Assembly (NCBI GenBank): GCA_963662465.1
Contig: OY759599.1
Location: 1,216,001 to 1,280,000 of the forward strand
Direction of reading: 5' to 3'
DNA from: Desulfatiglandales bacterium
GTDB taxonomy: Bacteria > Desulfobacterota > DSM-4660 > Desulfatiglandales > Desulfatiglandaceae
DNA length: 64,000 nucleotides
The notes beneath the pieces are model-generated. The model worked only from the letters and a program-made list of their open reading frames with translations, searched no databases and had not been told where the DNA came from. The position numbers were made by a program, and so were the translations under genes. Shown in pieces: positions 1-64,000 of this stretch (the first letter of the stretch is position 1; each line of letters opens with the position of its first letter).

Positions 1-1087
1 CCCTTTTCCCAATGGAACAGACGATTTCATAATTGATGGTGTCCAACTGGGCGGCCAGTTCATCCACGGTGGGCGTTTCGCCGAAAAGAACCGCGTCGTC
101 CCCGGGTTGAATGCCCGGGATATCCGTGACGTCAAACATGCACATATCCATGCATACGCGTCCCACCAGGGGCGCTTTTATATTCCGGATCAGGGCATGG
201 CCGCGATTGGAGAGTCCCCGGCTGTATCCATCCCCATAGCCGATGGGAAGGGTGGCCACGATCATCTGTCCGCGGCAACAAAAGGTATGGCCGTAACTGA
301 TGGGGGTGCCATGGGGGACCTGTTTCAGATAGGCCACTTTTGTTTTGAGCGTCATGGCTGGTTTGAGGGCCACATGACGGCTGACATGGGGGGAAGGGCG
401 AAGGCCGTACAGCATGATGCCGGGTCTCACGAGGTCATAATGGGATTTTGGGTAATCCAGAATTCCCGCGCTGTTGGCCAGATGTTTTTGGGGAATGCGG
501 ATGCCCGAGGCCTCAATTTCCCGCAGGAGACCGTCAAATATTCGGATTTGACGCTCCGTAAATGTTTTATCCGCCTCATCCGCGCAGGGGAGATGACTGA
601 AGATGCCTTTGAGATCAAGGTTTTGAAAGCGGCTGACTTTACGCGCGAATGCCGGCGCATCCCGAGGGGCAATCCCGAGCCGACCCATGCCGGTATCGAC
701 CTTGATGTGAACGCTGATTTTCTGAGCGGATGCCCTTGCGATTTGGTCCAGGGCCTCTGCCAGTTCAATTGTGCAGAGGGTCTGTTCCAGGCGGGATTCG
801 ACCACTTTTAAGGCTTCCTTCGGGTGAATTACCCCCAGGACCAGAATCGGGGCTTCGATCCCCCGTTTTCGAAGTTGTGCCCCTTCTTCGGGCAGGGCAA
901 CCCCCAGACAGGTGGCGCCGCTGTTTAAGGCGGTTCGGCTCACTTTCAGCGCGCCATGTCCATAGGCGTCGGCTTTGACGATGGCCATTAGATCCCTGGA
1001 AGGGCCGATGATGTTCCGCACGGCCATAACGTTAAAGGCGATGGCGTTTAGATCTATAATGGCCCTGGTGGCCCTTTCCATGGTCAT
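1..1087 (-). CDS. alr: Alanine racemase (runs off the left edge)
   Basis: Manual minus-strand translation from ATG 1087: MTMERATRAIIDLNAIAFN...MAIVKADAYGHGA, the PLP-lysine signature. Absent from the ORF track because its stop lies outside the window. Confidence 0.93.
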   Translation of the reverse strand, partial: MTMERATRAIIDLNAIAFNVMAVRNIIGPSRDLMAIVKADAYGHGALKVSRTALNSGATCLGVALPEEGAQLRKRGIEAPILVLGVIHPKEALKVVESRLEQTLCTIELAEALDQIARASAQKISVHIKVDTGMGRLGIAPRDAPAFARKVSRFQNLDLKGIFSHLPCADEADKTFTERQIRIFDGLLREIEASGIRIPQKHLANSAGILDYPKSHYDLVRPGIMLYGLRPSPHVSRHVALKPAMTLKTKVAYLKQVPHGTPISYGHTFCCRGQMIVATLPIGYGDGYSRGLSNRGHALIRNIKAPLVGRVCMDMCMFDVTDIPGIQPGDDAVLFGETPTVDELAAQLDTINYEIVCSIGKR

Positions 1088-1098
1088 TTTGATGCGCC

Positions 1099-2406
1099 TC
1101 AGGCCGGCATGGGTTCCGGGCATGTGACGAGCCCGGCGGGGAATGCTTCCATGGGGGCCGTCTTAAATTTGGGATTCGTTTCGATGCCGTGGGCCGTAAG
1201 AATTTTTTTCAGGATATCATAGTCCTTGGCGATGGACTGTCTGACCGATTCGTATCCCCGTTTGGCCGCCACGCGGCGCTCCCAGAAGTTCATGGGGTTC
1301 ATGTCGAAAAATTTATCGTCATATTCGGTCGGTTCCACCAGAATGATGTCGCCCTTGAAATCGGGATTCTTTTGATAGAGCGACATGCCGTGCATGAGGC
1401 GGGTGTGCAGCAAGGTGCGCATGACCTGGTTGAAAATGGAATAGAGGCCTTCTTCCGCGATGTGGGTCCTTCCCCTATTGGCTTCGCACTGTTCACAGAA
1501 GAGATCCAGGTTAAAAGGGCGGAAGGGGTTGTAGCAGATGATCAGGTCCGCATTTTTGGAAACCGCCAGATCCATGTTGGTGGTTTTGATGACCGCGCCA
1601 TCCACATAATCCACGCCGTCGATATTGACGGGCTTGTAGAAAAAGGGGATGGCCATGGATGCTTCCATGGCTTTGGAGATGGAAACCGTATTGTTTTCGT
1701 CATGCCCGAAAACAGCCCGCCTGGCGCAATCCAGGTTCATGCTGATGGTATAGAGTTCTTTCCCCCGGTTCTTGTAAAGGGCGGTAAAATCGTTATAGAG
1801 CCCATGGTCTTCCAGGTTTTTCCGATTGGCCCGTTCAAATTTTTCTGTGGTGAATATGCCATTGGGCAGATAATGCCAGGGCGAGGTCGGGTGATTAAAA
1901 TGGGGATTGCCGTCCTTGAGGCAGTAGGCGAGAAAATCTCCTACATTCTTATAGGTGGGCTTATAAAGGGTTTGGAGCAGCCGGTTTCGAAATGCTTCCC
2001 TGAAAATGTTTTTGTTCACCAGGATATCCCGCAGTCGCTGGGGGACAATGGACAACATGTGGCCCATGACATGGGTGGGAATCTGAAGAAACGCCATGAG
2101 GTTGGGGGTGTACAGGTCCCACGCTTTGATGGGATTCAGTCTGCCCGGCGCCCCTTCCAGGCTGGCGGCCATGTCTTTTGAGGATACGCCGTTTGCCAGG
2201 TAGGAGGTGATGATGGCGCCGGCGCTGACCCCCACGAACATGTCGAAATCCCTGAGCCGTCGATTGGCCATGAAACTGCTGAGGGCGTTTAATCCGCCGA
2301 TCTTGAAGGCGCCGCCCGATATGCCCCCGCCGGACAGGACGAGCGCCACTTTCGGATTGGTTTTCGGATGCGTTAAGTCGCTTTTCTGTACGATGGTAAT
2401 GCCCAA
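1099..2406 (-). CDS. Patatin-like phospholipase
   Basis: LSGGGISGG oxyanion loop, GVSAG nucleophile motif, YVDGA catalytic Asp. Confidence 0.9.
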   Translation of the reverse strand: MGITIVQKSDLTHPKTNPKVALVLSGGGISGGAFKIGGLNALSSFMANRRLRDFDMFVGVSAGAIITSYLANGVSSKDMAASLEGAPGRLNPIKAWDLYTPNLMAFLQIPTHVMGHMLSIVPQRLRDILVNKNIFREAFRNRLLQTLYKPTYKNVGDFLAYCLKDGNPHFNHPTSPWHYLPNGIFTTEKFERANRKNLEDHGLYNDFTALYKNRGKELYTISMNLDCARRAVFGHDENNTVSISKAMEASMAIPFFYKPVNIDGVDYVDGAVIKTTNMDLAVSKNADLIICYNPFRPFNLDLFCEQCEANRGRTHIAEEGLYSIFNQVMRTLLHTRLMHGMSLYQKNPDFKGDIILVEPTEYDDKFFDMNPMNFWERRVAAKRGYESVRQSIAKDYDILKKILTAHGIETNPKFKTAPMEAFPAGLVTCPEPMPA

Positions 2407-2420
2407 GAAATTTCTCCTGA

Positions 2421-3596
2421 TTAATATGCCTGTCGGTACACGGCCAGGGCATCTTCATAAGAGACCTCCCGTGGGTTGTAGATCAGGGCGCCGTCGTTAA
2501 TGGCGGCTGTCGCTGCTTCCGGAAGTTGTTCTTCCATTACTTTGGCATCCCGTAACGTTTCGGGCAGTCCGGATATTTTATGGAGTTTCTTCAGCAGATT
2601 CCGGATCAGGGAGATGGTCTCCGCCGCCTGCTCGGAAGGGGCAAGGTAGGCCCTGGCCCCTCCCAGAAGACCGGAAAGCTCCGCAATGTATTCAGGGACT
2701 TTTTTGAGGTTGTATTCAAGACACCATGGCAGCAGAATGGCGTTGGCCATCCCGTGGGGCACGTGACAGACGCCCCCCAGGGCATGGGCCAGGGCGTGGA
2801 CCATCCCCACCATGGAGTTGGAAAAGGCGATTCCCGCAAAGAGGGCCGCATTGGCCATTCCCATCCGTGCTTCCATGTCTTTCCCATCCTCTGTTGCGCG
2901 AACCAGATAACGGCGGATCAGGTCGATGGCGGTTTTGGCATAGACGTCGTCAATGGGGTTTTTCTGAATGCAGATGTAGGCCTCTATGGCATGGGTCAGG
3001 GCATCCATACCGGTGGCGGCTGTAATCATGGGCGGCATGGTCAGGGTCATTCGGGGGTCGATCACCGCCAGGTTGGGATAGAGTTTATCGGAGACGAAAC
3101 TCATTTTGGTTTCCGTGGTTTCGTTGTAAATCACGGCGACTTTCGTTACTTCGCTGCCCGTTCCGGCGGTGGTGGGGACGGCGATGAGGGGGTTCAGGTC
3201 GCTGGTAATTTTATCGGCCCCTTGAAAATCGAGGATATCGCCGGCATCAGCGGACAGGACAATATTGGCGCCCTTGGCCGAGTCCAGGGCGCTGCCGCCG
3301 CCAACGGCGATGAAGCAGTCGCACCGCTCGGTTTTAAATATTTGTGCAATGCGGTTGGCGATTCTGTCGCTGGAGTCCTGGGGGACCTCATCAAAGATCC
3401 GGCCGATTTTTACGTCTGAATCCGCAAAGGCGCTTTTGACGATATCGATGAGCCCGGCCTTGACCACGCCCTTATCAGTGACGACCATGGCCCTTTGGCA
3501 TCCCAGCAGCTTCATTTCAAAGGGAATATTGCTGACGGCCAACTGGCCTGAAAGGATTTTGACGGGACAATAGAACTGGTAGTAATTGGGCAGCAT
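2421..3596 (-). CDS. Iron-containing alcohol dehydrogenase
   Basis: AVGGGSALDSAK, VPTTAGTGSEVT, GMDALTHAIEAY, HALAH..GG...VPHG. Start moved to ATG 3596 behind a GAGGAGG RBS. Confidence 0.93.
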   Translation of the reverse strand: MLPNYYQFYCPVKILSGQLAVSNIPFEMKLLGCQRAMVVTDKGVVKAGLIDIVKSAFADSDVKIGRIFDEVPQDSSDRIANRIAQIFKTERCDCFIAVGGGSALDSAKGANIVLSADAGDILDFQGADKITSDLNPLIAVPTTAGTGSEVTKVAVIYNETTETKMSFVSDKLYPNLAVIDPRMTLTMPPMITAATGMDALTHAIEAYICIQKNPIDDVYAKTAIDLIRRYLVRATEDGKDMEARMGMANAALFAGIAFSNSMVGMVHALAHALGGVCHVPHGMANAILLPWCLEYNLKKVPEYIAELSGLLGGARAYLAPSEQAAETISLIRNLLKKLHKISGLPETLRDAKVMEEQLPEAATAAINDGALIYNPREVSYEDALAVYRQAY

Positions 3597-3934
3597 GATA
3601 TTTCCTCCTCTTTTTTCATGGACCTGATCCATATCAGCAGTATTGGTACTACGGCCTGCCTTGTTAAACAAGTGAAAAGTGATTTACAAATCATACGATT
3701 TTATCTGCCTTAATAGTCCCGGAAGAGGAAAGGGTGCGTGGGGTGTCAGAGGAGCGGATACAAGGGAAGGGGGGGATGTTTATTATTGTATTGACCCATC
3801 CATTGAGGTTGATTTAGAATCTTTTTGTTATGAAGTCTGGTATGAGTATTCTTAAAATTGAACCTCAGAAACTCAGGAGGCATCTGATGGTATTCATCAT
3901 CGGTATATTAAGACAGAATTGCAATGAGCGATAG

Positions 3935-4001
3935 ATGATTATTATTGAAACATCTGAAAACGCTCAAACACATTATCGAGGAGGAGTACCATGAACAATG
4001 A
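3935..4001 (+). pseudogene. Collapsed RelE/HigB-type toxin remnant
   Basis: MIIIETS from 3935 is joined, in another frame, to LKTLKHIIEEEYHEQ*, which overlaps the antitoxin start. These resemble the two termini of HigB-2-like toxins. Confidence 0.55.
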
Positions 4002-4317
4002 CATGTTTGATCAACTTCTGGAAAGCGTCAAGGAAGGCGGCGCTATTCTGCGGTGTGAAAAAAGCCCTTCGCGAAGGTTTGTTCTGAAGGCGCCGGACGT
4101 CAGGGATATTCGTGAGCGGTATGCATTGACGCAGCAGGAATTCGCGACGCTTCTGGGCGTCAGTATCAAGACGCTGCGGAATTGGGAGCAGGGAATACGG
4201 AGTCCCCATGGATCGGCACTGGTGCTTCTGCAGGTCGCCGCCAGGCATCCACAGGCCCTGTGGGATGTCGTACGACCCTCGTTTGAAGCCTTGAAGGAGG
4301 GCGGCATCTCATGTTGA
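3991..4317 (+). CDS. XRE-HTH protein, NadS/HigA-2-like antitoxin
   Basis: FDQLLESVKEG N-terminus; IRERYALTQQEFATLLGVSIKTLRNWEQG..P.G HTH; GAGGAG RBS. Confidence 0.85.
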   Translation: MNNDMFDQLLESVKEGGAILRCEKSPSRRFVLKAPDVRDIRERYALTQQEFATLLGVSIKTLRNWEQGIRSPHGSALVLLQVAARHPQALWDVVRPSFEALKEGGISC

Positions 4318-4350
4318 GAAGAGGAAGAAGAATTTTGAACATGTGAACAG

Positions 4351-4938
4351 CTACCGTTTCTTAATGGCGCACTTAAGGCCGTTTTTGATCAGTGCCGGCC
4401 CCAGTGCCGCATAAATAAGGCCTTTGACCACCAGTTGGTAGGCATTGAGGGTGGGTGGCCGTTTAAAAATTGTATTCAATATGAACTGGGGGAAAAGATA
4501 GGTTTCCACAATGGCCAGCGCTCGGTTCAATTCCATGCCGTAGGAAACCTGACCATCCAGCATAATCCGGCTTTCGGCCAGGGCCTGGTGGGCGCTCATC
4601 TGGGCCGTCAGCACTAGCATGGCGGAATCCAGGTTTTTAAAGAGAAAGGTCATGTGCGGATTCATCTTTTTTTTCCCCAGGTAGTGAATTCGGTTGCCCC
4701 TTTTCTCCAGGGTGATATAGGGCCCTCTGGGGAGTACCCCCAGCGCACACCGTCTGCCGTCGTTCCAGTTTATGATCTCCCGTTTCAAATCGGGGGCCCG
4801 TTTGGAAACCTCTTCAAAAGCCACTCCGATGAGTGTCAGGGTCATGTCGATTAATTCATATTTGGATTTGGATTGGATAACCGGGTAAAAGGGGAGGGCG
4901 CGAAGCTGGGCGAGACCCTTTTCGATGATAAAATCCAT
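4351..4938 (-). CDS. Hypothetical protein (possible SCP2-like fold)
   Basis: 195-aa ORF with a GGAG RBS, co-oriented with the ADH/patatin block. The fold is a weak guess. Confidence 0.6.
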   Translation of the reverse strand: MDFIIEKGLAQLRALPFYPVIQSKSKYELIDMTLTLIGVAFEEVSKRAPDLKREIINWNDGRRCALGVLPRGPYITLEKRGNRIHYLGKKKMNPHMTFLFKNLDSAMLVLTAQMSAHQALAESRIMLDGQVSYGMELNRALAIVETYLFPQFILNTIFKRPPTLNAYQLVVKGLIYAALGPALIKNGLKCAIKKR

Positions 4939-5113
4939 GAAATTTTCTCCTCTTTTTTTTTGGAACCGATACTGTTCGAATTTATATCGAATCTATATTG
5001 GTACTATTGCCCGTGCCGTTAAACAAGCGAAAAGTGATGCAACAGGCCTTTTAAGAGCGTTATTGGCCTTGCTTGGGAATGTCCGCTGCATCCTTTTTCC
5101 GGATGGCTATAAA

Positions 5114-5774
5114 TCAGCTGATAATTTCTAAAAATTCGGCAATGACCTGAATGCTGCCCTCATCTTCGCAGGTCAACTCAATGGGTTGAAAATCGGGATT
5201 GTTCGGTTTGAGGATAATCTTGACATGACGCCAAGTGCCATCTTCCGAGGCGGCCTTTTGGCTTTCATAACGTTTCACTGTGTAACGTTCGCCTGTCTCC
5301 GGATCCAGGTCATCAAGCAGCCCCACAACCACCGTCCTGCCTTGACGTGTTCCTGTGACCGGGGCCGCAAACAGGCAGTATGATCCGTTCGGTATGGACG
5401 GCTCCATGGATTTACCGACCACCTGGGCCACGAACATTCCCGGGCGCAATCGTCGGTGCGTGTCGATTTCCACCCAATCCCATTCTTCCGTATCCAGGCG
5501 CTGCGGGTCGCTGAATGCCCCTGCGGCAAGCTTGAGAGGCACCAGCGGTATGCAGTTGACGTAGCGGTCTTTTTGGCGTGCTTGCACAATCCTGAGGACC
5601 GTTCGCTCCTTTGTTTCTTCTGTCTTATCTGCCTGTTCGAACCACGAGGTATCTTTGCGGATTGCGTCCCGCAAATGATCTTCACGCAGATACCCTGCGA
5701 GTTTGCGGAAGTGCCGTGTCATAGCGCCTTCATCATCCAGATCGCTCACAACAATCTCAATTACTTCGTACTCG
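5114..5774 (-). pseudogene. Frameshifted C-terminal part of the large helicase, with an S24 peptidase-like domain
   Basis: VVGKSMEPSIPNGSYCLF and YTVKRY (S24 Ser/Lys pattern). The frame continues upstream as EYEVIEIVVSDLDDEG, one base out of register with helicase ...TWLRNN. Confidence 0.75.
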
Positions 5775-8700
5775 ATTGTTGCGCAGCCAGGTGCGGATAC
5801 GCTGATCCTGCTCCGCTGTGTCGGGATTCCCGTGGATGTGGGTGCTTAACCCATCCAGGTAAATGCATACTCCTTCATCTTCGGCATGGTGGTCTGCACG
5901 ATAGATGATATCCGGCGTTGTGGTACCAATGGCCCTGTCCAGCCGAATCTGCTCACCTCGGACCCCTTCCTCAAATCCAGCGGATAGCAGCAGATGCCTG
6001 AGTTTTCGTTCTACTTCGTTGACCGGGTGGGTTCCTTCCGAAGGCTCCTCAGAAGGCCGTTTGGCGGCGATTTCGTGAGCCGGCTTAATCCGGTTACCCC
6101 AGGAACGCAGGTTCTCCCATGCCAATTCCCGGTTCAGATATTTGTGATAGTAACCGTTCCGGAATGTTTGGAGACAGTCCACACAGGAGGTGTCGCAGGC
6201 GGAAGGGCAGGTTTCAACAATTTCAACGGCATGGTTGACCACCTTGTCAAAACACTCGCAAATCTGGTCAATGAGGCCGGAACCGCCCGGCATGGGATCC
6301 CATAAGAGGCCGTCTACTTCATCTCGATCCACATGCCCGATGACCAGAATCTGAAGGTCTTCCATATGCATGTCCAGCACGCTTGTGGCAGCTATGCGCA
6401 ACGTCTCCAGAACACTGTAGGCGGTTTGCTGATCCGGGCAGGCAGGCAGGGACAGTACATCGGCGACTACATCGGCATAAAACCCGACCGGCGCCGGCGG
6501 CCGACCGCACCGTTCTTGGTGAGACTGGTCAAAATGGTTTCGCTGTTTGTCTGAAGAAAGCGGAGAAATACTCTGTCCACAAACCCTGCAGACCGGGTAG
6601 CCATAACGGCCAAACCGTTCAATGGCGGAATTGGCGCCCACATTGACCAGTCTCAACCTCACTCCTCGGCGGTGATGCAGGGCGTGAGGCCCCCAATTGT
6701 AAGCCTTGCCGCCGTTATGCTGATCGCGCTCGATACCGTAAACCGCCACGCCCATCTGAAACCGCAGCTCTTCTTCATCGGATATGTGGGATTGGTGGAC
6801 CAAATCCACGTCGCAAACGGCAATGGTCTGTAAAATCGTTGCACCCAGTGCCCCGGGAGTGGCTCCCGCGTTGGTTTCCTTGACGGCATGTCTTTCCGTG
6901 GAAATTTCAAAGACCGGCATTTCAGCACGTTCTTCATCCACATCACGGTGGAAGCGCCTGGCAACAAACCGATTGCCGTTGGCGTAGATGAGATTTCCGG
7001 GGACATATTCGCGCAGGGCCACACTGGGAGGCCGGGGCAGAGCGAACTCCATGGCTCCGGTTCGCCAGAAGGGTATTTCCGCGGTACCCAGAACCGACCC
7101 TCTTTCGAGGCCGTACCCCGGCAAAAACCCTTCGGCGGACAACACGCCGTAGGTGTTCACGTCATCATAGCCTTCCGCTTCCCGGCGTCTTCGCCGGATG
7201 GTGCCTTTCAGCCGTTTAACCAGGGTATCGCAGCGGCGAAAAAGCGTATCGTCCTCAGGTTCGAGATCTCCCTGCTTTTCCCGCAGCAGATTCAGCCGTT
7301 TAATCTGAGCAAGCGCCCACTGGAGTCGCCTTGAAAGGCGGCCGATGACAGCCTCAAGTTCGGATACCATTGTGTGGATATGGTTCAATAGAACTTCGGG
7401 CTTTGTCACCTCGGCATCCGCTTCCGGCCAGCCCTGGCTGAAGGCGGCTGTCACATATTTCATCAGGTCCTTCTCGCATCGACCCATCAGGATTTTGAGG
7501 GGAGACAGATCAAAAATCTGTTCTCGAACCAGTCCGTCTTCAAACAAATAGGATGAAATCCGATCCGGCAGGCAGGTTTTCAGCGTATCCCTTATGTTGT
7601 TACGCTGTTCGTCCGTCAGGGAACTATCACGTATGTACTGGTGCAATCGGGAAATGACGGTGGCGTGAACGTGTTTGGCCACCATCAGGTCATTTCTCAG
7701 GTTAAACGCCGGCGGGTCTACCCGGCCTGCCAGCAATTTAAAAGGATCGGCAAAATAGGCTCGGTCGTGGGATACCGATCGGCAGTAGGTCAGCCCCACC
7801 GCCATGCGATGGCGTCTGCCTGCCCGGCCCGCCCGTTGCCAGTAATTGGCTGGAAGCGGCGGGACGTTGCGCATGAGCACCGCGTCCAGTTGCCCGATGT
7901 CTACTCCCAGCTCCAGGGTCGGCGTACACACAAAGGCGTTAACCGCTTCAGAGTTTCCTTTGAATAGATTTTCCAGGCGCTCTCGTTCCTTGTGGGGGAC
8001 CATGGCCGTGTGTTCCTCCGGCCGCAGCATGGCGTAATTTTCATCAAGCAGTTGCAGGTTGTAGTTGTCTTTGTCTTCCTTTACAAATTGGAGTTCACCG
8101 TTGCATCGCCAGGAGAGACACAACTGCCCGGGTGTTCGGCGGGTGGAGGTTCTTCGGCAGCTTTTACAGCGCCATACCCCGTGGTTTTGCTGGAGTCGAA
8201 GCCGGTCCGCGTTGACTTGGTAGACCCCGCTAAGATTCGGAAGGGCGCCACCCCTTGACCCTTTGAGCTGGACCGGGGTCAAAAATGTTTCATCAACAAG
8301 AAAGTGAAAAAGTCCCTCAAGAAACGGTTCGATATTTTCCGGTGGAAGGCCCCATTTCCGGGCGATTTGGCGCATGGTGGTATCGCCCTGATCACTGATC
8401 CACTGGATAACAAGGGTTGATTTTTCCGGTGGTTCACGCCTGAGTTTGGTCCCTACCGGGTTGCCGATCTGGGGCAGATACCCTTGCTGCACTTCCAGAT
8501 CACCGTCCATCCAGTATTTGCTGAAGATCTCCCGTTCCGGATCGTAAAGCACATGCCGACGCCGAAGGTAGTCGAGAAGGCTTGCCACCCCTTCCCGCAG
8601 GTCTTCCGCCGGCATGCCTAGCGAATCGGCGTTTTTCTGAATCCATGGCAATGTTGCGGCAAGACCTTCATAGTCCACTTTCATACGGCCCCACGGTTCG

Positions 8701-11036
8701 AGACCGAAAGCCTGGCGCGAAGACAGGGTCACTTCCCGCAGCACCTGTATGCGTAAAAACTTTCGTCTTTCCTGTTCGTGACGACCGCCCCCACCTTCTT
8801 TTCGTACGACCAGCCACACTTCGGGTACGAGGGCGCGCGACAAGGATTCGTCCGCTTCAAGGGCGTCGTCGATGCGCCGTGACAAGTCCCCGACAGACAG
8901 GGGGCCATCCTTCAGGCCTTCCATCATCAGGGCCCGAAGTCGAAAGCGTCTTGCGTGGTCTTTCATCCAGCCGGCTTGAAAAGCGGCATCCTGGCGGTTG
9001 TCGCAGAAGACCAGAAGCCTTTGACGTTCTGAATTATGCACCATGTCCTGGGTCAGGACGTGGACGTCGGCCACGTTGGTTGCCCGGACGGGCCTCGCCG
9101 GTTCGCGATACCGGCCTCCAATGCGTCGCCCGTTAGCGCCGCAGGACAGACAGCTCGTCAGCACTCCCGGATTATCCCTTTTTTGACGCACGGCAAACAA
9201 TTCAACCGTCATGCCGGTTGCCCCGCAGTGCCGGCACCGTCCGGCTTCCCCAGGGTGGGCGGCCCCGCAGTACCGACAAAAGTGAAGGGGTTCGGTTCGG
9301 GCATGGTCTTCAAGGTTTTCATCGTCGCTGCCGCCGATGAGCCGATCCAGCAGGAGTACGCGATGCCCTCCCCGGGATTCTTCCAACGGTTCCCAATAGT
9401 GGCTGTCTCCAGCTGCTTCGCCGCCACCGGGTTTTTTCCGGGTGTATTCAAAATCCTTCAAGAACGAGACAAAATAGTGTTGGCCGCAGGTGGTGCAGGT
9501 GGTCACCGGAAAGTGGGCATGCTTTTCCTCTCCCTCGGCTGCTTCGATTTCGTCTTCGGCCGCCAGCCAGAGCCTGGGGACATTTCCGTTGACCGGAAAG
9601 TTCACCACCGCACCGCTGATGCCCCGAACAAATCCATGAACCACAGGCCTGAGCAGTGGGCGACCATCCAGGCGTGCGGCAGCCCCCAGGGACAGCCATG
9701 CGAGGATTTCGGCTTCGCTCACCGGGCGGCCCAGCTTTTCTTCCAGTTCGGAGGGAAGGCTGCGGAGTTCCCGGGGTGTGGCCAGGGATTCATTTAACTG
9801 AAAGGCCAGTTCGTTTTTAGACAGGTCCTGATGCAGGGCAACGGGCCAATCAAGCGCATCGTCCAGAGTTTTGCCTGCCAGATCCTGATAAACTTTACGA
9901 ACAGCCTCCCCGGTCTCGTCTTCAACGGCTGCCACGCATGCACTCAGTAATTGTGCCGGTTCAGAGCCCGGAGTGGGCGGGGTCGTACGTCCGCCGGCCC
10001 ACACTTCGGGTTCATAGGCTTCACCGACCGTTGTCACTTCCGATCCGGACACGCCGAAAAAACGGGTGGCAAAGTCGCGGGCGGCCTCCGGATTTTCCTG
10101 GTCGACAATGGTAGCCGATGTGGCCACACAGACCGAATCCTGCTCCTCCCGACCGCAAAATGCCCGCAGCCGCCGGATGAGGCAGGCGGTTTCAGACCCC
10201 TGAGCGCCGGTAAAGGTGTGCGCTTCGTCGAAAACGAGAAAGTCGAGGCGTGCGTCCGTGAACAGTTCGATGTCCCTCTGGCGGGTGAGCAGCAGCTCCA
10301 GCTGTTTGACATTGGTCAGCAGAATGCGCGGCTGTTTCCCCGCCGTACGCATAATCTCCCGAGAACAGACCTCCTCCCGCGGGTGAACCGTTTCACCGGT
10401 TCTTTTTTCGCTTCGTATCTTTGCCAACTCGGCTTCATAGTCAGCCCTCGAACTTCCTTCCGGCATTCGTCGCCCGGCCACGTTATTTTCCCGCTCCGGC
10501 GTCTTTCCCACGTACATGCCGAAGGGGATGCCTGTACCGGCGAGCAGAGATCTGAGCCGACCCAGCTGATCCTCTGCCAATGCGTTCATGGGATACACGA
10601 TGACGGCGCTGATGCCGGCAGACGCCCCCATGTCTCTCAGTTCCAGGCACTTGCTCACGATGGGATAGAGAAAACATTCGGTCTTGCCCGATCCGGTGCC
10701 GGTGGAAACCAGGGTTGTGCGCCCGGCATGGATGGCGCGTATGGCCTCTTCCTGGTGGCCGTAAATATGGGTGATGGCTTCGGGAATGCGCCGGCGCATG
10801 TGGGAATGGAAAATACCTTCCGAGATGAGATTCTCCACTGAAACACCCTGCCTAAAGGGACGGGACAAACTGATGTAAGGCCCTTTCAATAAGGGCGACT
10901 GTCGCGTCTGATCCAGGGAGAGCAATTGTCGCATCTGGGCATGAAGGGCTTTATCGGCAAAGGGGTAGGCCGTGAGTTGGTATCGCAGGAAATTGCTGAC
11001 GACTTTTTCGGTGAAAGCAATGGGGTTTAGTGCCAT
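5757..11036 (-). CDS. DEAD/DEAH helicase with DUF1998 and a Vsr/DUF559-like nuclease domain (DrmA+DrmB-like fusion)
   Basis: GTGSGKTE, DEAH, ATSAT, TPTLELGVDIG, QRAGRAGRR; several CxxC pairs; DPMPGGSG...CPSACDTSCVDCL (DUF1998); TPDIIY...IYLDG..HIHG...D..IR nuclease-like tail. Probable start MALNP at 11036. Confidence 0.88.
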   Translation of the reverse strand: MALNPIAFTEKVVSNFLRYQLTAYPFADKALHAQMRQLLSLDQTRQSPLLKGPYISLSRPFRQGVSVENLISEGIFHSHMRRRIPEAITHIYGHQEEAIRAIHAGRTTLVSTGTGSGKTECFLYPIVSKCLELRDMGASAGISAVIVYPMNALAEDQLGRLRSLLAGTGIPFGMYVGKTPERENNVAGRRMPEGSSRADYEAELAKIRSEKRTGETVHPREEVCSREIMRTAGKQPRILLTNVKQLELLLTRQRDIELFTDARLDFLVFDEAHTFTGAQGSETACLIRRLRAFCGREEQDSVCVATSATIVDQENPEAARDFATRFFGVSGSEVTTVGEAYEPEVWAGGRTTPPTPGSEPAQLLSACVAAVEDETGEAVRKVYQDLAGKTLDDALDWPVALHQDLSKNELAFQLNESLATPRELRSLPSELEEKLGRPVSEAEILAWLSLGAAARLDGRPLLRPVVHGFVRGISGAVVNFPVNGNVPRLWLAAEDEIEAAEGEEKHAHFPVTTCTTCGQHYFVSFLKDFEYTRKKPGGGEAAGDSHYWEPLEESRGGHRVLLLDRLIGGSDDENLEDHARTEPLHFCRYCGAAHPGEAGRCRHCGATGMTVELFAVRQKRDNPGVLTSCLSCGANGRRIGGRYREPARPVRATNVADVHVLTQDMVHNSERQRLLVFCDNRQDAAFQAGWMKDHARRFRLRALMMEGLKDGPLSVGDLSRRIDDALEADESLSRALVPEVWLVVRKEGGGGRHEQERRKFLRIQVLREVTLSSRQAFGLEPWGRMKVDYEGLAATLPWIQKNADSLGMPAEDLREGVASLLDYLRRRHVLYDPEREIFSKYWMDGDLEVQQGYLPQIGNPVGTKLRREPPEKSTLVIQWISDQGDTTMRQIARKWGLPPENIEPFLEGLFHFLVDETFLTPVQLKGSRGGALPNLSGVYQVNADRLRLQQNHGVWRCKSCRRTSTRRTPGQLCLSWRCNGELQFVKEDKDNYNLQLLDENYAMLRPEEHTAMVPHKERERLENLFKGNSEAVNAFVCTPTLELGVDIGQLDAVLMRNVPPLPANYWQRAGRAGRRHRMAVGLTYCRSVSHDRAYFADPFKLLAGRVDPPAFNLRNDLMVAKHVHATVISRLHQYIRDSSLTDEQRNNIRDTLKTCLPDRISSYLFEDGLVREQIFDLSPLKILMGRCEKDLMKYVTAAFSQGWPEADAEVTKPEVLLNHIHTMVSELEAVIGRLSRRLQWALAQIKRLNLLREKQGDLEPEDDTLFRRCDTLVKRLKGTIRRRRREAEGYDDVNTYGVLSAEGFLPGYGLERGSVLGTAEIPFWRTGAMEFALPRPPSVALREYVPGNLIYANGNRFVARRFHRDVDEERAEMPVFEISTERHAVKETNAGATPGALGATILQTIAVCDVDLVHQSHISDEEELRFQMGVAVYGIERDQHNGGKAYNWGPHALHHRRGVRLRLVNVGANSAIERFGRYGYPVCRVCGQSISPLSSDKQRNHFDQSHQERCGRPPAPVGFYADVVADVLSLPACPDQQTAYSVLETLRIAATSVLDMHMEDLQILVIGHVDRDEVDGLLWDPMPGGSGLIDQICECFDKVVNHAVEIVETCPSACDTSCVDCLQTFRNGYYHKYLNRELAWENLRSWGNRIKPAHEIAAKRPSEEPSEGTHPVNEVERKLRHLLLSAGFEEGVRGEQIRLDRAIGTTTPDIIYRADHHAEDEGVCIYLDGLSTHIHGNPDTAEQDQRIRTWLRNNRVRSN

Positions 11037-11061
11037 GGCATAGTCCTTAATATCTATAGGG

Positions 11062-13728
11062 TCAGTGGGTCCAGATTTTACGGGATAGTGCAAGGACCCT
11101 TGGTCGAGCGCCTGCCTTCAATCTGAACCCCAGTCCGGTCCGAAAAATTTCCGGCATATAATACGCTTCGTTTTCCCCATATGCGATTCCATTATTTTCA
11201 AGGGCTTTCAATTCGTCAATACTCAAACCGACCTCTTCCCTCAAAAATGGTATTTGTCGATGTTCGTCGTTTAATTCACTAAGTTTGTTGAAAATATCTT
11301 TTAATTCATTGTTTTCAATGCCGATTTCATTTATCTTTTCCTTGCTGCAAACTTGCAGAGCGCCTCTTATGGCGGTCGGCGCCAAAATTCGATCTTTCCA
11401 GAAAACGTCCTTTTCCGAATCAACAGCGGCCTGGTGCAGGAATCGAACAAGATCTCTCGCCTGAGTCTGTCCCTTTAAATCAGAAAGGGCTGCGATTACC
11501 CAGTTTGCGGATCTTGCTTCTCTTGAACCTTCACTGCCGAGTTTTCTCCCCCATAGTGCTGCGAGGGCGTGCGTCAAGGCTTCTTTGTTTAATTTTTGCA
11601 GCGCTTCTTTTTCCAGAGTCGCCAGCGCTCCGGACTGAACGCCGACCCAGGCTGCCAGTCGAAGTGCCTCTTCAGGACTCCACCTTAGCGCATGAGGCTC
11701 ATATCTGGCCATCAGTTGAGGCGCATTTTGTTTAACGGCCGTCAGGACCATATCCTGGCGAATGAAAACCAAAAGTCCAATGTTGCGGTCCGGCTGTTGC
11801 TCAAGCCATTCCGGCACTTCTTGAATTAAAGAACGAATGGCCGTCTGTTGGCGGCGATTTGAGGATAGATCCTGGAATTGATCTTCGAGGCCGTCAATGA
11901 TCGGCAAAATACTTTTTTTCTGTCTGGTCAGGTAAGCTGGAAATCTTTTTCCGGCACCCTTTTCAAAAACATCAAAGCCTGCGCTCCATGCCAGGATATC
12001 AATCCATAGTTCCCGCCAATCCCCTTCGTGAAGGTCTTCCTTTAATCTCTCTCTTATATGGTCATATATGGCTGACAGCTCAGGCAGATTCTCGAAACCC
12101 AGCGATTTTCCTGCATCGGTTCTTGTTTTAAGAACAAGCGTGTTTGTGTCGGATGCGATATTTTTTGATTTCATGACCGGGCAGATGAGTGCCGTTATGG
12201 GGCTTCCGGAAATGCCGACATCGTTAATAAATTGTGCCCAATTGTTTCTGAACACCACCTGGAGAAATGTGTAAGTTTTTCCGGATCCTTTTGCGCCGAC
12301 AATCACCGAAACGGGTATCTTTGCCATAAAATCCGAGGCAAGATTTTTGAGTGGCGGTATTGATAAAAACTCTTTCAGTGCACTTGTTTCGGCATAGATA
12401 AGTTTTTTTGAAAATGCCGCAAGATTTTTGCGCTTTGAGATGCTGTTTTCTATGACTGCGTCAATTTCTCCCGTTTTGGAGGGGAGGAGGGGAAGCCATT
12501 CTAACAGCGGGTTCAATTCATCGGTCAGCCCCGCCTGCAAAATTCGCTTCATGACGTCTGCCCAACTATTGGGAAGAACCTGGAGGGAACTTGAAAATGA
12601 CGTAACAATCCTTGGGATTTCGAGATCCTCTTTCCCATTTTTCACTTCCCAAATGAGTTGTGCCGCTTCAAGTACTCTTTCTTCGTGTCGGGCCACCAGT
12701 CCATTTTTAAGCAGATCTTCCGGCACTTGTGAGAAAATCACGGAAGGAACAGGTTCATCTTCTCTCTTTGAGGGCGCACGACTCCCCAACAGCTCAAGTT
12801 CCTGACAGGTTCCTTCGATGGATTGGCTGCTCAGAGTGGTAACAATCACTCTGAACACACGCGGGTCCAGCAAAAACCCGGTTGAAAGCTCCGAGAGTCC
12901 GGCGCGCAGATCAACCACTACCGCATCCACTCCGAGCTTGAATCCAAGCGCTGCAACGGCCTCCGACAAAATAAATGGATTTTCCGCCCCTTGAATCAAG
13001 TGTTCGGGCCGGATTTCCAGGGAAGTGAACTGGGCGCCGGTTCGAAAAGCAGGGAGGATATACATATTGTCAAGCAACATTTCCTTGAGACGATCCGCAA
13101 CAATATCGATGCCGGCTTTTCCATCGGAGGATGGATCACCATGAAGCAGCGCTAAAAAATCGGCAAAAGAAACGGAGGGGTTGGGAAATCTTTTTTTAAT
13201 CAGCCAGGTAACCCCCGGCGCTTCCAGATCCGCATCAATAAACAGAACTCGTGCATCATCCCGCTGGTTGGTGATGGCCCTGGCCATGGCTAACGCATTG
13301 ATAGTGCGCCCCACACCACCCTTAAATGAGTGAAAGGCAATCACAGGAGGTAGATGCGCAGCCATTCCCGGTGGAGAAGCCTCTGCTGGACTGCCGGACA
13401 GAAAGGATGGTCTTTGAAGGCTCGGTTTGAACTTTTGCCGCGGCGGTGCTTCCGTTGTCTCTTCGAAAACGATATCCAGAAGCCGTTTGCTGTCCGGGTT
13501 GCTTTCCAGGATAATTGCCGGTCTTTCATTATCAAACCTTGGTTCAAAGAGTTTTGCGAGCCATTCAACCAGTTCTTCTTTTTTTCCCGACCGAATTCCG
13601 AGGGTTAGACTGTCCCAGTAAGCGCGAACCCAGACCAACCCATCGGGCCAACGGCTTTTTTCCATGGCTGTTTGAATCACTTCTTCGGCATCTATCCAGG
13701 TGAACAAACGCGTATCCGATGGAAGCAT
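11062..13728 (-). CDS. ParA/MinD-like (KGGVGR) ATPase fused to a second P-loop NTPase
   Basis: FHSFKGGVGRT, IDADLEAPG, VVVDLRAGL; second Walker A VGAKGSGKT and Walker B PIIDGLED. Confidence 0.85.
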   Translation of the reverse strand: MLPSDTRLFTWIDAEEVIQTAMEKSRWPDGLVWVRAYWDSLTLGIRSGKKEELVEWLAKLFEPRFDNERPAIILESNPDSKRLLDIVFEETTEAPPRQKFKPSLQRPSFLSGSPAEASPPGMAAHLPPVIAFHSFKGGVGRTINALAMARAITNQRDDARVLFIDADLEAPGVTWLIKKRFPNPSVSFADFLALLHGDPSSDGKAGIDIVADRLKEMLLDNMYILPAFRTGAQFTSLEIRPEHLIQGAENPFILSEAVAALGFKLGVDAVVVDLRAGLSELSTGFLLDPRVFRVIVTTLSSQSIEGTCQELELLGSRAPSKREDEPVPSVIFSQVPEDLLKNGLVARHEERVLEAAQLIWEVKNGKEDLEIPRIVTSFSSSLQVLPNSWADVMKRILQAGLTDELNPLLEWLPLLPSKTGEIDAVIENSISKRKNLAAFSKKLIYAETSALKEFLSIPPLKNLASDFMAKIPVSVIVGAKGSGKTYTFLQVVFRNNWAQFINDVGISGSPITALICPVMKSKNIASDTNTLVLKTRTDAGKSLGFENLPELSAIYDHIRERLKEDLHEGDWRELWIDILAWSAGFDVFEKGAGKRFPAYLTRQKKSILPIIDGLEDQFQDLSSNRRQQTAIRSLIQEVPEWLEQQPDRNIGLLVFIRQDMVLTAVKQNAPQLMARYEPHALRWSPEEALRLAAWVGVQSGALATLEKEALQKLNKEALTHALAALWGRKLGSEGSREARSANWVIAALSDLKGQTQARDLVRFLHQAAVDSEKDVFWKDRILAPTAIRGALQVCSKEKINEIGIENNELKDIFNKLSELNDEHRQIPFLREEVGLSIDELKALENNGIAYGENEAYYMPEIFRTGLGFRLKAGARPRVLALSRKIWTH

Positions 13729-13729
13729 T

Positions 13730-14137
13730 TTAGATGTTCTCCTTTACCCAGGCATGGATGTCATGCATCCACTTGTCGAGTTTTTGGGCATCGTCTTCTT
13801 TTATCATGATACCGTACCGCCATACTTCATGGGCGGTTTTTATCGGCAAGGCCGTTCCATCCCTTTGAAGCCGGAAAGATATGGGTGAAGCGCCCGCGGT
13901 TTGTGCCGGCAGTTTCAGCTCTTTGATAAAGAGGAACAGATCGTGACTATTTTGAAGGGCATTATCAGGAATTTGATTTGTGTTGTGTATTCCATTGCGC
14001 TTCAAATAAACTGATTTGAGGCCGCATTCCAGAGCGTAGAAGAACAACAGATGATGAGAGACTTCATTTCCGGTATTGGAAACACGGGTATGGTTCAGAA
14101 ACGCTTTCCTAAGCTCTGTGCAACCGGCTGGAATCAT
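13730..14137 (-). CDS. Small HEPN-like protein
   Basis: LLFFYALECGLK and NSHDL resemble HEPN E..LK and HDL motifs; ends 1 nt before the ATPase start. Confidence 0.55.
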   Translation of the reverse strand: MIPAGCTELRKAFLNHTRVSNTGNEVSHHLLFFYALECGLKSVYLKRNGIHNTNQIPDNALQNSHDLFLFIKELKLPAQTAGASPISFRLQRDGTALPIKTAHEVWRYGIMIKEDDAQKLDKWMHDIHAWVKENI

Positions 14138-14244
14138 TTGTTATGTGTCCTTCCTCTTCTATTTGGTTGTCTATTTCCACAGCATTTTCTCGTTTTCATG
14201 TGCAAGACGTCAAGCTGTCATCGGTATCCAAGTGATCTTTTACC

Positions 14245-17200
14245 TCAATCAAAAAGTCCCATCTGGCTCATTTCACCATTATTGGCATAGGCAGCTTCTT
14301 TCTCAGCCATTCGGTTCGGCGATTCTATATTGTGGCCGGCTGCAATTTTTTGATAGGGCGCCTCCCCGACCTGATCGCGGATGATCTTGTGCCAGGGGTG
14401 GTCGGTTAGGTGCGGCAGTGAAGCCAGCAGTTTCTCAAGGGCGGCATTGAACCCGGTTTCCCCGAGGTACTCTTTGGCGGCGGCAAGGGCTTGTTTTCGG
14501 TTCTCTTTGGGAACTCTCTTCAGCGCATCGGCGATGATCTGGACCATATCGGTATGGCTCCAGGCAAACCCCCGGTTATTTAAAATCCTTCGGGATTCAT
14601 CCAGTCGGTCGCGCCACGTCTGGGGGTCCATAAATACGATGGCAGTGGAGAAAACTTCACATAGATGCGCCTTTTCCTCCAGATCAAAGGCCAGGTAAAG
14701 AGCATCCTCCCAGCCCCCGGACGGCGTATCCCGAAGAACTTCTCCCAGCAGTTTCAAGTAGCCGCTCCGCCCCAACAGGTTCCGAGCATGGAGGTGGCAT
14801 TCCCGCCAGGATTCGTCAGGGCTTTGGGCGAGCTGCCAGTCGTAGAAGCGGGGTCCGAGGCGGCCGGCCACAGGCTGGTGTTCCTTGGCGCGATCGTCGT
14901 GGCCGAGGCCGTAGTCGGCCAGCCGCAGGGTCTCGGGGAGTATCCACCCTTCGCCGTCGTTCTGCTTGAGGAAGGCTTCAATGCCCTTGTTCCGGTCGCC
15001 GCCGCATTCTTGGATTTTTTGTTCCAGGTCGTGAAAGGCGACGAGGGTGAGGACGGTGTGGCGAAGTTCCGGGTCTTTGTCTTTGTCGACGCGCCAGAAG
15101 CCTTTTGGATTAATTATAGCTGTGAATTCTCTATCGCTAAATTTTGTTAATGGGGCATCACATTCCTTCAAAATGTTGTGTAGATCATTGGAGGAAAGAC
15201 GATAAAGAGCAACTAACACGGCATCAATAGTAACGTTTGCACGCAGTCGCTCAAAGTCAGTGACATACCATGTCTTCGGGCTGTAAGAGAGATCTTGCTG
15301 GTTACTAAATGAATAATTGGCTAAGGTAATTGCAACTGGCGAAAATAGCCATGAAGCCATATTCATATTCATTACCCATTTGCTTAGGACAGATATGATC
15401 TCCAAAGACAAAATAGGGATTGGCATCGCTGTGAGGCTGGCGAGATCAATGTTTGTCCCTCCACACCGATCTCGTAGAATCGAGTCAAATACAAAGGAAT
15501 TTAAGACAGCAGTTAAAATCAAATCTTTTTGCGATTCATTTGTCGTCAGTATTGGAGACTTGTCCCCAGAGGGGTGCCCCATGTCAACAGTAGAAATCAT
15601 AGTTCTGGCATCGGTATTTCTAGCAACGCGTCTATGGACAGACCTAAGCTTGATCCGGGGAGCGTCTCTATAATTCATCAAATACTGTGGGGAAATAATT
15701 TTATTTGCCCATTCGATTGGCTTCCATTTTGCGAGAAGACCTGTCCCTGAGATCCATCCCTTTTGGCTGAAATCGAATCGATGAATCATAACGCCTTGCA
15801 TGAATGCTACTGCCATATCCTCAATCTCATTTTCCCGGATCCATGCATCCACTTCCCGTGAAAGGATAATACCTTCAGGAATATAAACACGGGGAATGGG
15901 CAGGCGATCATAAGGCGGTTGGGCACAAAGGGTTTCGCCTTCTATCAGAGGTTCAACAGCCAAATCCTCCCAAAGCTCGTTAATCGGCCGCCATTCCCCC
16001 TTGAGCCACCGGCTGTATTCATCCGGCCGGTAGCCCTGGGCCTCCCATTTCGGCCTCGGCGGAAAGAGTTTGGAATCACTGGTCATGTTGAAATCGCCTT
16101 GCGCGTATTTGATGCCCCAACTGTCGGGACCATTATCCCCCAAGAGTACGGAATTGGAGTAGATTTTTTCAAGGATTTCGAGATCGCGGCCGGACTGGAT
16201 TTCCAGAATGGCCATGGTCCAGGGACTGAACTGTGTCACCTGTTCTCGGCGGTATGGCGTGGCGAAGGCTTCTCCCCGTTCCCAGTCTTCCAGTTTCCGC
16301 CGCATGAAGGCGGTTTGAATGGCATCGGTCTGGCCACCCTTTTCAATGATGACGGGGTTGAATTTGAAACGGCTGTCAATCTGAAAAACCTTGTCTCGGT
16401 TCTCGAACCCGAAAAGCCATTCCCAGCGGCAGTGATCAAGAAAAAGCTCTCTCAGCGCCCTTGTGCCATGATCCGAGTATAGCCCAGACGGCACGATAAA
16501 CCCTAAACGTCCCTTATTGCACAAAATATGATGTGCATGTTCAAGGAACAGCTTGTATGTATATGCCTTTCCTTCTCCCCTATGGCGGAATGGGTGGTCT
16601 GGGGAAGCGTAGGCGACACTTTTTTCTCTTGCAGCTCTCCAGTTATCGTGAAGAATAATGTTCCTATTTCCTCTAACAATTGAGAAACGGTCAGTGCTTT
16701 TTGTTGTGCTTTCAGGATCACCAAAAGGTGAGCCAGCAAATTTCATCCAGTTTGAATCGCAAACAAAACCGCCTGTATAATTAAGCCATTTACGTTCGGT
16801 TTCTTCTTCTTTGAAATAGGTTGTCTGAAAGCGCAATGCTTCCTGTTTACCGTAGGATCGATACAATGGATCAATATTCGAAAAGAACTCCATTGAGTTG
16901 GGTTGAAGGGTTTCCCAGGGCGGATTTCCCAACACCGCATCAAAACCGGACCCCTTGGCTCGAAACACATCCGGAAATTCCAGGGCCCAGTGAAAAAAGC
17001 GTTTGTTCGTCGTAACCCGGTCCGCCACGGCCCAGGTCTCATGGGAAGGCTCGGCAAAGGTGGTGGGCAACGGGGCAAGGCCGATTTGGTCCGGTGGCCA
17101 GAACCAGCAGGCGCACCAGAGGTCCATAGCCGCTTTCAGAGAGCAATAGGCATCGGAGCCCACAAATTCTTCCCGGTACATCCGGGCACGCCGGGCGCTG

Positions 17201-19770
17201 TCCTTCACGGGTAGGTCATGCAGGCGGGAGAGAGTGGCCAGGGCCGCGTCATGCCTGGCGGCTGCTTTTTTCTGAAATTCCTCCGCAAACCAGGCCTTGT
17301 TTTTGAGGAAAGTCTCAAGGTCCGGCGTCAAAATGTCTTTGACAAACGCCTTGATTGCTTTTGTTCTCGTCTCCTTTTGATAATGTACCCCATTGGTATG
17401 GCCCTTATCTCCGCCCTCCCGGTTCTTCCACGCCATCACCGGATAGTGTGAAAACTGGTCAAACCACGTTCCCACCAGGCTGTTGCCGCATTTGATCTTG
17501 TGATCCAAAAAGGAAAAGGGGAGCTCACGATCCATGGTCTCGATCCACAACGCCAGTCGGCACAACTCCACGGCCAGGGGATCCAAGTCCACGCCATAAA
17601 TGCACCGTTCCACCACAAACCGCTTGAGCAGTGATTTGGTTCGAGTCTCGAAATTTTCACTGTCCGGAGACCCGGGCAATCGGGTGTCCGTCAGCTTTTC
17701 TTCCGCTTGGGGGTTTTTTAGCCCCAATAATTTCTCCAGGGGGCTTTTCCAGTCGTCACCGACCCGGTTGTGGGTAAACAACGACCGAAAAAGGGCTTCG
17801 GTCAGAAATCTCAGGGCGGCCACGGGGAATGATCCCGAACCGCAGGCCGGATCACAGACCTTGAGGGCAAGGATCTCTTCGGGTTTCCTGGGTGCCCATT
17901 CGCTGGTTGGGGCGTTCGTGTTCGGTTTCCCATCTTTGTCCAGGGGCGGCACGTAGGCCAGGGGGCGAAGGGTGCGCATGACCGTGGGAACGGCCAGGCC
18001 GGGTCGGGTATAAAAGGTCCCCGCACCTTTTCGAGTGCCGCCCCAGCGCACCAGATACCATTCACCGGGAAGTACCACACGGGACACCAGTTGACGAGCC
18101 TTGCGAGAAATATTTTCTTCGTGGACCAGCTGTTTTTCGGGCGTCATTCCCCCTTGGGGTCGGGACACCAGTTTGCCCATGTCCACTGCTTTTCGGGCCC
18201 AGGTTTCAGCTCGGGTGCGGATGGTGTGACGTGTGTCTTCCGCCGTCTCCACATTAACATCCACACCATCATCGGCATCCTTGTCTTTCTCGGAAGCATC
18301 CCCTTCATCCGCTGCCGGCTCAATGGAATCCGCTTCGGTTTCATCGTCCCCGCTACTGGTATCTTTCATTTTCTCCAGCAAATCGGCCAGGGCCTTGTTG
18401 TCCATGGCCTCCAGGCGGGACAGGGGCAAGGCAGGCTGATTGCCGATGGAGAGAAACACGACAGGATCACCGGACGGAGCGGTTTTGAGTTCGAAATCCA
18501 GCAACCCCTCGTACAGGATGCCGATGTATTCGCTGGACAGGTCCGAAAAATCAACGGGCGCCGGAACCCAGATACTGCCCCGGCCCTGGCGTACTTTGAC
18601 ACGGGTGCGGGTGATACGTTCAATCAGGCGCAGCACCTCACGGTCGCTCATGATCTCCCGGTGAAAACAGGCGTTTTCCAACACGGCAATCGCTTTTGCC
18701 ATTGGGTCGGCCGAATCCGTGTTTCCAGGCATAAAAAGTTCGCCGCCATATTGGGGAACCGGCAATGCGGGATGATGGGAACCCTGAAAGACCAATCGGA
18801 ACAGCCCCAGTATTCGAGGCCAGGCATTCCAGGATCGGGAAAGACGTCCGCTGCCGCGAGCGGCTGTTTTTTCCAGCGATTCCCGCAGGCCGGTGATGCC
18901 GTAGGCGGTATGGTAGAGGGTATTGTCCCGGGGCAACAGTTCACGGGATTCCGCAAAGAGTACCACCACGATCCGCATGACCATCCGCACGGCGGCGCGG
19001 TAGATGTCCTCGGGGGTCCCCTGGGGGCATTCTTCTTTTAGCACCTCGCCATGGGCCTGAAGGAGAATTTCCACGGCCTCGCGGACCCTCTCTCCCAACT
19101 CGGTGGACAGGTCGGCCTGGCCTTTGCGGCTGTCTAAAACCGCCTGAAGCAGCGGCGCCGCTTCTTTTTCAGCAGTTGGAATCCATGCCCCCGGCGATAG
19201 CAATGTGCGAAGGGCTGTTACCTGGGGAGACAATTCCCCTTCCTCGAACCACAGGTCCACGTCCCATTCGCACCAGGCGTCGAAATCAAGCCCGGCAAAT
19301 ACCAGCCGCCACTGGCGACCGTTGGTGATCACAGCCAGACGTTCCGAACCTGCTCTAAGCCACTGAAGCACCTGGCTGGCGGCCTTTCGGCCCCGTCCCA
19401 CCCCCACGCGTTTTTCCGTATCCAGAAAAACGGGCAGCAATCCGCCATTGGTTCCTTGCCAGAGCTGTCTGGGCTTGATGGCTTCGCCGGTGACGGCGCG
19501 GCGTGTCCAGTGTGTCCCCATCCGGTTTCCGCGACGCCAAGTACCCAAATTGCTGGAAAAACCGCAGATCGTCTCCAAAACAAATGCGACAAATTCCGGA
19601 ACATCCGCGTTCTGATCCATCAGCGCATCGACCCGTCGGCGCAGCTGGTCTCTGAAGTAAACAGGCAGCGGTTCCGGAATCATTTCGGCGATCCGGTCTA
19701 ATCGCTGTGTATCGAGGAGCAGTCCGCCGTGGCGCAACCGTTCCCAACCGAACTCTCTTACCGAGCTCAT
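14245..19770 (-). CDS. Large N6-adenine DNA methyltransferase (Eco57I-like, DrmMI-like)
   Basis: GTFYTRP, VCDPACGSGSF (motif I), IYGVDLDPLAVEL, FDAVLGNPPW (motif IV); overlaps the drmD stop by ATGA. Confidence 0.9.
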   Translation of the reverse strand: MSSVREFGWERLRHGGLLLDTQRLDRIAEMIPEPLPVYFRDQLRRRVDALMDQNADVPEFVAFVLETICGFSSNLGTWRRGNRMGTHWTRRAVTGEAIKPRQLWQGTNGGLLPVFLDTEKRVGVGRGRKAASQVLQWLRAGSERLAVITNGRQWRLVFAGLDFDAWCEWDVDLWFEEGELSPQVTALRTLLSPGAWIPTAEKEAAPLLQAVLDSRKGQADLSTELGERVREAVEILLQAHGEVLKEECPQGTPEDIYRAAVRMVMRIVVVLFAESRELLPRDNTLYHTAYGITGLRESLEKTAARGSGRLSRSWNAWPRILGLFRLVFQGSHHPALPVPQYGGELFMPGNTDSADPMAKAIAVLENACFHREIMSDREVLRLIERITRTRVKVRQGRGSIWVPAPVDFSDLSSEYIGILYEGLLDFELKTAPSGDPVVFLSIGNQPALPLSRLEAMDNKALADLLEKMKDTSSGDDETEADSIEPAADEGDASEKDKDADDGVDVNVETAEDTRHTIRTRAETWARKAVDMGKLVSRPQGGMTPEKQLVHEENISRKARQLVSRVVLPGEWYLVRWGGTRKGAGTFYTRPGLAVPTVMRTLRPLAYVPPLDKDGKPNTNAPTSEWAPRKPEEILALKVCDPACGSGSFPVAALRFLTEALFRSLFTHNRVGDDWKSPLEKLLGLKNPQAEEKLTDTRLPGSPDSENFETRTKSLLKRFVVERCIYGVDLDPLAVELCRLALWIETMDRELPFSFLDHKIKCGNSLVGTWFDQFSHYPVMAWKNREGGDKGHTNGVHYQKETRTKAIKAFVKDILTPDLETFLKNKAWFAEEFQKKAAARHDAALATLSRLHDLPVKDSARRARMYREEFVGSDAYCSLKAAMDLWCACWFWPPDQIGLAPLPTTFAEPSHETWAVADRVTTNKRFFHWALEFPDVFRAKGSGFDAVLGNPPWETLQPNSMEFFSNIDPLYRSYGKQEALRFQTTYFKEEETERKWLNYTGGFVCDSNWMKFAGSPFGDPESTTKSTDRFSIVRGNRNIILHDNWRAAREKSVAYASPDHPFRHRGEGKAYTYKLFLEHAHHILCNKGRLGFIVPSGLYSDHGTRALRELFLDHCRWEWLFGFENRDKVFQIDSRFKFNPVIIEKGGQTDAIQTAFMRRKLEDWERGEAFATPYRREQVTQFSPWTMAILEIQSGRDLEILEKIYSNSVLLGDNGPDSWGIKYAQGDFNMTSDSKLFPPRPKWEAQGYRPDEYSRWLKGEWRPINELWEDLAVEPLIEGETLCAQPPYDRLPIPRVYIPEGIILSREVDAWIRENEIEDMAVAFMQGVMIHRFDFSQKGWISGTGLLAKWKPIEWANKIISPQYLMNYRDAPRIKLRSVHRRVARNTDARTMISTVDMGHPSGDKSPILTTNESQKDLILTAVLNSFVFDSILRDRCGGTNIDLASLTAMPIPILSLEIISVLSKWVMNMNMASWLFSPVAITLANYSFSNQQDLSYSPKTWYVTDFERLRANVTIDAVLVALYRLSSNDLHNILKECDAPLTKFSDREFTAIINPKGFWRVDKDKDPELRHTVLTLVAFHDLEQKIQECGGDRNKGIEAFLKQNDGEGWILPETLRLADYGLGHDDRAKEHQPVAGRLGPRFYDWQLAQSPDESWRECHLHARNLLGRSGYLKLLGEVLRDTPSGGWEDALYLAFDLEEKAHLCEVFSTAIVFMDPQTWRDRLDESRRILNNRGFAWSHTDMVQIIADALKRVPKENRKQALAAAKEYLGETGFNAALEKLLASLPHLTDHPWHKIIRDQVGEAPYQKIAAGHNIESPNRMAEKEAAYANNGEMSQMGLFD

Positions 19771-22700
19771 GATTCACCTCCCGGCAAGCGGACTTCAATA
19801 CAGACCGGAAACACTTGGGCGGCGCCGGCCAGCAAATGGCGTTTGGGCAGAAGGTGTTTTACGATTCGCTCCCTTTCACGATCCAGCTGGTCGCGTACCT
19901 CCACATAATGGCGTGTGCGCCGGGCAATCTCATCCTGTCTTTCCTGGATTGACCGGTCAATGGCTGCCAGCCGCTGTTCCTCGTTAAACAGGAACCCCTG
20001 CTGTCTTTCCATTTTCAATTGGGCCACTTCACGTTCAAGCCTGGCCAGGGTGTTTTCCGCAATGAGACTGGAGACTTCACCTCGGCGGCTGCGGTAGCGT
20101 TCTTCCTCTTTCTTCAGGGCGTCAGCGCCGGATTTTTCAAGTTGAAACTTGAGTTGTCGGGTAAGGTCTTTCCCATGGGCAGAGAGAAACGCTTTCAGAT
20201 CCGGTTCCACATCTTCTAAGATCTCCCGTGCGCGGGTGATGAGGGCGGGTGCTTCGATTTTCCCGACCGGGCGAAGGTTCATGGTGGGGCGATGGGGCAA
20301 GGGCTGGCTCAGATTCCCCTGATGAATGGGGAACACCAGGGTTCGAACCCAATGGTGAAAGGTTTCGCGCAATGCATTGACGGCCAGTTCCTCAACGCTC
20401 AGCAGCACCAGAGCATCGGCGCCGGTCGGCACACTCCCCAATGCTGCAGTCCAGCGCGACACGCTCTCTCCGGTTCCGGGAAACCGGCAACGGGTGAGCG
20501 CACCGAGGGCACGTTGAAGCATGGGGTGGGACAGGTGTATGAAGCTTACATCCGGCAGCGGGTAAAACACCAGGCGATCGCCCATTTGACGAAGAAAGGG
20601 ATCCGGACTGAAAGCCAGGCGGGCGACCGGTCCCCGGGTTGAATTGCCCGTTTTGGTCCGAAGAGACTCATCAATGACCTCGCTCCAGCCCGGCAGAGAC
20701 GGGTTGAGTATCTTACAGGTGTTGTCCGGCGTTTCGCAAGCCATTTGGGGGCGCTCGGCGCGAATGGCCATGGCCGCCTCCAGGGTTTCCCGCAGGGCGT
20801 TCGGATCCAGGTCCATTTCAGCAGCCAGAGCCTTGAGGCGGTTGCCGGCATCACGACCCTCTTCGCCTGTTTCCGTGGTGGCATCGGCATCCATGGAAGC
20901 CCTTCCCCGGGCTGCATCCACCCGTCGATCCAGGTCGGCCTGAACCGCCGTAAGGCTTTCACCATCCACCAGACGACGGTGGGCCGCTTCGTCAAAGATC
21001 TCATTGGCTGAGCCTAGGTCCTCCCGAATTTCGTGGGCCTTGCCGATGACGTGGGACAAAAACCTGAGGTCCTGGTCCTGATCGCTCACAAAGTGGTAAA
21101 CCGTCACATCGCGGGCCTGGCCGTGGCGATCCAGACGGCCGTTTCGCTGTTCCAGCCGGGAGGGGTTCCAGGGACAATCGAAATGAAGAAGGTAACGGGC
21201 TGAGCGTTGCAGATTCAGCCCTTCGGCGGCGGCATCCGTGGCCAGCAGGATACGAACGGAGTGTTTAGGATCGTTAAAAGACTGTTTAACCAGATCCCGT
21301 TCGCTCTCGTCCATGCCACCGAAAAGGGTGAGGATACGGTCCGGTTCGTAGCGCTCGCGCAGGCGCCGAACAAGATAGTCCAAAGTGGTTTTATACTCGG
21401 TAAAGACCACGAGTCGTTCGTCGTCCCGCCACCCGCCGTCGGTGTGCAGCAGCCTTTGGATGAGACCATTGAAGACAGTAAAGCGCGTGTCGGCAGTTGG
21501 TGTTTGTTCTGCCACATCAGCCGCTTCAAGGTTGAAGCCCAGACCGGATACTGCCAGGTCCAGGGCGGCGATTTCCTCTTTCATTTCAGGAGCGACGGCC
21601 TTCAGCCACGCGCCAACGACCCCGGAAGCAATGGATTCCCGAGATTGGGCTTCCCGATCATCGCCGGTGTCGCGCTGAACGCTTTTCCGGGATGCCTCCA
21701 CTTCGGCATCCTCAGCGGGCCGTTCTTCCCGGAGCCCTTCCTTGCATCTCCGCCACGATTCGGCAAAGGCTGTAGGACAGCTCAACAGGCGTTTTCCGAG
21801 GATCTCAACGGCAAAGCTGCCGGCCCTGCGCCGTTTATGGAGGGTACCACTGATCAGTTTTCGTATTTTCGTGCGGAAGGCGTCAAAGGCGACGGAGAGC
21901 GCCGTTTCCATAGGCGTTAGGGGCAATGTGAGGGCCTGGGGCAGGTTCCGGGTGCAGAATTTGGGTGGATCGGTTCGCGCATTGATATCCCGTTTCAGTC
22001 GACGGAGTACCACCTGTTGGACGCGGCTTTTTTCAGCGGGTTTGAGTTCGTTGGTTTGACTGAAGCGAACCGGATCGAGGATTTCCAGAAGCCCGGTAAA
22101 ACATCGGGTGTGGCCGTTGTGGGGGGTGGCGCTGAGAAATAATCGGTGTTCGAACTGTGGGGCCAGAAGGCGTAGCATGCGACAGAGGTCGCTGTCGTCA
22201 CCGAATGCCGAGGGCATCAGGTTGTGGCATTCGTCCACAATGAGGAGGTCCCACGGCAGGTGAGGGGAACCCTCGGGTGTTCGACAGGCGGCCAGAAATT
22301 GCTCCAGCACGTCATCCTGGCGCAGGTAGTGGTAGGAGGTAATGATGCGGCTGAAGGAACGCCACGGGTTGGCGTCCATGCCGAGGCGCTTTCTGAGATT
22401 GTGGGTTTCAGCCCGGTCCACCAGATTGAAGGTCAGGGCGAATTTCTCCCACATTTCATCCCGCCACTGAAGGCGGAGCGATGCCGGTGTGAGGATCAGG
22501 ACCCGTTGGATGCGCCGACGCAGCAGAAGCTCACTTAAGATCAGGCCCGCCTCCACAGTCTTTCCGAGCCCCACGTCATCGGCGATGAGCAGGTTGACCC
22601 GCGGCATGAGCAGTGCCTTCAACAGCGGCACCAGTTGGAAGTCCTCGATCTGGACCGCTCCGTGAAAGGGGCTTGATATGGGCTTTCTGTCCAGAGGCCC

Positions 22701-23024
22701 GTCGCCGTCCGGGTCCAGGTAGGGCATGGCGGCCGTCCATCGTGAGGCCCGAAGCAAGGCATCGAAGTCGTCTCTCGGCATGGGATCCGTGCTGCTCGAA
22801 AGGGGCAGGGCTGTCGGTTCAAGCAGGTTTTTGTGCGGTTCCAGCTCCCAGAGAAGTTGCTCTTCAATGGGATACTGGTCGTCTTTGTATTCCAGATGAA
22901 CCAGGTGCAGACGTCCGGTATCGCCGTCAAACGGCTCGACGGCCGCCACGATGCCGCGCCTGTTGCGGACGGTGGCAAACATGCCGGTGCGAGGGATTGA
23001 AGTTGCCATAACGGTATGGGTCAT
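19767..23024 (-). CDS. drmD: SNF2-like helicase of DISARM type
   Basis: LLIADDVGLGKTVEAG, VDECHN, LSATPHNG, TDAAAEGLNLQ, PWNPSRLEQRNGRLDRHGQ; directly upstream of the methyltransferase as in class 1 DISARM. Confidence 0.85.
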   Translation of the reverse strand: MTHTVMATSIPRTGMFATVRNRRGIVAAVEPFDGDTGRLHLVHLEYKDDQYPIEEQLLWELEPHKNLLEPTALPLSSSTDPMPRDDFDALLRASRWTAAMPYLDPDGDGPLDRKPISSPFHGAVQIEDFQLVPLLKALLMPRVNLLIADDVGLGKTVEAGLILSELLLRRRIQRVLILTPASLRLQWRDEMWEKFALTFNLVDRAETHNLRKRLGMDANPWRSFSRIITSYHYLRQDDVLEQFLAACRTPEGSPHLPWDLLIVDECHNLMPSAFGDDSDLCRMLRLLAPQFEHRLFLSATPHNGHTRCFTGLLEILDPVRFSQTNELKPAEKSRVQQVVLRRLKRDINARTDPPKFCTRNLPQALTLPLTPMETALSVAFDAFRTKIRKLISGTLHKRRRAGSFAVEILGKRLLSCPTAFAESWRRCKEGLREERPAEDAEVEASRKSVQRDTGDDREAQSRESIASGVVGAWLKAVAPEMKEEIAALDLAVSGLGFNLEAADVAEQTPTADTRFTVFNGLIQRLLHTDGGWRDDERLVVFTEYKTTLDYLVRRLRERYEPDRILTLFGGMDESERDLVKQSFNDPKHSVRILLATDAAAEGLNLQRSARYLLHFDCPWNPSRLEQRNGRLDRHGQARDVTVYHFVSDQDQDLRFLSHVIGKAHEIREDLGSANEIFDEAAHRRLVDGESLTAVQADLDRRVDAARGRASMDADATTETGEEGRDAGNRLKALAAEMDLDPNALRETLEAAMAIRAERPQMACETPDNTCKILNPSLPGWSEVIDESLRTKTGNSTRGPVARLAFSPDPFLRQMGDRLVFYPLPDVSFIHLSHPMLQRALGALTRCRFPGTGESVSRWTAALGSVPTGADALVLLSVEELAVNALRETFHHWVRTLVFPIHQGNLSQPLPHRPTMNLRPVGKIEAPALITRAREILEDVEPDLKAFLSAHGKDLTRQLKFQLEKSGADALKKEEERYRSRRGEVSSLIAENTLARLEREVAQLKMERQQGFLFNEEQRLAAIDRSIQERQDEIARRTRHYVEVRDQLDRERERIVKHLLPKRHLLAGAAQVFPVCIEVRLPGGES

Positions 23025-23295
23025 GGGATGGCCCTATCGAAGTTTTATTATTCGTTTCGGATTCAACGCCTCTTTCCCTTTCAGAGTTTCAACAAAACTT
23101 GGCTTGAGAGTATTCCTGAACGTTGCTTACACCTAGCTATTTTATAAGTCAATAATAATCTGATCAGAGGTGATAGGAGGTGAACAGGGTAGGGTTCAAA
23201 ACAATGGCCCGATGGATACGGGATTCTCGGCGTTGTCAGAGATAGGCGGAGAGTCTGCTGATGATGTCGGAACGACAGTGTAGACCTGCCTGAAC

Positions 23296-23541
23296 TCATT
23301 CGTCGCTCCCGAGGGGCGTCGGTGAGATGACATCGCTGACCGAGCGCGGGCTTCGGCCGCTTGCAATAGATGCTTCCAGTGTGTCATTCAGTTCGCTCCA
23401 GGCGGCATCAACGATGACACGCTCATCCATGCGCCGAAGGGCATCCCGAACAATTTCGCTGGCATTCCCGTAGAGACCGGAGTGAACCTTGCGCTGAACA
23501 AGTTCGTAAAGCTCGGGTGTTACGGATACATTCATCTGCAT
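23296..23541 (-). CDS. ParD-family ribbon-helix-helix antitoxin
   Basis: MNVSVTPELYELVQRKVHSGLYGNASEIVRDALRRM pattern; AAGGAG RBS. Confidence 0.8.
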   Translation of the reverse strand: MQMNVSVTPELYELVQRKVHSGLYGNASEIVRDALRRMDERVIVDAAWSELNDTLEASIASGRSPRSVSDVISPTPLGSDE

Positions 23542-23812
23542 GGCAAGGTCTCCTTTCCTTTCCCAAGGTTAAATGATAACAAATATAGTGCGAACCTTTA
23601 TGTTGGTGAGAGGTTTGCGCTGTACCGTTTTTGTGCCGTACCGGGGGTGTTCTGGGCCCCAAAAAAACGCGGGCGCGAGGTCTGAGAGGGCGACATGGCA
23701 GCAGAATATTATGGTTTCCAAAGACATACCCCAAAAACCCGATAATTGGACATGCTAATCCCTTTAAATTTAAATTAAATCATTTATTTATAACTATTTT
23801 AAATAAATTGGA

Positions 23813-25294
23813 TTAGGCGGCTCTGGCTATTGGCCGTACAAGGGAGCGCATTTGCTCAATACGGCCAGCCCTTACATGACCAAGGGCCATTGCCATCATT
23901 ACGGCGGTGGCCAAGCAAACTCTTGTTTGCATTTTGGCTTGGCCGCGTATGTAATGTTTCTCAAAACCAAAATCATTATCGATCCGACTGTTGATTCTCT
24001 CCAAAGAAGAACGCCGATTATACGCTCGGTCCCAACCCTGCGTACCATAGGGAATGGGTGTGAAGATTCGCCGATCTTCCTCAGTGATATTTATTCTGAC
24101 AATTCGCCCATAATCTCCGGGATTAACTTGCCCCGCAGATGAACACTCTCCACATCCTTCACAGGAAAAGCCGTTTGCAGCTGCGGGACAACGATATTTC
24201 AGGGTATTGCGATTTTTTTCAAAGCCACAAAAAGCCATGTCCCGCTGTTCTCCAGTAGCCGGACAAATACAATGGACTGTCCCTTTCTCAGTATACACAA
24301 TGGTATCTGCCCGGTCAGGATAAAGAGGTCGTGTGATCGGTTTTGCAGGATCGTATCCCGGCTCATTCTTTTCATCTCTCCACAGTTCACGGGTATCAAT
24401 GCCGGGCCGAATCCCATATTCATCCAACAGCTGAGCCTTAGTTTTGCCGGAATCCAAACCACGGTCCGCCACAAAATCATCACAGCGCTCGCCAAGCTGC
24501 GGTGTTTCCTCAAAAATTTCTTTGATCATGCTTCGCAGTTCCTTGTGTTCCGAATGCGAGGCAGGTGTTACATGAACTGCCACCGGAATTTCATATAGGG
24601 TATCAGCGATCAAATGAAGGCCATATCCAAACCAGCTTTTTACTTTTGTCCACTGCTTTCCGGTTTTACTGTCTGTCCCTTTCGTTTCATGCTTGCCCCA
24701 ATCTGCATCCGTATCGGAGGTTTCACCGGTTTTCCGGCTTTCTTGTCCCGTACTATAACTGTTGATAGCCTTGCCGTCATACCCTAAATGACAACCAAAA
24801 TCAGGGAGTTCTGTCATTAAGGATTCTCGAAGCCCACGCACCATGCCGCTGACCATATTACCATATTCTTCCAGTTCTATGACGCTCCTTAAAAATCTTG
24901 AGAAATTCCAACTACCTGGAACCAAAAAATATGCATTTCCGCTCTCAGACCGTATGATTTCCATTCGGCCCGTTTCCTCATTGCGTCTCAGTTCAGCTAC
25001 CGGTTTTTTTTGCCTCGGCAGAATATCAAATCCGCATGCCTCTAATAACGCCGGATTCCTGGACAATTCGCGAATCAAAGATTCAATGGATGCATGCTGG
25101 AACACGACTCCCGCAATAAGCGCGTTCCACATTGCGCGTATCGGAAAATCATCTCTCCCATTGCCGCGACGCTTTTCAAGTGCCGCTACAATATTCTCAT
25201 CAGGCAGATTATCGCGCACCAGATAGAAACGGTCCAAATCCGAGCGTGCTTCGACATCATTCCACGAAAAAAGAAACGGACTCACTGCTGCCAA
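23813..25294 (-). CDS. DDE transposase
   Basis: GYDGK, FGYGLHLIAD, VADRGLD, YNRRSSLERINSRID; inserted Cys-rich segment. Confidence 0.9.
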   Translation of the reverse strand: MAAVSPFLFSWNDVEARSDLDRFYLVRDNLPDENIVAALEKRRGNGRDDFPIRAMWNALIAGVVFQHASIESLIRELSRNPALLEACGFDILPRQKKPVAELRRNEETGRMEIIRSESGNAYFLVPGSWNFSRFLRSVIELEEYGNMVSGMVRGLRESLMTELPDFGCHLGYDGKAINSYSTGQESRKTGETSDTDADWGKHETKGTDSKTGKQWTKVKSWFGYGLHLIADTLYEIPVAVHVTPASHSEHKELRSMIKEIFEETPQLGERCDDFVADRGLDSGKTKAQLLDEYGIRPGIDTRELWRDEKNEPGYDPAKPITRPLYPDRADTIVYTEKGTVHCICPATGEQRDMAFCGFEKNRNTLKYRCPAAANGFSCEGCGECSSAGQVNPGDYGRIVRINITEEDRRIFTPIPYGTQGWDRAYNRRSSLERINSRIDNDFGFEKHYIRGQAKMQTRVCLATAVMMAMALGHVRAGRIEQMRSLVRPIARAA

Positions 25295-25440
25295 GTTTCG
25301 GCCTCCATCAAATATTTAAAGAAACACTCTATCCTGTTATCTGATGAAGGCATTGTACAATATTTTGTATTAAAATCAAGGTATTCCGACAAGTTCTTTC
25401 GCTTGGGGTGAAAAAATGGAAAATTCCGACTCGATCTAGC

Positions 25441-25453
25441 TAAGTGCTTGATT
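25441..25453 (-). promoter_or_regulatory. Possible IHF site near the IS end
   Basis: TAAGTGCTTGATT is the reverse complement of the WATCAR-N4-TTR consensus. Confidence 0.35.
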
Positions 25454-25879
25454 TCAGGATGCCCACCCATCTTTTTTTTGGGGTAATGTTTTTTTGACAC
25501 TGCCAAATCCCTCCAGGATACCAGAGACTTAAGCACAGCGCAAACCCCTCTGGTCAATGAAAAACGGGTTGAATTGATCAATTTGAAAAAGAAAAATCGC
25601 ATAAGTCTAAATGTTGTGGGGTTTACTCTAACATATTGAAATTATTTCATCTGTTAAACGGTTCCGAATCAATATCCTAATCAAAGCGCATTTCGTGAGG
25701 CCAAACATTTTTTCCTGAATTCGCCTTAGCGGAAAAAAGTTAGGGACTTTTTTTGATAAGTGTGCATAATCATAGTGCAACAGTCTATGTTAAATTAGAG
25801 AGGTTGCACATGATTAATAATATTAAGAGAGCTTTGACAATGTTGGACAAAGCTCAAAACAGACTTGCAAGACAATGTT

Positions 25880-28487
25880 CAGAGTTCCTGGTAAATGACC
25901 TTTACGCAACTTAACTGTTTGAAATCGTTATACTGGAGCTTCTCATAATTTCGTGTGCATTTCAGATTTTAGTGCAGCGTAACTAGCTGAAAATATTAGG
26001 TGGGGCAAAATATTTTTTTTATTGACAAATGAAAACTGAAAAATTATCTTCAGACCATGATTGTCAAAACAGAAAAAATTAGCGACCTATCCATATGGAC
26101 CGAGCGGGATTGGAAGGAAAAAATCACTGTTACGGTTTATCATGAGTATCGTCCTGTCGTCAGTTTCGATCCTGGGAAGATAAATGATAGGAGACTCGCT
26201 GCCGTACAACTTGTCGAGCTTGGTTATTGTAAAAACCGGGTTGCCGGTAAAATCTGTGGGTTTCACCGCAATACGGTTGGCAAACTGCTTCGCACCAAAA
26301 GACTTTTAGGTGTTGAGGCCATATTTGAGGACAACCGTGGTCCCAAGGCTCCCTGGAAATATATTGGCAGCATTCGCAAAACCATCAAAAAACTTATCCG
26401 CGAGAATCCTGACTGGACTGACCAGCAGATTGCAAATGCCGCGGAAAAGCAAACTGAAACGACTATTTCGAGAAGTGCTGTAGCTCGTATCAGAACCGCG
26501 GACCAAGATGCAGAAACTGAAAAGCCTACAAAGCATGACTTGGAGCAACTGGCTAAAATTGCGGATAGTATTGATTTGAAGCAACACGACGAGCGACAGC
26601 TTTCTTTCAACTTTGAGGCTGATTCTGAGTTCAAAAAGAAGGTAGATGAATTTGCTGATGAGGATACACCCAAGCCACAAACCGATACAGATAAAGTATT
26701 CCTGGATTATCTTCAACAGGGACAACGCAATGTCTTTGCCGGCATGCTTCTTCACCATCTGTTTTTAGATCATATCAACTTCCCAAATGCCTTTGATTTG
26801 CCTTCTTATTCCAATAATATGTATGATAATTATGAAGTGATGGAAACTGTCCTTTTCGGGTTGAACATCGGGTTGCCATCTATCGAATCCCATAAGCTGG
26901 TCAACAGTAGGGACATGGGGCTTTTGCTGGGACGAACCAGTTCCCCCGATGAGACCACTATTCGGTTGCGTTTAAAACAGATGGCCGAGTTCAAGCCCTC
27001 AGAGAGCCTGATAGATTATTTCGCAAACCTGTTTCTATCGTTGGGGTTCATCAACCCAGAGGTGTTTTTTATCGATGGGCACTTCCTTCCCTATTATGGA
27101 CTGAAAGTTCTATCCAAAGGCTACCATACCGTGAGACGAATTGTCATGAAAGGAAACGAGATTTATGTTGTCAGCGACCTTGACGGGAAGCCTTTCTTTT
27201 CAATTACCGAAGGGTGTGATATCGATTTCAGGCCGATCATCATAAGAGCGGCCGACAAGATAATCAGCCTGGGTGTCGACCGCCCCATTGTGGTTTTTGA
27301 TCGCGGTGGTTATGGTGTTCACTTTTTCAGTCAATTATCGACAAGGGCTGACTTTATTACGTGGGCCAGGTATGTGAAAAAAGATGAATTGAAAGACTTG
27401 GAATATACGAGCTGCTTGATGTTTAATGGGAAAAGATATCTCATTGCCGAGAAAACAAAACTGATTCGTGAATCGATTTCTACAGCTGCCAAAGAAGGCC
27501 GAACAGAGGCAACTTCGACAGAAGTACGTATGGTTGTTTTCAAGGAATTGGACAAGGATAGACCTGTGGCAATATATACCAGCAATCATCAAAAGCCTGC
27601 TCCTGATATTGCCGCATATATGCTTTCACGATGGGGAGAGTCTGAAAACTTTTTCAAAGAGATGATGTCCCTGTACAACTTCAATTATCATCCCGGTTAT
27701 GATCTTAAAGAACTTGAAGAACAGCCTCTTGTAGATAATCCTGAGGTAAAAACAATCAAAAAAACGATCAAGGGAATTAAACAAAAGATGGGGCAATTGG
27801 CGCTTGCAAAACAACAAACAGAGTCCAAAATAGAAGCACGAAAAGATCTTCGTCTTAAAAAAAAGCTAAACACGCTCCAGGAAGAGATAGAGAAATACGA
27901 CAAAGAGCTTGACGGTTTTCAGGCAGCCTTAAAAGAAATGCCTGACAAAGTATCGATAATTGAAGTGCTGAAAGGCAGACCAATGAACAAGGCAGATCTG
28001 GAGAAAAAGAAGCTCTACGACCTGATACAAATGATTGCCTTTCACTCACGCGAGCATCTGGTTGGCCTGTTCCGTTCATGTTATGATGATCCGCGGGATG
28101 TGAAACAGATCCTGACAAAGGTCACAAAACTCCCTGGTTATGTGAAATTAGTCGGGAAAACACTTGTTGTGCTTTTAGATTGGATAGAGGACAAAAAGCA
28201 TCGGAAGGCAGCAACAAGATTTTGCCATCTGATAAACACTATGTCGCCCAAATTGAGAGGTCGCATGGAGTTCGACCTTTATTTTCGCATCTCCTCAATC
28301 CCTCAAGTGGGTTATTGCTGTTAAAGCCTTGCTCATCGTTTCAGCCATCCTACGCAGGGTATCGTGTTTCGACCACATGTAGGGGCGAAAAATCTTTCGC
28401 CCTAATGGCCGAAACAATGATCAAGGCCGCTGTTGAACTAAATGCACAATTTGAATTGAGAAAAAACGTCATTTACTATGATGTCTG
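25880..28487 (+). mobile_element. Inner IS element, 2608 bp
   Basis: Imperfect IR CAGAGTTCCTGGTAAATGACCTTT / AAACGTCATTTACTATGATGTCTG; 6-bp duplication AATGTT (25874-25879, 28488-28493). Confidence 0.88.
26057..28324 (+). CDS. Putative DDE transposase (755 aa)
   Basis: N-terminal HTH; FIDGHFLPYYG, VVFDRGGY, RWGESENFFKEM; coiled-coil insert; lies between the IRs. Confidence 0.85.
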   Translation: MIVKTEKISDLSIWTERDWKEKITVTVYHEYRPVVSFDPGKINDRRLAAVQLVELGYCKNRVAGKICGFHRNTVGKLLRTKRLLGVEAIFEDNRGPKAPWKYIGSIRKTIKKLIRENPDWTDQQIANAAEKQTETTISRSAVARIRTADQDAETEKPTKHDLEQLAKIADSIDLKQHDERQLSFNFEADSEFKKKVDEFADEDTPKPQTDTDKVFLDYLQQGQRNVFAGMLLHHLFLDHINFPNAFDLPSYSNNMYDNYEVMETVLFGLNIGLPSIESHKLVNSRDMGLLLGRTSSPDETTIRLRLKQMAEFKPSESLIDYFANLFLSLGFINPEVFFIDGHFLPYYGLKVLSKGYHTVRRIVMKGNEIYVVSDLDGKPFFSITEGCDIDFRPIIIRAADKIISLGVDRPIVVFDRGGYGVHFFSQLSTRADFITWARYVKKDELKDLEYTSCLMFNGKRYLIAEKTKLIRESISTAAKEGRTEATSTEVRMVVFKELDKDRPVAIYTSNHQKPAPDIAAYMLSRWGESENFFKEMMSLYNFNYHPGYDLKELEEQPLVDNPEVKTIKKTIKGIKQKMGQLALAKQQTESKIEARKDLRLKKKLNTLQEEIEKYDKELDGFQAALKEMPDKVSIIEVLKGRPMNKADLEKKKLYDLIQMIAFHSREHLVGLFRSCYDDPRDVKQILTKVTKLPGYVKLVGKTLVVLLDWIEDKKHRKAATRFCHLINTMSPKLRGRMEFDLYFRISSIPQVGYCC

Positions 28488-30347
28488 AATGTTATTACGA
28501 TCCAAAACAGTATCCTGAGATTTTCTTTGAAATTGAGAAATGCATTAATGCCATCAGATCATGGATCAATGAAAGGGAGATGTTTCAATCATTGCAATAT
28601 TTTTATGTAACATTGTCTGCTCTTATTGATGAACTTGGTAGGTTAATAAGTCAATTATGGGATATTTGTAAGCCAATAAAAGGGAAAAAAAGCATTCCAA
28701 AAACACAACGGGATCGACAGAAAATTAGAATCTTTTATTCAATTCGTTCAATGATAAGTAATATTACTAAAAAATTGAATAATGTAAAAAGTCGTGATAG
28801 TACAATCAGTATTGCATTTGAGATAGGGATGTTAAAATCTTTTGATAAATCCATAATCGAAAATGTAAAAAAGAAAATGGAAGACCTTGTTTCTAAACGA
28901 GGAAATCAAACATATATCTTTCCTTATAATAACACCGAAAGCTATCATGCTCTCGTAAAAGATAGTAAGAAGTTTCGCATTGAAGTATTAGATAAACTCG
29001 ATAAATATGATCACCACACAGGCCATAATTCAACATGTTCTGGACCTAAAGAATATATTTTATCTGGTTTCCGCGGGAATCCTCGAAAAACAATAATGAA
29101 TGGAGGAGAACAACAGACATTCCCAATCCGCATGATACAATGCCGGAAGTGCAAACAAAAGTTCTCTCTTGTTCCCAGCTTTCTCCCAAGGGAAAAGAAT
29201 TTTGGTATAGAGATTATTGGGCACGTATTTCGGAATATGTACCGTTTTAATGCGAGCATTCAAGGAGCCATCTAAAGCCTTAAAATTATTGGCAAAAAAA
29301 GTGTCAAAAGCAAACAAACCATCTTGAACTGGAATCGATGGGCAGGAACACTTCATCCTGCAACAATACTAACAAGAGCAGGAGTGAAAGGCTCAGGATA
29401 TCTACAGGAAGATGAGGGCTTTGAAAAAGAACCAAATTTAAGAACTTATTCTGTAGTTATGGTCGATCCTGAAAATTTATTAGTATGGCACTCCGATTAT
29501 GTTGATCATGTTGATGAAGAAAACCTGTGCGGTTCATTTGAGGATTTTTTGCAAAAAATCGACTTCAAAATCCTTGGTGTAACAAAAGATAAGTGGAAAG
29601 CCTCAACCAATGCTATCAAGACCGTATTCCATAACATTTGGGTCGGATATTGCCATCGTCATTGTTTGAAAAACTTCTACGATGCACTATCAAAATATCA
29701 AAAAGAATCAAAATGTACCGACCAAGAAGTGGACAAGTTTTATAAAAAATTTAAGAAAGTTTTGAAAACATCCACATCTAAAGTTAACTTGGAAGTAAAG
29801 ATTAAGGCATTAGATGACGATGCATTTTCTCATCCATTACTAAAAAAGAGGGTAGTAGAATTAAAAGAAAATGCCACTCATTATACCTCTCATAAAAATA
29901 GAAATGGGATAAAACAAACAACCTCCATTGTTGACAATTATTTAAAAGGAATCAAACGTAAACTAAAACAAATTGAGAGTTTTCGAGATAAGAAATGGGC
30001 AAGTCTTTTCTTTCGAGCACATGCGACTATCAGGAATTTTGTCCCATTTTTACCTGGCGCAAAAAATGCTCATAAAAGTCCCTTTGAATTAGCCAACGGC
30101 CAAACATTTGACTTACCTTGGATTCAAGTTATGAATGTTCATAATGCATTCTTGTTTACCGAAAACGCCTTTTAATTTTGATGGGTTATACAACCCCACA
30201 ACATTTAGACTTATGCGAGAAAAATGAAGCCATAGTCGCTTATTCGAGTGAATCCGGGAAACCACTGTCCATACGATTTTATCTTGAAATAATCGGATTA
30301 ATCGGATATAAACAAACCACTTCACACCTGAACAAGGTATCAAATCC

Positions 30348-30719
30348 ATGTTTGTATTTCAAAAGATTATTGAAAAGCGGATCCAAGATGCTCAGAAAAA
30401 TGGGGACTTCGATGACCTTCCGGGAAAAGGAAAACCCATTTATTTTGAAGATGACAGCCATATTCCAGAGGACCTTCGGCTGACCTACAAAATTCTGAGA
30501 AATGCGGATTGTCTTCCCCCGGAACTCCAGCTCAGGAAAGAGATCCGGACCATGGAGGACATGCTGGACGGCATCCCCGACGAAAAACAAAAATTTCGGC
30601 ATATCAAAAAAATAAATTACAAAATCATGCAGTTAAATATGATGGGAAAAGGGTCCCCGCTGTTGGGAGAGTCGGAAATCTATTACCGAAAAGTGCTTGA
30701 AAAAACCGATCGGAAGTAA
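30348..30719 (+). CDS. DUF1992 family protein
   Basis: IIEKRIQDAQKNGDFDDLPGKGKP...LRLTYKILRNADCLPPEL signature. Confidence 0.85.
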   Translation: MFVFQKIIEKRIQDAQKNGDFDDLPGKGKPIYFEDDSHIPEDLRLTYKILRNADCLPPELQLRKEIRTMEDMLDGIPDEKQKFRHIKKINYKIMQLNMMGKGSPLLGESEIYYRKVLEKTDRK

Positions 30720-30761
30720 TTCCCAATCCGCATTTCGCGATTATCTAGGAGATGTTATCCC

Positions 30762-31811
30762 ATGGATATGAAAAGGGACTATTACGAGGATGTGCGACTT
30801 TTTTCATCGGGGGTGGTGGTATTCTGGTTTGCGGCTCTGATGCTTTGTTTGGCCCTGTTTCCTCTCTTTGTCAAAAATTATTATGTTTATATGGCCAACT
30901 ACATGGCCATCAATATCATCGTGGCCGTGGGGCTGAATCTACTGGTGGGGTATACCGGGCAGATATCCCTGGGACATGCGGGTTTTTTTGCCATCGGCGC
31001 CTATGGAACCGTGGTGTTTATGGCCAAGGCCCATCTGCCCTTTCTGCTGGCCCTGCCGGCCGGCGGCTTGACGGCAGCCCTTTTCGGCTTTCTTCTGGGC
31101 ATTCCAGCCTTGAGGCTTGAAGGACCATATCTTTCCATTGCCACCCTGGGGTTCGGTCTTACCATCACGCAGGTCATTGGTCGCGTTGATCTTTTTGGTG
31201 GCCGGCAGGGGTTGCATACGCCACCGCTTACCATCGGAGGGTGGCATCTGGAATCCGACCGGGATTTTTATTATCTATTGATTGTCGTTACCGTCATTTT
31301 GGTTCTGACGGCTCGAAATCTTATCAAAACCAAAGTCGGGCGCGCTTTTATCGCCATCCGAGATGCGGATATCGCCGCTGAAACCATGGGGGTCAACCTG
31401 ACCTATTACAAGACCCTGGCCTTTGCGGTGAGCGCCTTTTATGCCGGTATTGCTGGAGGTCTGTATGCTTTTGTCCTGCGTTTCATTGAGCCGGAAATGT
31501 TTACCCTCATGATGTCCATCCTTTTTCTGGGGATGGTGGTGGTGGGGGGGCTGGGATCCATTTTCGGCGCCATTGCGGGGGCTTGCCTGTTGAGTTGGCT
31601 GGATCTGGAATTGCGCAATATCCTGAGTATCCCCTATTTGGGGCAGTGGCTGGAGGCCATGAGCAAGGATTATTTTTCCATCACGGGGGTGAGCAATATT
31701 CAGTTCATTATTTACGGTCTCATTATGGTTTTGATCATGCTTTTTGAACCGCTGGGGATTTACGGGTTCTGGATTCGGACCAAGATTTACTGGCGGACCT
31801 GGCCCTTCTGA
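30762..31811 (+). CDS. livM: Branched-chain amino acid-type ABC permease
   Basis: GLNLLVGYTGQISLGHAGFFAIGAY, LRLEGPYLSIATLGF, GRAFIAIRD. Confidence 0.9.
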   Translation: MDMKRDYYEDVRLFSSGVVVFWFAALMLCLALFPLFVKNYYVYMANYMAINIIVAVGLNLLVGYTGQISLGHAGFFAIGAYGTVVFMAKAHLPFLLALPAGGLTAALFGFLLGIPALRLEGPYLSIATLGFGLTITQVIGRVDLFGGRQGLHTPPLTIGGWHLESDRDFYYLLIVVTVILVLTARNLIKTKVGRAFIAIRDADIAAETMGVNLTYYKTLAFAVSAFYAGIAGGLYAFVLRFIEPEMFTLMMSILFLGMVVVGGLGSIFGAIAGACLLSWLDLELRNILSIPYLGQWLEAMSKDYFSITGVSNIQFIIYGLIMVLIMLFEPLGIYGFWIRTKIYWRTWPF

Positions 31812-31844
31812 TTGTCGATTGTCGATTGTTGATTGTTGATTGGT
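31810..31844. repeat. Heptamer tandem repeat (GATTGTY) x5
   Basis: GATTGTC GATTGTC GATTGTT GATTGTT GATTGGT between the two permease genes. Confidence 0.85.
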
Positions 31845-31880
31845 TTTGCTCGGCTGGGCATTTTTCTTGAGGACGTCATT

Positions 31881-32756
31881 ATGCTTGAATTCATCCAGAC
31901 CATTGCCAGCGGAATTGCCGTGGGGAGTTCCTATGCACTGATGGGGCTTGCCATGGTGCTGATCTACAAGACTTCCGAGGTCGTGAACTTTGCTCAGGGT
32001 GAGATGGCGCTGGTTTCCAGCTTTTTGACTTATATGGTTCTGGAGTATCATGGTCTTCCTTTTTATGTGGCTTTCCCCTCGGCTTTAATTTTTGCGGCAT
32101 TCCTGGGGTTTTTTCTGGAGTTCGCGGTTCTCCGGCGGGCTAAGGAACCCAACATCCTGGGGATGATTATTATCACCATCGGCCTTGAGATGATCCTCAT
32201 GGGATTCGTTTCCTGGAAATTCGGGGCCGATCCCAAAACCATGCCCTTTCCCCTGTCCCCCTATGACAGCGTTGAAATCGGGGGGATCTTTGTGAGTGCT
32301 CTGGAAGTGCTTACCTTTGTGGTGGCCCTGACCGTCATGGTTATCCTGTTTCTGTTCCTGAAATATTCCAAGCTGGGGGTGGCCATGAAGGCCACCCAGC
32401 AAAACAATATGGCGGCACGCCTCATGGGGATCAGGACCAATCGGATTCTGATGGTTACCTGGGGGATTTCTTCCATGGTCGGTTGCCTTTCCGGTCTTTT
32501 GATCGCTCCCATGACCATGCAGCCTTACATGATGTGGGATCCCATGCTGAAGGGGTTTGCGGGTGCGGTGATGGGCGGCATGACCTCCCTTCCCGGTTCT
32601 GTTTTCGGCGCCTATATCATCGGCATCATCGAGAATCTGTTTGGCCTCTATGTGTCCATAGAGTTCAAATCCGTTGTGGCCTTCGCGATTATTGTGGTGG
32701 TTCTGTGTCTCAAGCCTTCAGGGCTTTTTGCACGTCATTATGTGAAAAAGGTGTGA
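31881..32756 (+). CDS. livH: Branched-chain amino acid-type ABC permease
   Basis: GSSYALMGLAMVLIYKTSEVVNFAQGE; start at ATG 31881 behind GAGGA. Confidence 0.9.
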   Translation: MLEFIQTIASGIAVGSSYALMGLAMVLIYKTSEVVNFAQGEMALVSSFLTYMVLEYHGLPFYVAFPSALIFAAFLGFFLEFAVLRRAKEPNILGMIIITIGLEMILMGFVSWKFGADPKTMPFPLSPYDSVEIGGIFVSALEVLTFVVALTVMVILFLFLKYSKLGVAMKATQQNNMAARLMGIRTNRILMVTWGISSMVGCLSGLLIAPMTMQPYMMWDPMLKGFAGAVMGGMTSLPGSVFGAYIIGIIENLFGLYVSIEFKSVVAFAIIVVVLCLKPSGLFARHYVKKV

Positions 32757-32803
32757 GAATTGTGGAGTTTTGAATCGTCAACCATTATGGAAAGGAGAAG
32801 GGC

Positions 32804-34000
32804 ATGAAAACGAAGAGATTTCTGGTGGGATTGGCAGCGGTTGTTCTGGTGTTGGGGATGGCTTTCGCGGCGGGGGCCGAGGAAGGGGTGACGGATACGG
32901 AAATCCATATTGGGCAATGGGGGCCTCAGACAGGTCCCGCGGCCCCATGGGGATCCGTGGCCCGGGGGACGGATGCCTACTTCAAGATGATCAATGCCGA
33001 AGGCGGGATCAATGGACGGAAGCTCATCCATCACATGTTTGACGATGGCTATAACCCCGCCAAAACCAAGGCGGGCGTCAAAGAACTACAGGAGGGAACG
33101 GGCATGTTCGCCTGGGTGTCCGGCGTGGGCACGGCCCCCGGGCTATCGGTAATGGATTATCTCATGGAGCGGAAAATCCCCTGGGTAGGGCCTTCCGCGG
33201 GTTCCCTTCACTGGATCGAGCCCCCTCATAAATACCTCTTTGCGGTCTATCCCCTCTATTACATTGAGGCCAAGGGGCTTTGCCGTTATGCGGTGGAGAA
33301 ACTGGGAAAGAAACGCATTGCCATCGCTTACCAGAACGATGATTACGGCAAAAACGGCGTCAAGGGGGCTGCGGAAGAACTGGCGAAAATGGGACTGAAG
33401 CTGGTGGAGCAGATTCCCGTTGAAAAATCTGATACGGACATGAAACCCCATGTCATGAAACTAAAAAAGGCCGAGGCCGATGCGGTGTTGTTGTGGGTGA
33501 CCCCGACCCATGCGGTGCGCATTGTCGGTACCAGCAAAGCCATGAAATTTGCCCCCCAATGGTTGAGCACCAGTACTTGTTCTGATTTTCCGCTGATGTA
33601 CAAAATCAGCAAGGGTCTGTGGGAGGGCGTCATTGCCGCTACCTTTGGGGAGTTGCCGAATGCGGATGATCCCCTGCTCAAAAAATACAAAAAGGATGCC
33701 TACGAAAAATTTGCTGCCAAAGGCGAAAGATGGGGCCTGTTTTTCTATGCGGGCATCATCTTTTCGGAACCCCTGGTGGAAGGCATCAAGCGATGCGGCA
33801 AGGATCTGACCCGCGAAAGACTCGTTAAAGAGATGGAAGGGATCAAGGATTTCAAGGGGATCGGCGGAAAGATCAGCTATGGCCCGCTGGATCTGGCGGA
33901 GCCTTATGCATGTCGCCAGGGCCAGAAAGAGATTTTCCTGGTCAAATGCCTCAAAGGGGGCAAGTATGAGAAACTGACCGACTGGATGGAAATTAAATAA
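32804..34000 (+). CDS. livK: Liv-type ABC substrate-binding protein
   Basis: Signal peptide; GVTDTEIHIG, INAEGGINGRKL..DDGYNP. Confidence 0.85.
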   Translation: MKTKRFLVGLAAVVLVLGMAFAAGAEEGVTDTEIHIGQWGPQTGPAAPWGSVARGTDAYFKMINAEGGINGRKLIHHMFDDGYNPAKTKAGVKELQEGTGMFAWVSGVGTAPGLSVMDYLMERKIPWVGPSAGSLHWIEPPHKYLFAVYPLYYIEAKGLCRYAVEKLGKKRIAIAYQNDDYGKNGVKGAAEELAKMGLKLVEQIPVEKSDTDMKPHVMKLKKAEADAVLLWVTPTHAVRIVGTSKAMKFAPQWLSTSTCSDFPLMYKISKGLWEGVIAATFGELPNADDPLLKKYKKDAYEKFAAKGERWGLFFYAGIIFSEPLVEGIKRCGKDLTRERLVKEMEGIKDFKGIGGKISYGPLDLAEPYACRQGQKEIFLVKCLKGGKYEKLTDWMEIK

Positions 34001-34006
34001 AGGCAT

Positions 34007-34075
34007 GGTTTACGGTTTACGGTTACCGGTTTACGGTCTTAAAAAACCGTGAACCGTGAACCGGCAACCGTAAAC
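34007..34075. repeat. Inverted heptamer arrays forming a long hairpin
   Basis: (GGTTTAC)-like x4, short loop, then (GTRAACC)-like x4, directly after the binding-protein gene. Confidence 0.8.
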
Positions 34076-34098
34076 TGCTGTAATTTCGTGGCGGTTTT

Positions 34099-34890
34099 AT
34101 GGATTTTTTTAAGGTTGAGGACTTAGGCATATCATTCGGCGGCCTGGTGGCCCTGAACGGTATTCATTTCCAGGTTAAGAAAGGTTCCATTTTTGCCATC
34201 ATCGGTCCCAATGGCGCGGGGAAGACAACGCTTTTCAACTGCATTAACGGGATTTACAAACCCAATCGGGGCCGGATTGTTTTTAAGGATATGGAGATTC
34301 AGGGGAAGAAGCCGGATCATGTGGCCAAGTTGGGGATTGCCCGCACCTTTCAGAATATCGAATTGTTTTCCCATATGAGCACCATGGAAAATCTCATGGC
34401 GGGTCGCCATAATTACATGAAGACGGGTCTTTTCAGGGGGTCCTTCATGTGGGGACGCAACTCCTTTGCCGGGCGTGAAGAGGTTTCTCACCGACGAAAG
34501 GTGGAGGAGATCATCGATCTGCTGGATTTGCAGTCCGTGCGCAATAAATTTGTCGGCGGCCTTCCCTACGGCACCCAGAAACAGGTGGAGCTGGGCAGGG
34601 CCCTGGCCCTTGAACCGGAACTGCTGCTGCTGGATGAACCCTGTGCCGGGATGAATTCCGAAGAAAAGCAGGACATGATTTTCTGGGTCAAGGATATCCA
34701 GGATGAACTGGGGGTGACCATTCTGCTCATTGAACACGACATGAAGATGGTCATGGACATTTCGGAACGGATTCTGGTCATTAATTTCGGCAAGCCCATC
34801 ATGGAGGGGAACCCCGAGGAGGTTCAGAAGAACCCCGAGGTTCTGAAGGCCTACCTGGGAGAGGACGAAGCCATTGGCGACGCTGCTTGA
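34099..34890 (+). CDS. livG: ABC ATP-binding protein
   Basis: IIGPNGAGKTT, GIARTFQNIELF, LPYGTQKQVEL, LLLLDEP. Confidence 0.9.
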   Translation: MDFFKVEDLGISFGGLVALNGIHFQVKKGSIFAIIGPNGAGKTTLFNCINGIYKPNRGRIVFKDMEIQGKKPDHVAKLGIARTFQNIELFSHMSTMENLMAGRHNYMKTGLFRGSFMWGRNSFAGREEVSHRRKVEEIIDLLDLQSVRNKFVGGLPYGTQKQVELGRALALEPELLLLDEPCAGMNSEEKQDMIFWVKDIQDELGVTILLIEHDMKMVMDISERILVINFGKPIMEGNPEEVQKNPEVLKAYLGEDEAIGDAA

Positions 34891-35650
34891 CATCAAGAAC
34901 ATCGAGACCTTCTATGGCTTGATCTACGCCTTGAGAGGCGTATCCCTTGCCGTGGAAGAGGGGACCATTACCGCGATCCTGGGGAATAACGGCGCCGGCA
35001 AGTCCACCATTTTGAAAACGGTGATGGGTCTTTTAGATGATCAACCCGACAAGGGAACCATCGAATTCTTAGGAAAGCGCATTGACGGAAAAGACCCGGA
35101 GGTCATTGTCAGACGGGGCATTTCTTATGTCCCCGAGGGACGGGAAGTGTTTGAAGAATTGACCGTTCGGGAAAATCTTTTGATGGGCGCCTACATCCGC
35201 CGGGATCGATCGGGCATCAAGAAGGACGTGGAAGAGATTTTCGGACATTTTCCGGTTTTGAAGGATCGACACGGTCAATGGGCGGGCACCCTGTCCGGGG
35301 GTGAGCAGCAGATGCTGGCAATGGGCCGTGCCTTGATGAACCGCCCGAAACTTCTTTTTCTGGATGAACCCTCTCTCGGGCTTTCGCCGCTTCTGGTGAA
35401 AGAGATCTTCAAGATTATCCGCACCATCAACAAGGGGGGCATGACGATCCTTTTGGTGGAGCAGAATGCGCGCATGGCCCTTTCCATATCCTATATGGGA
35501 TTGATCCTGGAAAACGGGCGGTTTGTCATGAAGGGAAAATCCCAGGAATTGATGGAAGACCGGGATGTAAAGGAATTCTACATGGGCATTCGGAGTGAAG
35601 AATCCGCCAAGGGTTTTCAACGGTGGAAACGGAAGAAACGATGGCGATAG
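34874..35650 (+). CDS. livF: ABC ATP-binding protein
   Basis: LGNNGAGKST, VPEGREVF, LSGGEQQMLA, LDEPSLGL. Confidence 0.9.
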   Translation: MATLLDIKNIETFYGLIYALRGVSLAVEEGTITAILGNNGAGKSTILKTVMGLLDDQPDKGTIEFLGKRIDGKDPEVIVRRGISYVPEGREVFEELTVRENLLMGAYIRRDRSGIKKDVEEIFGHFPVLKDRHGQWAGTLSGGEQQMLAMGRALMNRPKLLFLDEPSLGLSPLLVKEIFKIIRTINKGGMTILLVEQNARMALSISYMGLILENGRFVMKGKSQELMEDRDVKEFYMGIRSEESAKGFQRWKRKKRWR

Positions 35651-35666
35651 TTGGAGGTACTCCTTA

Positions 35667-37478
35667 ATGGCCATTGAAACCGCACCGTTGATGTTCAAAA
35701 AGACTGCCCTGAAATACGGCGACCGGGTGGCCCTGCGCCGCAAGGAGTATGGGCTCTGGAAGGATATTTCCTGGAACGACTATTATCGTCAGGCCAGGTG
35801 TGTGGGGTCGGCGCTCATGGATATGGGGCTGGAACCGGGGGATTGCGTCTCCATCATCGGCGATAACTGCCCGGAATGGGTCATTATCGATATGGCGGTT
35901 CAGTGCGTGGGCGGCACGGCAGTGGGGGTCTATTCCACCAATGCCTGGCCCCAGGTGGAGTATGTGATCGGCAATTCGGATTCTAAATTTTTCTTCGTGG
36001 AAAATGAAGAGCAACTGGATAAATGGCTCCAGTTTCGGGATAACGTACCCCATCTTAAAAAGGTCATTGTGTGGGATCTGGAAGGCTTGCGGCATTTTGA
36101 AGACCCCATGGTCATGACCTATGAAGAAATTCTTGAGATGGGGCGTCTAGCCGTGGAAGAGGTTCCGAATCGCTTTGAAACGCGCATTGCCCGGGTGCAG
36201 CCGGAAGATGTTTCCATGCTCATTTATACCTCCGGCACCACCGGGCCGCCCAAAGGGGCCATGCTGACCCACCGGAACCTCATGTGGATGGGGCAGGCCA
36301 TTACCACGGAAAACCCCATGAATGACGAAGACGAGGTCCTTTCTTTTTTGCCCCTGTGCCACGTTTTTGAACAGCTCTTTTCGGTCATGGGGCATATTAC
36401 CCATGGTTACACCGTCAATTTTATCGAGAATCTGGAGACGGTGACGGACAATATGATCGAGGTGTCCCCCACCGTGGGGTATGCGGTGCCCCGTATCTGG
36501 GAGAAATATCTCTCAGCGGTGTATATCCGCATGTCCGATGCCACCTGGTTTAAGAAAATGGTTTTCGGCATGGCCCTCAAAACGGGCAAGAAGCGGGCCT
36601 CCCTGATGATGGATTTCAAACCGGTCCCCGGCCTTCTGGCGCTTTTCTACAACCTGGCGCATTTTGTGGTATTTCGAAAGCTCAAGGAACGGTTGGGGTT
36701 TGACCGTATGCGCATTGCCTATTCAGGGGCCGCGCCCATTTCGCCGGATGTCCTTCATTTTTTCCAGTCCATCGGGGTGAACCTGGTGGAAGGGTACGGC
36801 CAGACCGAGGGGACCGGGGTGACTTGCGTATCACGGGTGGGAAAAGTCAAATTCGGCACCGTGGGACCTCCGATTACGGGAACCCAAATCAGAATTGCCG
36901 AGGATGGCGAGATCCTGGTGAAATCCCCCAGCGTTTTCAAGGGATACTACAAAAACCCGGAAGAAACCGCCAAAACCATTCAGGACGGCTGGCTTTATTC
37001 CGGCGATGTGGGCGAGATTGATGAGGATGGGTATCTCAAGATCACGGATCGGAAAAAGGATATCATCGTAACGGCGGGCGGAAAGAACATCACGCCCCAG
37101 TACATTGAAAACAAATTGAAATTCAGTCCCTACATCAACGATGCGGTGGTTATTGGGGACCAGCGAAAGTTTATTTCAGCGCTTATTATGATTGACGAGG
37201 ACAACGTGGTCAAATTCGCGCAGGACCACAAGGTCCAGTTTTCTACCTACAAAGACCTGACCCAAAGCCCGGAAATCAATAAAATGATCTGGAAGGAAGT
37301 TTCCGATGTGAATGATACCCTGGCACGTGTCGAGCAGATCAAGAAATTCACCATCCTGCCCAAGAAACTCTATGAGGAGGATGGGGAGGTTACCCCCACC
37401 ATGAAGGTCAAGCGAGGCTACGTGAATGAGGCCTTCGGAGACCTGATCGAGGCCATGTATAAACGGCCGAAGGTTTAG
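35667..37478 (+). CDS. Long-chain acyl-CoA synthetase
   Basis: IYTSGTTGPPKG, EGYGQTE, SGDVGEID..ITDRKKD; start at ATG 35667 behind GGAGG. Confidence 0.92.
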   Translation: MAIETAPLMFKKTALKYGDRVALRRKEYGLWKDISWNDYYRQARCVGSALMDMGLEPGDCVSIIGDNCPEWVIIDMAVQCVGGTAVGVYSTNAWPQVEYVIGNSDSKFFFVENEEQLDKWLQFRDNVPHLKKVIVWDLEGLRHFEDPMVMTYEEILEMGRLAVEEVPNRFETRIARVQPEDVSMLIYTSGTTGPPKGAMLTHRNLMWMGQAITTENPMNDEDEVLSFLPLCHVFEQLFSVMGHITHGYTVNFIENLETVTDNMIEVSPTVGYAVPRIWEKYLSAVYIRMSDATWFKKMVFGMALKTGKKRASLMMDFKPVPGLLALFYNLAHFVVFRKLKERLGFDRMRIAYSGAAPISPDVLHFFQSIGVNLVEGYGQTEGTGVTCVSRVGKVKFGTVGPPITGTQIRIAEDGEILVKSPSVFKGYYKNPEETAKTIQDGWLYSGDVGEIDEDGYLKITDRKKDIIVTAGGKNITPQYIENKLKFSPYINDAVVIGDQRKFISALIMIDEDNVVKFAQDHKVQFSTYKDLTQSPEINKMIWKEVSDVNDTLARVEQIKKFTILPKKLYEEDGEVTPTMKVKRGYVNEAFGDLIEAMYKRPKV

Positions 37479-37639
37479 TCAAAGACCAGCAATTCTATGT
37501 ATGGGGACTTACCGATAACAAACCAGTCAGGAAATCCCTCATAATCCCCTGCCGGGTTTCCGAAATCTCATGCGTCAGGACTTTGGCGGTAATTAAGAGC
37601 TTGACAGCGAGTCCTCTGAAATATAAAAGTATAACTTTA

Positions 37640-37727
37640 GCCTGGGTGGCGGAATTGGTAGACGCAAGGGACTTAAAATCCCTCGGAGGTTTCCTCCGTA
37701 CGAGTTCGATTCTCGTCCTAGGCACCA
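37640..37727 (+). tRNA. tRNA-Leu (TAA)
   Basis: GCCTGGG acceptor pairing with CCTAGGC-ACCA; D loop GGAATTGGTAGAC; anticodon loop CTTAAAA; long variable arm; GTTCGA T loop. Confidence 0.95.
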
Positions 37728-37819
37728 CATAGGCTTCCTGTAAAAACCTATGAAGACTTTAAGCCCTTATTATCACTAGATAATTGGGGTTTTTTGTTCC
37801 TATGCCTACCTAAGAAAGC

Positions 37820-37927
37820 TATTGACCTCCGACATTCCTTTTTGCTTTTCGATGATTCATAATACGATTTTCCATCTCTGTAATATTTCAACCAAAAAAT
37901 ATTTCCCTGTTTGTAAACCATTCCCAT
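37820..37927 (-). pseudogene. Phage integrase N-terminal remnant, copy 1
   Basis: MGMVYKQGNIFWLKYYRDGKSYYESSKS resembles the arm-binding start of tyrosine integrases; faces the tRNA 3' end; no catalytic domain. Confidence 0.6.
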
Positions 37928-38083
37928 AAACAAAGTCCCTCACTTCCCCCTGTTGATAATGATCAGGAAACCGGGCAGGGAACCCGGCGTTCGGTTGCGC
38001 TTGCCTATCCTGAGGATGATTTATCTTTGAATCTTCCGTAAACCCACGTCCCTGTCAATAAAAAATTGTCGATGGACAGCCCG

Positions 38084-38449
38084 TTAGTGCCGCTTGCTGA
38101 TACACTTCCCATCCAGGTCCCGCAATTCATCACATAAATCACTGGTGTCAATTGCCTCATACCAATAATCCAGAAGCGGCGTCAGATTCAATTCGACAAA
38201 CCGTTTCACCTCATCAAGGTCAAATGCATCCAGATAATACCCAGGCAGCACCTGGATTCCCGGGTAAAATTGAACAGGGATTGAGTCCTCAAAAAATACT
38301 CTTCTTCCGGGGATATTTGCAACCGTCAAAGTTGGCTCCCAATCGGTTCTCATTTGCGAAATGATGAATATTTTCCGGCTTGTTTTGAACGTTTCAGGAA
38401 AAAAAATACACCTACTCCATCGAAATTGTTGTTGCCAATCGTTTTTCAT
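38084..38449 (-). CDS. Hypothetical protein
   Basis: 121-aa ORF MKNDWQQ... with an AAGGA RBS; no family recognised. Confidence 0.55.
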   Translation of the reverse strand: MKNDWQQQFRWSRCIFFPETFKTSRKIFIISQMRTDWEPTLTVANIPGRRVFFEDSIPVQFYPGIQVLPGYYLDAFDLDEVKRFVELNLTPLLDYWYEAIDTSDLCDELRDLDGKCISKRH

Positions 38450-38849
38450 GGTAAAATCCTTTCGTATTCTTGATGGGGCGAAGGCGTTCTTCTTATTCCC
38501 CATTGGGGTGGCAGAATTTGAAAGGCCCACTTACGAGCCGACCGGATTGTAAGTCCTTACGGACTGAAACCACGGTAGTCCATAGTGAGCCTTGTTTACG
38601 AATTTTCCGCTCCCACATTGGAATAGCAATCAGATTTCCCGTGTGCGTAGGCAGAGACTCTGGCGAAGTTCTGTTCATCGGAAGATTCAAAAACCGTGAT
38701 TGCTTTGGCCCTGAGCGCCGCGAAGCTCTTCTCCCGGCTTCATAGAAGGGCTTTTCAAAGGGGAGACTGCGCCGGGCAGTTTCTGAGCGGGTGCGCTTCG
38801 CTCCCAAAGCATCTTCCTGTTAACCACTGGCCACCAAAGTGAGGTGAGT

Positions 38850-39089
38850 ATGGCTGCTACCATCACGTTTGATACTCTGAAATTCGTTAAAAGGCTTAAA
38901 GCTTCCGGTTTTGCAGAAGAACAGGCAGAGGCACTTTCCGATGCTTTCAAAGAATCCCAGGAAACAACCATTGCCGATCTTGCCACAAAAACGGATCTGA
39001 AAGAACTTGAAATGCGTCTCACATTCCGCATGGGGCTTATGTTGGCGGCTTCTATCGGAATTGTGGCCGCACTGGTTAAACTTCTGTAA
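38850..39089 (+). CDS. DUF1640/CCDC90-like protein, copy 1
   Basis: ITFDTLKFVKRLKASGFAEEQAEAL...LATKTDL plus a C-terminal hydrophobic helix. Confidence 0.85.
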   Translation: MAATITFDTLKFVKRLKASGFAEEQAEALSDAFKESQETTIADLATKTDLKELEMRLTFRMGLMLAASIGIVAALVKLL

Positions 39090-39098
39090 GCATCTTCC

Positions 39099-39440
39099 TT
39101 AAACCCGGCGAAGGAAGTCCTCTAAGACAAAAATTTTCCGCATTCGAAACCTGAGAGGGCTTTCCACCATCGCAATAGCCTTCATGTTTTCGTTTTCCGA
39201 AACAAACCACGGGCCTTCACACCCCGGAACATCTTCTATCCATTCAGGGATCTCTAAACCCATTTCATCGCATAAATATTCAACGGTAGAAGCCAATAGA
39301 GCGTCAATCCGCTCATTGTCCAGGGTAAAGGTTCCTGAAGGAATAATGTGTCCCTGTAGCGCCTGAAATCAAAAACAAAATCCATGAAATACACTTCCCA
39401 CCATTCAGGGTTGTCGATCATATCTTGTTTGATCGTTGGA
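39099..39440 (-). pseudogene. Frameshifted hypothetical protein
   Basis: PEWWEVYFMDFVFDFRRY...QEP continues after a 1-nt shift near 39328 as TLDNERIDALLASTVEYLCDE...ESPLRFRMRKIFVLEDFLRRV. Confidence 0.6.
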
Positions 39441-39585
39441 AGGTCGAAAGAACCTTCGCTTGGCTACAACGAAAGTACGGAAGGCTGGTTGTCCGATGGG
39501 AGCGGCGCAACAAATATTGGAAAGGATTTGTCATGTTTGCTATCTGTCTCTTATGGGTCGACCTCCTCGCATGATTTTTGGGATA

Positions 39586-39768
39586 GGTTCCTGAAATATT
39601 TCAACCAAAAGATATTTCCCCGTTTGTATACCATTCCCGTAAATCCCTCACTTCCCCCTGTTGATAATGCTCAGGAAACCCGACGTTCGGCTGCGCTTGC
39701 CTATCCTGAGCATGTTTTACCCTGAATCTTCCGTGTAAAAGTACATCCCTGTCAATAAAAAGTTGTCC
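39586..39768 (-). repeat. Second copy of the integrase 5' end and leader (repeat of ~37880-38070)
   Basis: Shares TCCCTCACTTCCCCCTGTTGATAATG...GCGCTTGCCTATCCTGAG...TCCCTGTCAATAAAA with copy 1; encodes GMVYKRGNIFWLKYFRN. Confidence 0.85.
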
Positions 39769-39823
39769 CTGACTTTCCCCCATGGTAGAATTCGTCATAT
39801 CCATTTCAAGAAAGGGGTTCATC

Positions 39824-40147
39824 ATGGGTGCCACCATAACGTTTGATACACTCAAATTCGTTAAACACCTAAAAGCCGCTGGGTTCAATGAAACACAAGC
39901 AGAGGCACTTTCCGACGTACAGAAAGAATCTTTAACTGAAATTATTGAAGACCGTCTGGCCACCAAAAAAGACCTGAAAGAGACTGAAACGGCCCTCAAG
40001 GGCGATATTGGTCGGGTTGAAAAGGACATTTCCGAAATTAAAAGCGAACAGATAAAACTCACGGGAGAGATTAATCTCATCAAATGGATGATGGGTTTTG
40101 TCCTTGCCGGTATTGCCGCGCTCATTCTGAAAACTTTCTTTGTGTAA
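39824..40147 (+). CDS. DUF1640/CCDC90-like protein, copy 2
   Basis: MGATITFDTLKFVKHLKAAGFNETQAEAL...LATKKDL, coiled coil, TM helix. Confidence 0.85.
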   Translation: MGATITFDTLKFVKHLKAAGFNETQAEALSDVQKESLTEIIEDRLATKKDLKETETALKGDIGRVEKDISEIKSEQIKLTGEINLIKWMMGFVLAGIAALILKTFFV

Positions 40148-40442
40148 TTGTTGCTACCCTGGTTCAGCTATGTTTAGGATATCGGATCGTTGCTTTTCTT
40201 GGACAAGGTTTATGACATGCTCGGTTTCCGTAAATGCGATCTCACTCGAAATATCCTTTAACAGTTTCACAGGGGGGGGTCGGATTATCCCTACGGGTAT
40301 GAAGCCGTTTTCCCGCCTCTTTCGCCCAATAACCAAGCGCTGCATGGATTGGCCGAGTGCGGTGTTGGTTGATTTTATGGGCGCACTGTTTTAGGATAGC
40401 CAAAACACATCAGCGGCTTTTTGAGGGTCTTCGCATATTATT

Positions 40443-41480
40443 ATGGCGGAAATACAAGGGGACAATCCCATCAGGATCTGGCTGGGGACAACCGAAGCCC
40501 AAACCGTGATTCGAAGGGCGTCCCGGCAGATCGCCGGTGAAGTTCGATTGAGAAGCCTTTCCCTCAATTTTTTGCAAAAGGATTTTTTGGGCCAAAGCCA
40601 TGAATCAGAGCTGTTAAACGACATTATCTCTGAACTGTCCCTTTTCATTTTGGAGAATGCAACCAGATGGCGAGACCAGTTTCAGCCGCAACATCCCCAT
40701 GCCCATATATACCTGAAAAAGGCCTTCATATCCCATTGGATTTCCAGGACCCGCAGGGCCGACCGCGATCCCAAACGGCATGTATACCGGCGGGTTCAGA
40801 TGCTCTTGAAACAGGCGCCGGGATTTTTTACCCATTCCGATAACAATCAAAAAACCGCTTTCAGCCGGATGGCGGAAAACGGGAAAATCTCCCGGTTGCT
40901 GGAAGACGATCTGGACGAAATCCCTTTCCCCCCGGTGGAATGCGACTACGAATCCATCAATCGGAAAGCCGTTCTGCTGGATCTTGCGGGCTATTTCTGG
41001 GATCGGGTCTCCGCCATGTGGGAAGGTCGGCCCGTGTGGGTGGATCTCAGGGATTTCACCAATTGGCTCGAACGCTTTGTTTTTCTGGGCGGTGCCATCC
41101 AGGAAGGCGGCGGGGTTTACGAGGATGATCCGCTGGACCGGCTTCCCCATCCCGGACCCGGTCCGGACCGGATCCCGGTTGATCCCGAACGGATCAGGTG
41201 CATGGCCCACCGGTTTGCCCGGGGGTTGGATGCAAAGGAAAAAACCGTATTTTTTATGATTCACGAAACGGATGCCCCGTTGCGGGAGGTTGCCCTGGCA
41301 GTGGGGTACAAGGGAAGCTCCGGTCCCAAATATGCGCTGGATCGGATCCATGAGCGGCTCGGGACGCTTCTCAGGGAAGAACCGGCCTTTGCGCCGGGGG
41401 AAACGGACCGGGAGGAGGCCTTTTCCCTCTTTTTCCACACCCTGCTGTCGATTTTGAAAAACCGGGACAAAAGGCCGTAA
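40443..41480 (+). CDS. Divergent sigma-70/ECF-like sigma factor
   Basis: Sigma2-like DIISELSLFILEN...YLKKAFISHWISRTRR; sigma4-like LDAKEKTVFFMIHETDAPLREVALAVGY...ALDRIHERL; long insert between them. Confidence 0.65.
   Translation: MAEIQGDNPIRIWLGTTEAQTVIRRASRQIAGEVRLRSLSLNFLQKDFLGQSHESELLNDIISELSLFILENATRWRDQFQPQHPHAHIYLKKAFISHWISRTRRADRDPKRHVYRRVQMLLKQAPGFFTHSDNNQKTAFSRMAENGKISRLLEDDLDEIPFPPVECDYESINRKAVLLDLAGYFWDRVSAMWEGRPVWVDLRDFTNWLERFVFLGGAIQEGGGVYEDDPLDRLPHPGPGPDRIPVDPERIRCMAHRFARGLDAKEKTVFFMIHETDAPLREVALAVGYKGSSGPKYALDRIHERLGTLLREEPAFAPGETDREEAFSLFFHTLLSILKNRDKRP
41452..41480 (+). promoter_or_regulatory. ECF-type promoter motif, site A
   Basis: TTTTGAA-N15-GCCGTAA in the last codons of the sigma gene, 49 nt before ATG 41530. 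Confidence 0.7.
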
Positions 41481-41529
41481 ACCAAGGAATAAGGGAAGGC
41501 CCGAACAGCACTTTCCACATGGACAGGAA

Positions 41530-42594
41530 ATGAACCCCATGAACGACCGAAAACGCGCCCTCATGATGGCCCGGCAATACCGGACCTGCCCACCCGATGA
41601 TGTGAAGGATGCTCCGTGGCAGGCCCTGGCGAGAGAACTGGAAAAAGTTTTTCGGGAGGGACAAAAAACTCCCGAACCGCCGGACCCGAAATCCGGCCAA
41701 TTGCGATGCCTCAATCCCCTTTCCCGGCCCTGGCGCGGAGACCGATTTTACAACCCCCCCATGGTGCTGATTCTGGAGTGCCTCTCCCCCCATGGCGCCG
41801 CGCACCGGGTCCGGTCGGCCCTCATCTTTCCCGACATACGCCTGGCCGCCCCCGGCGATCTCATTGTGTCGCTCGAAAGGTTCGGGGAGGGGGATATTTT
41901 CGTGGAATCGTGGAATATCATTACCCTGCGTCGGGATCATCTGGGACCGCTTGTAGATACCGTGAGCTCGGAAATCACAGCGGCGGTGGAGGCCCTGGCC
42001 GGGGACCCGGAAGCCTACCCCGCCTGGGCCATGATGCCTAGACCTTTTTTCCCAGGGGGTTCCGAATTTCCGGACCCCCGGCGGGAATTTCGGAAGCTGG
42101 AACGGGAAGTGGCGGGGGTATTTTCGGGCCTGCGGCCCGTCTATGGTTCGGCCCGGGAAACGGGGAAAGCCCTCGAAACAGCGGTTCCCGGCGTTTACTG
42201 GAAGAAAAAACCCGCAGGGGTGGACGAGGCCATGGCCCTGGCCCGGTTTCCCGACCATCAGCTTCCCTTGGCGGCGGCCGACGTTCATGGGGCAACCATG
42301 GCGGCCAATCTGGCGGTGCTGCGGGATGGGGAGGTTCAAACCTTTGTTCCCGTGCCCTTGACGATTTTCGGTAAAACCGGAAATCTCATGATTGCCGGGC
42401 GCATTACGGGCCTTCCAGCGGGGGTGGACCATTCCCGCTTGATATGCCGCCTGGAAGTGCCCGATGGCGCGTTCCTTTCCCCCGACCAATGTCGCTGGGA
42501 CCCGAAGGACGGGAATTTCGTCGTATCCTTTGAGGGGGTGGAAGGTATCGAGGGAACCCTCCGGGCCGCGGTGGTGGTGAAGAGTGAAGAGTGA
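41530..42594 (+). CDS. Putative anti-sigma factor, CalpT-like (MazF-like fold plus beta-rich C domain)
   Basis: GQL...NPPMVLIL...LAAPGDL...VESWNIITL...DPRREFRKLE pattern; linker QLPLAAAD; lies between the sigma and protease genes. Confidence 0.55.
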   Translation: MNPMNDRKRALMMARQYRTCPPDDVKDAPWQALARELEKVFREGQKTPEPPDPKSGQLRCLNPLSRPWRGDRFYNPPMVLILECLSPHGAAHRVRSALIFPDIRLAAPGDLIVSLERFGEGDIFVESWNIITLRRDHLGPLVDTVSSEITAAVEALAGDPEAYPAWAMMPRPFFPGGSEFPDPRREFRKLEREVAGVFSGLRPVYGSARETGKALETAVPGVYWKKKPAGVDEAMALARFPDHQLPLAAADVHGATMAANLAVLRDGEVQTFVPVPLTIFGKTGNLMIAGRITGLPAGVDHSRLICRLEVPDGAFLSPDQCRWDPKDGNFVVSFEGVEGIEGTLRAAVVVKSEE

Positions 42595-42614
42595 AGAGTT
42601 AAGAATTAAGAGTG
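42577..42614. repeat. Heptamer tandem repeat (GTGAAGA) x5, degenerate
   Basis: GTGAAGA x3, GTTAAGA, ATTAAGA across the stop codon at 42594. Confidence 0.75.
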
Positions 42615-42677
42615 GGGGGGGTGAGGTTTGAAATGAAGGGACCTGACGTTCTTAAAAATCGGGGTTGAAGGCTGTTG

Positions 42678-44810
42678 ATGCCCATGGATATCTCTTTCCT
42701 CCTTTTTCTATCGGAAGTTTCATGGTCCCGGGACCTGGTGTCGTCCCTGCTTTGCGATCCCCGGACCACTTTATGGGGATCCCTTTCCCTGTCACGGTTC
42801 AAGACCCAATTTAACAACATCGGCAATAATTTTAAACACACGCCCTGTCTCATGACCTTGCTGGAACGGCATCTTCTGGCCCGCTGCCTTCTTCGGGGCG
42901 CGGATGTTCCGGAATGGTTCTTCCGGTTCGTGGAAGAGACCATCGACCTTGAAGAACATCTGCCCGGCATGGATTGGAATGCCTGTTGCGCCGGGCGATG
43001 GGTGGCCGCGCCCATGCTCCTGGTGGGCGAACGGGCCCATCTGCGATGGCTTTTGGTGGGGCGGGTGAAGCAACCTCGTCCTCGTCCGTTTCCCCCCTGG
43101 GTCGAAGAACTGATGGATTCGAAGGCCCGGCATGCCGTTATGGATGCCATGACAGCCGTAAGCCCGGCTGGATGGGATACTGTGCCGCCGCCGGGCGCGT
43201 TCACCTGCTTTCCCCTGGTGGCGGCCCATGAAAACTGCCGCATTGCCGGCGTTTCCCTGGGGCTTTCCACGGCCCTGGCCTGCATTTTTCTGGATAACGG
43301 GGGTGAGGGAATCATGGATGTCGCCGCTGCCGGAACGGTGCAAAAGGACGGCGCCGTGGGACCGGTGGGTCGGCTCCCGGAAAAGGTTGCCCATGCGGCG
43401 AAAAGCGGGTTTCGGCTCATGGTGGTCCCCGCCGGGAATCGCCTTCCTGCCGATTGCCCGGAAATGGATGTCCTGCCCGCGGCTACCCTGGCAGAAGCAT
43501 GGTTGTTGGCGTCCCTCCATGGGCCGGGCCGGGGAAACCGGTTGCGCCTGTTTGAAGCCATGTTGAATGATCCCCGAACCTTCGTGGATAACTGCGCCGC
43601 CGTTCCGACCCAATGGCTTTGGTGGGCGAAAAAGAACGGACGAACCGGGTCCGTCATGGCGCAGGTTTGCTCAGCGGAATCACTATTCGGCCGATTTGTG
43701 CATCACATGGGGGATTGCCTCCGGAACGGTCGCCTGTCCCATGGGGAAACCCTGGCGCAACTGCCGGACTCCCCTCCGCGGGACCATGGGGATTGTTCTC
43801 CCGCATCCCGGTTCAAATGGATTCTCGTAAACCTGGCCCTTGCCAATCATCGGGGACTGGTGTTGGAGAGTGAGCAGTGGGCCGGGAGGGCAGGTAAGAT
43901 GGTAAAGGGGGCTTCCGTAACCGACCTTACGGCCTTTGCCGCCTTTTACAATTACGGGTTTGTGGGGTTGCGTCATAATCAATACCGGTTTACGCCGGAA
44001 TTGCCCGGTCCCCTGGCAGACCTCCTGTCGTCTCTTGAGACCATGCACAGGGCCCAGTGCCGCATTCTTCCCGGTTCTCAAAACGGCGCCCTTGGGGCCC
44101 TTTACGGCACCATTGCTCAGAACTTCGGATTTTGCGGTCCTTCCTTTCTAACGCAAACCCGGAAGTATGTCCTCCTTTCCACGGAAGCCTTCGGGGATGA
44201 TCCCTCCGTCCATGAAGATCGCCGGCGACAACAGCATTGCCTGGCCTATGCCCTGATGGATGCGGGCCGGTTCCGGGAGGCGGAAGAGACCCTCCTTCCC
44301 TATCTGGATGTGATGTCCCGGGACGAACTGTGCGACCGCCTGCCCGGGTTCCAGAAGTGGGAACATGCGCTTCTGGCGCGGTTTCTGGTCGATTTCAGAC
44401 CGGTGGAAATGTGCCGTCGGTATGCCCAATGGGTTGAAAGGGAGGGTGCTTCCATGGTCGGAAAAACACATCCCTGGCAATTGTGGCGTCATAATATGGG
44501 CCGTGTCATGCTGTTTCTGGGGCGAAGGGAGGAGGCCGTCTTTTTTTTCAAAGAGAGCCTCGAATTGTGTCTTTCCGGCCGTTTCGGCGCCACGGTGCGG
44601 GTGATGGCGTTTCTGCCCCTGTCGGGTCTTCGCAAATCGGACGCGCTGAAGGGGTTGAACCTGGACGCCCTGGAAAAGACCCTTCGGAGTGCGGCTGGTT
44701 CCTTGAACCCGGTTCATTTTCAGGATCTGCTGAAGGAAAAGGACTTTCTGAAAGCATTGGATCGGGTGTGGGAAAAGCCGGCCGATTTCTTCCCTTTTAC
44801 CTATCGTTAG
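42678..44810 (+). CDS. Lon-type (S16) protease domain protein with a helical/TPR-like C-terminus, no AAA+ domain
   Basis: IAGVSLGLSTALA...AGTVQKDGAVGPVGRLPEKVAHAAKSG..VVPAGN; Ser and Lys are 43 residues apart, as in the Lon dyad. TPR-like helices (LAYALMDAGRFREAEETL; NMGRVMLFLGRREEAVFFFKESLEL). Confidence 0.8.
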   Translation: MPMDISFLLFLSEVSWSRDLVSSLLCDPRTTLWGSLSLSRFKTQFNNIGNNFKHTPCLMTLLERHLLARCLLRGADVPEWFFRFVEETIDLEEHLPGMDWNACCAGRWVAAPMLLVGERAHLRWLLVGRVKQPRPRPFPPWVEELMDSKARHAVMDAMTAVSPAGWDTVPPPGAFTCFPLVAAHENCRIAGVSLGLSTALACIFLDNGGEGIMDVAAAGTVQKDGAVGPVGRLPEKVAHAAKSGFRLMVVPAGNRLPADCPEMDVLPAATLAEAWLLASLHGPGRGNRLRLFEAMLNDPRTFVDNCAAVPTQWLWWAKKNGRTGSVMAQVCSAESLFGRFVHHMGDCLRNGRLSHGETLAQLPDSPPRDHGDCSPASRFKWILVNLALANHRGLVLESEQWAGRAGKMVKGASVTDLTAFAAFYNYGFVGLRHNQYRFTPELPGPLADLLSSLETMHRAQCRILPGSQNGALGALYGTIAQNFGFCGPSFLTQTRKYVLLSTEAFGDDPSVHEDRRRQQHCLAYALMDAGRFREAEETLLPYLDVMSRDELCDRLPGFQKWEHALLARFLVDFRPVEMCRRYAQWVEREGASMVGKTHPWQLWRHNMGRVMLFLGRREEAVFFFKESLELCLSGRFGATVRVMAFLPLSGLRKSDALKGLNLDALEKTLRSAAGSLNPVHFQDLLKEKDFLKALDRVWEKPADFFPFTYR

Positions 44811-44867
44811 GAGAGGTTTTTTCTTTTCTCCGTCTAAGTGGTCGAAGTTAGGACCAATCCTATTTTT

Positions 44868-44896
44868 TTTTGAAAAAACGTTCCCCATAGCCGTAA
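44868..44896 (+). promoter_or_regulatory. ECF-type promoter motif, site B
   Basis: T-tract, TTTTGAA-N15-GCCGTAA, with CATA before the -10 element. Confidence 0.75.
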
Positions 44897-45298
44897 TACG
44901 ATATTAAGGCGAAGGCTGTTTGGCGGGCCAAGATCGTCTGAAACCCATGGTTCAGGCCATAGATAGCCGGAGAGGGGGGGGCGTGCATGCAAATTGAGTG
45001 CGGCAATGAGTGAAGCGGTATTTGATGGACACTTATGCGGCCGGCGGGCTTCAACGCTAATCAAAACTGAACCAAGTTTGCTAATGGAAATTGAACCATT
45101 GGCTGTCACCGCCGGTGAGTACGGCCCTCAGGTATAGCGGACGATGAGGGATCCATAAGTGGCGGCAAAGGAGTCGTTGATGTAGATTTACTTTTCAATA
45201 AATTTTTATAAAATCTATTTTCTTTGGATTTGGTTTTCTTCTTCCAAGACAGAGGCTTGGTTAAGTGGAAATGCGATTTACTTTGTAGAATGGATGGT

Positions 45299-45334
45299 GA
45301 AGGCCCGAAGTAGCCGCTTCGGGCCTTCTTTTTT
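45299..45334 (+). terminator. Intrinsic terminator inside the IS left end
   Basis: Perfect 12-bp stem GAAGGCCCGAAG / CTTCGGGCCTTC followed by T6. Confidence 0.8.
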
Positions 45335-45410
45335 GACCACCGGATAGAGCCGGAAGCCACACACACGCCAATTTTATATAAGTGTGTTTCCGGCCAATTG
45401 CAAGGCCGGA

Positions 45411-45827
45411 ATGATGGGAGATGTCCTTTTAAGAGTGGTTCAATGCCGATGTTGTGGTTGCTTTTTTCACGTCTGTCGGTCGTGTTGGCGTGGCCAGGCC
45501 TATTGTGGGGAACGATGTCGCAGGATACGCCAAAGACAGCTGCACCGGAAAGCTCAGGGGAAATACCGCAATTCGAAAAAAGGGAAAGAGCGCCGTCGTT
45601 TGTACGAAAAAACAAAAAAATCCAAAAAAAATGGACTGAACCCTGGTGATGATAGTTCAACACCTCAAAAAGACTGTGATATTGAACCCAAAAAGCGGTC
45701 GGGGAACCGACCCAGCTGTCTTTTTTGCGGGTCGATCGGGGTTGTTGTGGACCATTTTCCTCGCCGTGCTTATGCAGGGAGGGTTTTTTCAGATGTAACA
45801 GGCTTTGAGAAAACCCCATATCCATGA
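45411..45827 (+). CDS. Cys-rich basic hypothetical protein (IS passenger)
   Basis: CRCC..FHVCRSCWRGQAYCGERC and CLFCG; start uncertain. Confidence 0.65.
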   Translation: MMGDVLLRVVQCRCCGCFFHVCRSCWRGQAYCGERCRRIRQRQLHRKAQGKYRNSKKGKERRRLYEKTKKSKKNGLNPGDDSSTPQKDCDIEPKKRSGNRPSCLFCGSIGVVVDHFPRRAYAGRVFSDVTGFEKTPYP

Positions 45828-45839
45828 CAGGAGAAAAAA

Positions 45840-46259
45840 ATGATCAAAAAAAGAGTCCTTTTTCCCGAAAGAGTGCGTGTCATCAATGGAAGCTTCGGCT
45901 TTCTGGAGCATCGTTTTTTGAGAAACGGCTTTTGGGAGAGCCTGAATCATCATGAGCTGCTGCTCTACATTTTTCTGGTGTTGGTATCTGACAAAAACGG
46001 TCTCTCTTATTATGGTTACGACAGAATCTGCCGGATTTTAAAGGTGCATTTGGATCAATATATCGATGCCCGCGATGGCTTGTTGGACAAGGATCTGATT
46101 GGGTTTGATGGCCGTCTGTTTCAGGTTCTTTCGCTTCCCAGACGTCCTGTGATTGTGAAACAGGTAAAGGAGATCCGGCAAGGAAATTGGGTCAGTCTTG
46201 GAGAAACCATAGAGGAAATCTTTCGGGAGACTGGGTATGGAATCCATCCGAACCGTTGA
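45840..46259 (+). CDS. Hypothetical wHTH-like protein (IS passenger)
   Basis: AGGAG RBS; LLYIFLVLVSDKNGLSYYGYDRICRIL...ARDGLLDKDLI. Confidence 0.7.
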   Translation: MIKKRVLFPERVRVINGSFGFLEHRFLRNGFWESLNHHELLLYIFLVLVSDKNGLSYYGYDRICRILKVHLDQYIDARDGLLDKDLIGFDGRLFQVLSLPRRPVIVKQVKEIRQGNWVSLGETIEEIFRETGYGIHPNR

Positions 46260-47121
46260 TATTCATTTGCTGGAGTTGCGTTACGCTCATTGCCGGATAA
46301 TGAATCACCAGGCTTTAAAGCGATTGAGGGATTCCATCGAAACTTACGGGCAGATCGTTCCGGCCCTGGCTATTGAAGAAAAAGACAAACTGATTCTGAT
46401 TGATGGCTACCTGCGTGTTCGAGCGCTTTGTGCTTGTGGAAAGGACCGGATATGTGTCCAATTCTCAAAAGAAAACGAACAAAATGCCATGTTTTCGCTT
46501 TTAACCAAGGCCAATGAACGGCAATGGGAAGTCATTGAGCAGTCTGTTTTACTTCAGGAATTACATCGGCGTTTTGGGTGCAGCCTCTCCCATATTGCAA
46601 CCCGAATAGGGCGCGACAAGAGTTTTGTAAAACGGCGGCTGGACCTGGTTGAAGCCCTGCCGGAAAATATTTTGAGAACCGTGATTGCAGGCTCACTTTC
46701 AACCTGGGCTGCCGGCCGTGTCATGGCGCCGTTGGCGCGCGCCAACGGTGAAGACGCACAAAAACTGTTGGCCCACCTGGAAAAAGAACCTCTATCCACA
46801 AGGGAACTGGCCCGTTTCTACGCACATTACCAGAAAAGCAACCGGTCTGTTCGAGACCACATGCTGGAAAATCCATCCCTTTTCATAAAAGTTCTCGAAC
46901 AAAGAACCCAGTCTAAACAAGCCAAAGAAGTTCATGATGGACCGGAAGGCAAATGGTTCAAGGATATTGAAATGGCATATGCGGTTCTCAAACGTCTGGT
47001 GAAAACCGTTTCGCATGTCCATTACCCAAAAAGCGATCAGTTGAAGAAACAAACGCTCAAAACCTGGGTGAAAAAGATAGAAAAACAAGCACTGGAACTC
47101 AAGAAAGCGACCCAATTATGA
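46237..47121 (+). CDS. ParB N-terminal domain protein (IS passenger)
   Basis: LRDSIETYGQIVP, LIDGYLRVRAL, HTH SLSHIATRIGRDKSFVKRRL. Confidence 0.85.
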   Translation: MESIRTVDIHLLELRYAHCRIMNHQALKRLRDSIETYGQIVPALAIEEKDKLILIDGYLRVRALCACGKDRICVQFSKENEQNAMFSLLTKANERQWEVIEQSVLLQELHRRFGCSLSHIATRIGRDKSFVKRRLDLVEALPENILRTVIAGSLSTWAAGRVMAPLARANGEDAQKLLAHLEKEPLSTRELARFYAHYQKSNRSVRDHMLENPSLFIKVLEQRTQSKQAKEVHDGPEGKWFKDIEMAYAVLKRLVKTVSHVHYPKSDQLKKQTLKTWVKKIEKQALELKKATQL

Positions 47122-48500
47122 TCCGACAATCCAAAAAAGATGCCATTGTGGAATTGAAAAAAACCGGCATGAGTTTGCGCGACATCGCCAAAACCCTGAA
47201 GGCCGGTCGCAATACCGTCACGAAGGTTTTAGATGATCATGACGAAGAGGCGGTACCCCAAAGGAACTCCCGGTATGAAGAACATGTCCCGTTGATCCGC
47301 GAGCTTTTCAAGGAATGTAAAGGAAATGCCGTGCGAGTAGCCGAGGAACTGGAAAGCCGCCAACAGATCAAAATCCCTTATCAGAGTCTGACCTGGATTA
47401 TGAGAAAGTACGAGATCCGGGAACGTAAAAAAAGACGGGCGGGCCAATACCATTTTAAACCCGGTCAGGAGATGCAGCATGATACGTCACCCCATCTGGT
47501 TGTCATTAATGGGAAAAAAATGTCGACCCAGTGCGCGTCCCTGACCCTGGCCTTTTGCCGAAGGATTTTTATTCAGTATTACCCCTGTTTTACCCGGTTT
47601 GAGTGCAAGGTTTTCCTAAAAAAAGCATTCGAGTTTATGGACGGGGTGTGTTCCCGGTGCATGGTTGACAACACCAATGTTATTGTGGCCGGCGGCACCG
47701 GGCCTGATGCATTGATTGCGCCTGAAATGAAATACTTCGGCGATATGTATGGAACCCGGTTTGAGGCCCATGCTGTAGGAGACGCCAATCGAAGTGCCCG
47801 TGTGGAAAGGCCTTTTCATTTTGTGGAAAACAATTTTCTTCCCGGTAGAACATTTGTTAGCTGGCAGGATTTGAACCGGCAGGCAATCGACTGGTGCCGG
47901 AATACAAGCGATAAAAAGTTTAAACGGGCTTTAGGGATGACGCCGGATGAGGCCTATGTCATTGAAAAGCCATATCTCATTGATTTACCGGCATACCAGC
48001 CGCCAGTCTATGTGGCAGAACACAGGGTAGCCGATGTTCAGGGATATGTGCACTTGGACACCAACCGCTATTCAGTCCCTGAAGCGCTGATTGGGAACTC
48101 CCTGGAAGTACAGAAACATTGGCTCAAGGTCATCGTTTACGACAAAAACACAAAAGTGGCGGAACATGACCGCATACTGGATAAACGCAACACCCGAACA
48201 ACCCTGCCCGGTCACCATGTTCCCATTCGAAGAAAAAAAGATCCCCGAATCCCTTCAAAAGAAGAACAGCTGTTGACGGGAGAGGATGCCATCCTGGATG
48301 AGTATGTGGCTGAACTGAAGAAAAGAAGTCACGGTCGCGGTGTGGTCAAGTTACGTCGGTTGCTTCATCTGAAACGCACTTATCCCGGGGAACCTTTTTT
48401 GAAAGCCATAACACAGGCGCTTAAATATGGACTTTTTGATTTGTCGCGTCTGGAAAACATTATTCTCGATTATATCGCGGGAGACTTTTTTGATCTATGA
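47118..48500 (+). CDS. istA: IS21 transposase
   Basis: HTH; PGQEMQHD, CMVDN, ARVERPFHFVENNF; C-terminal LDTNRYSVP. Confidence 0.92.
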   Translation: MIRQSKKDAIVELKKTGMSLRDIAKTLKAGRNTVTKVLDDHDEEAVPQRNSRYEEHVPLIRELFKECKGNAVRVAEELESRQQIKIPYQSLTWIMRKYEIRERKKRRAGQYHFKPGQEMQHDTSPHLVVINGKKMSTQCASLTLAFCRRIFIQYYPCFTRFECKVFLKKAFEFMDGVCSRCMVDNTNVIVAGGTGPDALIAPEMKYFGDMYGTRFEAHAVGDANRSARVERPFHFVENNFLPGRTFVSWQDLNRQAIDWCRNTSDKKFKRALGMTPDEAYVIEKPYLIDLPAYQPPVYVAEHRVADVQGYVHLDTNRYSVPEALIGNSLEVQKHWLKVIVYDKNTKVAEHDRILDKRNTRTTLPGHHVPIRRKKDPRIPSKEEQLLTGEDAILDEYVAELKKRSHGRGVVKLRRLLHLKRTYPGEPFLKAITQALKYGLFDLSRLENIILDYIAGDFFDL

Positions 48501-49216
48501 AAAAGAAAATTGAACAGTTACTCATTGATTTGAAGTTTAAAGGCATGCTGAAGGCTCTCGAAGAACAGTTGGCTTCGGCTGAAAAGAACGGTTTTTCCAT
48601 TCACGAGGTCATCTACAATCTCCTGGCTGAGGAATTACGTTTCCGGCAGGAGCGCAGCATGATCTATCGGGTCCAGATTGCAAAGCTTCCATGGGAATGG
48701 ACCCTCAACTCCTTTCCGTTTGATCTTCAGCCGGGAATACAGAAGAGCCGGATCATGACGTTGTCCGGCCTTGACTTTATCAGCCGAAGAGAAAACATCG
48801 TGTTCCATGGAAAAACCGGCGTCGGCAAAACGGGATTGGCCGTGGGGATCCTTCGTCAAGCCATTATTGCCGGGTACCGGGGGCGTTTTTATAATGTTCA
48901 GGATTTGCTGGATCAGCTCTATGCGTCTTTGGCAGATCGGTCCACCCCGAAACTCCTCAATGCCCTTTGCAGATATGACCTGCTTCTGCTCGATGAACTG
49001 GGATACCTGACCCTCAAAAAAGAGCAGATGAACGCCTTTTTTAAACTCATGAAAGATCGCTATGAAGCCGGTCGGTCCACAATTATTACGACCAATCTTC
49101 AACCTGAACAATGGTATTCGCTGCTTGAACCAAAGGACATGGTCGATGCCTTGCTGGATCGTCTCAACCATCGCTGCATCAACATTCATATTGATGGTCC
49201 TTCCCTCAGAAAATGA
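48497..49216 (+). CDS. istB: IS21 helper ATPase
   Basis: HGKTGVGKT, LLLLDELGY, STIITTN, DALLDRL. Confidence 0.93.
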   Translation: MKKKIEQLLIDLKFKGMLKALEEQLASAEKNGFSIHEVIYNLLAEELRFRQERSMIYRVQIAKLPWEWTLNSFPFDLQPGIQKSRIMTLSGLDFISRRENIVFHGKTGVGKTGLAVGILRQAIIAGYRGRFYNVQDLLDQLYASLADRSTPKLLNALCRYDLLLLDELGYLTLKKEQMNAFFKLMKDRYEAGRSTIITTNLQPEQWYSLLEPKDMVDALLDRLNHRCINIHIDGPSLRK

Positions 49217-49314
49217 GATGTTCGCCAAAGGGCCGGTTTTGAGGTCTGAATATCACCGGTCTGTTTGAATCTCGTTACACGAATATCAGAAATTACCTTG
49301 TCTTGGAGCTTGAA

Positions 49315-49512
49315 ATGAGAGGTGGAAAACGGGTAGGCGCCGGCCGAAGAAAGAAACCGGAACATTTGAGACGTGAACTGCTCACCATTCGTCTCCCCAA
49401 ATGGATGATTCTACAGCTGAAAAAAAACGGGGAAATTGGATATTTGATTGAGGATCAATTGGCGAAGGGAGGCCTCCTGAATTTACCGGACGACTATGAC
49501 ATAGACAAATAG
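49315..49512 (+). CDS. Small basic RHH-like protein (IS passenger)
   Basis: MRGGKRVGAGRRKK...LTIRLPKW; GGAG RBS. Confidence 0.6.
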   Translation: MRGGKRVGAGRRKKPEHLRRELLTIRLPKWMILQLKKNGEIGYLIEDQLAKGGLLNLPDDYDIDK

Positions 49513-49838
49513 TTCCTCAATAAGCATTGCCCTTAACCGAAAAATCTAATCCCCTCTTCTCTGCCATCACCATATTGATGGTATCCTCATCACTGATTCT
49601 TCAACCAGAACGCTACGTGTCTCACCAGCATTTTTAAAATACCATCTGATATACTCTTTCATGCAACCTCTAACAAATTTACAAGAAAACCCTTCTAAAA
49701 GGAAAAGACCAGTGCGCAATATCTGGTTCCGTTTGGAGTAGCAAAACTGGTTCCATTTTGGTTAGCGCCCAAGCCGGCGGGAGGACTGCCGGAAAAAACA
49801 GTTGTATTTCATGTCGTGCATATTTAGGAGAAAATAGA

Positions 49839-50654
49839 ATGAAAAGGGTGTTGATGGGTTTGTTTATCATGTTGGCGATGGCGCCGTGTCTGTGCTTTGG
49901 CGGTGTGGATATCGATATTTCCGAAAGTTCGTTTCAGGCGACCGGTCCCCGGACCCTGATGGGAACAAACGTATATGTTTCCGAGCTTGATGATGGGCTG
50001 TATTCATGTACGTTTCAGTGGGATGCGGAAGCATTGTTGTGGCGGTTGACGGCCTATACGAGAACCGGGCGGAAAGGCTCCAATGATGCCCTGTACTACG
50101 CCAGACAACTGGCGGGTAATTGGACCTTCGCGTACACCATTATCAGCGTCTTTACGGATCGGGTTTGCCTGGATACCATCCACACGTCTGATCCCAACAG
50201 CGAAGGGGGTTATTTTGTATCGGGAAGGAATCAATATGGCGGTGTGGTGGCCGGTTGCCACTGGCCGGAGCAGGGCTATTTCATGGTGCTTGACCCGGGT
50301 TCCATTATCGACCGGGTCTATGTGTTCACCATTGAAGGCAATCGCGTGAAAACGGGTTTTTATCAGCACTATTCCCATTCATCGAAAAAATGGTCGAACA
50401 CCTATGCCTTGAGTGGAACAAAAGTGCCGTTGAATCCAATTGTCACCACTGGTGGCGTTCAGAAAAACGCGACGGAGTTTGACCAGCCCCATGCCAATTT
50501 TGCCATCGGACTGGCGGCTCAACGGGCGGCACTGGAGGAAGCGGAAGGTTCGTCGATGCAAGGGTCTGAAAATGAAGGCGAAAGCCCGTTACTTCCCTTT
50601 AATGGGCACATGGCGAGCGCCTATGACCTTTTGAAGGCTTTCCTTTCCCATTAG
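49839..50654 (+). CDS. Exported hypothetical protein
   Basis: AGGAG RBS; signal peptide MKRVLMGLFIMLAMAPCLCFG; aromatic, beta-rich body. Confidence 0.75.
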   Translation: MKRVLMGLFIMLAMAPCLCFGGVDIDISESSFQATGPRTLMGTNVYVSELDDGLYSCTFQWDAEALLWRLTAYTRTGRKGSNDALYYARQLAGNWTFAYTIISVFTDRVCLDTIHTSDPNSEGGYFVSGRNQYGGVVAGCHWPEQGYFMVLDPGSIIDRVYVFTIEGNRVKTGFYQHYSHSSKKWSNTYALSGTKVPLNPIVTTGGVQKNATEFDQPHANFAIGLAAQRAALEEAEGSSMQGSENEGESPLLPFNGHMASAYDLLKAFLSH

Positions 50655-50929
50655 CCTGCGGGAAGTTGAAGGAAAAAGCTTGTTTCCCGAGGGTGGTGGG
50701 AGCGTTCGTCCTCTGAGCTGCTGCCAGTTTTGCGCTTTTTCAATTTTGACGGCATCCCGGAATTTATTTTTTGCAATTTCCAAGTCGTTGGTATATTAAA
50801 AATACAGGTTAGCCGCACAGCCGAAACCCATGTGCGACTAACCCCCATGCCCTGGTGGGTACAACAAAAAATGAAAGAACGTTTTACCTTTTCGCTCTTG
50901 TGAAGGACGTGGAGCGATTCTTGCTGAAA

Positions 50930-51238
50930 TGAGTTTTGTTTTGTGAATATTGGTTTTTTTAGGTTATATCATGTGAATCCGTCGGATGTGGATGCCCTTG
51001 GAAGGGTTTTGAGATGGGTAATAAAGAACAAGCAATAAAAGCAGGTGGTTATCTTGATTGTTTTGAGGTTTTTCCGAAGGGACATTCGACGGAACGGAAT
51101 TTTGTAGATAAAACAGAAGGTTATCATGTGTCGTGTGTTGTTTTGAGACCTGGAAAAATGAACCGGCAGTCAAAAACGGAGACATCCGACGGAAACGCCT
51201 TGCAAGTGTTTTAAAATTCAGGGAATTCGGACCATAGA
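50930..51238 (+). promoter_or_regulatory. CRISPR leader
   Basis: AT-rich non-coding stretch abutting the first intact repeat; the degenerate repeat is at the opposite end. Left boundary approximate. Confidence 0.65.
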
Positions 51239-54200
51239 GTCAGAACCATTGCCCCGCTTCGAGGGGATTGAGACAACAGCGCAGCATATCTTTCTTTCAC
51301 TTTCATGATAAAGTCAGAACCATTGCCCCGCTTCGAGGGGATTGAGACTTTCGATCGTTTCGATTATCTGTTCTTCGCTTGTGAGGTCAGAACCATTGCC
51401 CCGCTTCGAGGGGATTGAGACAGAGCGTTTCCGGAAAAGGATTCATGTCCGTATGTATGTCAGAACCATTGCCCCGCTTCGAGGGGATTGAGACTTCACA
51501 ACCGACCCAGCCATCGTCAACCGCAAGGCCGAGAGTCAGAACCATTGCCCCGCTTCGAGGGGATTGAGACAATCCTCCTCGTAATTTTCTTTAGCTCCTT
51601 CGGCTTCCCGTCAGAACCATTGCCCCGCTTCGAGGGGATTGAGACTTCACCTGTAGAGTCTTCGTACTCTTCCAGGTAGTCGAGTCAGAACCATTGCCCC
51701 GCTTCGAGGGGATTGAGACTTGTACTACATTTCTCTCATACCCTGTTCGTACGCATCGTCAGAACCATTGCCCCGCTTCGAGGGGATTGAGACTTTCCAG
51801 GTACTCGAAATTTTTATGACCGCAGGTGGGTCAGAACCATTGCCCCGCTTCGAGGGGATTGAGACGAGACATAGTTTGTTTCTGTTAGTTGCATGATTTC
51901 CGTCAGAACCATTGCCCCGCTTCGAGGGGATTGAGACAGATTTAAGAGGTGTGGCGGGCAGGATCGCAGTATGGTCAGAACCATTGCCCCGCTTCGAGGG
52001 GATTGAGACGTCCATATCTCATCAACTATCGGACCTAAAAAATTTTGGTCAGAACCATTGCCCCGCTTCGAGGGGATTGAGACTCCGCCCAGCGTGCATA
52101 GCCGATGAAACAATTGCGCGGGTCAGAACCATTGCCCCGCTTCGAGGGGATTGAGACTTTGATAACTTTCAACACGGTGTACGACAACCGTCCCTGTCAG
52201 AACCATTGCCCCGCTTCGAGGGGATTGAGACTCAACATTCCACCAGGGGCTTTTACACTTCGGGCAAACGTCAGAACCATTGCCCCGCTTCGAGGGGATT
52301 GAGACATACCTGCGTTTCGTCTAATTGTAGAAATCGCCATATGGGTCAGAACCATTGCCCCGCTTCGAGGGGATTGAGACTTACAAACAAGTTTTCATTC
52401 TGAGAGTCTGAATTGACAGTCAGAACCATTGCCCCGCTTCGAGGGGATTGAGACTCCATAGCTTGCTAGCTCCTTTTCGTTCGCTTAGCAGGGTCAGAAC
52501 CATTGCCCCGCTTCGAGGGGATTGAGACATAGGTGTTTATATCGTCGCTGATTATTTTGTAGTGTTTGTCAGAACCATTGCCCCGCTTCGAGGGGATTGA
52601 GACTAACCTTCAGAGGTTTCTTTTCTTTTTCCATTGCGTCGTCAGAACCATTGCCCCGCTTCGAGGGGATTGAGACTGTTCACCCTCAATGATGGCTCCA
52701 CAACCCTTTGTATCGGTCAGAACCATTGCCCCGCTTCGAGGGGATTGAGACTGTCATACCGATTTTTACTGCCGCTTTCATTGGTAAAAGTCAGAACCAT
52801 TGCCCCGCTTCGAGGGGATTGAGACATCTTCAAATTTTCGCCAGCTTTTTTCGGATGATGGGTCAGAACCATTGCCCCGCTTCGAGGGGATTGAGACTCT
52901 CAAGCTTCGGATCATAACAGCAGTCGTCAAAACTAGGTCAGAACCATTGCCCCGCTTCGAGGGGATTGAGACGTATTGCTCGCCAGGCGACGGTCGTACA
53001 CTTAGCATGTCAGAACCATTGCCCCGCTTCGAGGGGATTGAGACTCCTCGAAACTTTCGCCCTTGATGAAAGAGAATTCAGGTCAGAACCATTGCCCCGC
53101 TTCGAGGGGATTGAGACCGACCTTTTTATCCGAGCGCCATCGCTGGGCGTGTTCGTCAGAACCATTGCCCCGCTTCGAGGGGATTGAGACCTACCAGCGT
53201 ATTCTCCCGTTTAATTGCCATTAGCTAGTCAGAACCATTGCCCCGCTTCGAGGGGATTGAGACTTTGAAACATTGTAATCACCATACAACATACATTGCT
53301 AGTCAGAACCATTGCCCCGCTTCGAGGGGATTGAGACTTCCCTATTTCAATGGGGTGCTGGTCAATGAGACCCTCGTCAGAACCATTGCCCCGCTTCGAG
53401 GGGATTGAGACTTTGTTGCTAAACTGGCTTTCTCTAGCATGGCTTGCGTCAGAACCATTGCCCCGCTTCGAGGGGATTGAGACTTATCGGCTAAGGTTAC
53501 TATCTTGGCCAACATATCTGGTCAGAACCATTGCCCCGCTTCGAGGGGATTGAGACTTTAGTTTGAATCCCATCTGCTGGGCAATCAGCTGTGTCAGAAC
53601 CATTGCCCCGCTTCGAGGGGATTGAGACGAATAGGCATGTGGGTTGTTTTGCTATTATATGATGCGTCAGAACCATTGCCCCGCTTCGAGGGGATTGAGA
53701 CTAAAACCGCCGATGGTTCCACAAGGGACCGATTCCGTAGGTCAGAACCATTGCCCCGCTTCGAGGGGATTGAGACCGTACGTATCTATAATTGTTTCAA
53801 TTTCATTCAATAAGTCAGAACCATTGCCCCGCTTCGAGGGGATTGAGACTAGAAGTAGCAAGTTTCTCCCTCGCAAATTCCGTCTTGTCAGAACCATTGC
53901 CCCGCTTCGAGGGGATTGAGACTCCGGAAATACTCTCATGACCGTACGTATCTATAATCGGTCAGAACCATTGCCCCGCTTCGAGGGGATTGAGACTTTT
54001 CAAGTTTCTTTCACAATCTTCCAATTTGTTAAGTCAGAACCATTGCCCCGCTTCGAGGGGATTGAGACCAAACGGTTTCGAGCCTCGATACGGGCTTCGA
54101 GCATACCCCGGTCAGAACCATTGCCCCGCTTCGAGGGGATTGAGACATTAAATTCTTTTGTCATACCTGCTATCTGATTATTGTCAGAACCATTGCCCCG

Positions 54201-54960
54201 CTTCGAGGGGATTGAGACTTGGCCGGCGGTCAACCCTAATTCAACAGCTTTTTTCGTCAGAACCATTGCCCCGCTTCGAGGGGATTGAGACACACAAGAT
54301 TATCGCTTCGATTGTTCCTGGGGTTTCCAGTCAGAACCATTGCCCCGCTTCGAGGGGATTGAGACTTTACAATACCTGCAAAATCTTTTTTTCATTTATC
54401 TTGTCAGAACCATTGCCCCGCTTCGAGGGGATTGAGACTGTACCAATTCCATAATTTACGCCTTTGTGGTTTTCCATGAGTCAGAACCATTGCCCCGCTT
54501 CGAGGGGATTGAGACCTGGCAAATCCTTTTGAGCCCAATAACTTCCGGCACAAGTCAGAACCATTGCCCCGCTTCGAGGGGATTGAGACATGAAATCATC
54601 ATAAAGCTGCGGTCCTTTTACCGCGACGTCAGAACCATTGCCCCGCTTCGAGGGGATTGAGACTGATGCTGTCCTGCCGTTAGCCCCATTTCAAGGGCTT
54701 GTCAGAACCATTGCCCCGCTTCGAGGGGATTGAGACTTCCTACGTGCCCAACCATGGGCCGCTGTTACGATATGTCAGAACCATTGCCCCGCTTCGAGGG
54801 GATTGAGACATCACTCTCTTTTCATCGTTCATTACTTTCCCCTTGTATTAGTCAGAACCATTGCCCCGCTTCGAGGGGATTGAGACTATATCATCTTCAC
54901 ATGCGCAACTGAACTAATTGGCAAGTCAGAACCATCGCCCCGCTTCGAGGGGATTATCGT
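51239..54960 (+). CRISPR. CRISPR array, 51 repeats and 50 spacers, probably type III
   Basis: 36-nt repeat GTCAGAACCATTGCCCCGCTTCGAGGGGATTGAGAC counted by hand; spacers 36-42 nt; last repeat (54925) degenerate. Confidence 0.98.
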
Positions 54961-55178
54961 ATTTTCGTGATGAACAGGACCTGCAATATTAATGATGTAC
55001 AAAGATATTCCGCTGGGATAGAATGCGAGGATGAAGATGAATGAATTGTTCTATTTGGCATCTCCCTGAGCAATTAAATGCTGGTTTTTTTTGGCTTGGG
55101 TGTATTTTTCCGCCAAATGCATTGTCTTTTAAGATTGACTGTAGATCGGATTCAATTTTTGCCATTCTGAGGGTTTAC

Positions 55179-55565
55179 GTGAAAAAAGGAGCCGAATACT
55201 GGCTTGATATTGCTGAATATGATTTGGAAACAGCTCGGGTCATGTTGCGGGGAAAGCGATTTTTGTATGTGGGATTTATGTGCCACCAGGTTGTTGAAAA
55301 AGTCTTCAAGGGACATTACGCTTCCAAGCATGATGACAACCCTCCCTTTACGCATAATCTAAGAATCCTTGCTCTGAAAAGTGGACTATTCGAAGAAATG
55401 GATGAAAACCAGAAGCGTTTTGTTGAACTGCTCGGCCCTCTGAATATCGAAGCAAGATATCCGACCTACAAGGAAAAAATTTTAAAATCTCTCACGACGA
55501 AAAGATGCAGGGACATTTTGAAGAAGACAGAGGACATGTTTTCATGGGCAAAAAACAAATTTTAG
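55179..55565 (+). CDS. HEPN domain protein
   Basis: WLDIAEYDLETA, FMCHQVVEKVFKG, PPFTHNL, IEARYP; probable GTG start. Confidence 0.88.
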   Translation: MKKGAEYWLDIAEYDLETARVMLRGKRFLYVGFMCHQVVEKVFKGHYASKHDDNPPFTHNLRILALKSGLFEEMDENQKRFVELLGPLNIEARYPTYKEKILKSLTTKRCRDILKKTEDMFSWAKNKF

Positions 55566-55864
55566 AAATTGTAAGAGACTATGCGGAAGTGGTGAAAGGC
55601 ATCTTTCCTGTTAGAAAAATTATACTTTATGGGTCCCAGGCCAGGAAAACGGCATCGGAAGATAGCGATATCGATGTGGCGGTTGTTCTGGATTCCCTTG
55701 AGGAAGACTACCTTACAACCGGGGCGATGTTGTTTACGTTAAGCAGAGATATTGACCTGAGGATAGAACCGGTTCTAGTAGAAACTGGGGAGGATGTAAC
55801 CGGTTTTCTGGATGAGATTATCAAAACCGGCGAAATTGTATACAGCGTTGATGAAAGCCTGTAA
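55544..55864 (+). CDS. Minimal nucleotidyltransferase (MNT)
   Basis: IILYGSQARK..SEDSDIDVAVV; overlaps the HEPN gene. Confidence 0.88.
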   Translation: MGKKQILEIVRDYAEVVKGIFPVRKIILYGSQARKTASEDSDIDVAVVLDSLEEDYLTTGAMLFTLSRDIDLRIEPVLVETGEDVTGFLDEIIKTGEIVYSVDESL

Positions 55865-56091
55865 GGGCACGGCGCGTCGTGCCCTTAGGGTGCAATAGAA
55901 AAAAGTTTCATAGAACAAAACGTGATCATTTCCATACCACAATCACAGGACCGCCAGCCGGCTGGCATACAGGTCTCGTACAACAATAACAATCACCGGA
56001 CCAAACCGGGCAGACACACAGGTCTGCCCCTACTTACCCCCCACCTTTTGATTCACGATATGCCCGTAGGGGCGGACCTATGTGTCCGCCC
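55861..56091. repeat. REP-like palindromes
   Basis: GTAAGGGCACGGCGCGTCGTGCCCTTA (55861); inverted pair GGGCAGACACACAGGTCTGCCCCTAC (~56008) and GTAGGGGCGGACCTATGTGTCCGCCC (~56066). Confidence 0.7.
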
Positions 56092-56143
56092 TTTATGCCT
56101 GCCTGCATCACTTTAAAGATTTTAAACCCCACAAACGATTTTT

Positions 56144-56172
56144 TTTTGAACATTCCTCCCACATGGCCGTAA
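56144..56172 (+). promoter_or_regulatory. ECF-type promoter motif, site C
   Basis: TTTTGAA-N15-GCCGTAA, 83 nt before the TPR gene start. Confidence 0.75.
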
Positions 56173-56255
56173 CACAAAGACATAAGCGTTCCCTGTCATT
56201 GTTTGCAACGGGAACGATGGGTCCAGCACAGCAGCCAACGGGAGGAGGAAAGACC

Positions 56256-57611
56256 ATGCCGGCTCAATTACAGGAAGCATTGAAACAGGCGGTGGGAAAC
56301 CAGACGTTTCCCAAAGGGCAAGAGAACGTCGATAATGACGCGTTCTTTTCCATGGACGATCTCGTGCCAGTCAAAAAGGATGCCGCAAAGCGGAGTCTTA
56401 AACGGGTTCTTTTAGAGATGGAAGAATTGATCCGTGAAAAGAAATGGGAAGACGCGGCGGCGCTTTTTTACCCAATCGAGGAAAAACAGCCGGAACTTCT
56501 GGCTCACGGCATGGATATTCCCGTGCGGGCTAAGGCGGCCTTTGCCCTGGGACAGTTGAATCGGTACGACGCGGCCATTGCGGAGCTGATGTTGTGCGTC
56601 AAAGGGGAACCTGAAAATTTTTACCATCACAGTTCCCTGGCTTATACGGCCTATAGTTCCCTTTTCGCCGCCCAGAAACGGGAAATTTTTCTGAGCGGCA
56701 AGATCCGGGCCGAGCGAATCGAATTGGCCCATCGGCATTTCAGACGGTCCCAGGAATTGCGGCCCACGGGGGTTACCAACTTCTACCGGGAAGGGATGCT
56801 CTACCAGAAGATCGAGGGCAAATCGGAAAAGGCCCGGCCGTTTTTTCAAAATGCCGTTTCCTGCTGGGAGCATCTGTCCGCAGAAGAGCAAAAGGCTAGA
56901 GCGCAGGAACGGAAGAATTATGTGAAATCCCTATACAGGCTTTCCGGCGTTCTCCTGGAAAAAGGGGATGGGGCCGGCGCTCTCAGAACCATGAACCGCT
57001 GCCTGTCGGAAGATGAAAAGAGCGGGTATCTGTCCCTGGTGTTCAAGTATTTCGCCTATGGCAAGATCAACCATTATTTGAACCGATTCGACAAGGCCAG
57101 GGATGCCCTTCTGTTTGCCCTTCAGAGTGGAACGGGCGGGAATCATGATTTTGTGAATGAATTGCTTTCCCGCACCTATCTCGCTTTGGGCAATCCACAG
57201 CGGGCACTGGAAGTGATTCTCAAAATCCCTGAAAATCGCCGCAGGCCCTATTGCCGGTGGACGGAAGCGGATGTGTTGTGCGCACTGAAACGATATGACC
57301 AGGCCAGGGCGGCCCTGCTCAAAAGCGGGGAACGGGACACCCGATCCCGGCATAAAAGCTTGATGCGGCTGGTAAAGATCGAGTATGCGGAAAATCATTT
57401 TGACAAGGCCCGGTCTTATGCCGCCGAAGCGGATCGGTTTTTCAAGGAGAAATGGGGCAACCATTTTCTGGAGGGACTCTTTTGGCAGGCTGTATGCGCC
57501 TATCGGCAGGGAAATAATGACGAGGCACTGGCCCTGGCCGGGGAGTTAAAAGCGCTGAAATCCGATTATCCAAAGCTGGATGTACTGTTGAAGAGGCTTG
57601 AGGGGTGTTGA
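56256..57611 (+). CDS. Tetratricopeptide repeat protein
   Basis: Repeated TPR helices (AFALGQLNRYDAAIAEL; LSRTYLALGNPQRALEVI); ATG 56256 behind GGAGGAGG. Confidence 0.85.
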   Translation: MPAQLQEALKQAVGNQTFPKGQENVDNDAFFSMDDLVPVKKDAAKRSLKRVLLEMEELIREKKWEDAAALFYPIEEKQPELLAHGMDIPVRAKAAFALGQLNRYDAAIAELMLCVKGEPENFYHHSSLAYTAYSSLFAAQKREIFLSGKIRAERIELAHRHFRRSQELRPTGVTNFYREGMLYQKIEGKSEKARPFFQNAVSCWEHLSAEEQKARAQERKNYVKSLYRLSGVLLEKGDGAGALRTMNRCLSEDEKSGYLSLVFKYFAYGKINHYLNRFDKARDALLFALQSGTGGNHDFVNELLSRTYLALGNPQRALEVILKIPENRRRPYCRWTEADVLCALKRYDQARAALLKSGERDTRSRHKSLMRLVKIEYAENHFDKARSYAAEADRFFKEKWGNHFLEGLFWQAVCAYRQGNNDEALALAGELKALKSDYPKLDVLLKRLEGC

Positions 57612-57617
57612 TGGGGA

Positions 57618-57962
57618 TCACGATAAGTTCAGACTCAGCTTGATGGCCCGGTCGACTTCCGCCATTTTCGATGTCGGAAGTCGACCGATCCGTTTCTCGA
57701 GTCTTTCCTTTGCGACCGTTATGATCTGACTGGTCTTTACCATGGAGGGGAACTGCAAACCGCCTTCAGGAGGCGCTAACAGAACGTTCATGGGATACAT
57801 TTTTACGGTTTTGGAAACAGCTGCAACAATGGTGGTCGGCGCCTTTTGATTTCCGATATCATTTTGAATCACCAACGCTGGTCGTCGCCCCGCCTGCTCG
57901 CTGCCGCGCGACGGGTTCCAGTTAACCATCCAGATTTCACCCCGCTTTGGCGTCGGATTCAC
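57618..57962 (-). CDS. mazF: PemK/MazF toxin
   Basis: RGEIWMVNWNPSRGSEQAGRRPALVIQND. Confidence 0.92.
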   Translation of the reverse strand: MNPTPKRGEIWMVNWNPSRGSEQAGRRPALVIQNDIGNQKAPTTIVAAVSKTVKMYPMNVLLAPPEGGLQFPSMVKTSQIITVAKERLEKRIGRLPTSKMAEVDRAIKLSLNLS

Positions 57963-58192
57963 AACAGTACCTCCCTCTGTGCTTCAAGGGTTAACTCAGC
58001 AAATTCCCTGTCCTCTTCCCACATTTCTTCATATCCCTTCGCCATTAAGGCGTCGGTTTCTTTCTTCAGCCATAGGTCAAAAGCCATTTGTGCAATCTGA
58101 CTTTTTGGCATTTTGCCGGATTGGGCCGCTGCTTCGATAGCCTCATAAGTGTGCTTGTTTATACTGAGACTCAGTTTGCATTTAGTGGGCAT
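57959..58192 (-). CDS. RHH antitoxin (MazE/EndoAI-like)
   Basis: KLSLSI...KSQI...LMAKGYEEMWEEDREFAE; overlaps the toxin start; AAGGAGG RBS. Confidence 0.8.
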   Translation of the reverse strand: MPTKCKLSLSINKHTYEAIEAAAQSGKMPKSQIAQMAFDLWLKKETDALMAKGYEEMWEEDREFAELTLEAQREVLL

Positions 58193-58327
58193 AAACAATC
58201 CTCCTTTTTAGTAGTATGGTAGGTAGTATGATGGAGCACGAGATTGCTGAAGTCAAGGATATTACGCCTCGGATTTTCCTCAAAAAAATAGTCTGCATCC
58301 ATGAATCCGGGTTAATTCCAATAATTT

Positions 58328-58356
58328 TTTTGAAAATTTTTTATCCATGGCCGTAA
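58328..58356 (+). promoter_or_regulatory. ECF-type promoter motif, site D (cas1 promoter)
   Basis: TTTTGAA-N15-GCCGTAA, 42 nt before the cas1 ATG. Confidence 0.78.
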
Positions 58357-58398
58357 CGGAAATTAAAGGCCAAACCCGTAAAGAAATGGAGGGTTTTT

Positions 58399-59445
58399 AT
58401 GGAAGCGGTATACGTACTCGAACCGGGCAGCTACATCCGACGGGAGGGCATGAGCCTCAAGGTGGTCAAGGACGGCAAGGTCCTGGAGCAGATCCCGGCG
58501 GATGGACTCAAACGGTTGATGTTGGTGGGGTATGTGTCCCTGACGGGCAGCGTGTTGGATTTTCTGATCCGCAACCGGGTGGAAACCGTTTTCATGACCC
58601 CCACCGGGCGGTTTCGCGCGAGACTCACCCTGGACGAACAGGGGCATGTGGAACGGCGCCGAACCCAGTATCTTCAATTGAGCCGCAAGGCATTTGCTCT
58701 GGAAACGGCACGCATGGTGGTTCGGGGGAAAATCAGAAATATGCTTCGATTCACCCTGTTGCGAGCCCGGCAGTACGGCGATGAGGCACTGAAAATTGCC
58801 GCTGTGCGCCTCAACAGCGCATCGGCCCACCTGGACGACATCAAGGAGATGGAGGGGTTGCGGGGGGTGGAGGGGGCCGCCACCCGGGCCTACTTCGGAG
58901 GGTTCAATCACCTGCTTCGAAACGAGACGTTTATCTTTAAAGGACGGAATCGAAGGCCGCCCCTGGACCCTGTCAATGCCCTCCTTTCCTTTGTTTACAC
59001 CCTGCTGACCAATGAAGTCCTCTCCGCCGTTCAGGCCGGCGGCCTGGACCCTTATCTCGGGGCCCTTCATGAACCGCTCCCGGGAAGGCCGTCCCTGGCC
59101 TGCGACCTGGTGGAGGAATACCGCACATTTTTGGGGGACCGGCTGGTGCTGGGCCTGATCAATCGGAAGGTCATCGGGAAGGACGATTTTGTTTACGGCA
59201 AAAAGCCGCCCAAGGTCTTTGTGGATGAAGAAGACCTGAAGCGAAAGCGGCCCGTTCTCATGAAGCCCGCCATCTGCCGGGCCTTTATTCAGGCCTATGA
59301 AGAGATGATGAAACGGGATGTTTACTATCCCCCCCTGGACAAAAAAATCACCTACCGGTGGTTGATCCTCCAGCAGGCCAGACGATTCGGCGGTTACCTG
59401 AAGGAACCGGAAAAGAAATACCTCCCCTTTACGTGGGATTCCTGA
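58399..59445 (+). CDS. cas1: CRISPR integrase Cas1
   Basis: LRGVEGAATRAYF, RNRRPPLDPVNALLSFVY, GLDPYLGALH, SLACDLVEEYR. Confidence 0.97.
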   Translation: MEAVYVLEPGSYIRREGMSLKVVKDGKVLEQIPADGLKRLMLVGYVSLTGSVLDFLIRNRVETVFMTPTGRFRARLTLDEQGHVERRRTQYLQLSRKAFALETARMVVRGKIRNMLRFTLLRARQYGDEALKIAAVRLNSASAHLDDIKEMEGLRGVEGAATRAYFGGFNHLLRNETFIFKGRNRRPPLDPVNALLSFVYTLLTNEVLSAVQAGGLDPYLGALHEPLPGRPSLACDLVEEYRTFLGDRLVLGLINRKVIGKDDFVYGKKPPKVFVDEEDLKRKRPVLMKPAICRAFIQAYEEMMKRDVYYPPLDKKITYRWLILQQARRFGGYLKEPEKKYLPFTWDS

Positions 59446-59447
59446 AC

Positions 59448-59726
59448 ATGTTCTGCCTGGTCTGTTTTGACATTGTGGACGACCCCGCAAGGGCCCGGGT
59501 GGTGAAGGTCCTCAAAAGCCACGGTCAGCGGGTGCAGAAATCCGTGTTCGAATGTTCGTCTTTGGGGGAGGAAAAATTCCTGAAAATGAAAAACCGCATC
59601 GAAGACCTCATCGACAACGCCGAGGACACGGTTCGCTATTATTTTCTGTGCAAGGGGTGCCTGGATCGAATGGAGTATTCCGGGGTGGGCAGTCCCCCGG
59701 ACCGGGAAACGTACCGGGTGGTGTAG
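59448..59726 (+). CDS. cas2: CRISPR-associated Cas2
   Basis: LVCFDIVDDPARARVVKVLKSHGQRVQKSVFEC. Confidence 0.95.
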   Translation: MFCLVCFDIVDDPARARVVKVLKSHGQRVQKSVFECSSLGEEKFLKMKNRIEDLIDNAEDTVRYYFLCKGCLDRMEYSGVGSPPDRETYRVV

Positions 59727-59763
59727 GGTTTTAAGTTTTAAGTTTTAAGTTTTAAGTTTTAAG
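59727..59763. repeat. Heptamer repeat (TTTTAAG) x5
   Basis: Starts right after the cas2 stop; inverted counterpart at 63897-63926. Confidence 0.85.
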
Positions 59764-59936
59764 AAAAAAAGATGACTACAGGCTAATATACGGTGAAGTT
59801 GCTGACGCGAAACACCGAGTCGCCTCGCTGATTCACTGACCGACAGACCAATATTTTTCAGCATATCTTCACGCAAAATCTCACCGGGGTGTACGGGTGG
59901 TCTTTTTAACGGGCGTTTTACTAGATATTCTTCCAT
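59745..59936 (-). pseudogene. Truncated HigA-family antitoxin
   Basis: RPPVHPGEILREDML..GLSVSESARRLGVSRQQLHRIL, then runs into the heptamer repeat. Confidence 0.8.
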
Positions 59937-60103
59937 GGATTTACTCTTGACCCACAGGTTCATTTGCTCTATGCTCGCCGCTGAAAAAGGCAATGTTTTA
60001 TCATCAAAAACAGCATGCCATGATGCATGGTTGGGGAAGTTATTGCGGACGCGTTCCTTACCGCCCGCGGCAGGATAGGCAGGATCGATCATCAGGAGAA
60101 AAC

Positions 60104-61174
60104 ATGTTTAAAAAAATCAAACCGGTGTCCATTACCGTTCTGTTTGCGTCTGCGCTGCTGATTTTTCTGGTCGCAATCGTATCGATGCCCCAAAACACAG
60201 CAGCAGCCCCCCGAACCATCAGAGACATGGTCGGCCGGCAGGTCACCCTCCCTGCCAAGGTCAACCGAATCGTCGCTACATTTAAACCGGTGACCCTGTG
60301 CATTCTGTCCTTGGGACTTCAGGACAAAATCGTCGGCATCGATTCCCATTCCAAAAGGGACCGCATGACCCTGGCCGTCTTCCCGAAAGCCGCTACAGTC
60401 AAAGGCGTGGGCACCAAGTCCGCAGGGCTTAACTATGAAACCATCGTTTCTTTAAAGCCGGATCTGGTTGTGCTGTACGCCCAGAAAGACGGACGCGTGC
60501 TGGCCGACCGCCTGACAGGCATGGGGATTCCTGCCGTCATTATTTTGCCGGAAAGCTTTGACAGCGTTAAAGAATCCCTTGCCGTTATCGCACGGGCCAT
60601 CGGAGAACCGGAAAAAGCAAAACGGGTTGAAGAAGCCATGGATGAATTGCTTGATCAGGTGGCCGACAAGATCCGGAGCATTCCCCCGGCCCAGCGAAAA
60701 ACCGGATATTTTGCATCCCCCAGGGGCCTTTTCAGCACCGCAGCTGGGAATATGCTTCAGGATGATATCCTGGCACGGGCCGGGGTCGACAATGTGGCCC
60801 ATGAACTGCGCGGTTATTTTCAGGATGTTTCCCCGGAGCAGTTCATTGCCTGGAATCCGGATATCGTCATCCTGTCCCGAAACCTCGGCCGGCGAACTTT
60901 CAAACGGCTGAGCGATCCGGAATTGAGCCAGGTCCGCGGCATCCGGACGAAGGCGGTCTACCGTTTTCCCTGCAACATTGCCCCCTGGGATTTTCCTTCC
61001 CCGCTTTCGGCTCTCGGAACCCTCTGGGTGGCGCAAAAAGCCTATCCCGATCTCTTCGCTGACACGGACATGACGGAACAGAGCGACCGGTTCCATCAAA
61101 AGCTCTTCGGCAAAACCTTTACGGAGATGGGCGGGGTCCTCAACGATGCCGTTTACCAGGAACAGGACCCTTGA
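60104..61174 (+). CDS. Fe-siderophore/cobalamin-type ABC substrate-binding protein
   Basis: TIRDMVGRQVTLP..NRIV, NYETIVSLKPDLV, VSPEQFIAWNPD; start ATG 60104. Confidence 0.88.
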   Translation: MFKKIKPVSITVLFASALLIFLVAIVSMPQNTAAAPRTIRDMVGRQVTLPAKVNRIVATFKPVTLCILSLGLQDKIVGIDSHSKRDRMTLAVFPKAATVKGVGTKSAGLNYETIVSLKPDLVVLYAQKDGRVLADRLTGMGIPAVIILPESFDSVKESLAVIARAIGEPEKAKRVEEAMDELLDQVADKIRSIPPAQRKTGYFASPRGLFSTAAGNMLQDDILARAGVDNVAHELRGYFQDVSPEQFIAWNPDIVILSRNLGRRTFKRLSDPELSQVRGIRTKAVYRFPCNIAPWDFPSPLSALGTLWVAQKAYPDLFADTDMTEQSDRFHQKLFGKTFTEMGGVLNDAVYQEQDP

Positions 61175-62211
61175 TTTCCCCCTCCCGCTATGTCCGCAAA
61201 GGCCGACCCGGTTTGTGCTATGGGCTGGGGACCCTGCTGCTGGTCCTTTTTCTGGTTTCACTTATGGTGGGCCGATTTAAAATATCCGTTTCGGAAATCG
61301 GCGCCATATTATCGAGCCTGCTGCCCGGCAACAGCCTTTCCCACGACCTTGTTTCCCAGAAGCTGGTCTTTTTGTGGGTACGCCTGCCAAGATGCATCAT
61401 GGCCGTCATTGTCGGCGCCGGCCTGTCAATTTCAGGCGCCGCGTACCAGGCACTGTTCCGAAATCCGCTGGTATCCCCGGATATTCTCGGTGTCGCGGCG
61501 GGATGTACATTCGGTGCGGCATTAGGAATCCTTCTGCCTGGAGACGGTTGTTACCAGGTCCAGGTCCTTTCCTTTGGGTTCGGTCTTCTGGCGGTTTCCA
61601 TGGCTGTCGGCATTGCACGGCTCATATCCGTTAAACCGGTGATTGTAATGGTGCTGGCGGGCATGGTGGTACTCTCTTTTTTTAATGCCCTGTTGATGAT
61701 CCTTAAATACTTTTCCGATCCCTATGATGAACTGCCGAGCATTGTTTTCTGGATCATGGGGAGCCTCACCCGGGCGACCTGGCATGATCTGGCGGTCGCC
61801 GCACCGGTGACCGGCTGCGGGTTGCTGTTGTTTATGCTGCTGCGCTTTCGGCTTAACATCCTTTCTTTGGGGGACGTCCAGGCCCAATCCCTGGGGATGA
61901 ACCCCTCTATTTTCAGAATAGTCCTGATTACCACAAGCTCCTTCATGGTGGCCATGCTCGTGGCCGCCTGCGGCCAGATCTGCTGGATCGGCCTGATCAT
62001 ACCGCATATGGCCCGGACCCTGGTGGGCCCCGAACACGAGAACATGCTTCCGGTAACCGCCCTTTTGGGCGCCATCTTCATGCTGGCCGCCGATGGCGTC
62101 GCCAGATCCGTCACATCCGCTGAAATCCCGGTGGGCATCATTACGGCCCTTGCCGGCGCGCCGATTTTTGCCTTTCTCTTATACCGAAACAGGGGGAGCG
62201 GATGGCTGTGA
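61171..62211 (+). CDS. FecCD-family permease
   Basis: VRLPR, YQALFRNPLVSPDILGV, IGLIIPHMAR, EIPVGIITALAGAP. Confidence 0.92.
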   Translation: MISPSRYVRKGRPGLCYGLGTLLLVLFLVSLMVGRFKISVSEIGAILSSLLPGNSLSHDLVSQKLVFLWVRLPRCIMAVIVGAGLSISGAAYQALFRNPLVSPDILGVAAGCTFGAALGILLPGDGCYQVQVLSFGFGLLAVSMAVGIARLISVKPVIVMVLAGMVVLSFFNALLMILKYFSDPYDELPSIVFWIMGSLTRATWHDLAVAAPVTGCGLLLFMLLRFRLNILSLGDVQAQSLGMNPSIFRIVLITTSSFMVAMLVAACGQICWIGLIIPHMARTLVGPEHENMLPVTALLGAIFMLAADGVARSVTSAEIPVGIITALAGAPIFAFLLYRNRGSGWL

Positions 62212-62990
62212 AACTGGAGTGCAAATTGCTCACGTTCCGATACGGAAAAACGGACATTCTCCACGACATCTCCTTTTCCGTTGAACCCGGTGTTTTTTGT
62301 GCTGTTCTCGGCCGCAACGGTTCGGGTAAAACCACCCTGCTCCATTGCCTGAATGGCATTCATAAACCCTGTGAAGGGAATATTTTGATCAACGGCAAAG
62401 ATATCAACCTCATGACCCGCAACGAAATCGCTCGACACGTCAGCCTCGTCCCTCAGGAACACCTTGAGATTTTTCCGTTCCGGGTGATAGACGTTGTGGT
62501 CATGGGGAGAGCGCCTTTTATCGGGATGACCCGAACGCCCACACCGATGGATTATGATCTGGCCCTTGAGGCTCTTGAAACGCTCAATGCCCGGAGACTG
62601 GCCGACTGCAATTTCAACCGGATTTCAGGCGGAGAAAGACAAATTGTCCTGCTGGCCTGCGCCCTTGCCCAAACCAGTGAAATCATGCTCCTGGATGAAC
62701 CCACCAACCACCTTGATTTTAACAACCAGTACCTTCTTTTATCCAGAATCAAGCAGTTCTGCCGGACCCGAAAAACCAGTGTGATCGCCTCCATGCATGA
62801 TCCCAACATGGCGATTTTGTTTGCTGATACCATCGTCATGGTCAAAAATGGTAAACTGGTCGCCTGCGGCCCTGCCGAAGACATCATGACCAAACAAAAC
62901 ATTGACCGTTTATACGATACGGATACGGCGCCTTTGGCAATTTCCGAAACCAGACATTTCTTTCTGCCCGGCGGAATCGTTAATGCATAA
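62202..62990 (+). CDS. ABC ATP-binding protein (FecE-like)
   Basis: LGRNGSGKTT, ISGGERQ, LLDEPTNHLD. Confidence 0.92.
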   Translation: MAVKLECKLLTFRYGKTDILHDISFSVEPGVFCAVLGRNGSGKTTLLHCLNGIHKPCEGNILINGKDINLMTRNEIARHVSLVPQEHLEIFPFRVIDVVVMGRAPFIGMTRTPTPMDYDLALEALETLNARRLADCNFNRISGGERQIVLLACALAQTSEIMLLDEPTNHLDFNNQYLLLSRIKQFCRTRKTSVIASMHDPNMAILFADTIVMVKNGKLVACGPAEDIMTKQNIDRLYDTDTAPLAISETRHFFLPGGIVNA

Positions 62991-63657
62991 ATCACCGGAT
63001 AAAATATCGACCGTACCCTGCAATTCAGCGGAATTACCCCCGGAATTGTTTAATTTGAATGCGGGCATCCGTTCAAACATGCCCGACAACAGCCTTCTGT
63101 TCACGGCAGCCCCGGATACCCGGCGCATCATTCTCACCGGAGCGGTTCAATCCGGCAAATCTACGCTTGCGGCTCTGCTGGTCAGACAGTTGAAGCGGAA
63201 AAACATTCATGTGGCCGGCATTCTGGCCAAGGGGCTATGGGAAAACAATCAGCGCTCAGGCTTTGATCTGATCGACCTGAAAACCGGTCTGTCGATGCCC
63301 CTGGCCAGGCGGCTCGCACCGGCGGAAGGACTCGGCAAACCGGAAATGCCCTTTAGATTTCTGAAAACGGGTGTGGCTGCTGGTCGCAGGGCCCTGAACG
63401 TGGTCCAGTGCGGCCGGGCCGACCTCATTATGGTAGATGAAATCGGCAAACTGGAGGCCCGGGGACTGGGCTGGGCCCCGGACCTGGCGCCATTGCTGGC
63501 CTTTTCCGAAGCCATTCACCTGTGGATTGTCAGGGAGCATCTGGTGGAAAAGATCTGCCGCATCTGGCATGTCACCCGAACGCAGGTCATCCATGTCACG
63601 GCCCCGGATGCTCTGGAGCAGTTGACAGCCGCATGTGCAACAGGAAAGATCGAATAA
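62983..63657 (+). CDS. NTPase_1/DUF2478-like P-loop protein
   Basis: ILTGAVQSGKST, RSGFDLIDL, LIMVDEIGKLE; start uncertain. Confidence 0.8.
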   Translation: MHKSPDKISTVPCNSAELPPELFNLNAGIRSNMPDNSLLFTAAPDTRRIILTGAVQSGKSTLAALLVRQLKRKNIHVAGILAKGLWENNQRSGFDLIDLKTGLSMPLARRLAPAEGLGKPEMPFRFLKTGVAAGRRALNVVQCGRADLIMVDEIGKLEARGLGWAPDLAPLLAFSEAIHLWIVREHLVEKICRIWHVTRTQVIHVTAPDALEQLTAACATGKIE

Positions 63658-63748
63658 TTTTTTGCCACACATTCCCCCCCCTTGTCGTAAACCATTTTTC
63701 GCGCTATAACGCTGTTTTCTGAAGCATCTTTTCTGCTTTTTCATTTTT

Positions 63749-63777
63749 TTTTGAAAATCTCCTCATCATCGCCGTAA
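63749..63777 (+). promoter_or_regulatory. ECF-type promoter motif, site E
   Basis: TTTTGAA-N15-GCCGTAA, 172 nt before ATG 63950. Confidence 0.75.
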
Positions 63778-63896
63778 CAACAAACAAGAAACAGGCGCGT
63801 TGCACAACCATATCAAGTGCCTGAATGAAAACTCCAAAATATACCCAATTTTGACTAAATAATTTACAACTAACTGAGATTGTTACTTGTTTTTAA

Positions 63897-63926
63897 CTTA
63901 AAACTTAAAACCTAAAACTTAAAACC
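63897..63926. repeat. Heptamer repeat (CTTAAAA) x4
   Basis: Reverse complement of the array at 59727-59763, with one variant unit. Confidence 0.8.
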
Positions 63927-63949
63927 GTCCCTAAAGGAGGCCTGGCATC

Positions 63950-64000
63950 ATGACCCCACAAACCAGCGGGAAGCAACAAAGCACGGCGCCGGATTTCTCT
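63950..64000 (+). CDS. Start of an unidentified gene (runs off the right edge)
   Basis: AAGGAGG RBS, then MTPQTSGEATKHGAGFL. Confidence 0.55.
   Translation, partial: MTPQTSGKQQSTAPDFS

Follow-up and report, generated by a model that had tools for sequence, protein, structure and literature searches.

Can a CRISPR-linked proteolytic switch of the Calp type receive its signal through something other than a SAVED domain? CRISPR systems answer infection by protein cutting and sigma factor release in both CalpLTS and Craspase, and CalpL senses cA4 through its SAVED domain. The question is raised by a cluster of three genes in a 64,000-nucleotide stretch of a Desulfatiglandales bacterium genome (GCA_963662465.1 OY759599.1:1216001-1280000), referred to here as the window. 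A first-pass annotation of this sequence had proposed that a sigma factor, an anti-sigma protein and a Lon protease act as a Calp-like cascade, with a TPR-like tail replacing SAVED. ORF calling confirmed three co-oriented genes on the + strand, all of them intact: ORF1 (345 aa, 40443..41480), a sigma-like protein and candidate released transcription factor; ORF2 (354 aa, 41530..42594), a CalpT-like anti-sigma candidate; and ORF3 (42675..44810), a Lon-TPR protease of 711 aa when read from a TTG codon or 708 aa from the ATG at 42684. The order of sigma-like protein, middle partner and Lon protease is kept across unrelated contigs, so the triad is far more than a chance coincidence. It is a real, conserved gene module, present in 19 of the 401 sampled genomes of the phylum. 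The literature that we searched contained no published description of this architecture, in line with the earlier annotation, and the original CalpL Nature paper might mention non-SAVED Lon variants. In our preferred reading, which we regard as probable, the triad is a Calp-like protease/anti-sigma/sigma switch, linked to type III CRISPR and fitted with a new sensor, in which the middle partner would be cleaved.

The protease assignment is carried by an AF2 model of ORF3 (pLDDT 86.7, pTM 0.75) and by a family of 360 representatives (50% identity) at E<=1e-30. The Lon proteolytic domain (42996..43526, + strand) matched 1rr9_A with a Z-score of 20.8 (rmsd 2.8, 169 aligned residues; Foldseek E 5e-5), and its Ser194 (43254-43256) and Lys237 (43383-43385), 43 residues apart, align with S679 and K722 of E. 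coli Lon. This dyad is kept in 141/141 ORF3 representatives at a median identity of 30%. Residues 1-103 of the 708-aa form (42684..42992, + strand) make up a helical N-domain, whose conservation is the lowest in the protein. The alignment with CalpL (7qda_A; Z 14.0, rmsd 4.8, 212 aligned residues) runs from residue 4 to 311 of the model and from 1 to 258 of the chain, thereby covering the N-domain as well as the Lon domain, and this CalpL-like N-domain, whose counterpart in CalpL docks CalpT, is probably the docking site for ORF2. No AAA+ module was found in ORF3, where the proteolytic domain alone matches Lon, and the stand-alone Lon domain described earlier is thus upheld. Unlike LonA and LonB, ORF3 has no AAA+ ATPase, and its residues 1-103 form a small helical domain; with that module missing and its gene partners conserved, ORF3 cannot be a plain housekeeping Lon. 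Contigs from two metatranscriptome runs with small shares (0.06) align to ORF3 over a few hundred bases (0-3 mismatches), which we do not count as expression because RNA libraries may contain DNA. Among metagenome contigs, none of 220 pattern matches was confirmed as an ORF3 relative.

The rest of ORF3 is an all-helical, TPR-like domain ending in FPFTYR (43533..44807, + strand), our candidate sensor. Its approximately 425 residues (284-708) were modelled as helices only, with pLDDT mostly 85-95, in agreement with the helical tail of about 400 aa read from the sequence before. Neither the AF2 model nor the fold search revealed a recognisable SAVED or CARF domain in ORF3, and being all-helical the tail is neither of the two; PADLOC CARF-Lon models match the protein in its Lon region only (E 0.02-0.09). 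The look-alikes are TPR-type proteins, namely phage phi105 Rap (Z 16.1), MalT domain III (Z 16.0), NprR (Z 14.7) and AimR (Z 13.9), at Z-scores that are common among helical repeats. Over the 141 representatives, 33 columns of the tail are at least 90% conserved and the FPF end at least 95%, making its conservation at least equal to that of the protease domain. Such conservation suggests a ligand or host partner that does not vary (cyclic oligoadenylate or the Csm complex) and speaks against a fast-evolving phage protein.

For the two proteins upstream, the window's own sequences gave nothing usable from Pfam, NCBIfam or PADLOC and no matches in single-sequence PDB searches. ORF2 has 88 relatives, every one annotated as hypothetical. 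The closest full-length orthologue, from a locus designated L001, is 81% identical to the window's ORF2, and its AF2 model (pLDDT 85.7) contains a MazF/CcdB-fold domain that maps to about residues 51-162 of the window's protein (41680..42015, + strand). This domain matched 8zws_A (Z 10.9, rmsd 2.8, 99 aligned residues; Foldseek E 6.9e-4), and the best 12 rows of the fold search were MazF, Kid or CcdB throughout, with 83 chains at Z of at least 8. The first-pass annotation had placed a MazF-like domain at the N-terminus; the fold held but the position did not, as in the relatives it is the second domain, behind a zinc anti-sigma-like helical domain. Further along lies the linker motif LPLAAAD (residues 245-251, 42262..42282, + strand), already picked out as PLAAAD. 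The pattern xPLAA(A/S)(D/E) is kept throughout 53 aligned relatives, and LPLAA-A(D/E) matches the cleavage motif LAAA mapped in CalpT, making it a putative cleavage site. The beta-rich tail noted before corresponds to a C-terminal beta-sandwich (42295..42582, + strand; strands at 285-380 in the orthologue model), for which fold searches with the full-length L001 model returned weak Ig-like matches (Z about 5). DUF2080, which forms the C-terminal domain of CalpT, had no Pfam match at E<=5 in 11 ORF2 family members; a search for PF09853 (DUF2080) found nothing in this genome and, across 401 genomes, partial matches only, in open frames of 63-109 aa, none of them CalpT-like. No CalpT chain is among the ORF2 fold matches listed, and because the MazF domain dominates that list it is uninformative on the C-terminal domain.

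The N-terminal region of ORF2 sets the window apart from its relatives. A C-x17-H-x3-C-x2-C zinc anti-sigma motif has all four ligands in 52 of the 53 aligned relatives, the window being the lone exception, and the Pfam family zf-HC2 matches weakly in 3 of 11 relatives. DNA alignment with L001 located the junction of a 78-nt in-frame deletion at 41604..41609 (+ strand), which removed H-x3-C-x2-C and left Cys20 as the only retained zinc ligand. The same gap occurs in a 97%-identical protein from another assembly, the remainder of the protein being kept. Judging by these alignments, the zinc anti-sigma-like helical domain is partly lost in the window's ORF2, and because this motif is kept in 52 of 53 relatives, its loss brings into question whether the window's own copy of the triad works.

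ORF1 had been credited with both sigma2- and sigma4-like segments, and only the latter was recovered. A sigma region-4-like HTH spans residues 259-312 (41217..41378, + strand): hhalign against the genome's own sigma factors gave a probability of 68.5% (E 4.6e-5), a PDB profile search matched the ORF1 profile to FliA region 4 (E 0.003), and Sigma70_r4 and r4_2 each match 11 of 22 ORF1 family members in Pfam (best E 3.6e-6). The window's ORF1 sequence alone had no Pfam sigma match, and the family returned by the relative search comprises 16 proteins. Sigma70_r2 matched none of the 22 family members at E<=1, and region 2 was detected neither by hhalign, which aligned region 4 only, nor by the PDB profile search; the sole hint of it came from a language model, which led to a cluster where Sigma70_r2 is carried by 15% of the members. 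Complex prediction, one of the checks suggested for the sigma-like protein and its partner, was performed on the orthologue pair from L001, for which binding of ORF1 to ORF2 is predicted with a score of 0.70 against 0.00 for the best control. Solved complexes attain this score in 116 of 157 cases, mismatched pairs in 2 of 215. Contacts recur between runs at a rate of at least 42%, partner pLDDT is at least 75, and the confident ORF1 contacts lie mainly in the MazF-fold region of ORF2, mostly outside the stretch deleted in the window.

From the folds, dyad, motif, gene linkage and predicted binding computed here, we infer the following course of events. ORF2, through its MazF fold and, in most relatives, a zinc anti-sigma-type N-terminus, would keep the sigma-like ORF1 inactive. 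ORF3, probably docked on ORF2 by its helical N-domain, would receive the activating signal through the TPR-like domain that sits in SAVED's position, and would then cut ORF2 in the LPLAA-A(D/E) linker. This cut would leave ...LAA at the end of the N-terminal fragment, where housekeeping proteases would recognise it as a degron, and with the fragment removed ORF1 would be freed to redirect transcription. In the Calp system, CalpL, CalpT and CalpS are consecutive genes, and CCaCalpL cuts CCaCalpT within LAAA, exposing an LAA degron (bioRxiv 10.1101/2024.05.08.593097). The Calp-like logic first proposed for this locus accordingly finds its counterparts in the CalpL-like protease core, the MazF fold, the Ala-rich motif and the type III linkage; a sigma region 2 was not detected in ORF1.

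The CRISPR locus reported beside the triad is an array of 50 identical 36-nt repeats (51239..54886, + strand; 0 expected by chance), followed by cas1 (58399..59445, + strand; Pfam Cas_Cas1 E 2.5e-85, NCBIfam cas1). Pfam matches mark inserted mobile DNA between triad and array (45384..49216, + strand), with a Cys-rich ORF, an HTH protein, a ParB-like protein and IS21 IstA/IstB; in L001 the array begins 767 nt past the triad. About 22 kb downstream this genome encodes a type III-A system with Cas6, Csm1-5, a CARF-adenosine deaminase, Csx20 and a TM1812 CARF protein. The GGDD motif of Cas10 is intact in 4/4 checked. The island to which the window belongs contains other defence-type genes. Since ORF3 has no recognisable cOA-binding domain, gene neighbourhood is what ties the triad to CRISPR signalling.

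Tentatively, the TPR-like domain may be a new receptor class for the type III CRISPR alarm, either docking directly on the Csm complex once this has bound its target, a Craspase-like coupling that would bypass second messengers in a Cas10-containing system, or binding cyclic oligoadenylate in a fold not known to do so. Somewhat doubtful to us is a self-contained, CRISPR-independent switch that gathers in defence islands without Cas10/Csm input, its TPR-like domain sensing a signal of its own (for example a peptide, stress, or a protein of phage or host), perhaps with help from a redox-sensitive ORF2 zinc site. The lack of SAVED and CARF in ORF3 would suit such a switch, as would the island of defence-type genes around the window and the kinship in fold with Rap, NprR, AimR and MalT domain III, which are peptide or ligand receptors. 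The neighbourhood survey suggested earlier did reveal type III linkage, with Cas6 directly downstream of the triad in 7 of 11 loci and Cas10 in 3 of 11 in a first scan; in another set of 16 loci, 6 had cas or CRISPR-accessory genes no further than 9 kb away and the other 10 had no cas gene at that range, in keeping with independence. Strong Cas10 matches are enriched among triad-bearing genomes (15/19 versus 150/382 others, relatives not being independent), and in 9 genomes Cas10 and the triad share a contig, 7-32 kb apart. A Cas10 match is absent in 2 of the 19 genomes (93% and 96% complete) and weak in 2 more, which would again fit an independent switch, but the assemblies without Cas10 are incomplete, and their triads lie on short contigs. 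Moreover, a sensor conserved at least as well as its protease is unlike a phage-protein receptor in an arms race.

The state of the window's own copy invites a different doubt, that this triad is a decaying or rewired remnant which no longer serves as a regulated switch and leaves ORF1 constitutively free or uncontrolled. The 78-nt deletion of H-x3-C-x2-C, which makes the window the sole one of 53 proteins without the ligands, would speak for decay, and so would the IS21 and ParB-like insertion that separates the triad from an array only 767 nt away in L001. However, none of the three ORFs is broken, the deletion keeps the reading frame and is shared with the 97%-identical protein elsewhere, whose remainder is kept, the catalytic dyad, LPLAAAD and the MazF domain are present, and the confident interface contacts fall mostly outside the deleted stretch; we consider a remnant unlikely. 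The MazF/CcdB fold of ORF2 could also be taken at face value, as that of a latent MazF-type toxin from which the protease releases an active RNase in abortive infection, with ORF1 as the regulator of the operon. A toxin role was reportedly raised in the original CalpT work too. Here it appears very improbable, given an identity to MazF toxins of just 8-19%, the predicted binding of the L001 protein to sigma-like ORF1 and an anti-sigma zinc motif that 52 of 53 relatives possess, and in the studied Calp system the MazF-like portion is the sigma-binding fragment.

Returning to the Calp-like switch that we favour, its resemblance to CalpL-CalpT-CalpS extends from the whole to the parts. Both are three-gene sets, here linked to type III-A cas genes, and as in the Cloacimonas Calp system, a CARF-adenosine deaminase shares the locus. 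ORF3 resembles CalpL in its helical N-domain and ATPase-less Lon domain with a Ser-Lys dyad; ORF2 resembles CalpT in a MazF fold followed by an Ala-rich LAAA-type linker and a small C-terminal domain; and ORF1 resembles CalpS, an ECF-like sigma factor, in its sigma region 4 and predicted partner binding. The differences are these: a TPR-like helical domain of about 425 residues instead of SAVED, an added zinc anti-sigma-type N-terminus in ORF2 relatives with no DUF2080 match by sequence or fold, an ORF1 of 345 aa without detectable region 2, and the gene order sigma, partner, protease. Type III-E Craspase combines Cas7-11 with TPR-CHAT Csx29, Csx30, Csx31 and CASP-sigma, its protease cutting the inhibitor so that sigma is released. 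Like the triad, it has a protease that is linked to CRISPR and bears a TPR-type domain, a sigma factor, and a sigma-binding partner, which in the triad would be cleavable. In contrast, ORF3 is of the Lon type and not a CHAT caspase-like protease, this genome's effector is a multi-subunit Csm complex (Cas10/Csm1-Csm5) with a cyclase-competent Cas10 and no Cas7-11, and neither Csx29 nor Csx30 came up for the triad as a match in sequence or fold. ZAS/zf-HC2 anti-sigma factors such as RsrA/ChrR have the same C...H-x3-C-x2-C arrangement as the N-terminal helical region of ORF2 relatives, whereas the ORF2 family joins this motif to a MazF-fold domain, where the confident predicted ORF1 contacts mainly lie, and to a putative cleavable linker, and the window copy is without the motif. 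Finally, the helical superhelix of ORF3 is akin to RRNPP receptors (Rap, NprR, AimR) and MalT domain III at Z 13.9-16.1, a range common among helical repeats, and unlike ORF3 those proteins are not proteases.

Overall, the triad keeps the protease core, MazF-fold partner and cleavage motif of Calp and swaps SAVED, the only known signal receiver, for a large conserved helical domain. As the ORF3 family is not rare, with its 360 representatives and its occurrence in 19 of 401 genomes, signals may commonly enter CRISPR-linked transcription control by a route that has gone unrecognised. Should the receptor reading be true, this domain would join CARF and SAVED as a third class of sensor in CRISPR-driven proteolysis and transcription control. 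The trigger, once found, would show whether the domain is a new second-messenger receptor or couples directly to a Csm complex, and the system may yield a new programmable protease switch.

The three co-oriented genes proposed by the first-pass annotation are present on the + strand: the sigma-like ORF1 (40443-41480, 345 aa), the anti-sigma candidate ORF2 (41530-42594, 354 aa) and the Lon-TPR protease ORF3 (42675-44810, 711 aa from a TTG start; 708 aa in the database form, from ATG 42684). This triad is best read as a Calp-like protease/anti-sigma/sigma switch on type III-A CRISPR loci, resembling the known CalpL-CalpT-CalpS set. By their own sequences, ORF1 and ORF2 gave zero matches in Pfam, NCBIfam and PADLOC, and ORF3 matched Lon_C (E 3e-3, residues 193-256) and TPR weakly. 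A 7-nt tandem repeat (GTGAAGA, 5.4 copies) at 42577-42614 runs across the ORF2 stop codon; as many unrelated short read-derived contigs stack on this stretch, copies of it exist elsewhere.

By analogy, the strongest mechanistic lead is the agreement of ORF2 with CalpT in fold and motif. CalpT is described, in bioRxiv 10.1101/2024.05.08.593097, as a MazF-like domain plus DUF2080 that CalpL cuts inside LAAA, exposing an LAA degron; degradation follows and CalpS is freed. Profile searches returned 88 ORF2 relatives, none with a name. We modelled the fold on the closest full-length orthologue (81% identical; alignment n = 53; pLDDT 85.7), from L001, the locus of the triad's closest relative. The model comprises helices (6-74), a beta domain (86-173), further helices (176-265), a short linker and a beta-sandwich (285-380). 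Its beta domain folds like MazF/CcdB (8zws_A, Z 10.9, rmsd 2.8, 99 aligned); MazF, Kid and CcdB accounted for all of the best 12 structure matches, Z>=8 was reached by 83 chains, and Foldseek gave E 6.9e-4. The MazF-like pattern and beta-rich tail read from the sequence were borne out, although the MazF fold is preceded by helices rather than N-terminal. In the linker, the motif (L/I)P(L)AA(A/S)(D/E), LPLAAAD in the window, is retained throughout the 53 aligned sequences, and both it and the MazF fold have counterparts in CalpT. The C-terminal sandwich matched DUF2080 neither by sequence nor by fold, with a fold list dominated by MazF.

The N-terminal helices of the ORF2 family carry a zinc anti-sigma pattern, C-x17-H-x3-C-x2-C, in 52 of 53 sequences, and Pfam zf-HC2 weakly matched 3 of 11 members. 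The sole exception is the window's own ORF2, where H-x3-C-x2-C is missing owing to an in-frame deletion of 78 nt compared with L001; the same gap occurs in a 97%-identical protein of another assembly. This loss may impair the window's own copy of the triad.

For ORF1, with 16 relatives found, the sigma region 4 suggested earlier was recovered and region 2 was not. Of the 22 aligned members of the family, 11 were matched by Sigma70_r4 and 11 by Sigma70_r4_2 (best E 3.6e-6; window copy unmatched), the family profile found FliA region 4 in PDB (E 0.003), and an hhalign comparison with four of the genome's own sigma factors aligned residues 259-312 (probability 68.5%, E 4.6e-5). Region 2 was not found by Pfam on the 22 members, hhalign or the PDB profile search; its lone hint is a language-model look-alike cluster with Sigma70_r2 in 15% of members. 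Complex prediction on the L001 pair supports ORF1-ORF2 binding, as model confidence and not a measurement: the score was 0.70 (runs 0.71, 0.69, 0.70) against 0.00 for the best control, a mark that 116 of 157 solved complexes attained, as against 2 of 215 mismatched pairs. Contact agreement between runs was at least 42% and partner pLDDT at least 75, with the confident contacts on the first helix of ORF2, its MazF-fold domain and the helix following that domain.

ORF3 was modelled with AlphaFold2 from an alignment of 13 relatives (mean pLDDT 86.7, pTM 0.75), giving N-terminal helices (1-103), an alpha/beta domain (105-281) and a purely helical remainder (284-708). Structure comparison identified the alpha/beta domain as a Lon proteolytic domain (E. 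coli Lon 1rr9_A, Z 20.8, rmsd 2.8, 169 aligned; Foldseek to solved structures, E 5e-5). As originally noted, the presumed catalytic Ser and Lys lie 43 residues apart; these are Ser194 and Lys237, aligned with S679/K722 of E. coli Lon and retained in 141/141 full-length representatives (median identity to the window protein 30%). CalpL (7qda_A) superposes with Z 14.0 and rmsd 4.8 over 212 residues, pairing model positions 4-311 with chain 1-258, that is, the helical N-domain and the Lon domain. Beyond this point the two differ: CalpL has SAVED, whereas ORF3 has a conserved helical tail, the putative sensor, in its place. In the model this tail is neither a SAVED nor a CARF domain, in line with the initial reading. 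Its closest look-alikes are ligand-binding repeat domains, namely phage phi105 Rap (Z 16.1), MalT domain III (Z 16.0), NprR (Z 14.7) and AimR (Z 13.9), at Z values (~14-16) common among helical repeats generally. Across the 141 representatives, the tail is conserved no less than the protease domain (column conservation averaging 0.415 and 0.396), and the N-domain varies most (0.29); 33 tail columns are at least 90% conserved, and FPFx(Y/F)(R/H) at the extreme C-terminus is nearly invariant.

Gene neighbourhoods link the triad to type III CRISPR loci. Among 12 loci with ORF3 relatives in Desulfobacterota MAGs, ORF2 relatives adjoin in 10 and ORF1 relatives in 8, and the order ORF1-ORF2-ORF3 never varies; loci lacking a match were cut by contig ends or too divergent for BLAST. 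In the 11 loci scanned for cas genes (L010, a near-duplicate of L009, was omitted), Cas6 lies shortly downstream in 7 and Cas10 in 3, L001 neighbours Cas1 and a CRISPR-associated PrimPol, L011 showed no cas gene, and the L004 and L007 contigs were too short for a call. In a second sample of 401 genomes of the phylum (255 genera), ORF3 relatives occurred in 19 genomes and 17 genera. Eighteen loci were fetched and 16 analysed, two having no Lon ORF called at E<1e-30. Two relatives, at L056 (16252-18999) and L059 (2908-4929), have a far longer ORF1-like or ORF2-like gene (916 aa and 674 aa), which may be a fused form. L068 and L069 hold two divergent ORF3-like proteins covering only profile positions of about 50-415, next to curli genes csgE/csgF, with no ORF1-like gene detected and only weak Cas10 matches in their genomes; they probably form a separate subfamily.

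The window's CRISPR array (51239-54886) has 50 identical 36-nt repeats, with none expected by chance, and cas1 lies at 58399-59445. Just past the window follow PrimPol, Cas6, Cas10/Csm1, Csm2-5, a CARF-adenosine deaminase, Csx20 and a TM1812-family CARF protein. Both the HD and the GGDD motif of Cas10 are intact in this genome, as they are in three relatives. At L015 (10490-14300; G000:C1:1289490-1293300), the CARF-adenosine deaminase (701 aa), Csx20 and TM1812-family CARF protein (motif R-N-G-F-D-H) come after Csm5 and are candidate cOA effectors of the same locus; Csx20 and TM1812 homologues also lie between triad and Cas6 in L008 and L009. Since the L001 array, whose repeat is one base off the window's, begins 767 nt past the triad, the 6.4 kb that part the window's triad from its array (Cys-rich ORF, HTH protein, ParB-like protein, IS21 IstA/IstB) are an insertion. 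Between array and cas1 are genes for a HEPN-domain protein (55041-55565) and for a 509-aa TPR protein (56082-57611); a TPR protein like this one adjoins Cas1 and PrimPol in L001, L063 and L066. The locus is split at 59993-63657, where genes for an NTPase and for an ABC transporter of the iron type (binding protein, FecCD permease, ATPase) separate cas1 from the PrimPol/Cas6/Csm genes.

Upstream, 5114-23024 (- strand) is a DISARM/BREX-like island in which large genes of defence type follow one another: an S24 peptidase, a 1778-aa DEAD/MZB helicase, an 888-aa ParA-like ATPase, an 1841-aa Eco57I-type methylase and a 1085-aa SNF2 helicase. Between it and an amino-acid ABC transporter operon lie, at 23813-30175, two transposase genes (DDE_Tnp_1; Transposase_29) together with a stretch of low GC (36-44%, 24-30 kb). 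Short ORFs, two paralogous CCDC90-like coiled-coil genes (38844-39089, 39782-40147) among them, come after a tRNA-Leu (37640-37727) and extend to 40147, and the triad may lie within an island inserted at this tRNA.

The triad could also act independently of CRISPR. This alternative is kept alive by a sensor with no known nucleotide-binding fold, by tail look-alikes that include peptide receptors, and by triads that lie far from cas genes or whose genomes gave no Cas10 match. In the second sample, cas or CRISPR-accessory genes lie within 9 kb in 6 of 16 loci and none does in 10, several of which have Cas10 10-26 kb off on the same contig. Against this alternative, 15 of the 19 triad-bearing genomes have a strong Cas10 match, 2 have only weak matches and 2 have none, whereas 150 of 382 others pass the cut-off (one-sided Fisher p 7e-4, with relatives not independent).

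In a literature search that covered type III accessory-gene surveys, work on Lon-TPR and on CalpL/CalpT/CalpS (apart from the original CalpL Nature paper and all supplements), and Lon in combination with anti-sigma and type III CRISPR, as well as passages of PMC11229360, PMC10028731, PMC6546367 and bioRxiv 270033, we found no description of this architecture. If the triad is a Calp-like switch, then by homology ORF3 would cut ORF2, and the cut ORF2 would be removed via a degron to release ORF1. The strong conservation of the ORF3 tail speaks for a ligand or host partner of the putative sensor that does not vary, which may be, for example, cyclic oligoadenylate or the Csm complex.

Follow-up and report, generated by a model that had tools for sequence, protein, structure and literature searches.

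A candidate promoter motif and a putative sigma factor, anti-sigma and Lon-TPR protease switch at a type III-A CRISPR locus

Organization of the locus

The stretch of DNA analyzed here (the window, 64 kb in full) holds genes for a sigma-like factor, an anti-sigma-like protein and a Lon-TPR protease (collectively the trio), which lie at a CRISPR locus together with adaptation genes and repeated copies of a bipartite motif, designated sites A to F. Genes are referred to by their first coordinate, and the features are as follows:

40443 to 41480, + strand: divergent sigma-70-family (ECF-like) factor, 345 aa, from homolog profiles and a fold match
41452 to 41480, + strand: site A, overlapping the 3' end of sigma gene 40443, 49 nt ahead of 41530
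41530 to 42594, + strand: anti-sigma-like protein, 354 aa, from alignment, motif survey and a predicted complex with 40443
42684 to 44810, + strand: ATPase-less Lon protease with CalpL-like N-domain and C-terminal TPR superhelix, from fold and alignment
44868 to 44896, + strand: site B, past protease gene 42684; target here uncertain, insertion sequence (IS) follows
45049 to 49773, + strand: IS21-family element (istA, istB, HTH, ParB-like), 4,725 bases, 152 nt past site B
49839 to 50654, + strand: 271-aa ORF with a signal-peptide-like start, no Pfam match, absent from sister genome G134
51239 to 54956, + strand: CRISPR array, about 50 repeats of 36 nt, leader left, degenerate last repeat right
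56144 to 56172, + strand: site C, 83 nt ahead of the TPR gene
56256 to 57611, + strand: CRISPR-linked TPR protein (PADLOC PDLC01172, E 5e-178)
58328 to 58356, + strand: site D, 42 nt ahead of cas1
58399 to 59726, + strand: cas1 (58399-59445) and cas2, from family matches
63749 to 63777, + strand: site E, 172 nt ahead of the CAPP gene
63950 to 64000, + strand: start of the gene for a CRISPR-associated primase-polymerase (CAPP) of type A1 (NF040561 above cut-off; whole gene L001:950-2566)
G000:C1:1281909: site F, one mismatch, 1,909 bases beyond the window end, 49 nt ahead of cas6

Past the window, CAPP is followed by site F, cas6, cas10, csm2-5, a CARF-adenosine deaminase, csx20 and csx1; the cas10/csm2-5 genes make this a type III-A locus, and Cas10 keeps its HD and GGDD motifs. 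The IS has more than 20 near-identical copies and an 8-base target duplication, and three public sets of assembled contigs (two from one sample, possibly the source) confirm both the sequence and the IS ends.

Occurrence and geometry of the motif

A sequence-only reading of the window had reported five identically spaced copies of TTTTGAA-N15-GCCGTAA, all on the + strand and 42-209 nt upstream of a gene start. Exact searching returned the same five matches (41452, 44868, 56144, 58328 and 63749, all +), with none in 100 shuffles and no other anywhere in the closed genome of 8,161,625 bases, while the two halves at 17 other spacer lengths (8 to 25) gave a total of three matches genome-wide. The distances were likewise correct (A 49, B 209, C 83, D 42 and E 172 nt), that for site B being the arithmetic distance from the coordinates to the ATG at 49839 once the IS is removed.

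A matrix built from sites in other genomes, whose training sites were picked by their likeness to the motif, added site F before the cas6/type III-A operon, absent from the earlier reading because it lies past the window end. With this matrix the best six sites in the whole genome all fell inside the locus, at 28.7-34.6 bits, the next best reaching 22.9. Of five places checked at 22.9 bits and below, one overlapped other ORFs and had a 263-aa ORF starting about 160 nt further downstream, and the others fell within ORFs, next to them or antisense to them; such weaker sites were left out of the regulon. The motif is thus not common genome-wide; frequent occurrence across the genome was what the sequence-only reading had named as an observation that would count against its proposal.

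The core geometry is GAAA-N16-CGT, with the fuller form TTTGnAAA ... GCCGTA, and the sites have the attributes of ECF-type promoters: an AA-type -35, a CGT-type -10, a fixed spacer of about 16 nt, and placement on one strand upstream of genes. Scans for sigma-70 promoters and terminators before CAPP and cas6 performed no better than on shuffles. The long T-tract and the CATN preceding the -10 part, originally noted for four sites, are indeed seen in sites B-E, but the wider family does not share CATN, whose column shows T in just 1 of 40 sites of other loci.

Placement and co-occurrence in related loci

Sites of at least 8 bits were tallied in 36 related regions, many of which had supplied training sites and whose genomes, where related, are not independent. 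A site lay ahead of the anti-sigma-like gene in 24 of 32 regions, of the TPR gene in 13 of 15 and of cas6 in 14 of 15, and ahead of the sigma gene (0/27), Lon protease gene (0/29), cas2 (0/12) and csm2-5 (0/23) in none, at a background rate of 41/5286. The 11 genomes that contributed no training sites (G000 and G134 excluded) gave 7/11 for the anti-sigma-like gene, 3/3 for TPR, 2/2 for cas6, and 0/10 each for sigma and Lon. The candidate regulon includes cas1-cas2, as proposed, with site D here, and is wider, also taking in the TPR gene, CAPP, the interference operon and the anti-sigma/protease pair; in relatives the usual target is the leading TPR gene of a TPR-CAPP-cas1-cas2 operon, and cas1 had a site to itself in just 2 of 12 regions. 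In relatives, the position that corresponds to site B precedes cas6 or the CRISPR leader.

Site A, which translates within the sigma gene as Leu-Lys-x5-Pro-stop, is kept in its 24 of 32 regions even where the sigma stop codon has shifted. With spacing unchanged, the stop falls ahead of the -10 part in G134, G080, G310, G535 and G557, the -10 part is read through in G245 and G491, and the equivalent site lies entirely past the sigma stop in G367 and G467. Because the spacing is constant despite moved stop codons, conservation of site A appears to be independent of the sigma reading frame.

The sites also tracked the trio. A site preceded cas6 in 4 of 5 loci of trio-bearing genomes versus 0 of 25 in trio-less genomes; one genome, G053, was classed as trio-bearing only after a very diverged trio was found there, and classing it as trio-less changes these values to 3/4 versus 1/26. 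Among 11 genomes of the same genus, the three with the sigma gene have the exact motif and the other eight have neither. The sequence-only reading had taken presence of the motif in genomes lacking this sigma as evidence against its proposal, and this was seen in part: no trio was detected in G155 and G203, with a site ahead of the TPR gene, or in G042 and G091, with a site further upstream. These four are drafts of 70-660 contigs (G155, G091 and G042 received deeper trio searches); in all, up to 4 of 6 TPR-gene drafts without a detected trio have a site, set against none of the 25 cas6 loci and none of the eight congeners. Additionally, in G082 an exact site lies ahead of a small ORF, and the sigma had no match there over its full length. 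Of 33 trio regions, 21 had cas genes or an array in the examined flank, 10 flanks being too short to tell and two being curli-linked (G478 and G382), where no site was found.

Where sigma homologs occur without Lon, 4 of 5 genomes have a site ahead of a related AEP primase, the distance to the sigma gene being about 1.57 Mb in one of them. A looser pattern gave no enrichment by count in these five genomes (19 matches versus 11 in the control), and placement alone is informative there. Taken together, the ECF geometry, the single strand, the restriction to operon heads, the frame-independent conservation and the tracking of the trio lend comparative support to the motif as a candidate promoter read by 40443.

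Proteins of the trio

Protein 40443 is sigma-70-like. It gave no family-model match itself, and among its 112 homologs the sigma-70 model TIGR02937 was matched in 72, Sigma70_r4 in 43 and, by Pfam, Sigma70_r2 (region 2) in none. Residues 244-315 of its model aligned with sigma region 4 at a weak Z of 7.6-8.0 (rmsd 2.1-2.9), which, with the 43 homologs, identifies a region 4 helix-turn-helix. Alignments with full-length ECF sigmas run from the N-terminus through region 4 (6dv9_F; Z 7.3, rmsd 12.3, 158 aligned), those with SigL and SigH being weak, and an insertion of 120 residues separates the N-terminal helical part from region 4. Foldseek returned no match for the model at E 0.001 (best E 0.025), PDB sequence searches found none for 40443 or 41530, and PADLOC and NCBIfam had no model above cut-off for the sigma, anti-sigma or Lon-TPR gene.

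Protein 41530 contains an LPLAAA motif, of an LPLAA type conserved in Lon-linked homologs, to which its C-terminal domain is also confined. Its middle we take, by eye, to be MazF-like, and the Ig-like label is presumed in the same way; profiles of CalpT, MazF and DUF2080 did not match it, nor did any PDB entry or family. It is predicted to bind sigma 40443, the modeled complex scoring 0.65 versus 0.00 for the best control, above a threshold that 116 of 157 solved pairs and 2 of 215 mismatched pairs attained; runs agreed in at least 83% of contacts, with partner pLDDT of at least 74. Since 41530 is without the 26 residues that carry an HxxxCxxC (zinc) motif in homologs, and the IS separates site B from the sequence downstream, the circuit in this genome may be altered.

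In 42684 the Ser-Lys dyad (S191, K234) is invariant in 18 sequences, and residues 4-278 of the model match CalpL (7qda_A) with Z 13.6 and rmsd 5.0 over 209 residues, giving a Lon domain with its dyad and a CalpL-like N-domain. Residues 283-708 are modeled as an all-helical TPR superhelix (whole-protein mean pLDDT 88), whose best fold matches are the peptide/ligand receptors Rap, at Z 19.5 and rmsd 5.2 with 313 residues aligned, and MalT, at Z 18.1; profile and fold searches matched neither CARF nor SAVED. Atlas matches for this region and for 41530 were below 0.9 and serve as leads only.

Comparison with known systems

Protease-released sigmas acting on cas genes are already known, namely CASP-sigma, CalpS and DdvS. 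The layout here is that of CalpL-CalpT-CalpS, three genes for sigma, anti-sigma and ATPase-less Lon at type III loci, in which CalpT is cut in LAAA (accessible text of bioRxiv 2024.05.08.593097). As in CalpL there is an N-domain and Lon fold with the dyad, and as in CalpT, an anti-sigma with MazF-like and DUF2080 domains, an alanine-rich LAAA-type linker in 41530. In place of the C-terminal, cA4-binding SAVED of CalpL, however, 42684 has its TPR superhelix; most 41530 homologs, unlike CalpT, have a zinc anti-sigma-type HxxxCxxC, and the PDB search gave no CalpT sequence match; and 40443, unlike CalpS, has 345 aa with an insertion. A sigma/anti-sigma complex, as in the Calp system, is predicted here. 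The accessible text on the Calp system reports no promoter for CalpS.

The type III-E system of CASP-sigma, Csx30 and Csx29 likewise has a protease-released sigma with several sites, including one ahead of cas1, in its own CRISPR locus and few targets outside it (PMC10028731, in the parts available). Its motif TCACAT...CGAC (Table S2, compared by eye) differs from ours, its protease is a TPR-CHAT cysteine protease activated by Cas7-11 rather than a Lon-TPR protease with type III-A/III-B, and sites here also precede the interference operon and the anti-sigma gene.

In Myxococcus xanthus, the ECF sigma DdvS has four mapped GTAA-n16-CGT promoters across a type III-B/CBASS island and is silent until its zinc anti-sigma, in DdvA, is inactivated, with a TPR-protease module proposed as sensor (accessible text of PMC6061681 and PMC11506125). 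The promoter geometry is the same as ours, several sites in the present set being literally GTAA-N16-CGT. DdvA, however, is one membrane protein with anti-sigma and periplasmic TPR-CHAT, whereas 41530 and 42684 are separate genes with Lon instead of CHAT; and DdvS has a promoter for its own operon, whereas no site precedes the sigma gene here and the candidate regulon includes adaptation genes. The combination of a type A1 CAPP, cas1-cas2 and a TPR partner, the last being fused to CAPP in Marinitoga, recalls the CAPP adaptation modules of PMC8211822, whose main text never mentions "sigma"; the module heads here carry a dedicated promoter-like site. Among the papers listed by literature searches none described a Lon-TPR CRISPR protease or this motif, nor did PMC11229360 and PMC10910872 in their accessible text, although the full CalpL publication or the supplements to its preprint may mention such loci.

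Proposed mechanism and alternatives

We consider it probable (roughly 0.72) that the motif is the promoter of sigma 40443, held by 41530 and released by Lon 42684, driving the adaptation, interference and anti-sigma/protease genes. The motif would be the -35/-10 element of 40443, which at rest would be held by 41530. An infection signal, by our guess, would bind the TPR domain of 42684, which would then cut 41530 in its LPLAAA linker, and degradation of the new alanine-ending fragment would free the sigma; cleavage, cut site, degron and release are modeled on CalpL/T/S. RNA polymerase with 40443 would transcribe the adaptation genes (TPR, cas1-cas2, CAPP) and also turn on the cas6-type III interference operon with its effectors, while driving the anti-sigma/protease pair and not the sigma gene would re-arm and damp the switch.

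As trigger, a ligand that derives from the phage or the infection and is sensed upstream of interference has somewhat less than an even chance; cyclic oligoadenylate in a feed-forward loop is doubtful, contact with Csm/Cmr or a TPR-CAPP complex improbable, and any other trigger a little more so. We tentatively suggest that the trio may be an upstream, self-re-arming master switch that senses infection via TPR without cyclic oligoadenylate, co-activates adaptation, crRNA processing and interference, and descends from a CRISPR-independent sigma/anti-sigma pair controlling an AEP primase, an ancestry that would explain inducible control of CAPP-based adaptation.

It is possible, if rather unlikely, that the promoter assignment is right and 42684 acts as a type III effector of the usual downstream kind, responding to Cas10 cyclic oligoadenylate via a new sensor fold, with the sigma amplifying a running response. 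The cas genes or arrays near 21 of 33 trio regions, the retained GGDD with csx1, csx20 and the CARF-deaminase adjoining, and the replacement of SAVED by TPR in a CalpL-like scaffold are consistent with this, whereas the missing CARF/SAVED match and the resemblance to Rap and MalT stand against it; moreover, a site heads the interference operon (14/15), so that basal expression would be needed, and members of the sigma family also serve a primase where Lon and adjoining cas genes are missing.

We give considerably lower odds to the motif being read, also or only, by another host ECF sigma, with the trio as one more target. AA-N16-CGT cores are common to many ECF promoters (PMC6061681, accessible part), the TPR-bearing drafts and G082 have sites without a detected trio, and no site precedes the sigma gene itself (0/27), although many ECFs autoregulate (PMC10028731, accessible part); against this stand the lack of a further strong site in the closed 8.16-Mb genome, the trio-less cas6 loci and congeners without sites, and the primase sites in trans in genomes with Lon-less homologs. 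Less likely again, 40443 could be a sigma-4-containing activator or repressor on a bipartite operator, as the 0/112 for region 2, the insertion and the Foldseek E of at least 0.025 might suggest; TIGR02937 in 72 homologs, the full-length alignment of 6dv9_F, and a motif that is non-palindromic with a fixed 16-nt spacing point to a true sigma. Chance, protein-coding constraint or local duplication deserves hardly any credence even though the motif was defined after the fact and site A is coding, as the spacer sequences of the sites are not alike, five of six sites are intergenic, and the -10 spacing of site A is constant around moved stops.

Significance

Few type III systems have an explanation for how infection turns on spacer acquisition and how it stays low at other times, and CRISPR sigmas released by proteases have had their target promoters mapped in few cases. 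The motif provides a specific candidate promoter and a six-site candidate regulon for an unstudied Lon-TPR branch; a simple reporter could probe the sigma and anti-sigma and then screen for the activating signal, and a new protease-gated sigma/promoter pair could serve as an orthogonal transcription switch. For the organism itself, judged from sequence, this looks like a candidate sigma promoter through which the immune locus would be activated upon infection.

Motif copies and locus organization

The five copies of TTTTGAA-N15-GCCGTAA proposed in the sequence-only reading are exact, lie on the + strand at the coordinates claimed, and were matched by none in 100 shuffles; as the sole exact matches in the closed 8.16-Mb genome (G000), they show that the motif is not common genome-wide. 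Seventeen alternative spacer lengths gave 3 matches summed over all in the same genome. Other genomes supplied 40 sites from 27 loci for a matrix, each picked at no more than two mismatches to the motif (one of 41 candidate training sites was removed as a probable coding hit). Its top six sites in G000 scored 28.7-34.6 bits, with the next at 22.9, and all six lie in the CRISPR locus. The sixth, site F, is past the window end, 49 nt upstream of cas6. The family consensus is TTTGnAAA followed by GCCGTA/T, that is, GAAA-N16-CGT.

Sites and the genes that follow them (window positions unless stated)
41452, +, site A: overlaps the end of 40443 (sigma-like gene); upstream of 41530 (anti-sigma-like) and 42684 (Lon-TPR protease)
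44868, +, site B: downstream of 42684; separated from later genes by a 4.7-kb IS21-family element
45049-49773: IS21-family element that also carries additional HTH and ParB-like genes; then an orphan ORF, a CRISPR array, a HEPN/MNT pair and site C
56144, +, site C: TPR gene (PADLOC PDLC01172), then a MazF-like gene
58328, +, site D: cas1-cas2, then an ABC transporter cassette
63749, +, site E: CRISPR-associated primase-polymerase (CAPP), type A1
G000:C1:1281909, site F: cas6, cas10, csm2-5, CARF-adenosine deaminase, csx20, csx1

Cas10 retains its HD and GGDD motifs. The IS21-family element has more than 20 near-identical copies in G000, with CTT...AAG ends and an 8-base target duplication. The HEPN/MNT pair (55041-55864) and the MazF-like gene with its small partner (57618-58198) lie inside the locus without a site. 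A 7-base unit, GTTTTAA, forms inverted runs after cas2 (59727-59770) and before CAPP (63890-63926); the sister genome, G134, lacks the intervening ABC transporter cassette (59993-63657). Just ahead of the region, a tRNA-Leu (37640-37727) precedes segments duplicated at a distance of about 1.7 kb, accompanied by two small CCDC90-like ORFs (37878-39767), possibly marking an island boundary.

Conservation of the sites

Across 36 fetched regions, counting sites of at least 8 bits within about 320 nt upstream of a gene, sites were frequent before cas6 (14/15), the TPR gene (13/15) and the anti-sigma-like gene (24/32); one of the TPR misses is G000's own site C, lost through the start estimate. Sites were infrequent before csx1 (2/9), cas10 (1/7) and the deaminase (1/8), and none was found before the sigma gene (0/27), protease gene (0/29), cas2 (0/12), csm2-5 (0/23) or csx20 (0/12); the background in G000 is 41 of 5286 ORFs. 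Separate sites before cas1 (2/12) and CAPP (2/13) occur only in G000 and G134, in both of which the otherwise usual TPR-led operon is broken up. Many of these regions also supplied training sites, and a separate count was made on 11 genomes that supplied none, G000 and G134 excluded, giving 7/11 for the anti-sigma, 3/3 for TPR, 2/2 for cas6, and 0/10 for both sigma and protease. Site A is constrained as DNA, because it is retained where the stop codon is shifted, read through or located before the site.

Association of the motif with the sigma gene

Order-wide (209 genomes), the sigma gene occurs in 12 genomes and the exact motif in 27, with 38 matches versus 7 for the reversed control. Seven of the 12 sigma-bearing genomes carry the exact motif, the other five carrying variant sites, versus 20 of 197 sigma-less genomes; 14 of the 21 matches examined in sigma-negative genomes (22 in total) overlap ORFs of at least 150 aa. 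The sequence-only reading implied that genomes lacking the sigma should lack the motif. This held within the genus (both together in 3 of 11 genomes, neither in 8) and at cas6 loci, where, among the best 30 from 52 matched genomes, a site was present in 4 of 5 from genomes with the sigma/anti-sigma/protease trio and 0 of 25 from others, counting G053 as a trio genome after its diverged trio was found (otherwise 3/4 versus 1/26). In the single miss cas6 directly follows CAPP.

It did not hold in up to four of six genomes with a TPR gene and no detected sigma. The TPR gene is present in 10 of 12 sigma genomes, each time with a site, and in 6 of 197 others, where a site lies within 450 nt upstream in two and farther upstream in two more. 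Each of these genomes is a draft of 70-660 contigs whose site lies within 900 bases of a contig edge, which leaves loss of the trio, missing assembly and a second reader of the motif indistinguishable. In G082, which gave no full-length sigma match, an exact site lies upstream of a small zinc-ribbon-like ORF (112 aa) that is divergent from a WYL-domain gene (L079:6021-7457); G080 (L080) has a similar site and ORF, both away from any cas gene seen.

In 4 of 5 genomes with Lon-less homologs the site precedes an AEP-TOTE primase (a Pfam family matched by CAPP as well), including in trans. These sigma and short anti-sigma pairs (L008:8210-9505, L011:3061-4803, L014:201-1391, L156, L157) have the primase divergent or far off, with no cas genes seen nearby. 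Two related trios, in G478 (L133:8617-17736) and G382 (L135:1979-10356), are divergent from csgE, F, G and curlin, differ in the protease C-terminus, and have no site. The very diverged sigma-like/zinc-motif/Lon-TPR trio of G053 (L075:8681-12750) lies directly upstream of an exact motif, cas6 and a type III-B-like operon. Further sites, in G445, G310, G096, G369 and G557, lie upstream of candidate accessory defence genes: cmr1-like operon heads, a small and presumably ring-nuclease-like gene, a DUF1232 gene, and small genes that are either lipoprotein-like or unknown.

The trio proteins

No family match was obtained for 40443 itself; among 112 homologs, 72 match the sigma-70 model TIGR02937, 43 Sigma70_r4 and none Sigma70_r2, and the 40443 model aligns weakly to sigma region 4 (Z about 8). 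The Lon protease encoded by 42684 lacks an ATPase domain, and its S191 and K234 are invariant. CalpL can be aligned with both the N-domain and the Lon domain of this protein (Z 13.6, rmsd 5.0, 209 residues); a TPR superhelix occupies residues 283-708, and its nearest bacterial folds are Rap (Z 19.5) and MalT (Z 18.1).

The 41530 protein contains an LPLAAA motif conserved among Lon-linked homologs, while homologs without a Lon neighbour terminate before this position; CalpT cleavage falls in LAAA (bioRxiv 2024.05.08.593097). Most homologs have an HxxxCxxC motif, which 41530 (window 41530-42594) lacks together with the rest of a 26-residue stretch near residue 24. Close homologs (75-80% identical) retain these residues; P0188, a database protein 97% identical, has the same gap. 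The missing zinc motif suggests that this anti-sigma may be leaky or under different control. Co-folding supports the putative binding of 40443 to 41530, with a score of 0.65 (best of three controls, 0.00), at least 83% contact agreement between runs and partner pLDDT of at least 74, a mark attained by 116 of 157 solved pairs and 2 of 215 mismatched pairs.

Proposed mechanism and relation to known systems

Most likely, the motif is the promoter read by 40443. The sigma would be held by 41530 until a signal leads 42684 to cut the latter, and the freed sigma would then transcribe adaptation, interference and the anti-sigma/protease pair, and not its own gene. The placement of the sites and the domain identities are observed, the binding is modelled, and cleavage and release are proposed by analogy with CalpL/T/S. 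What triggers the protease is a guess. Feed-forward by cyclic oligoadenylate is a close contender, favoured by cas genes or an array near 21 of 33 trio regions (10 being too short to judge and 2 curli-linked). We slightly favour an upstream infection signal, for three reasons: no nucleotide sensor is known in the protease, the putative targets include the interference operon, and members of this sigma family are active outside CRISPR loci as well.

The locus belongs to none of three comparable systems. The trio is like CalpL/T/S in parts, but 42684 has no SAVED domain. CASP-sigma sites also precede cas1, but their motif differs (PMC10028731), and our locus has neither Cas7-11 nor CHAT. Promoter geometry and locus-wide control resemble those of DdvS (PMC6061681, PMC11506125); however, DdvS works with a single membrane anti-sigma-protease, and none is present in our locus. 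A literature search that covered few subscription papers found no paper on the trio or motif. Taken together, the motif is real and conserved, and the promoter reading stands, with the proposed regulon reaching beyond cas1-cas2 to the whole locus; the motif is probably the promoter of a protease-gated CRISPR sigma factor that is new among such factors.
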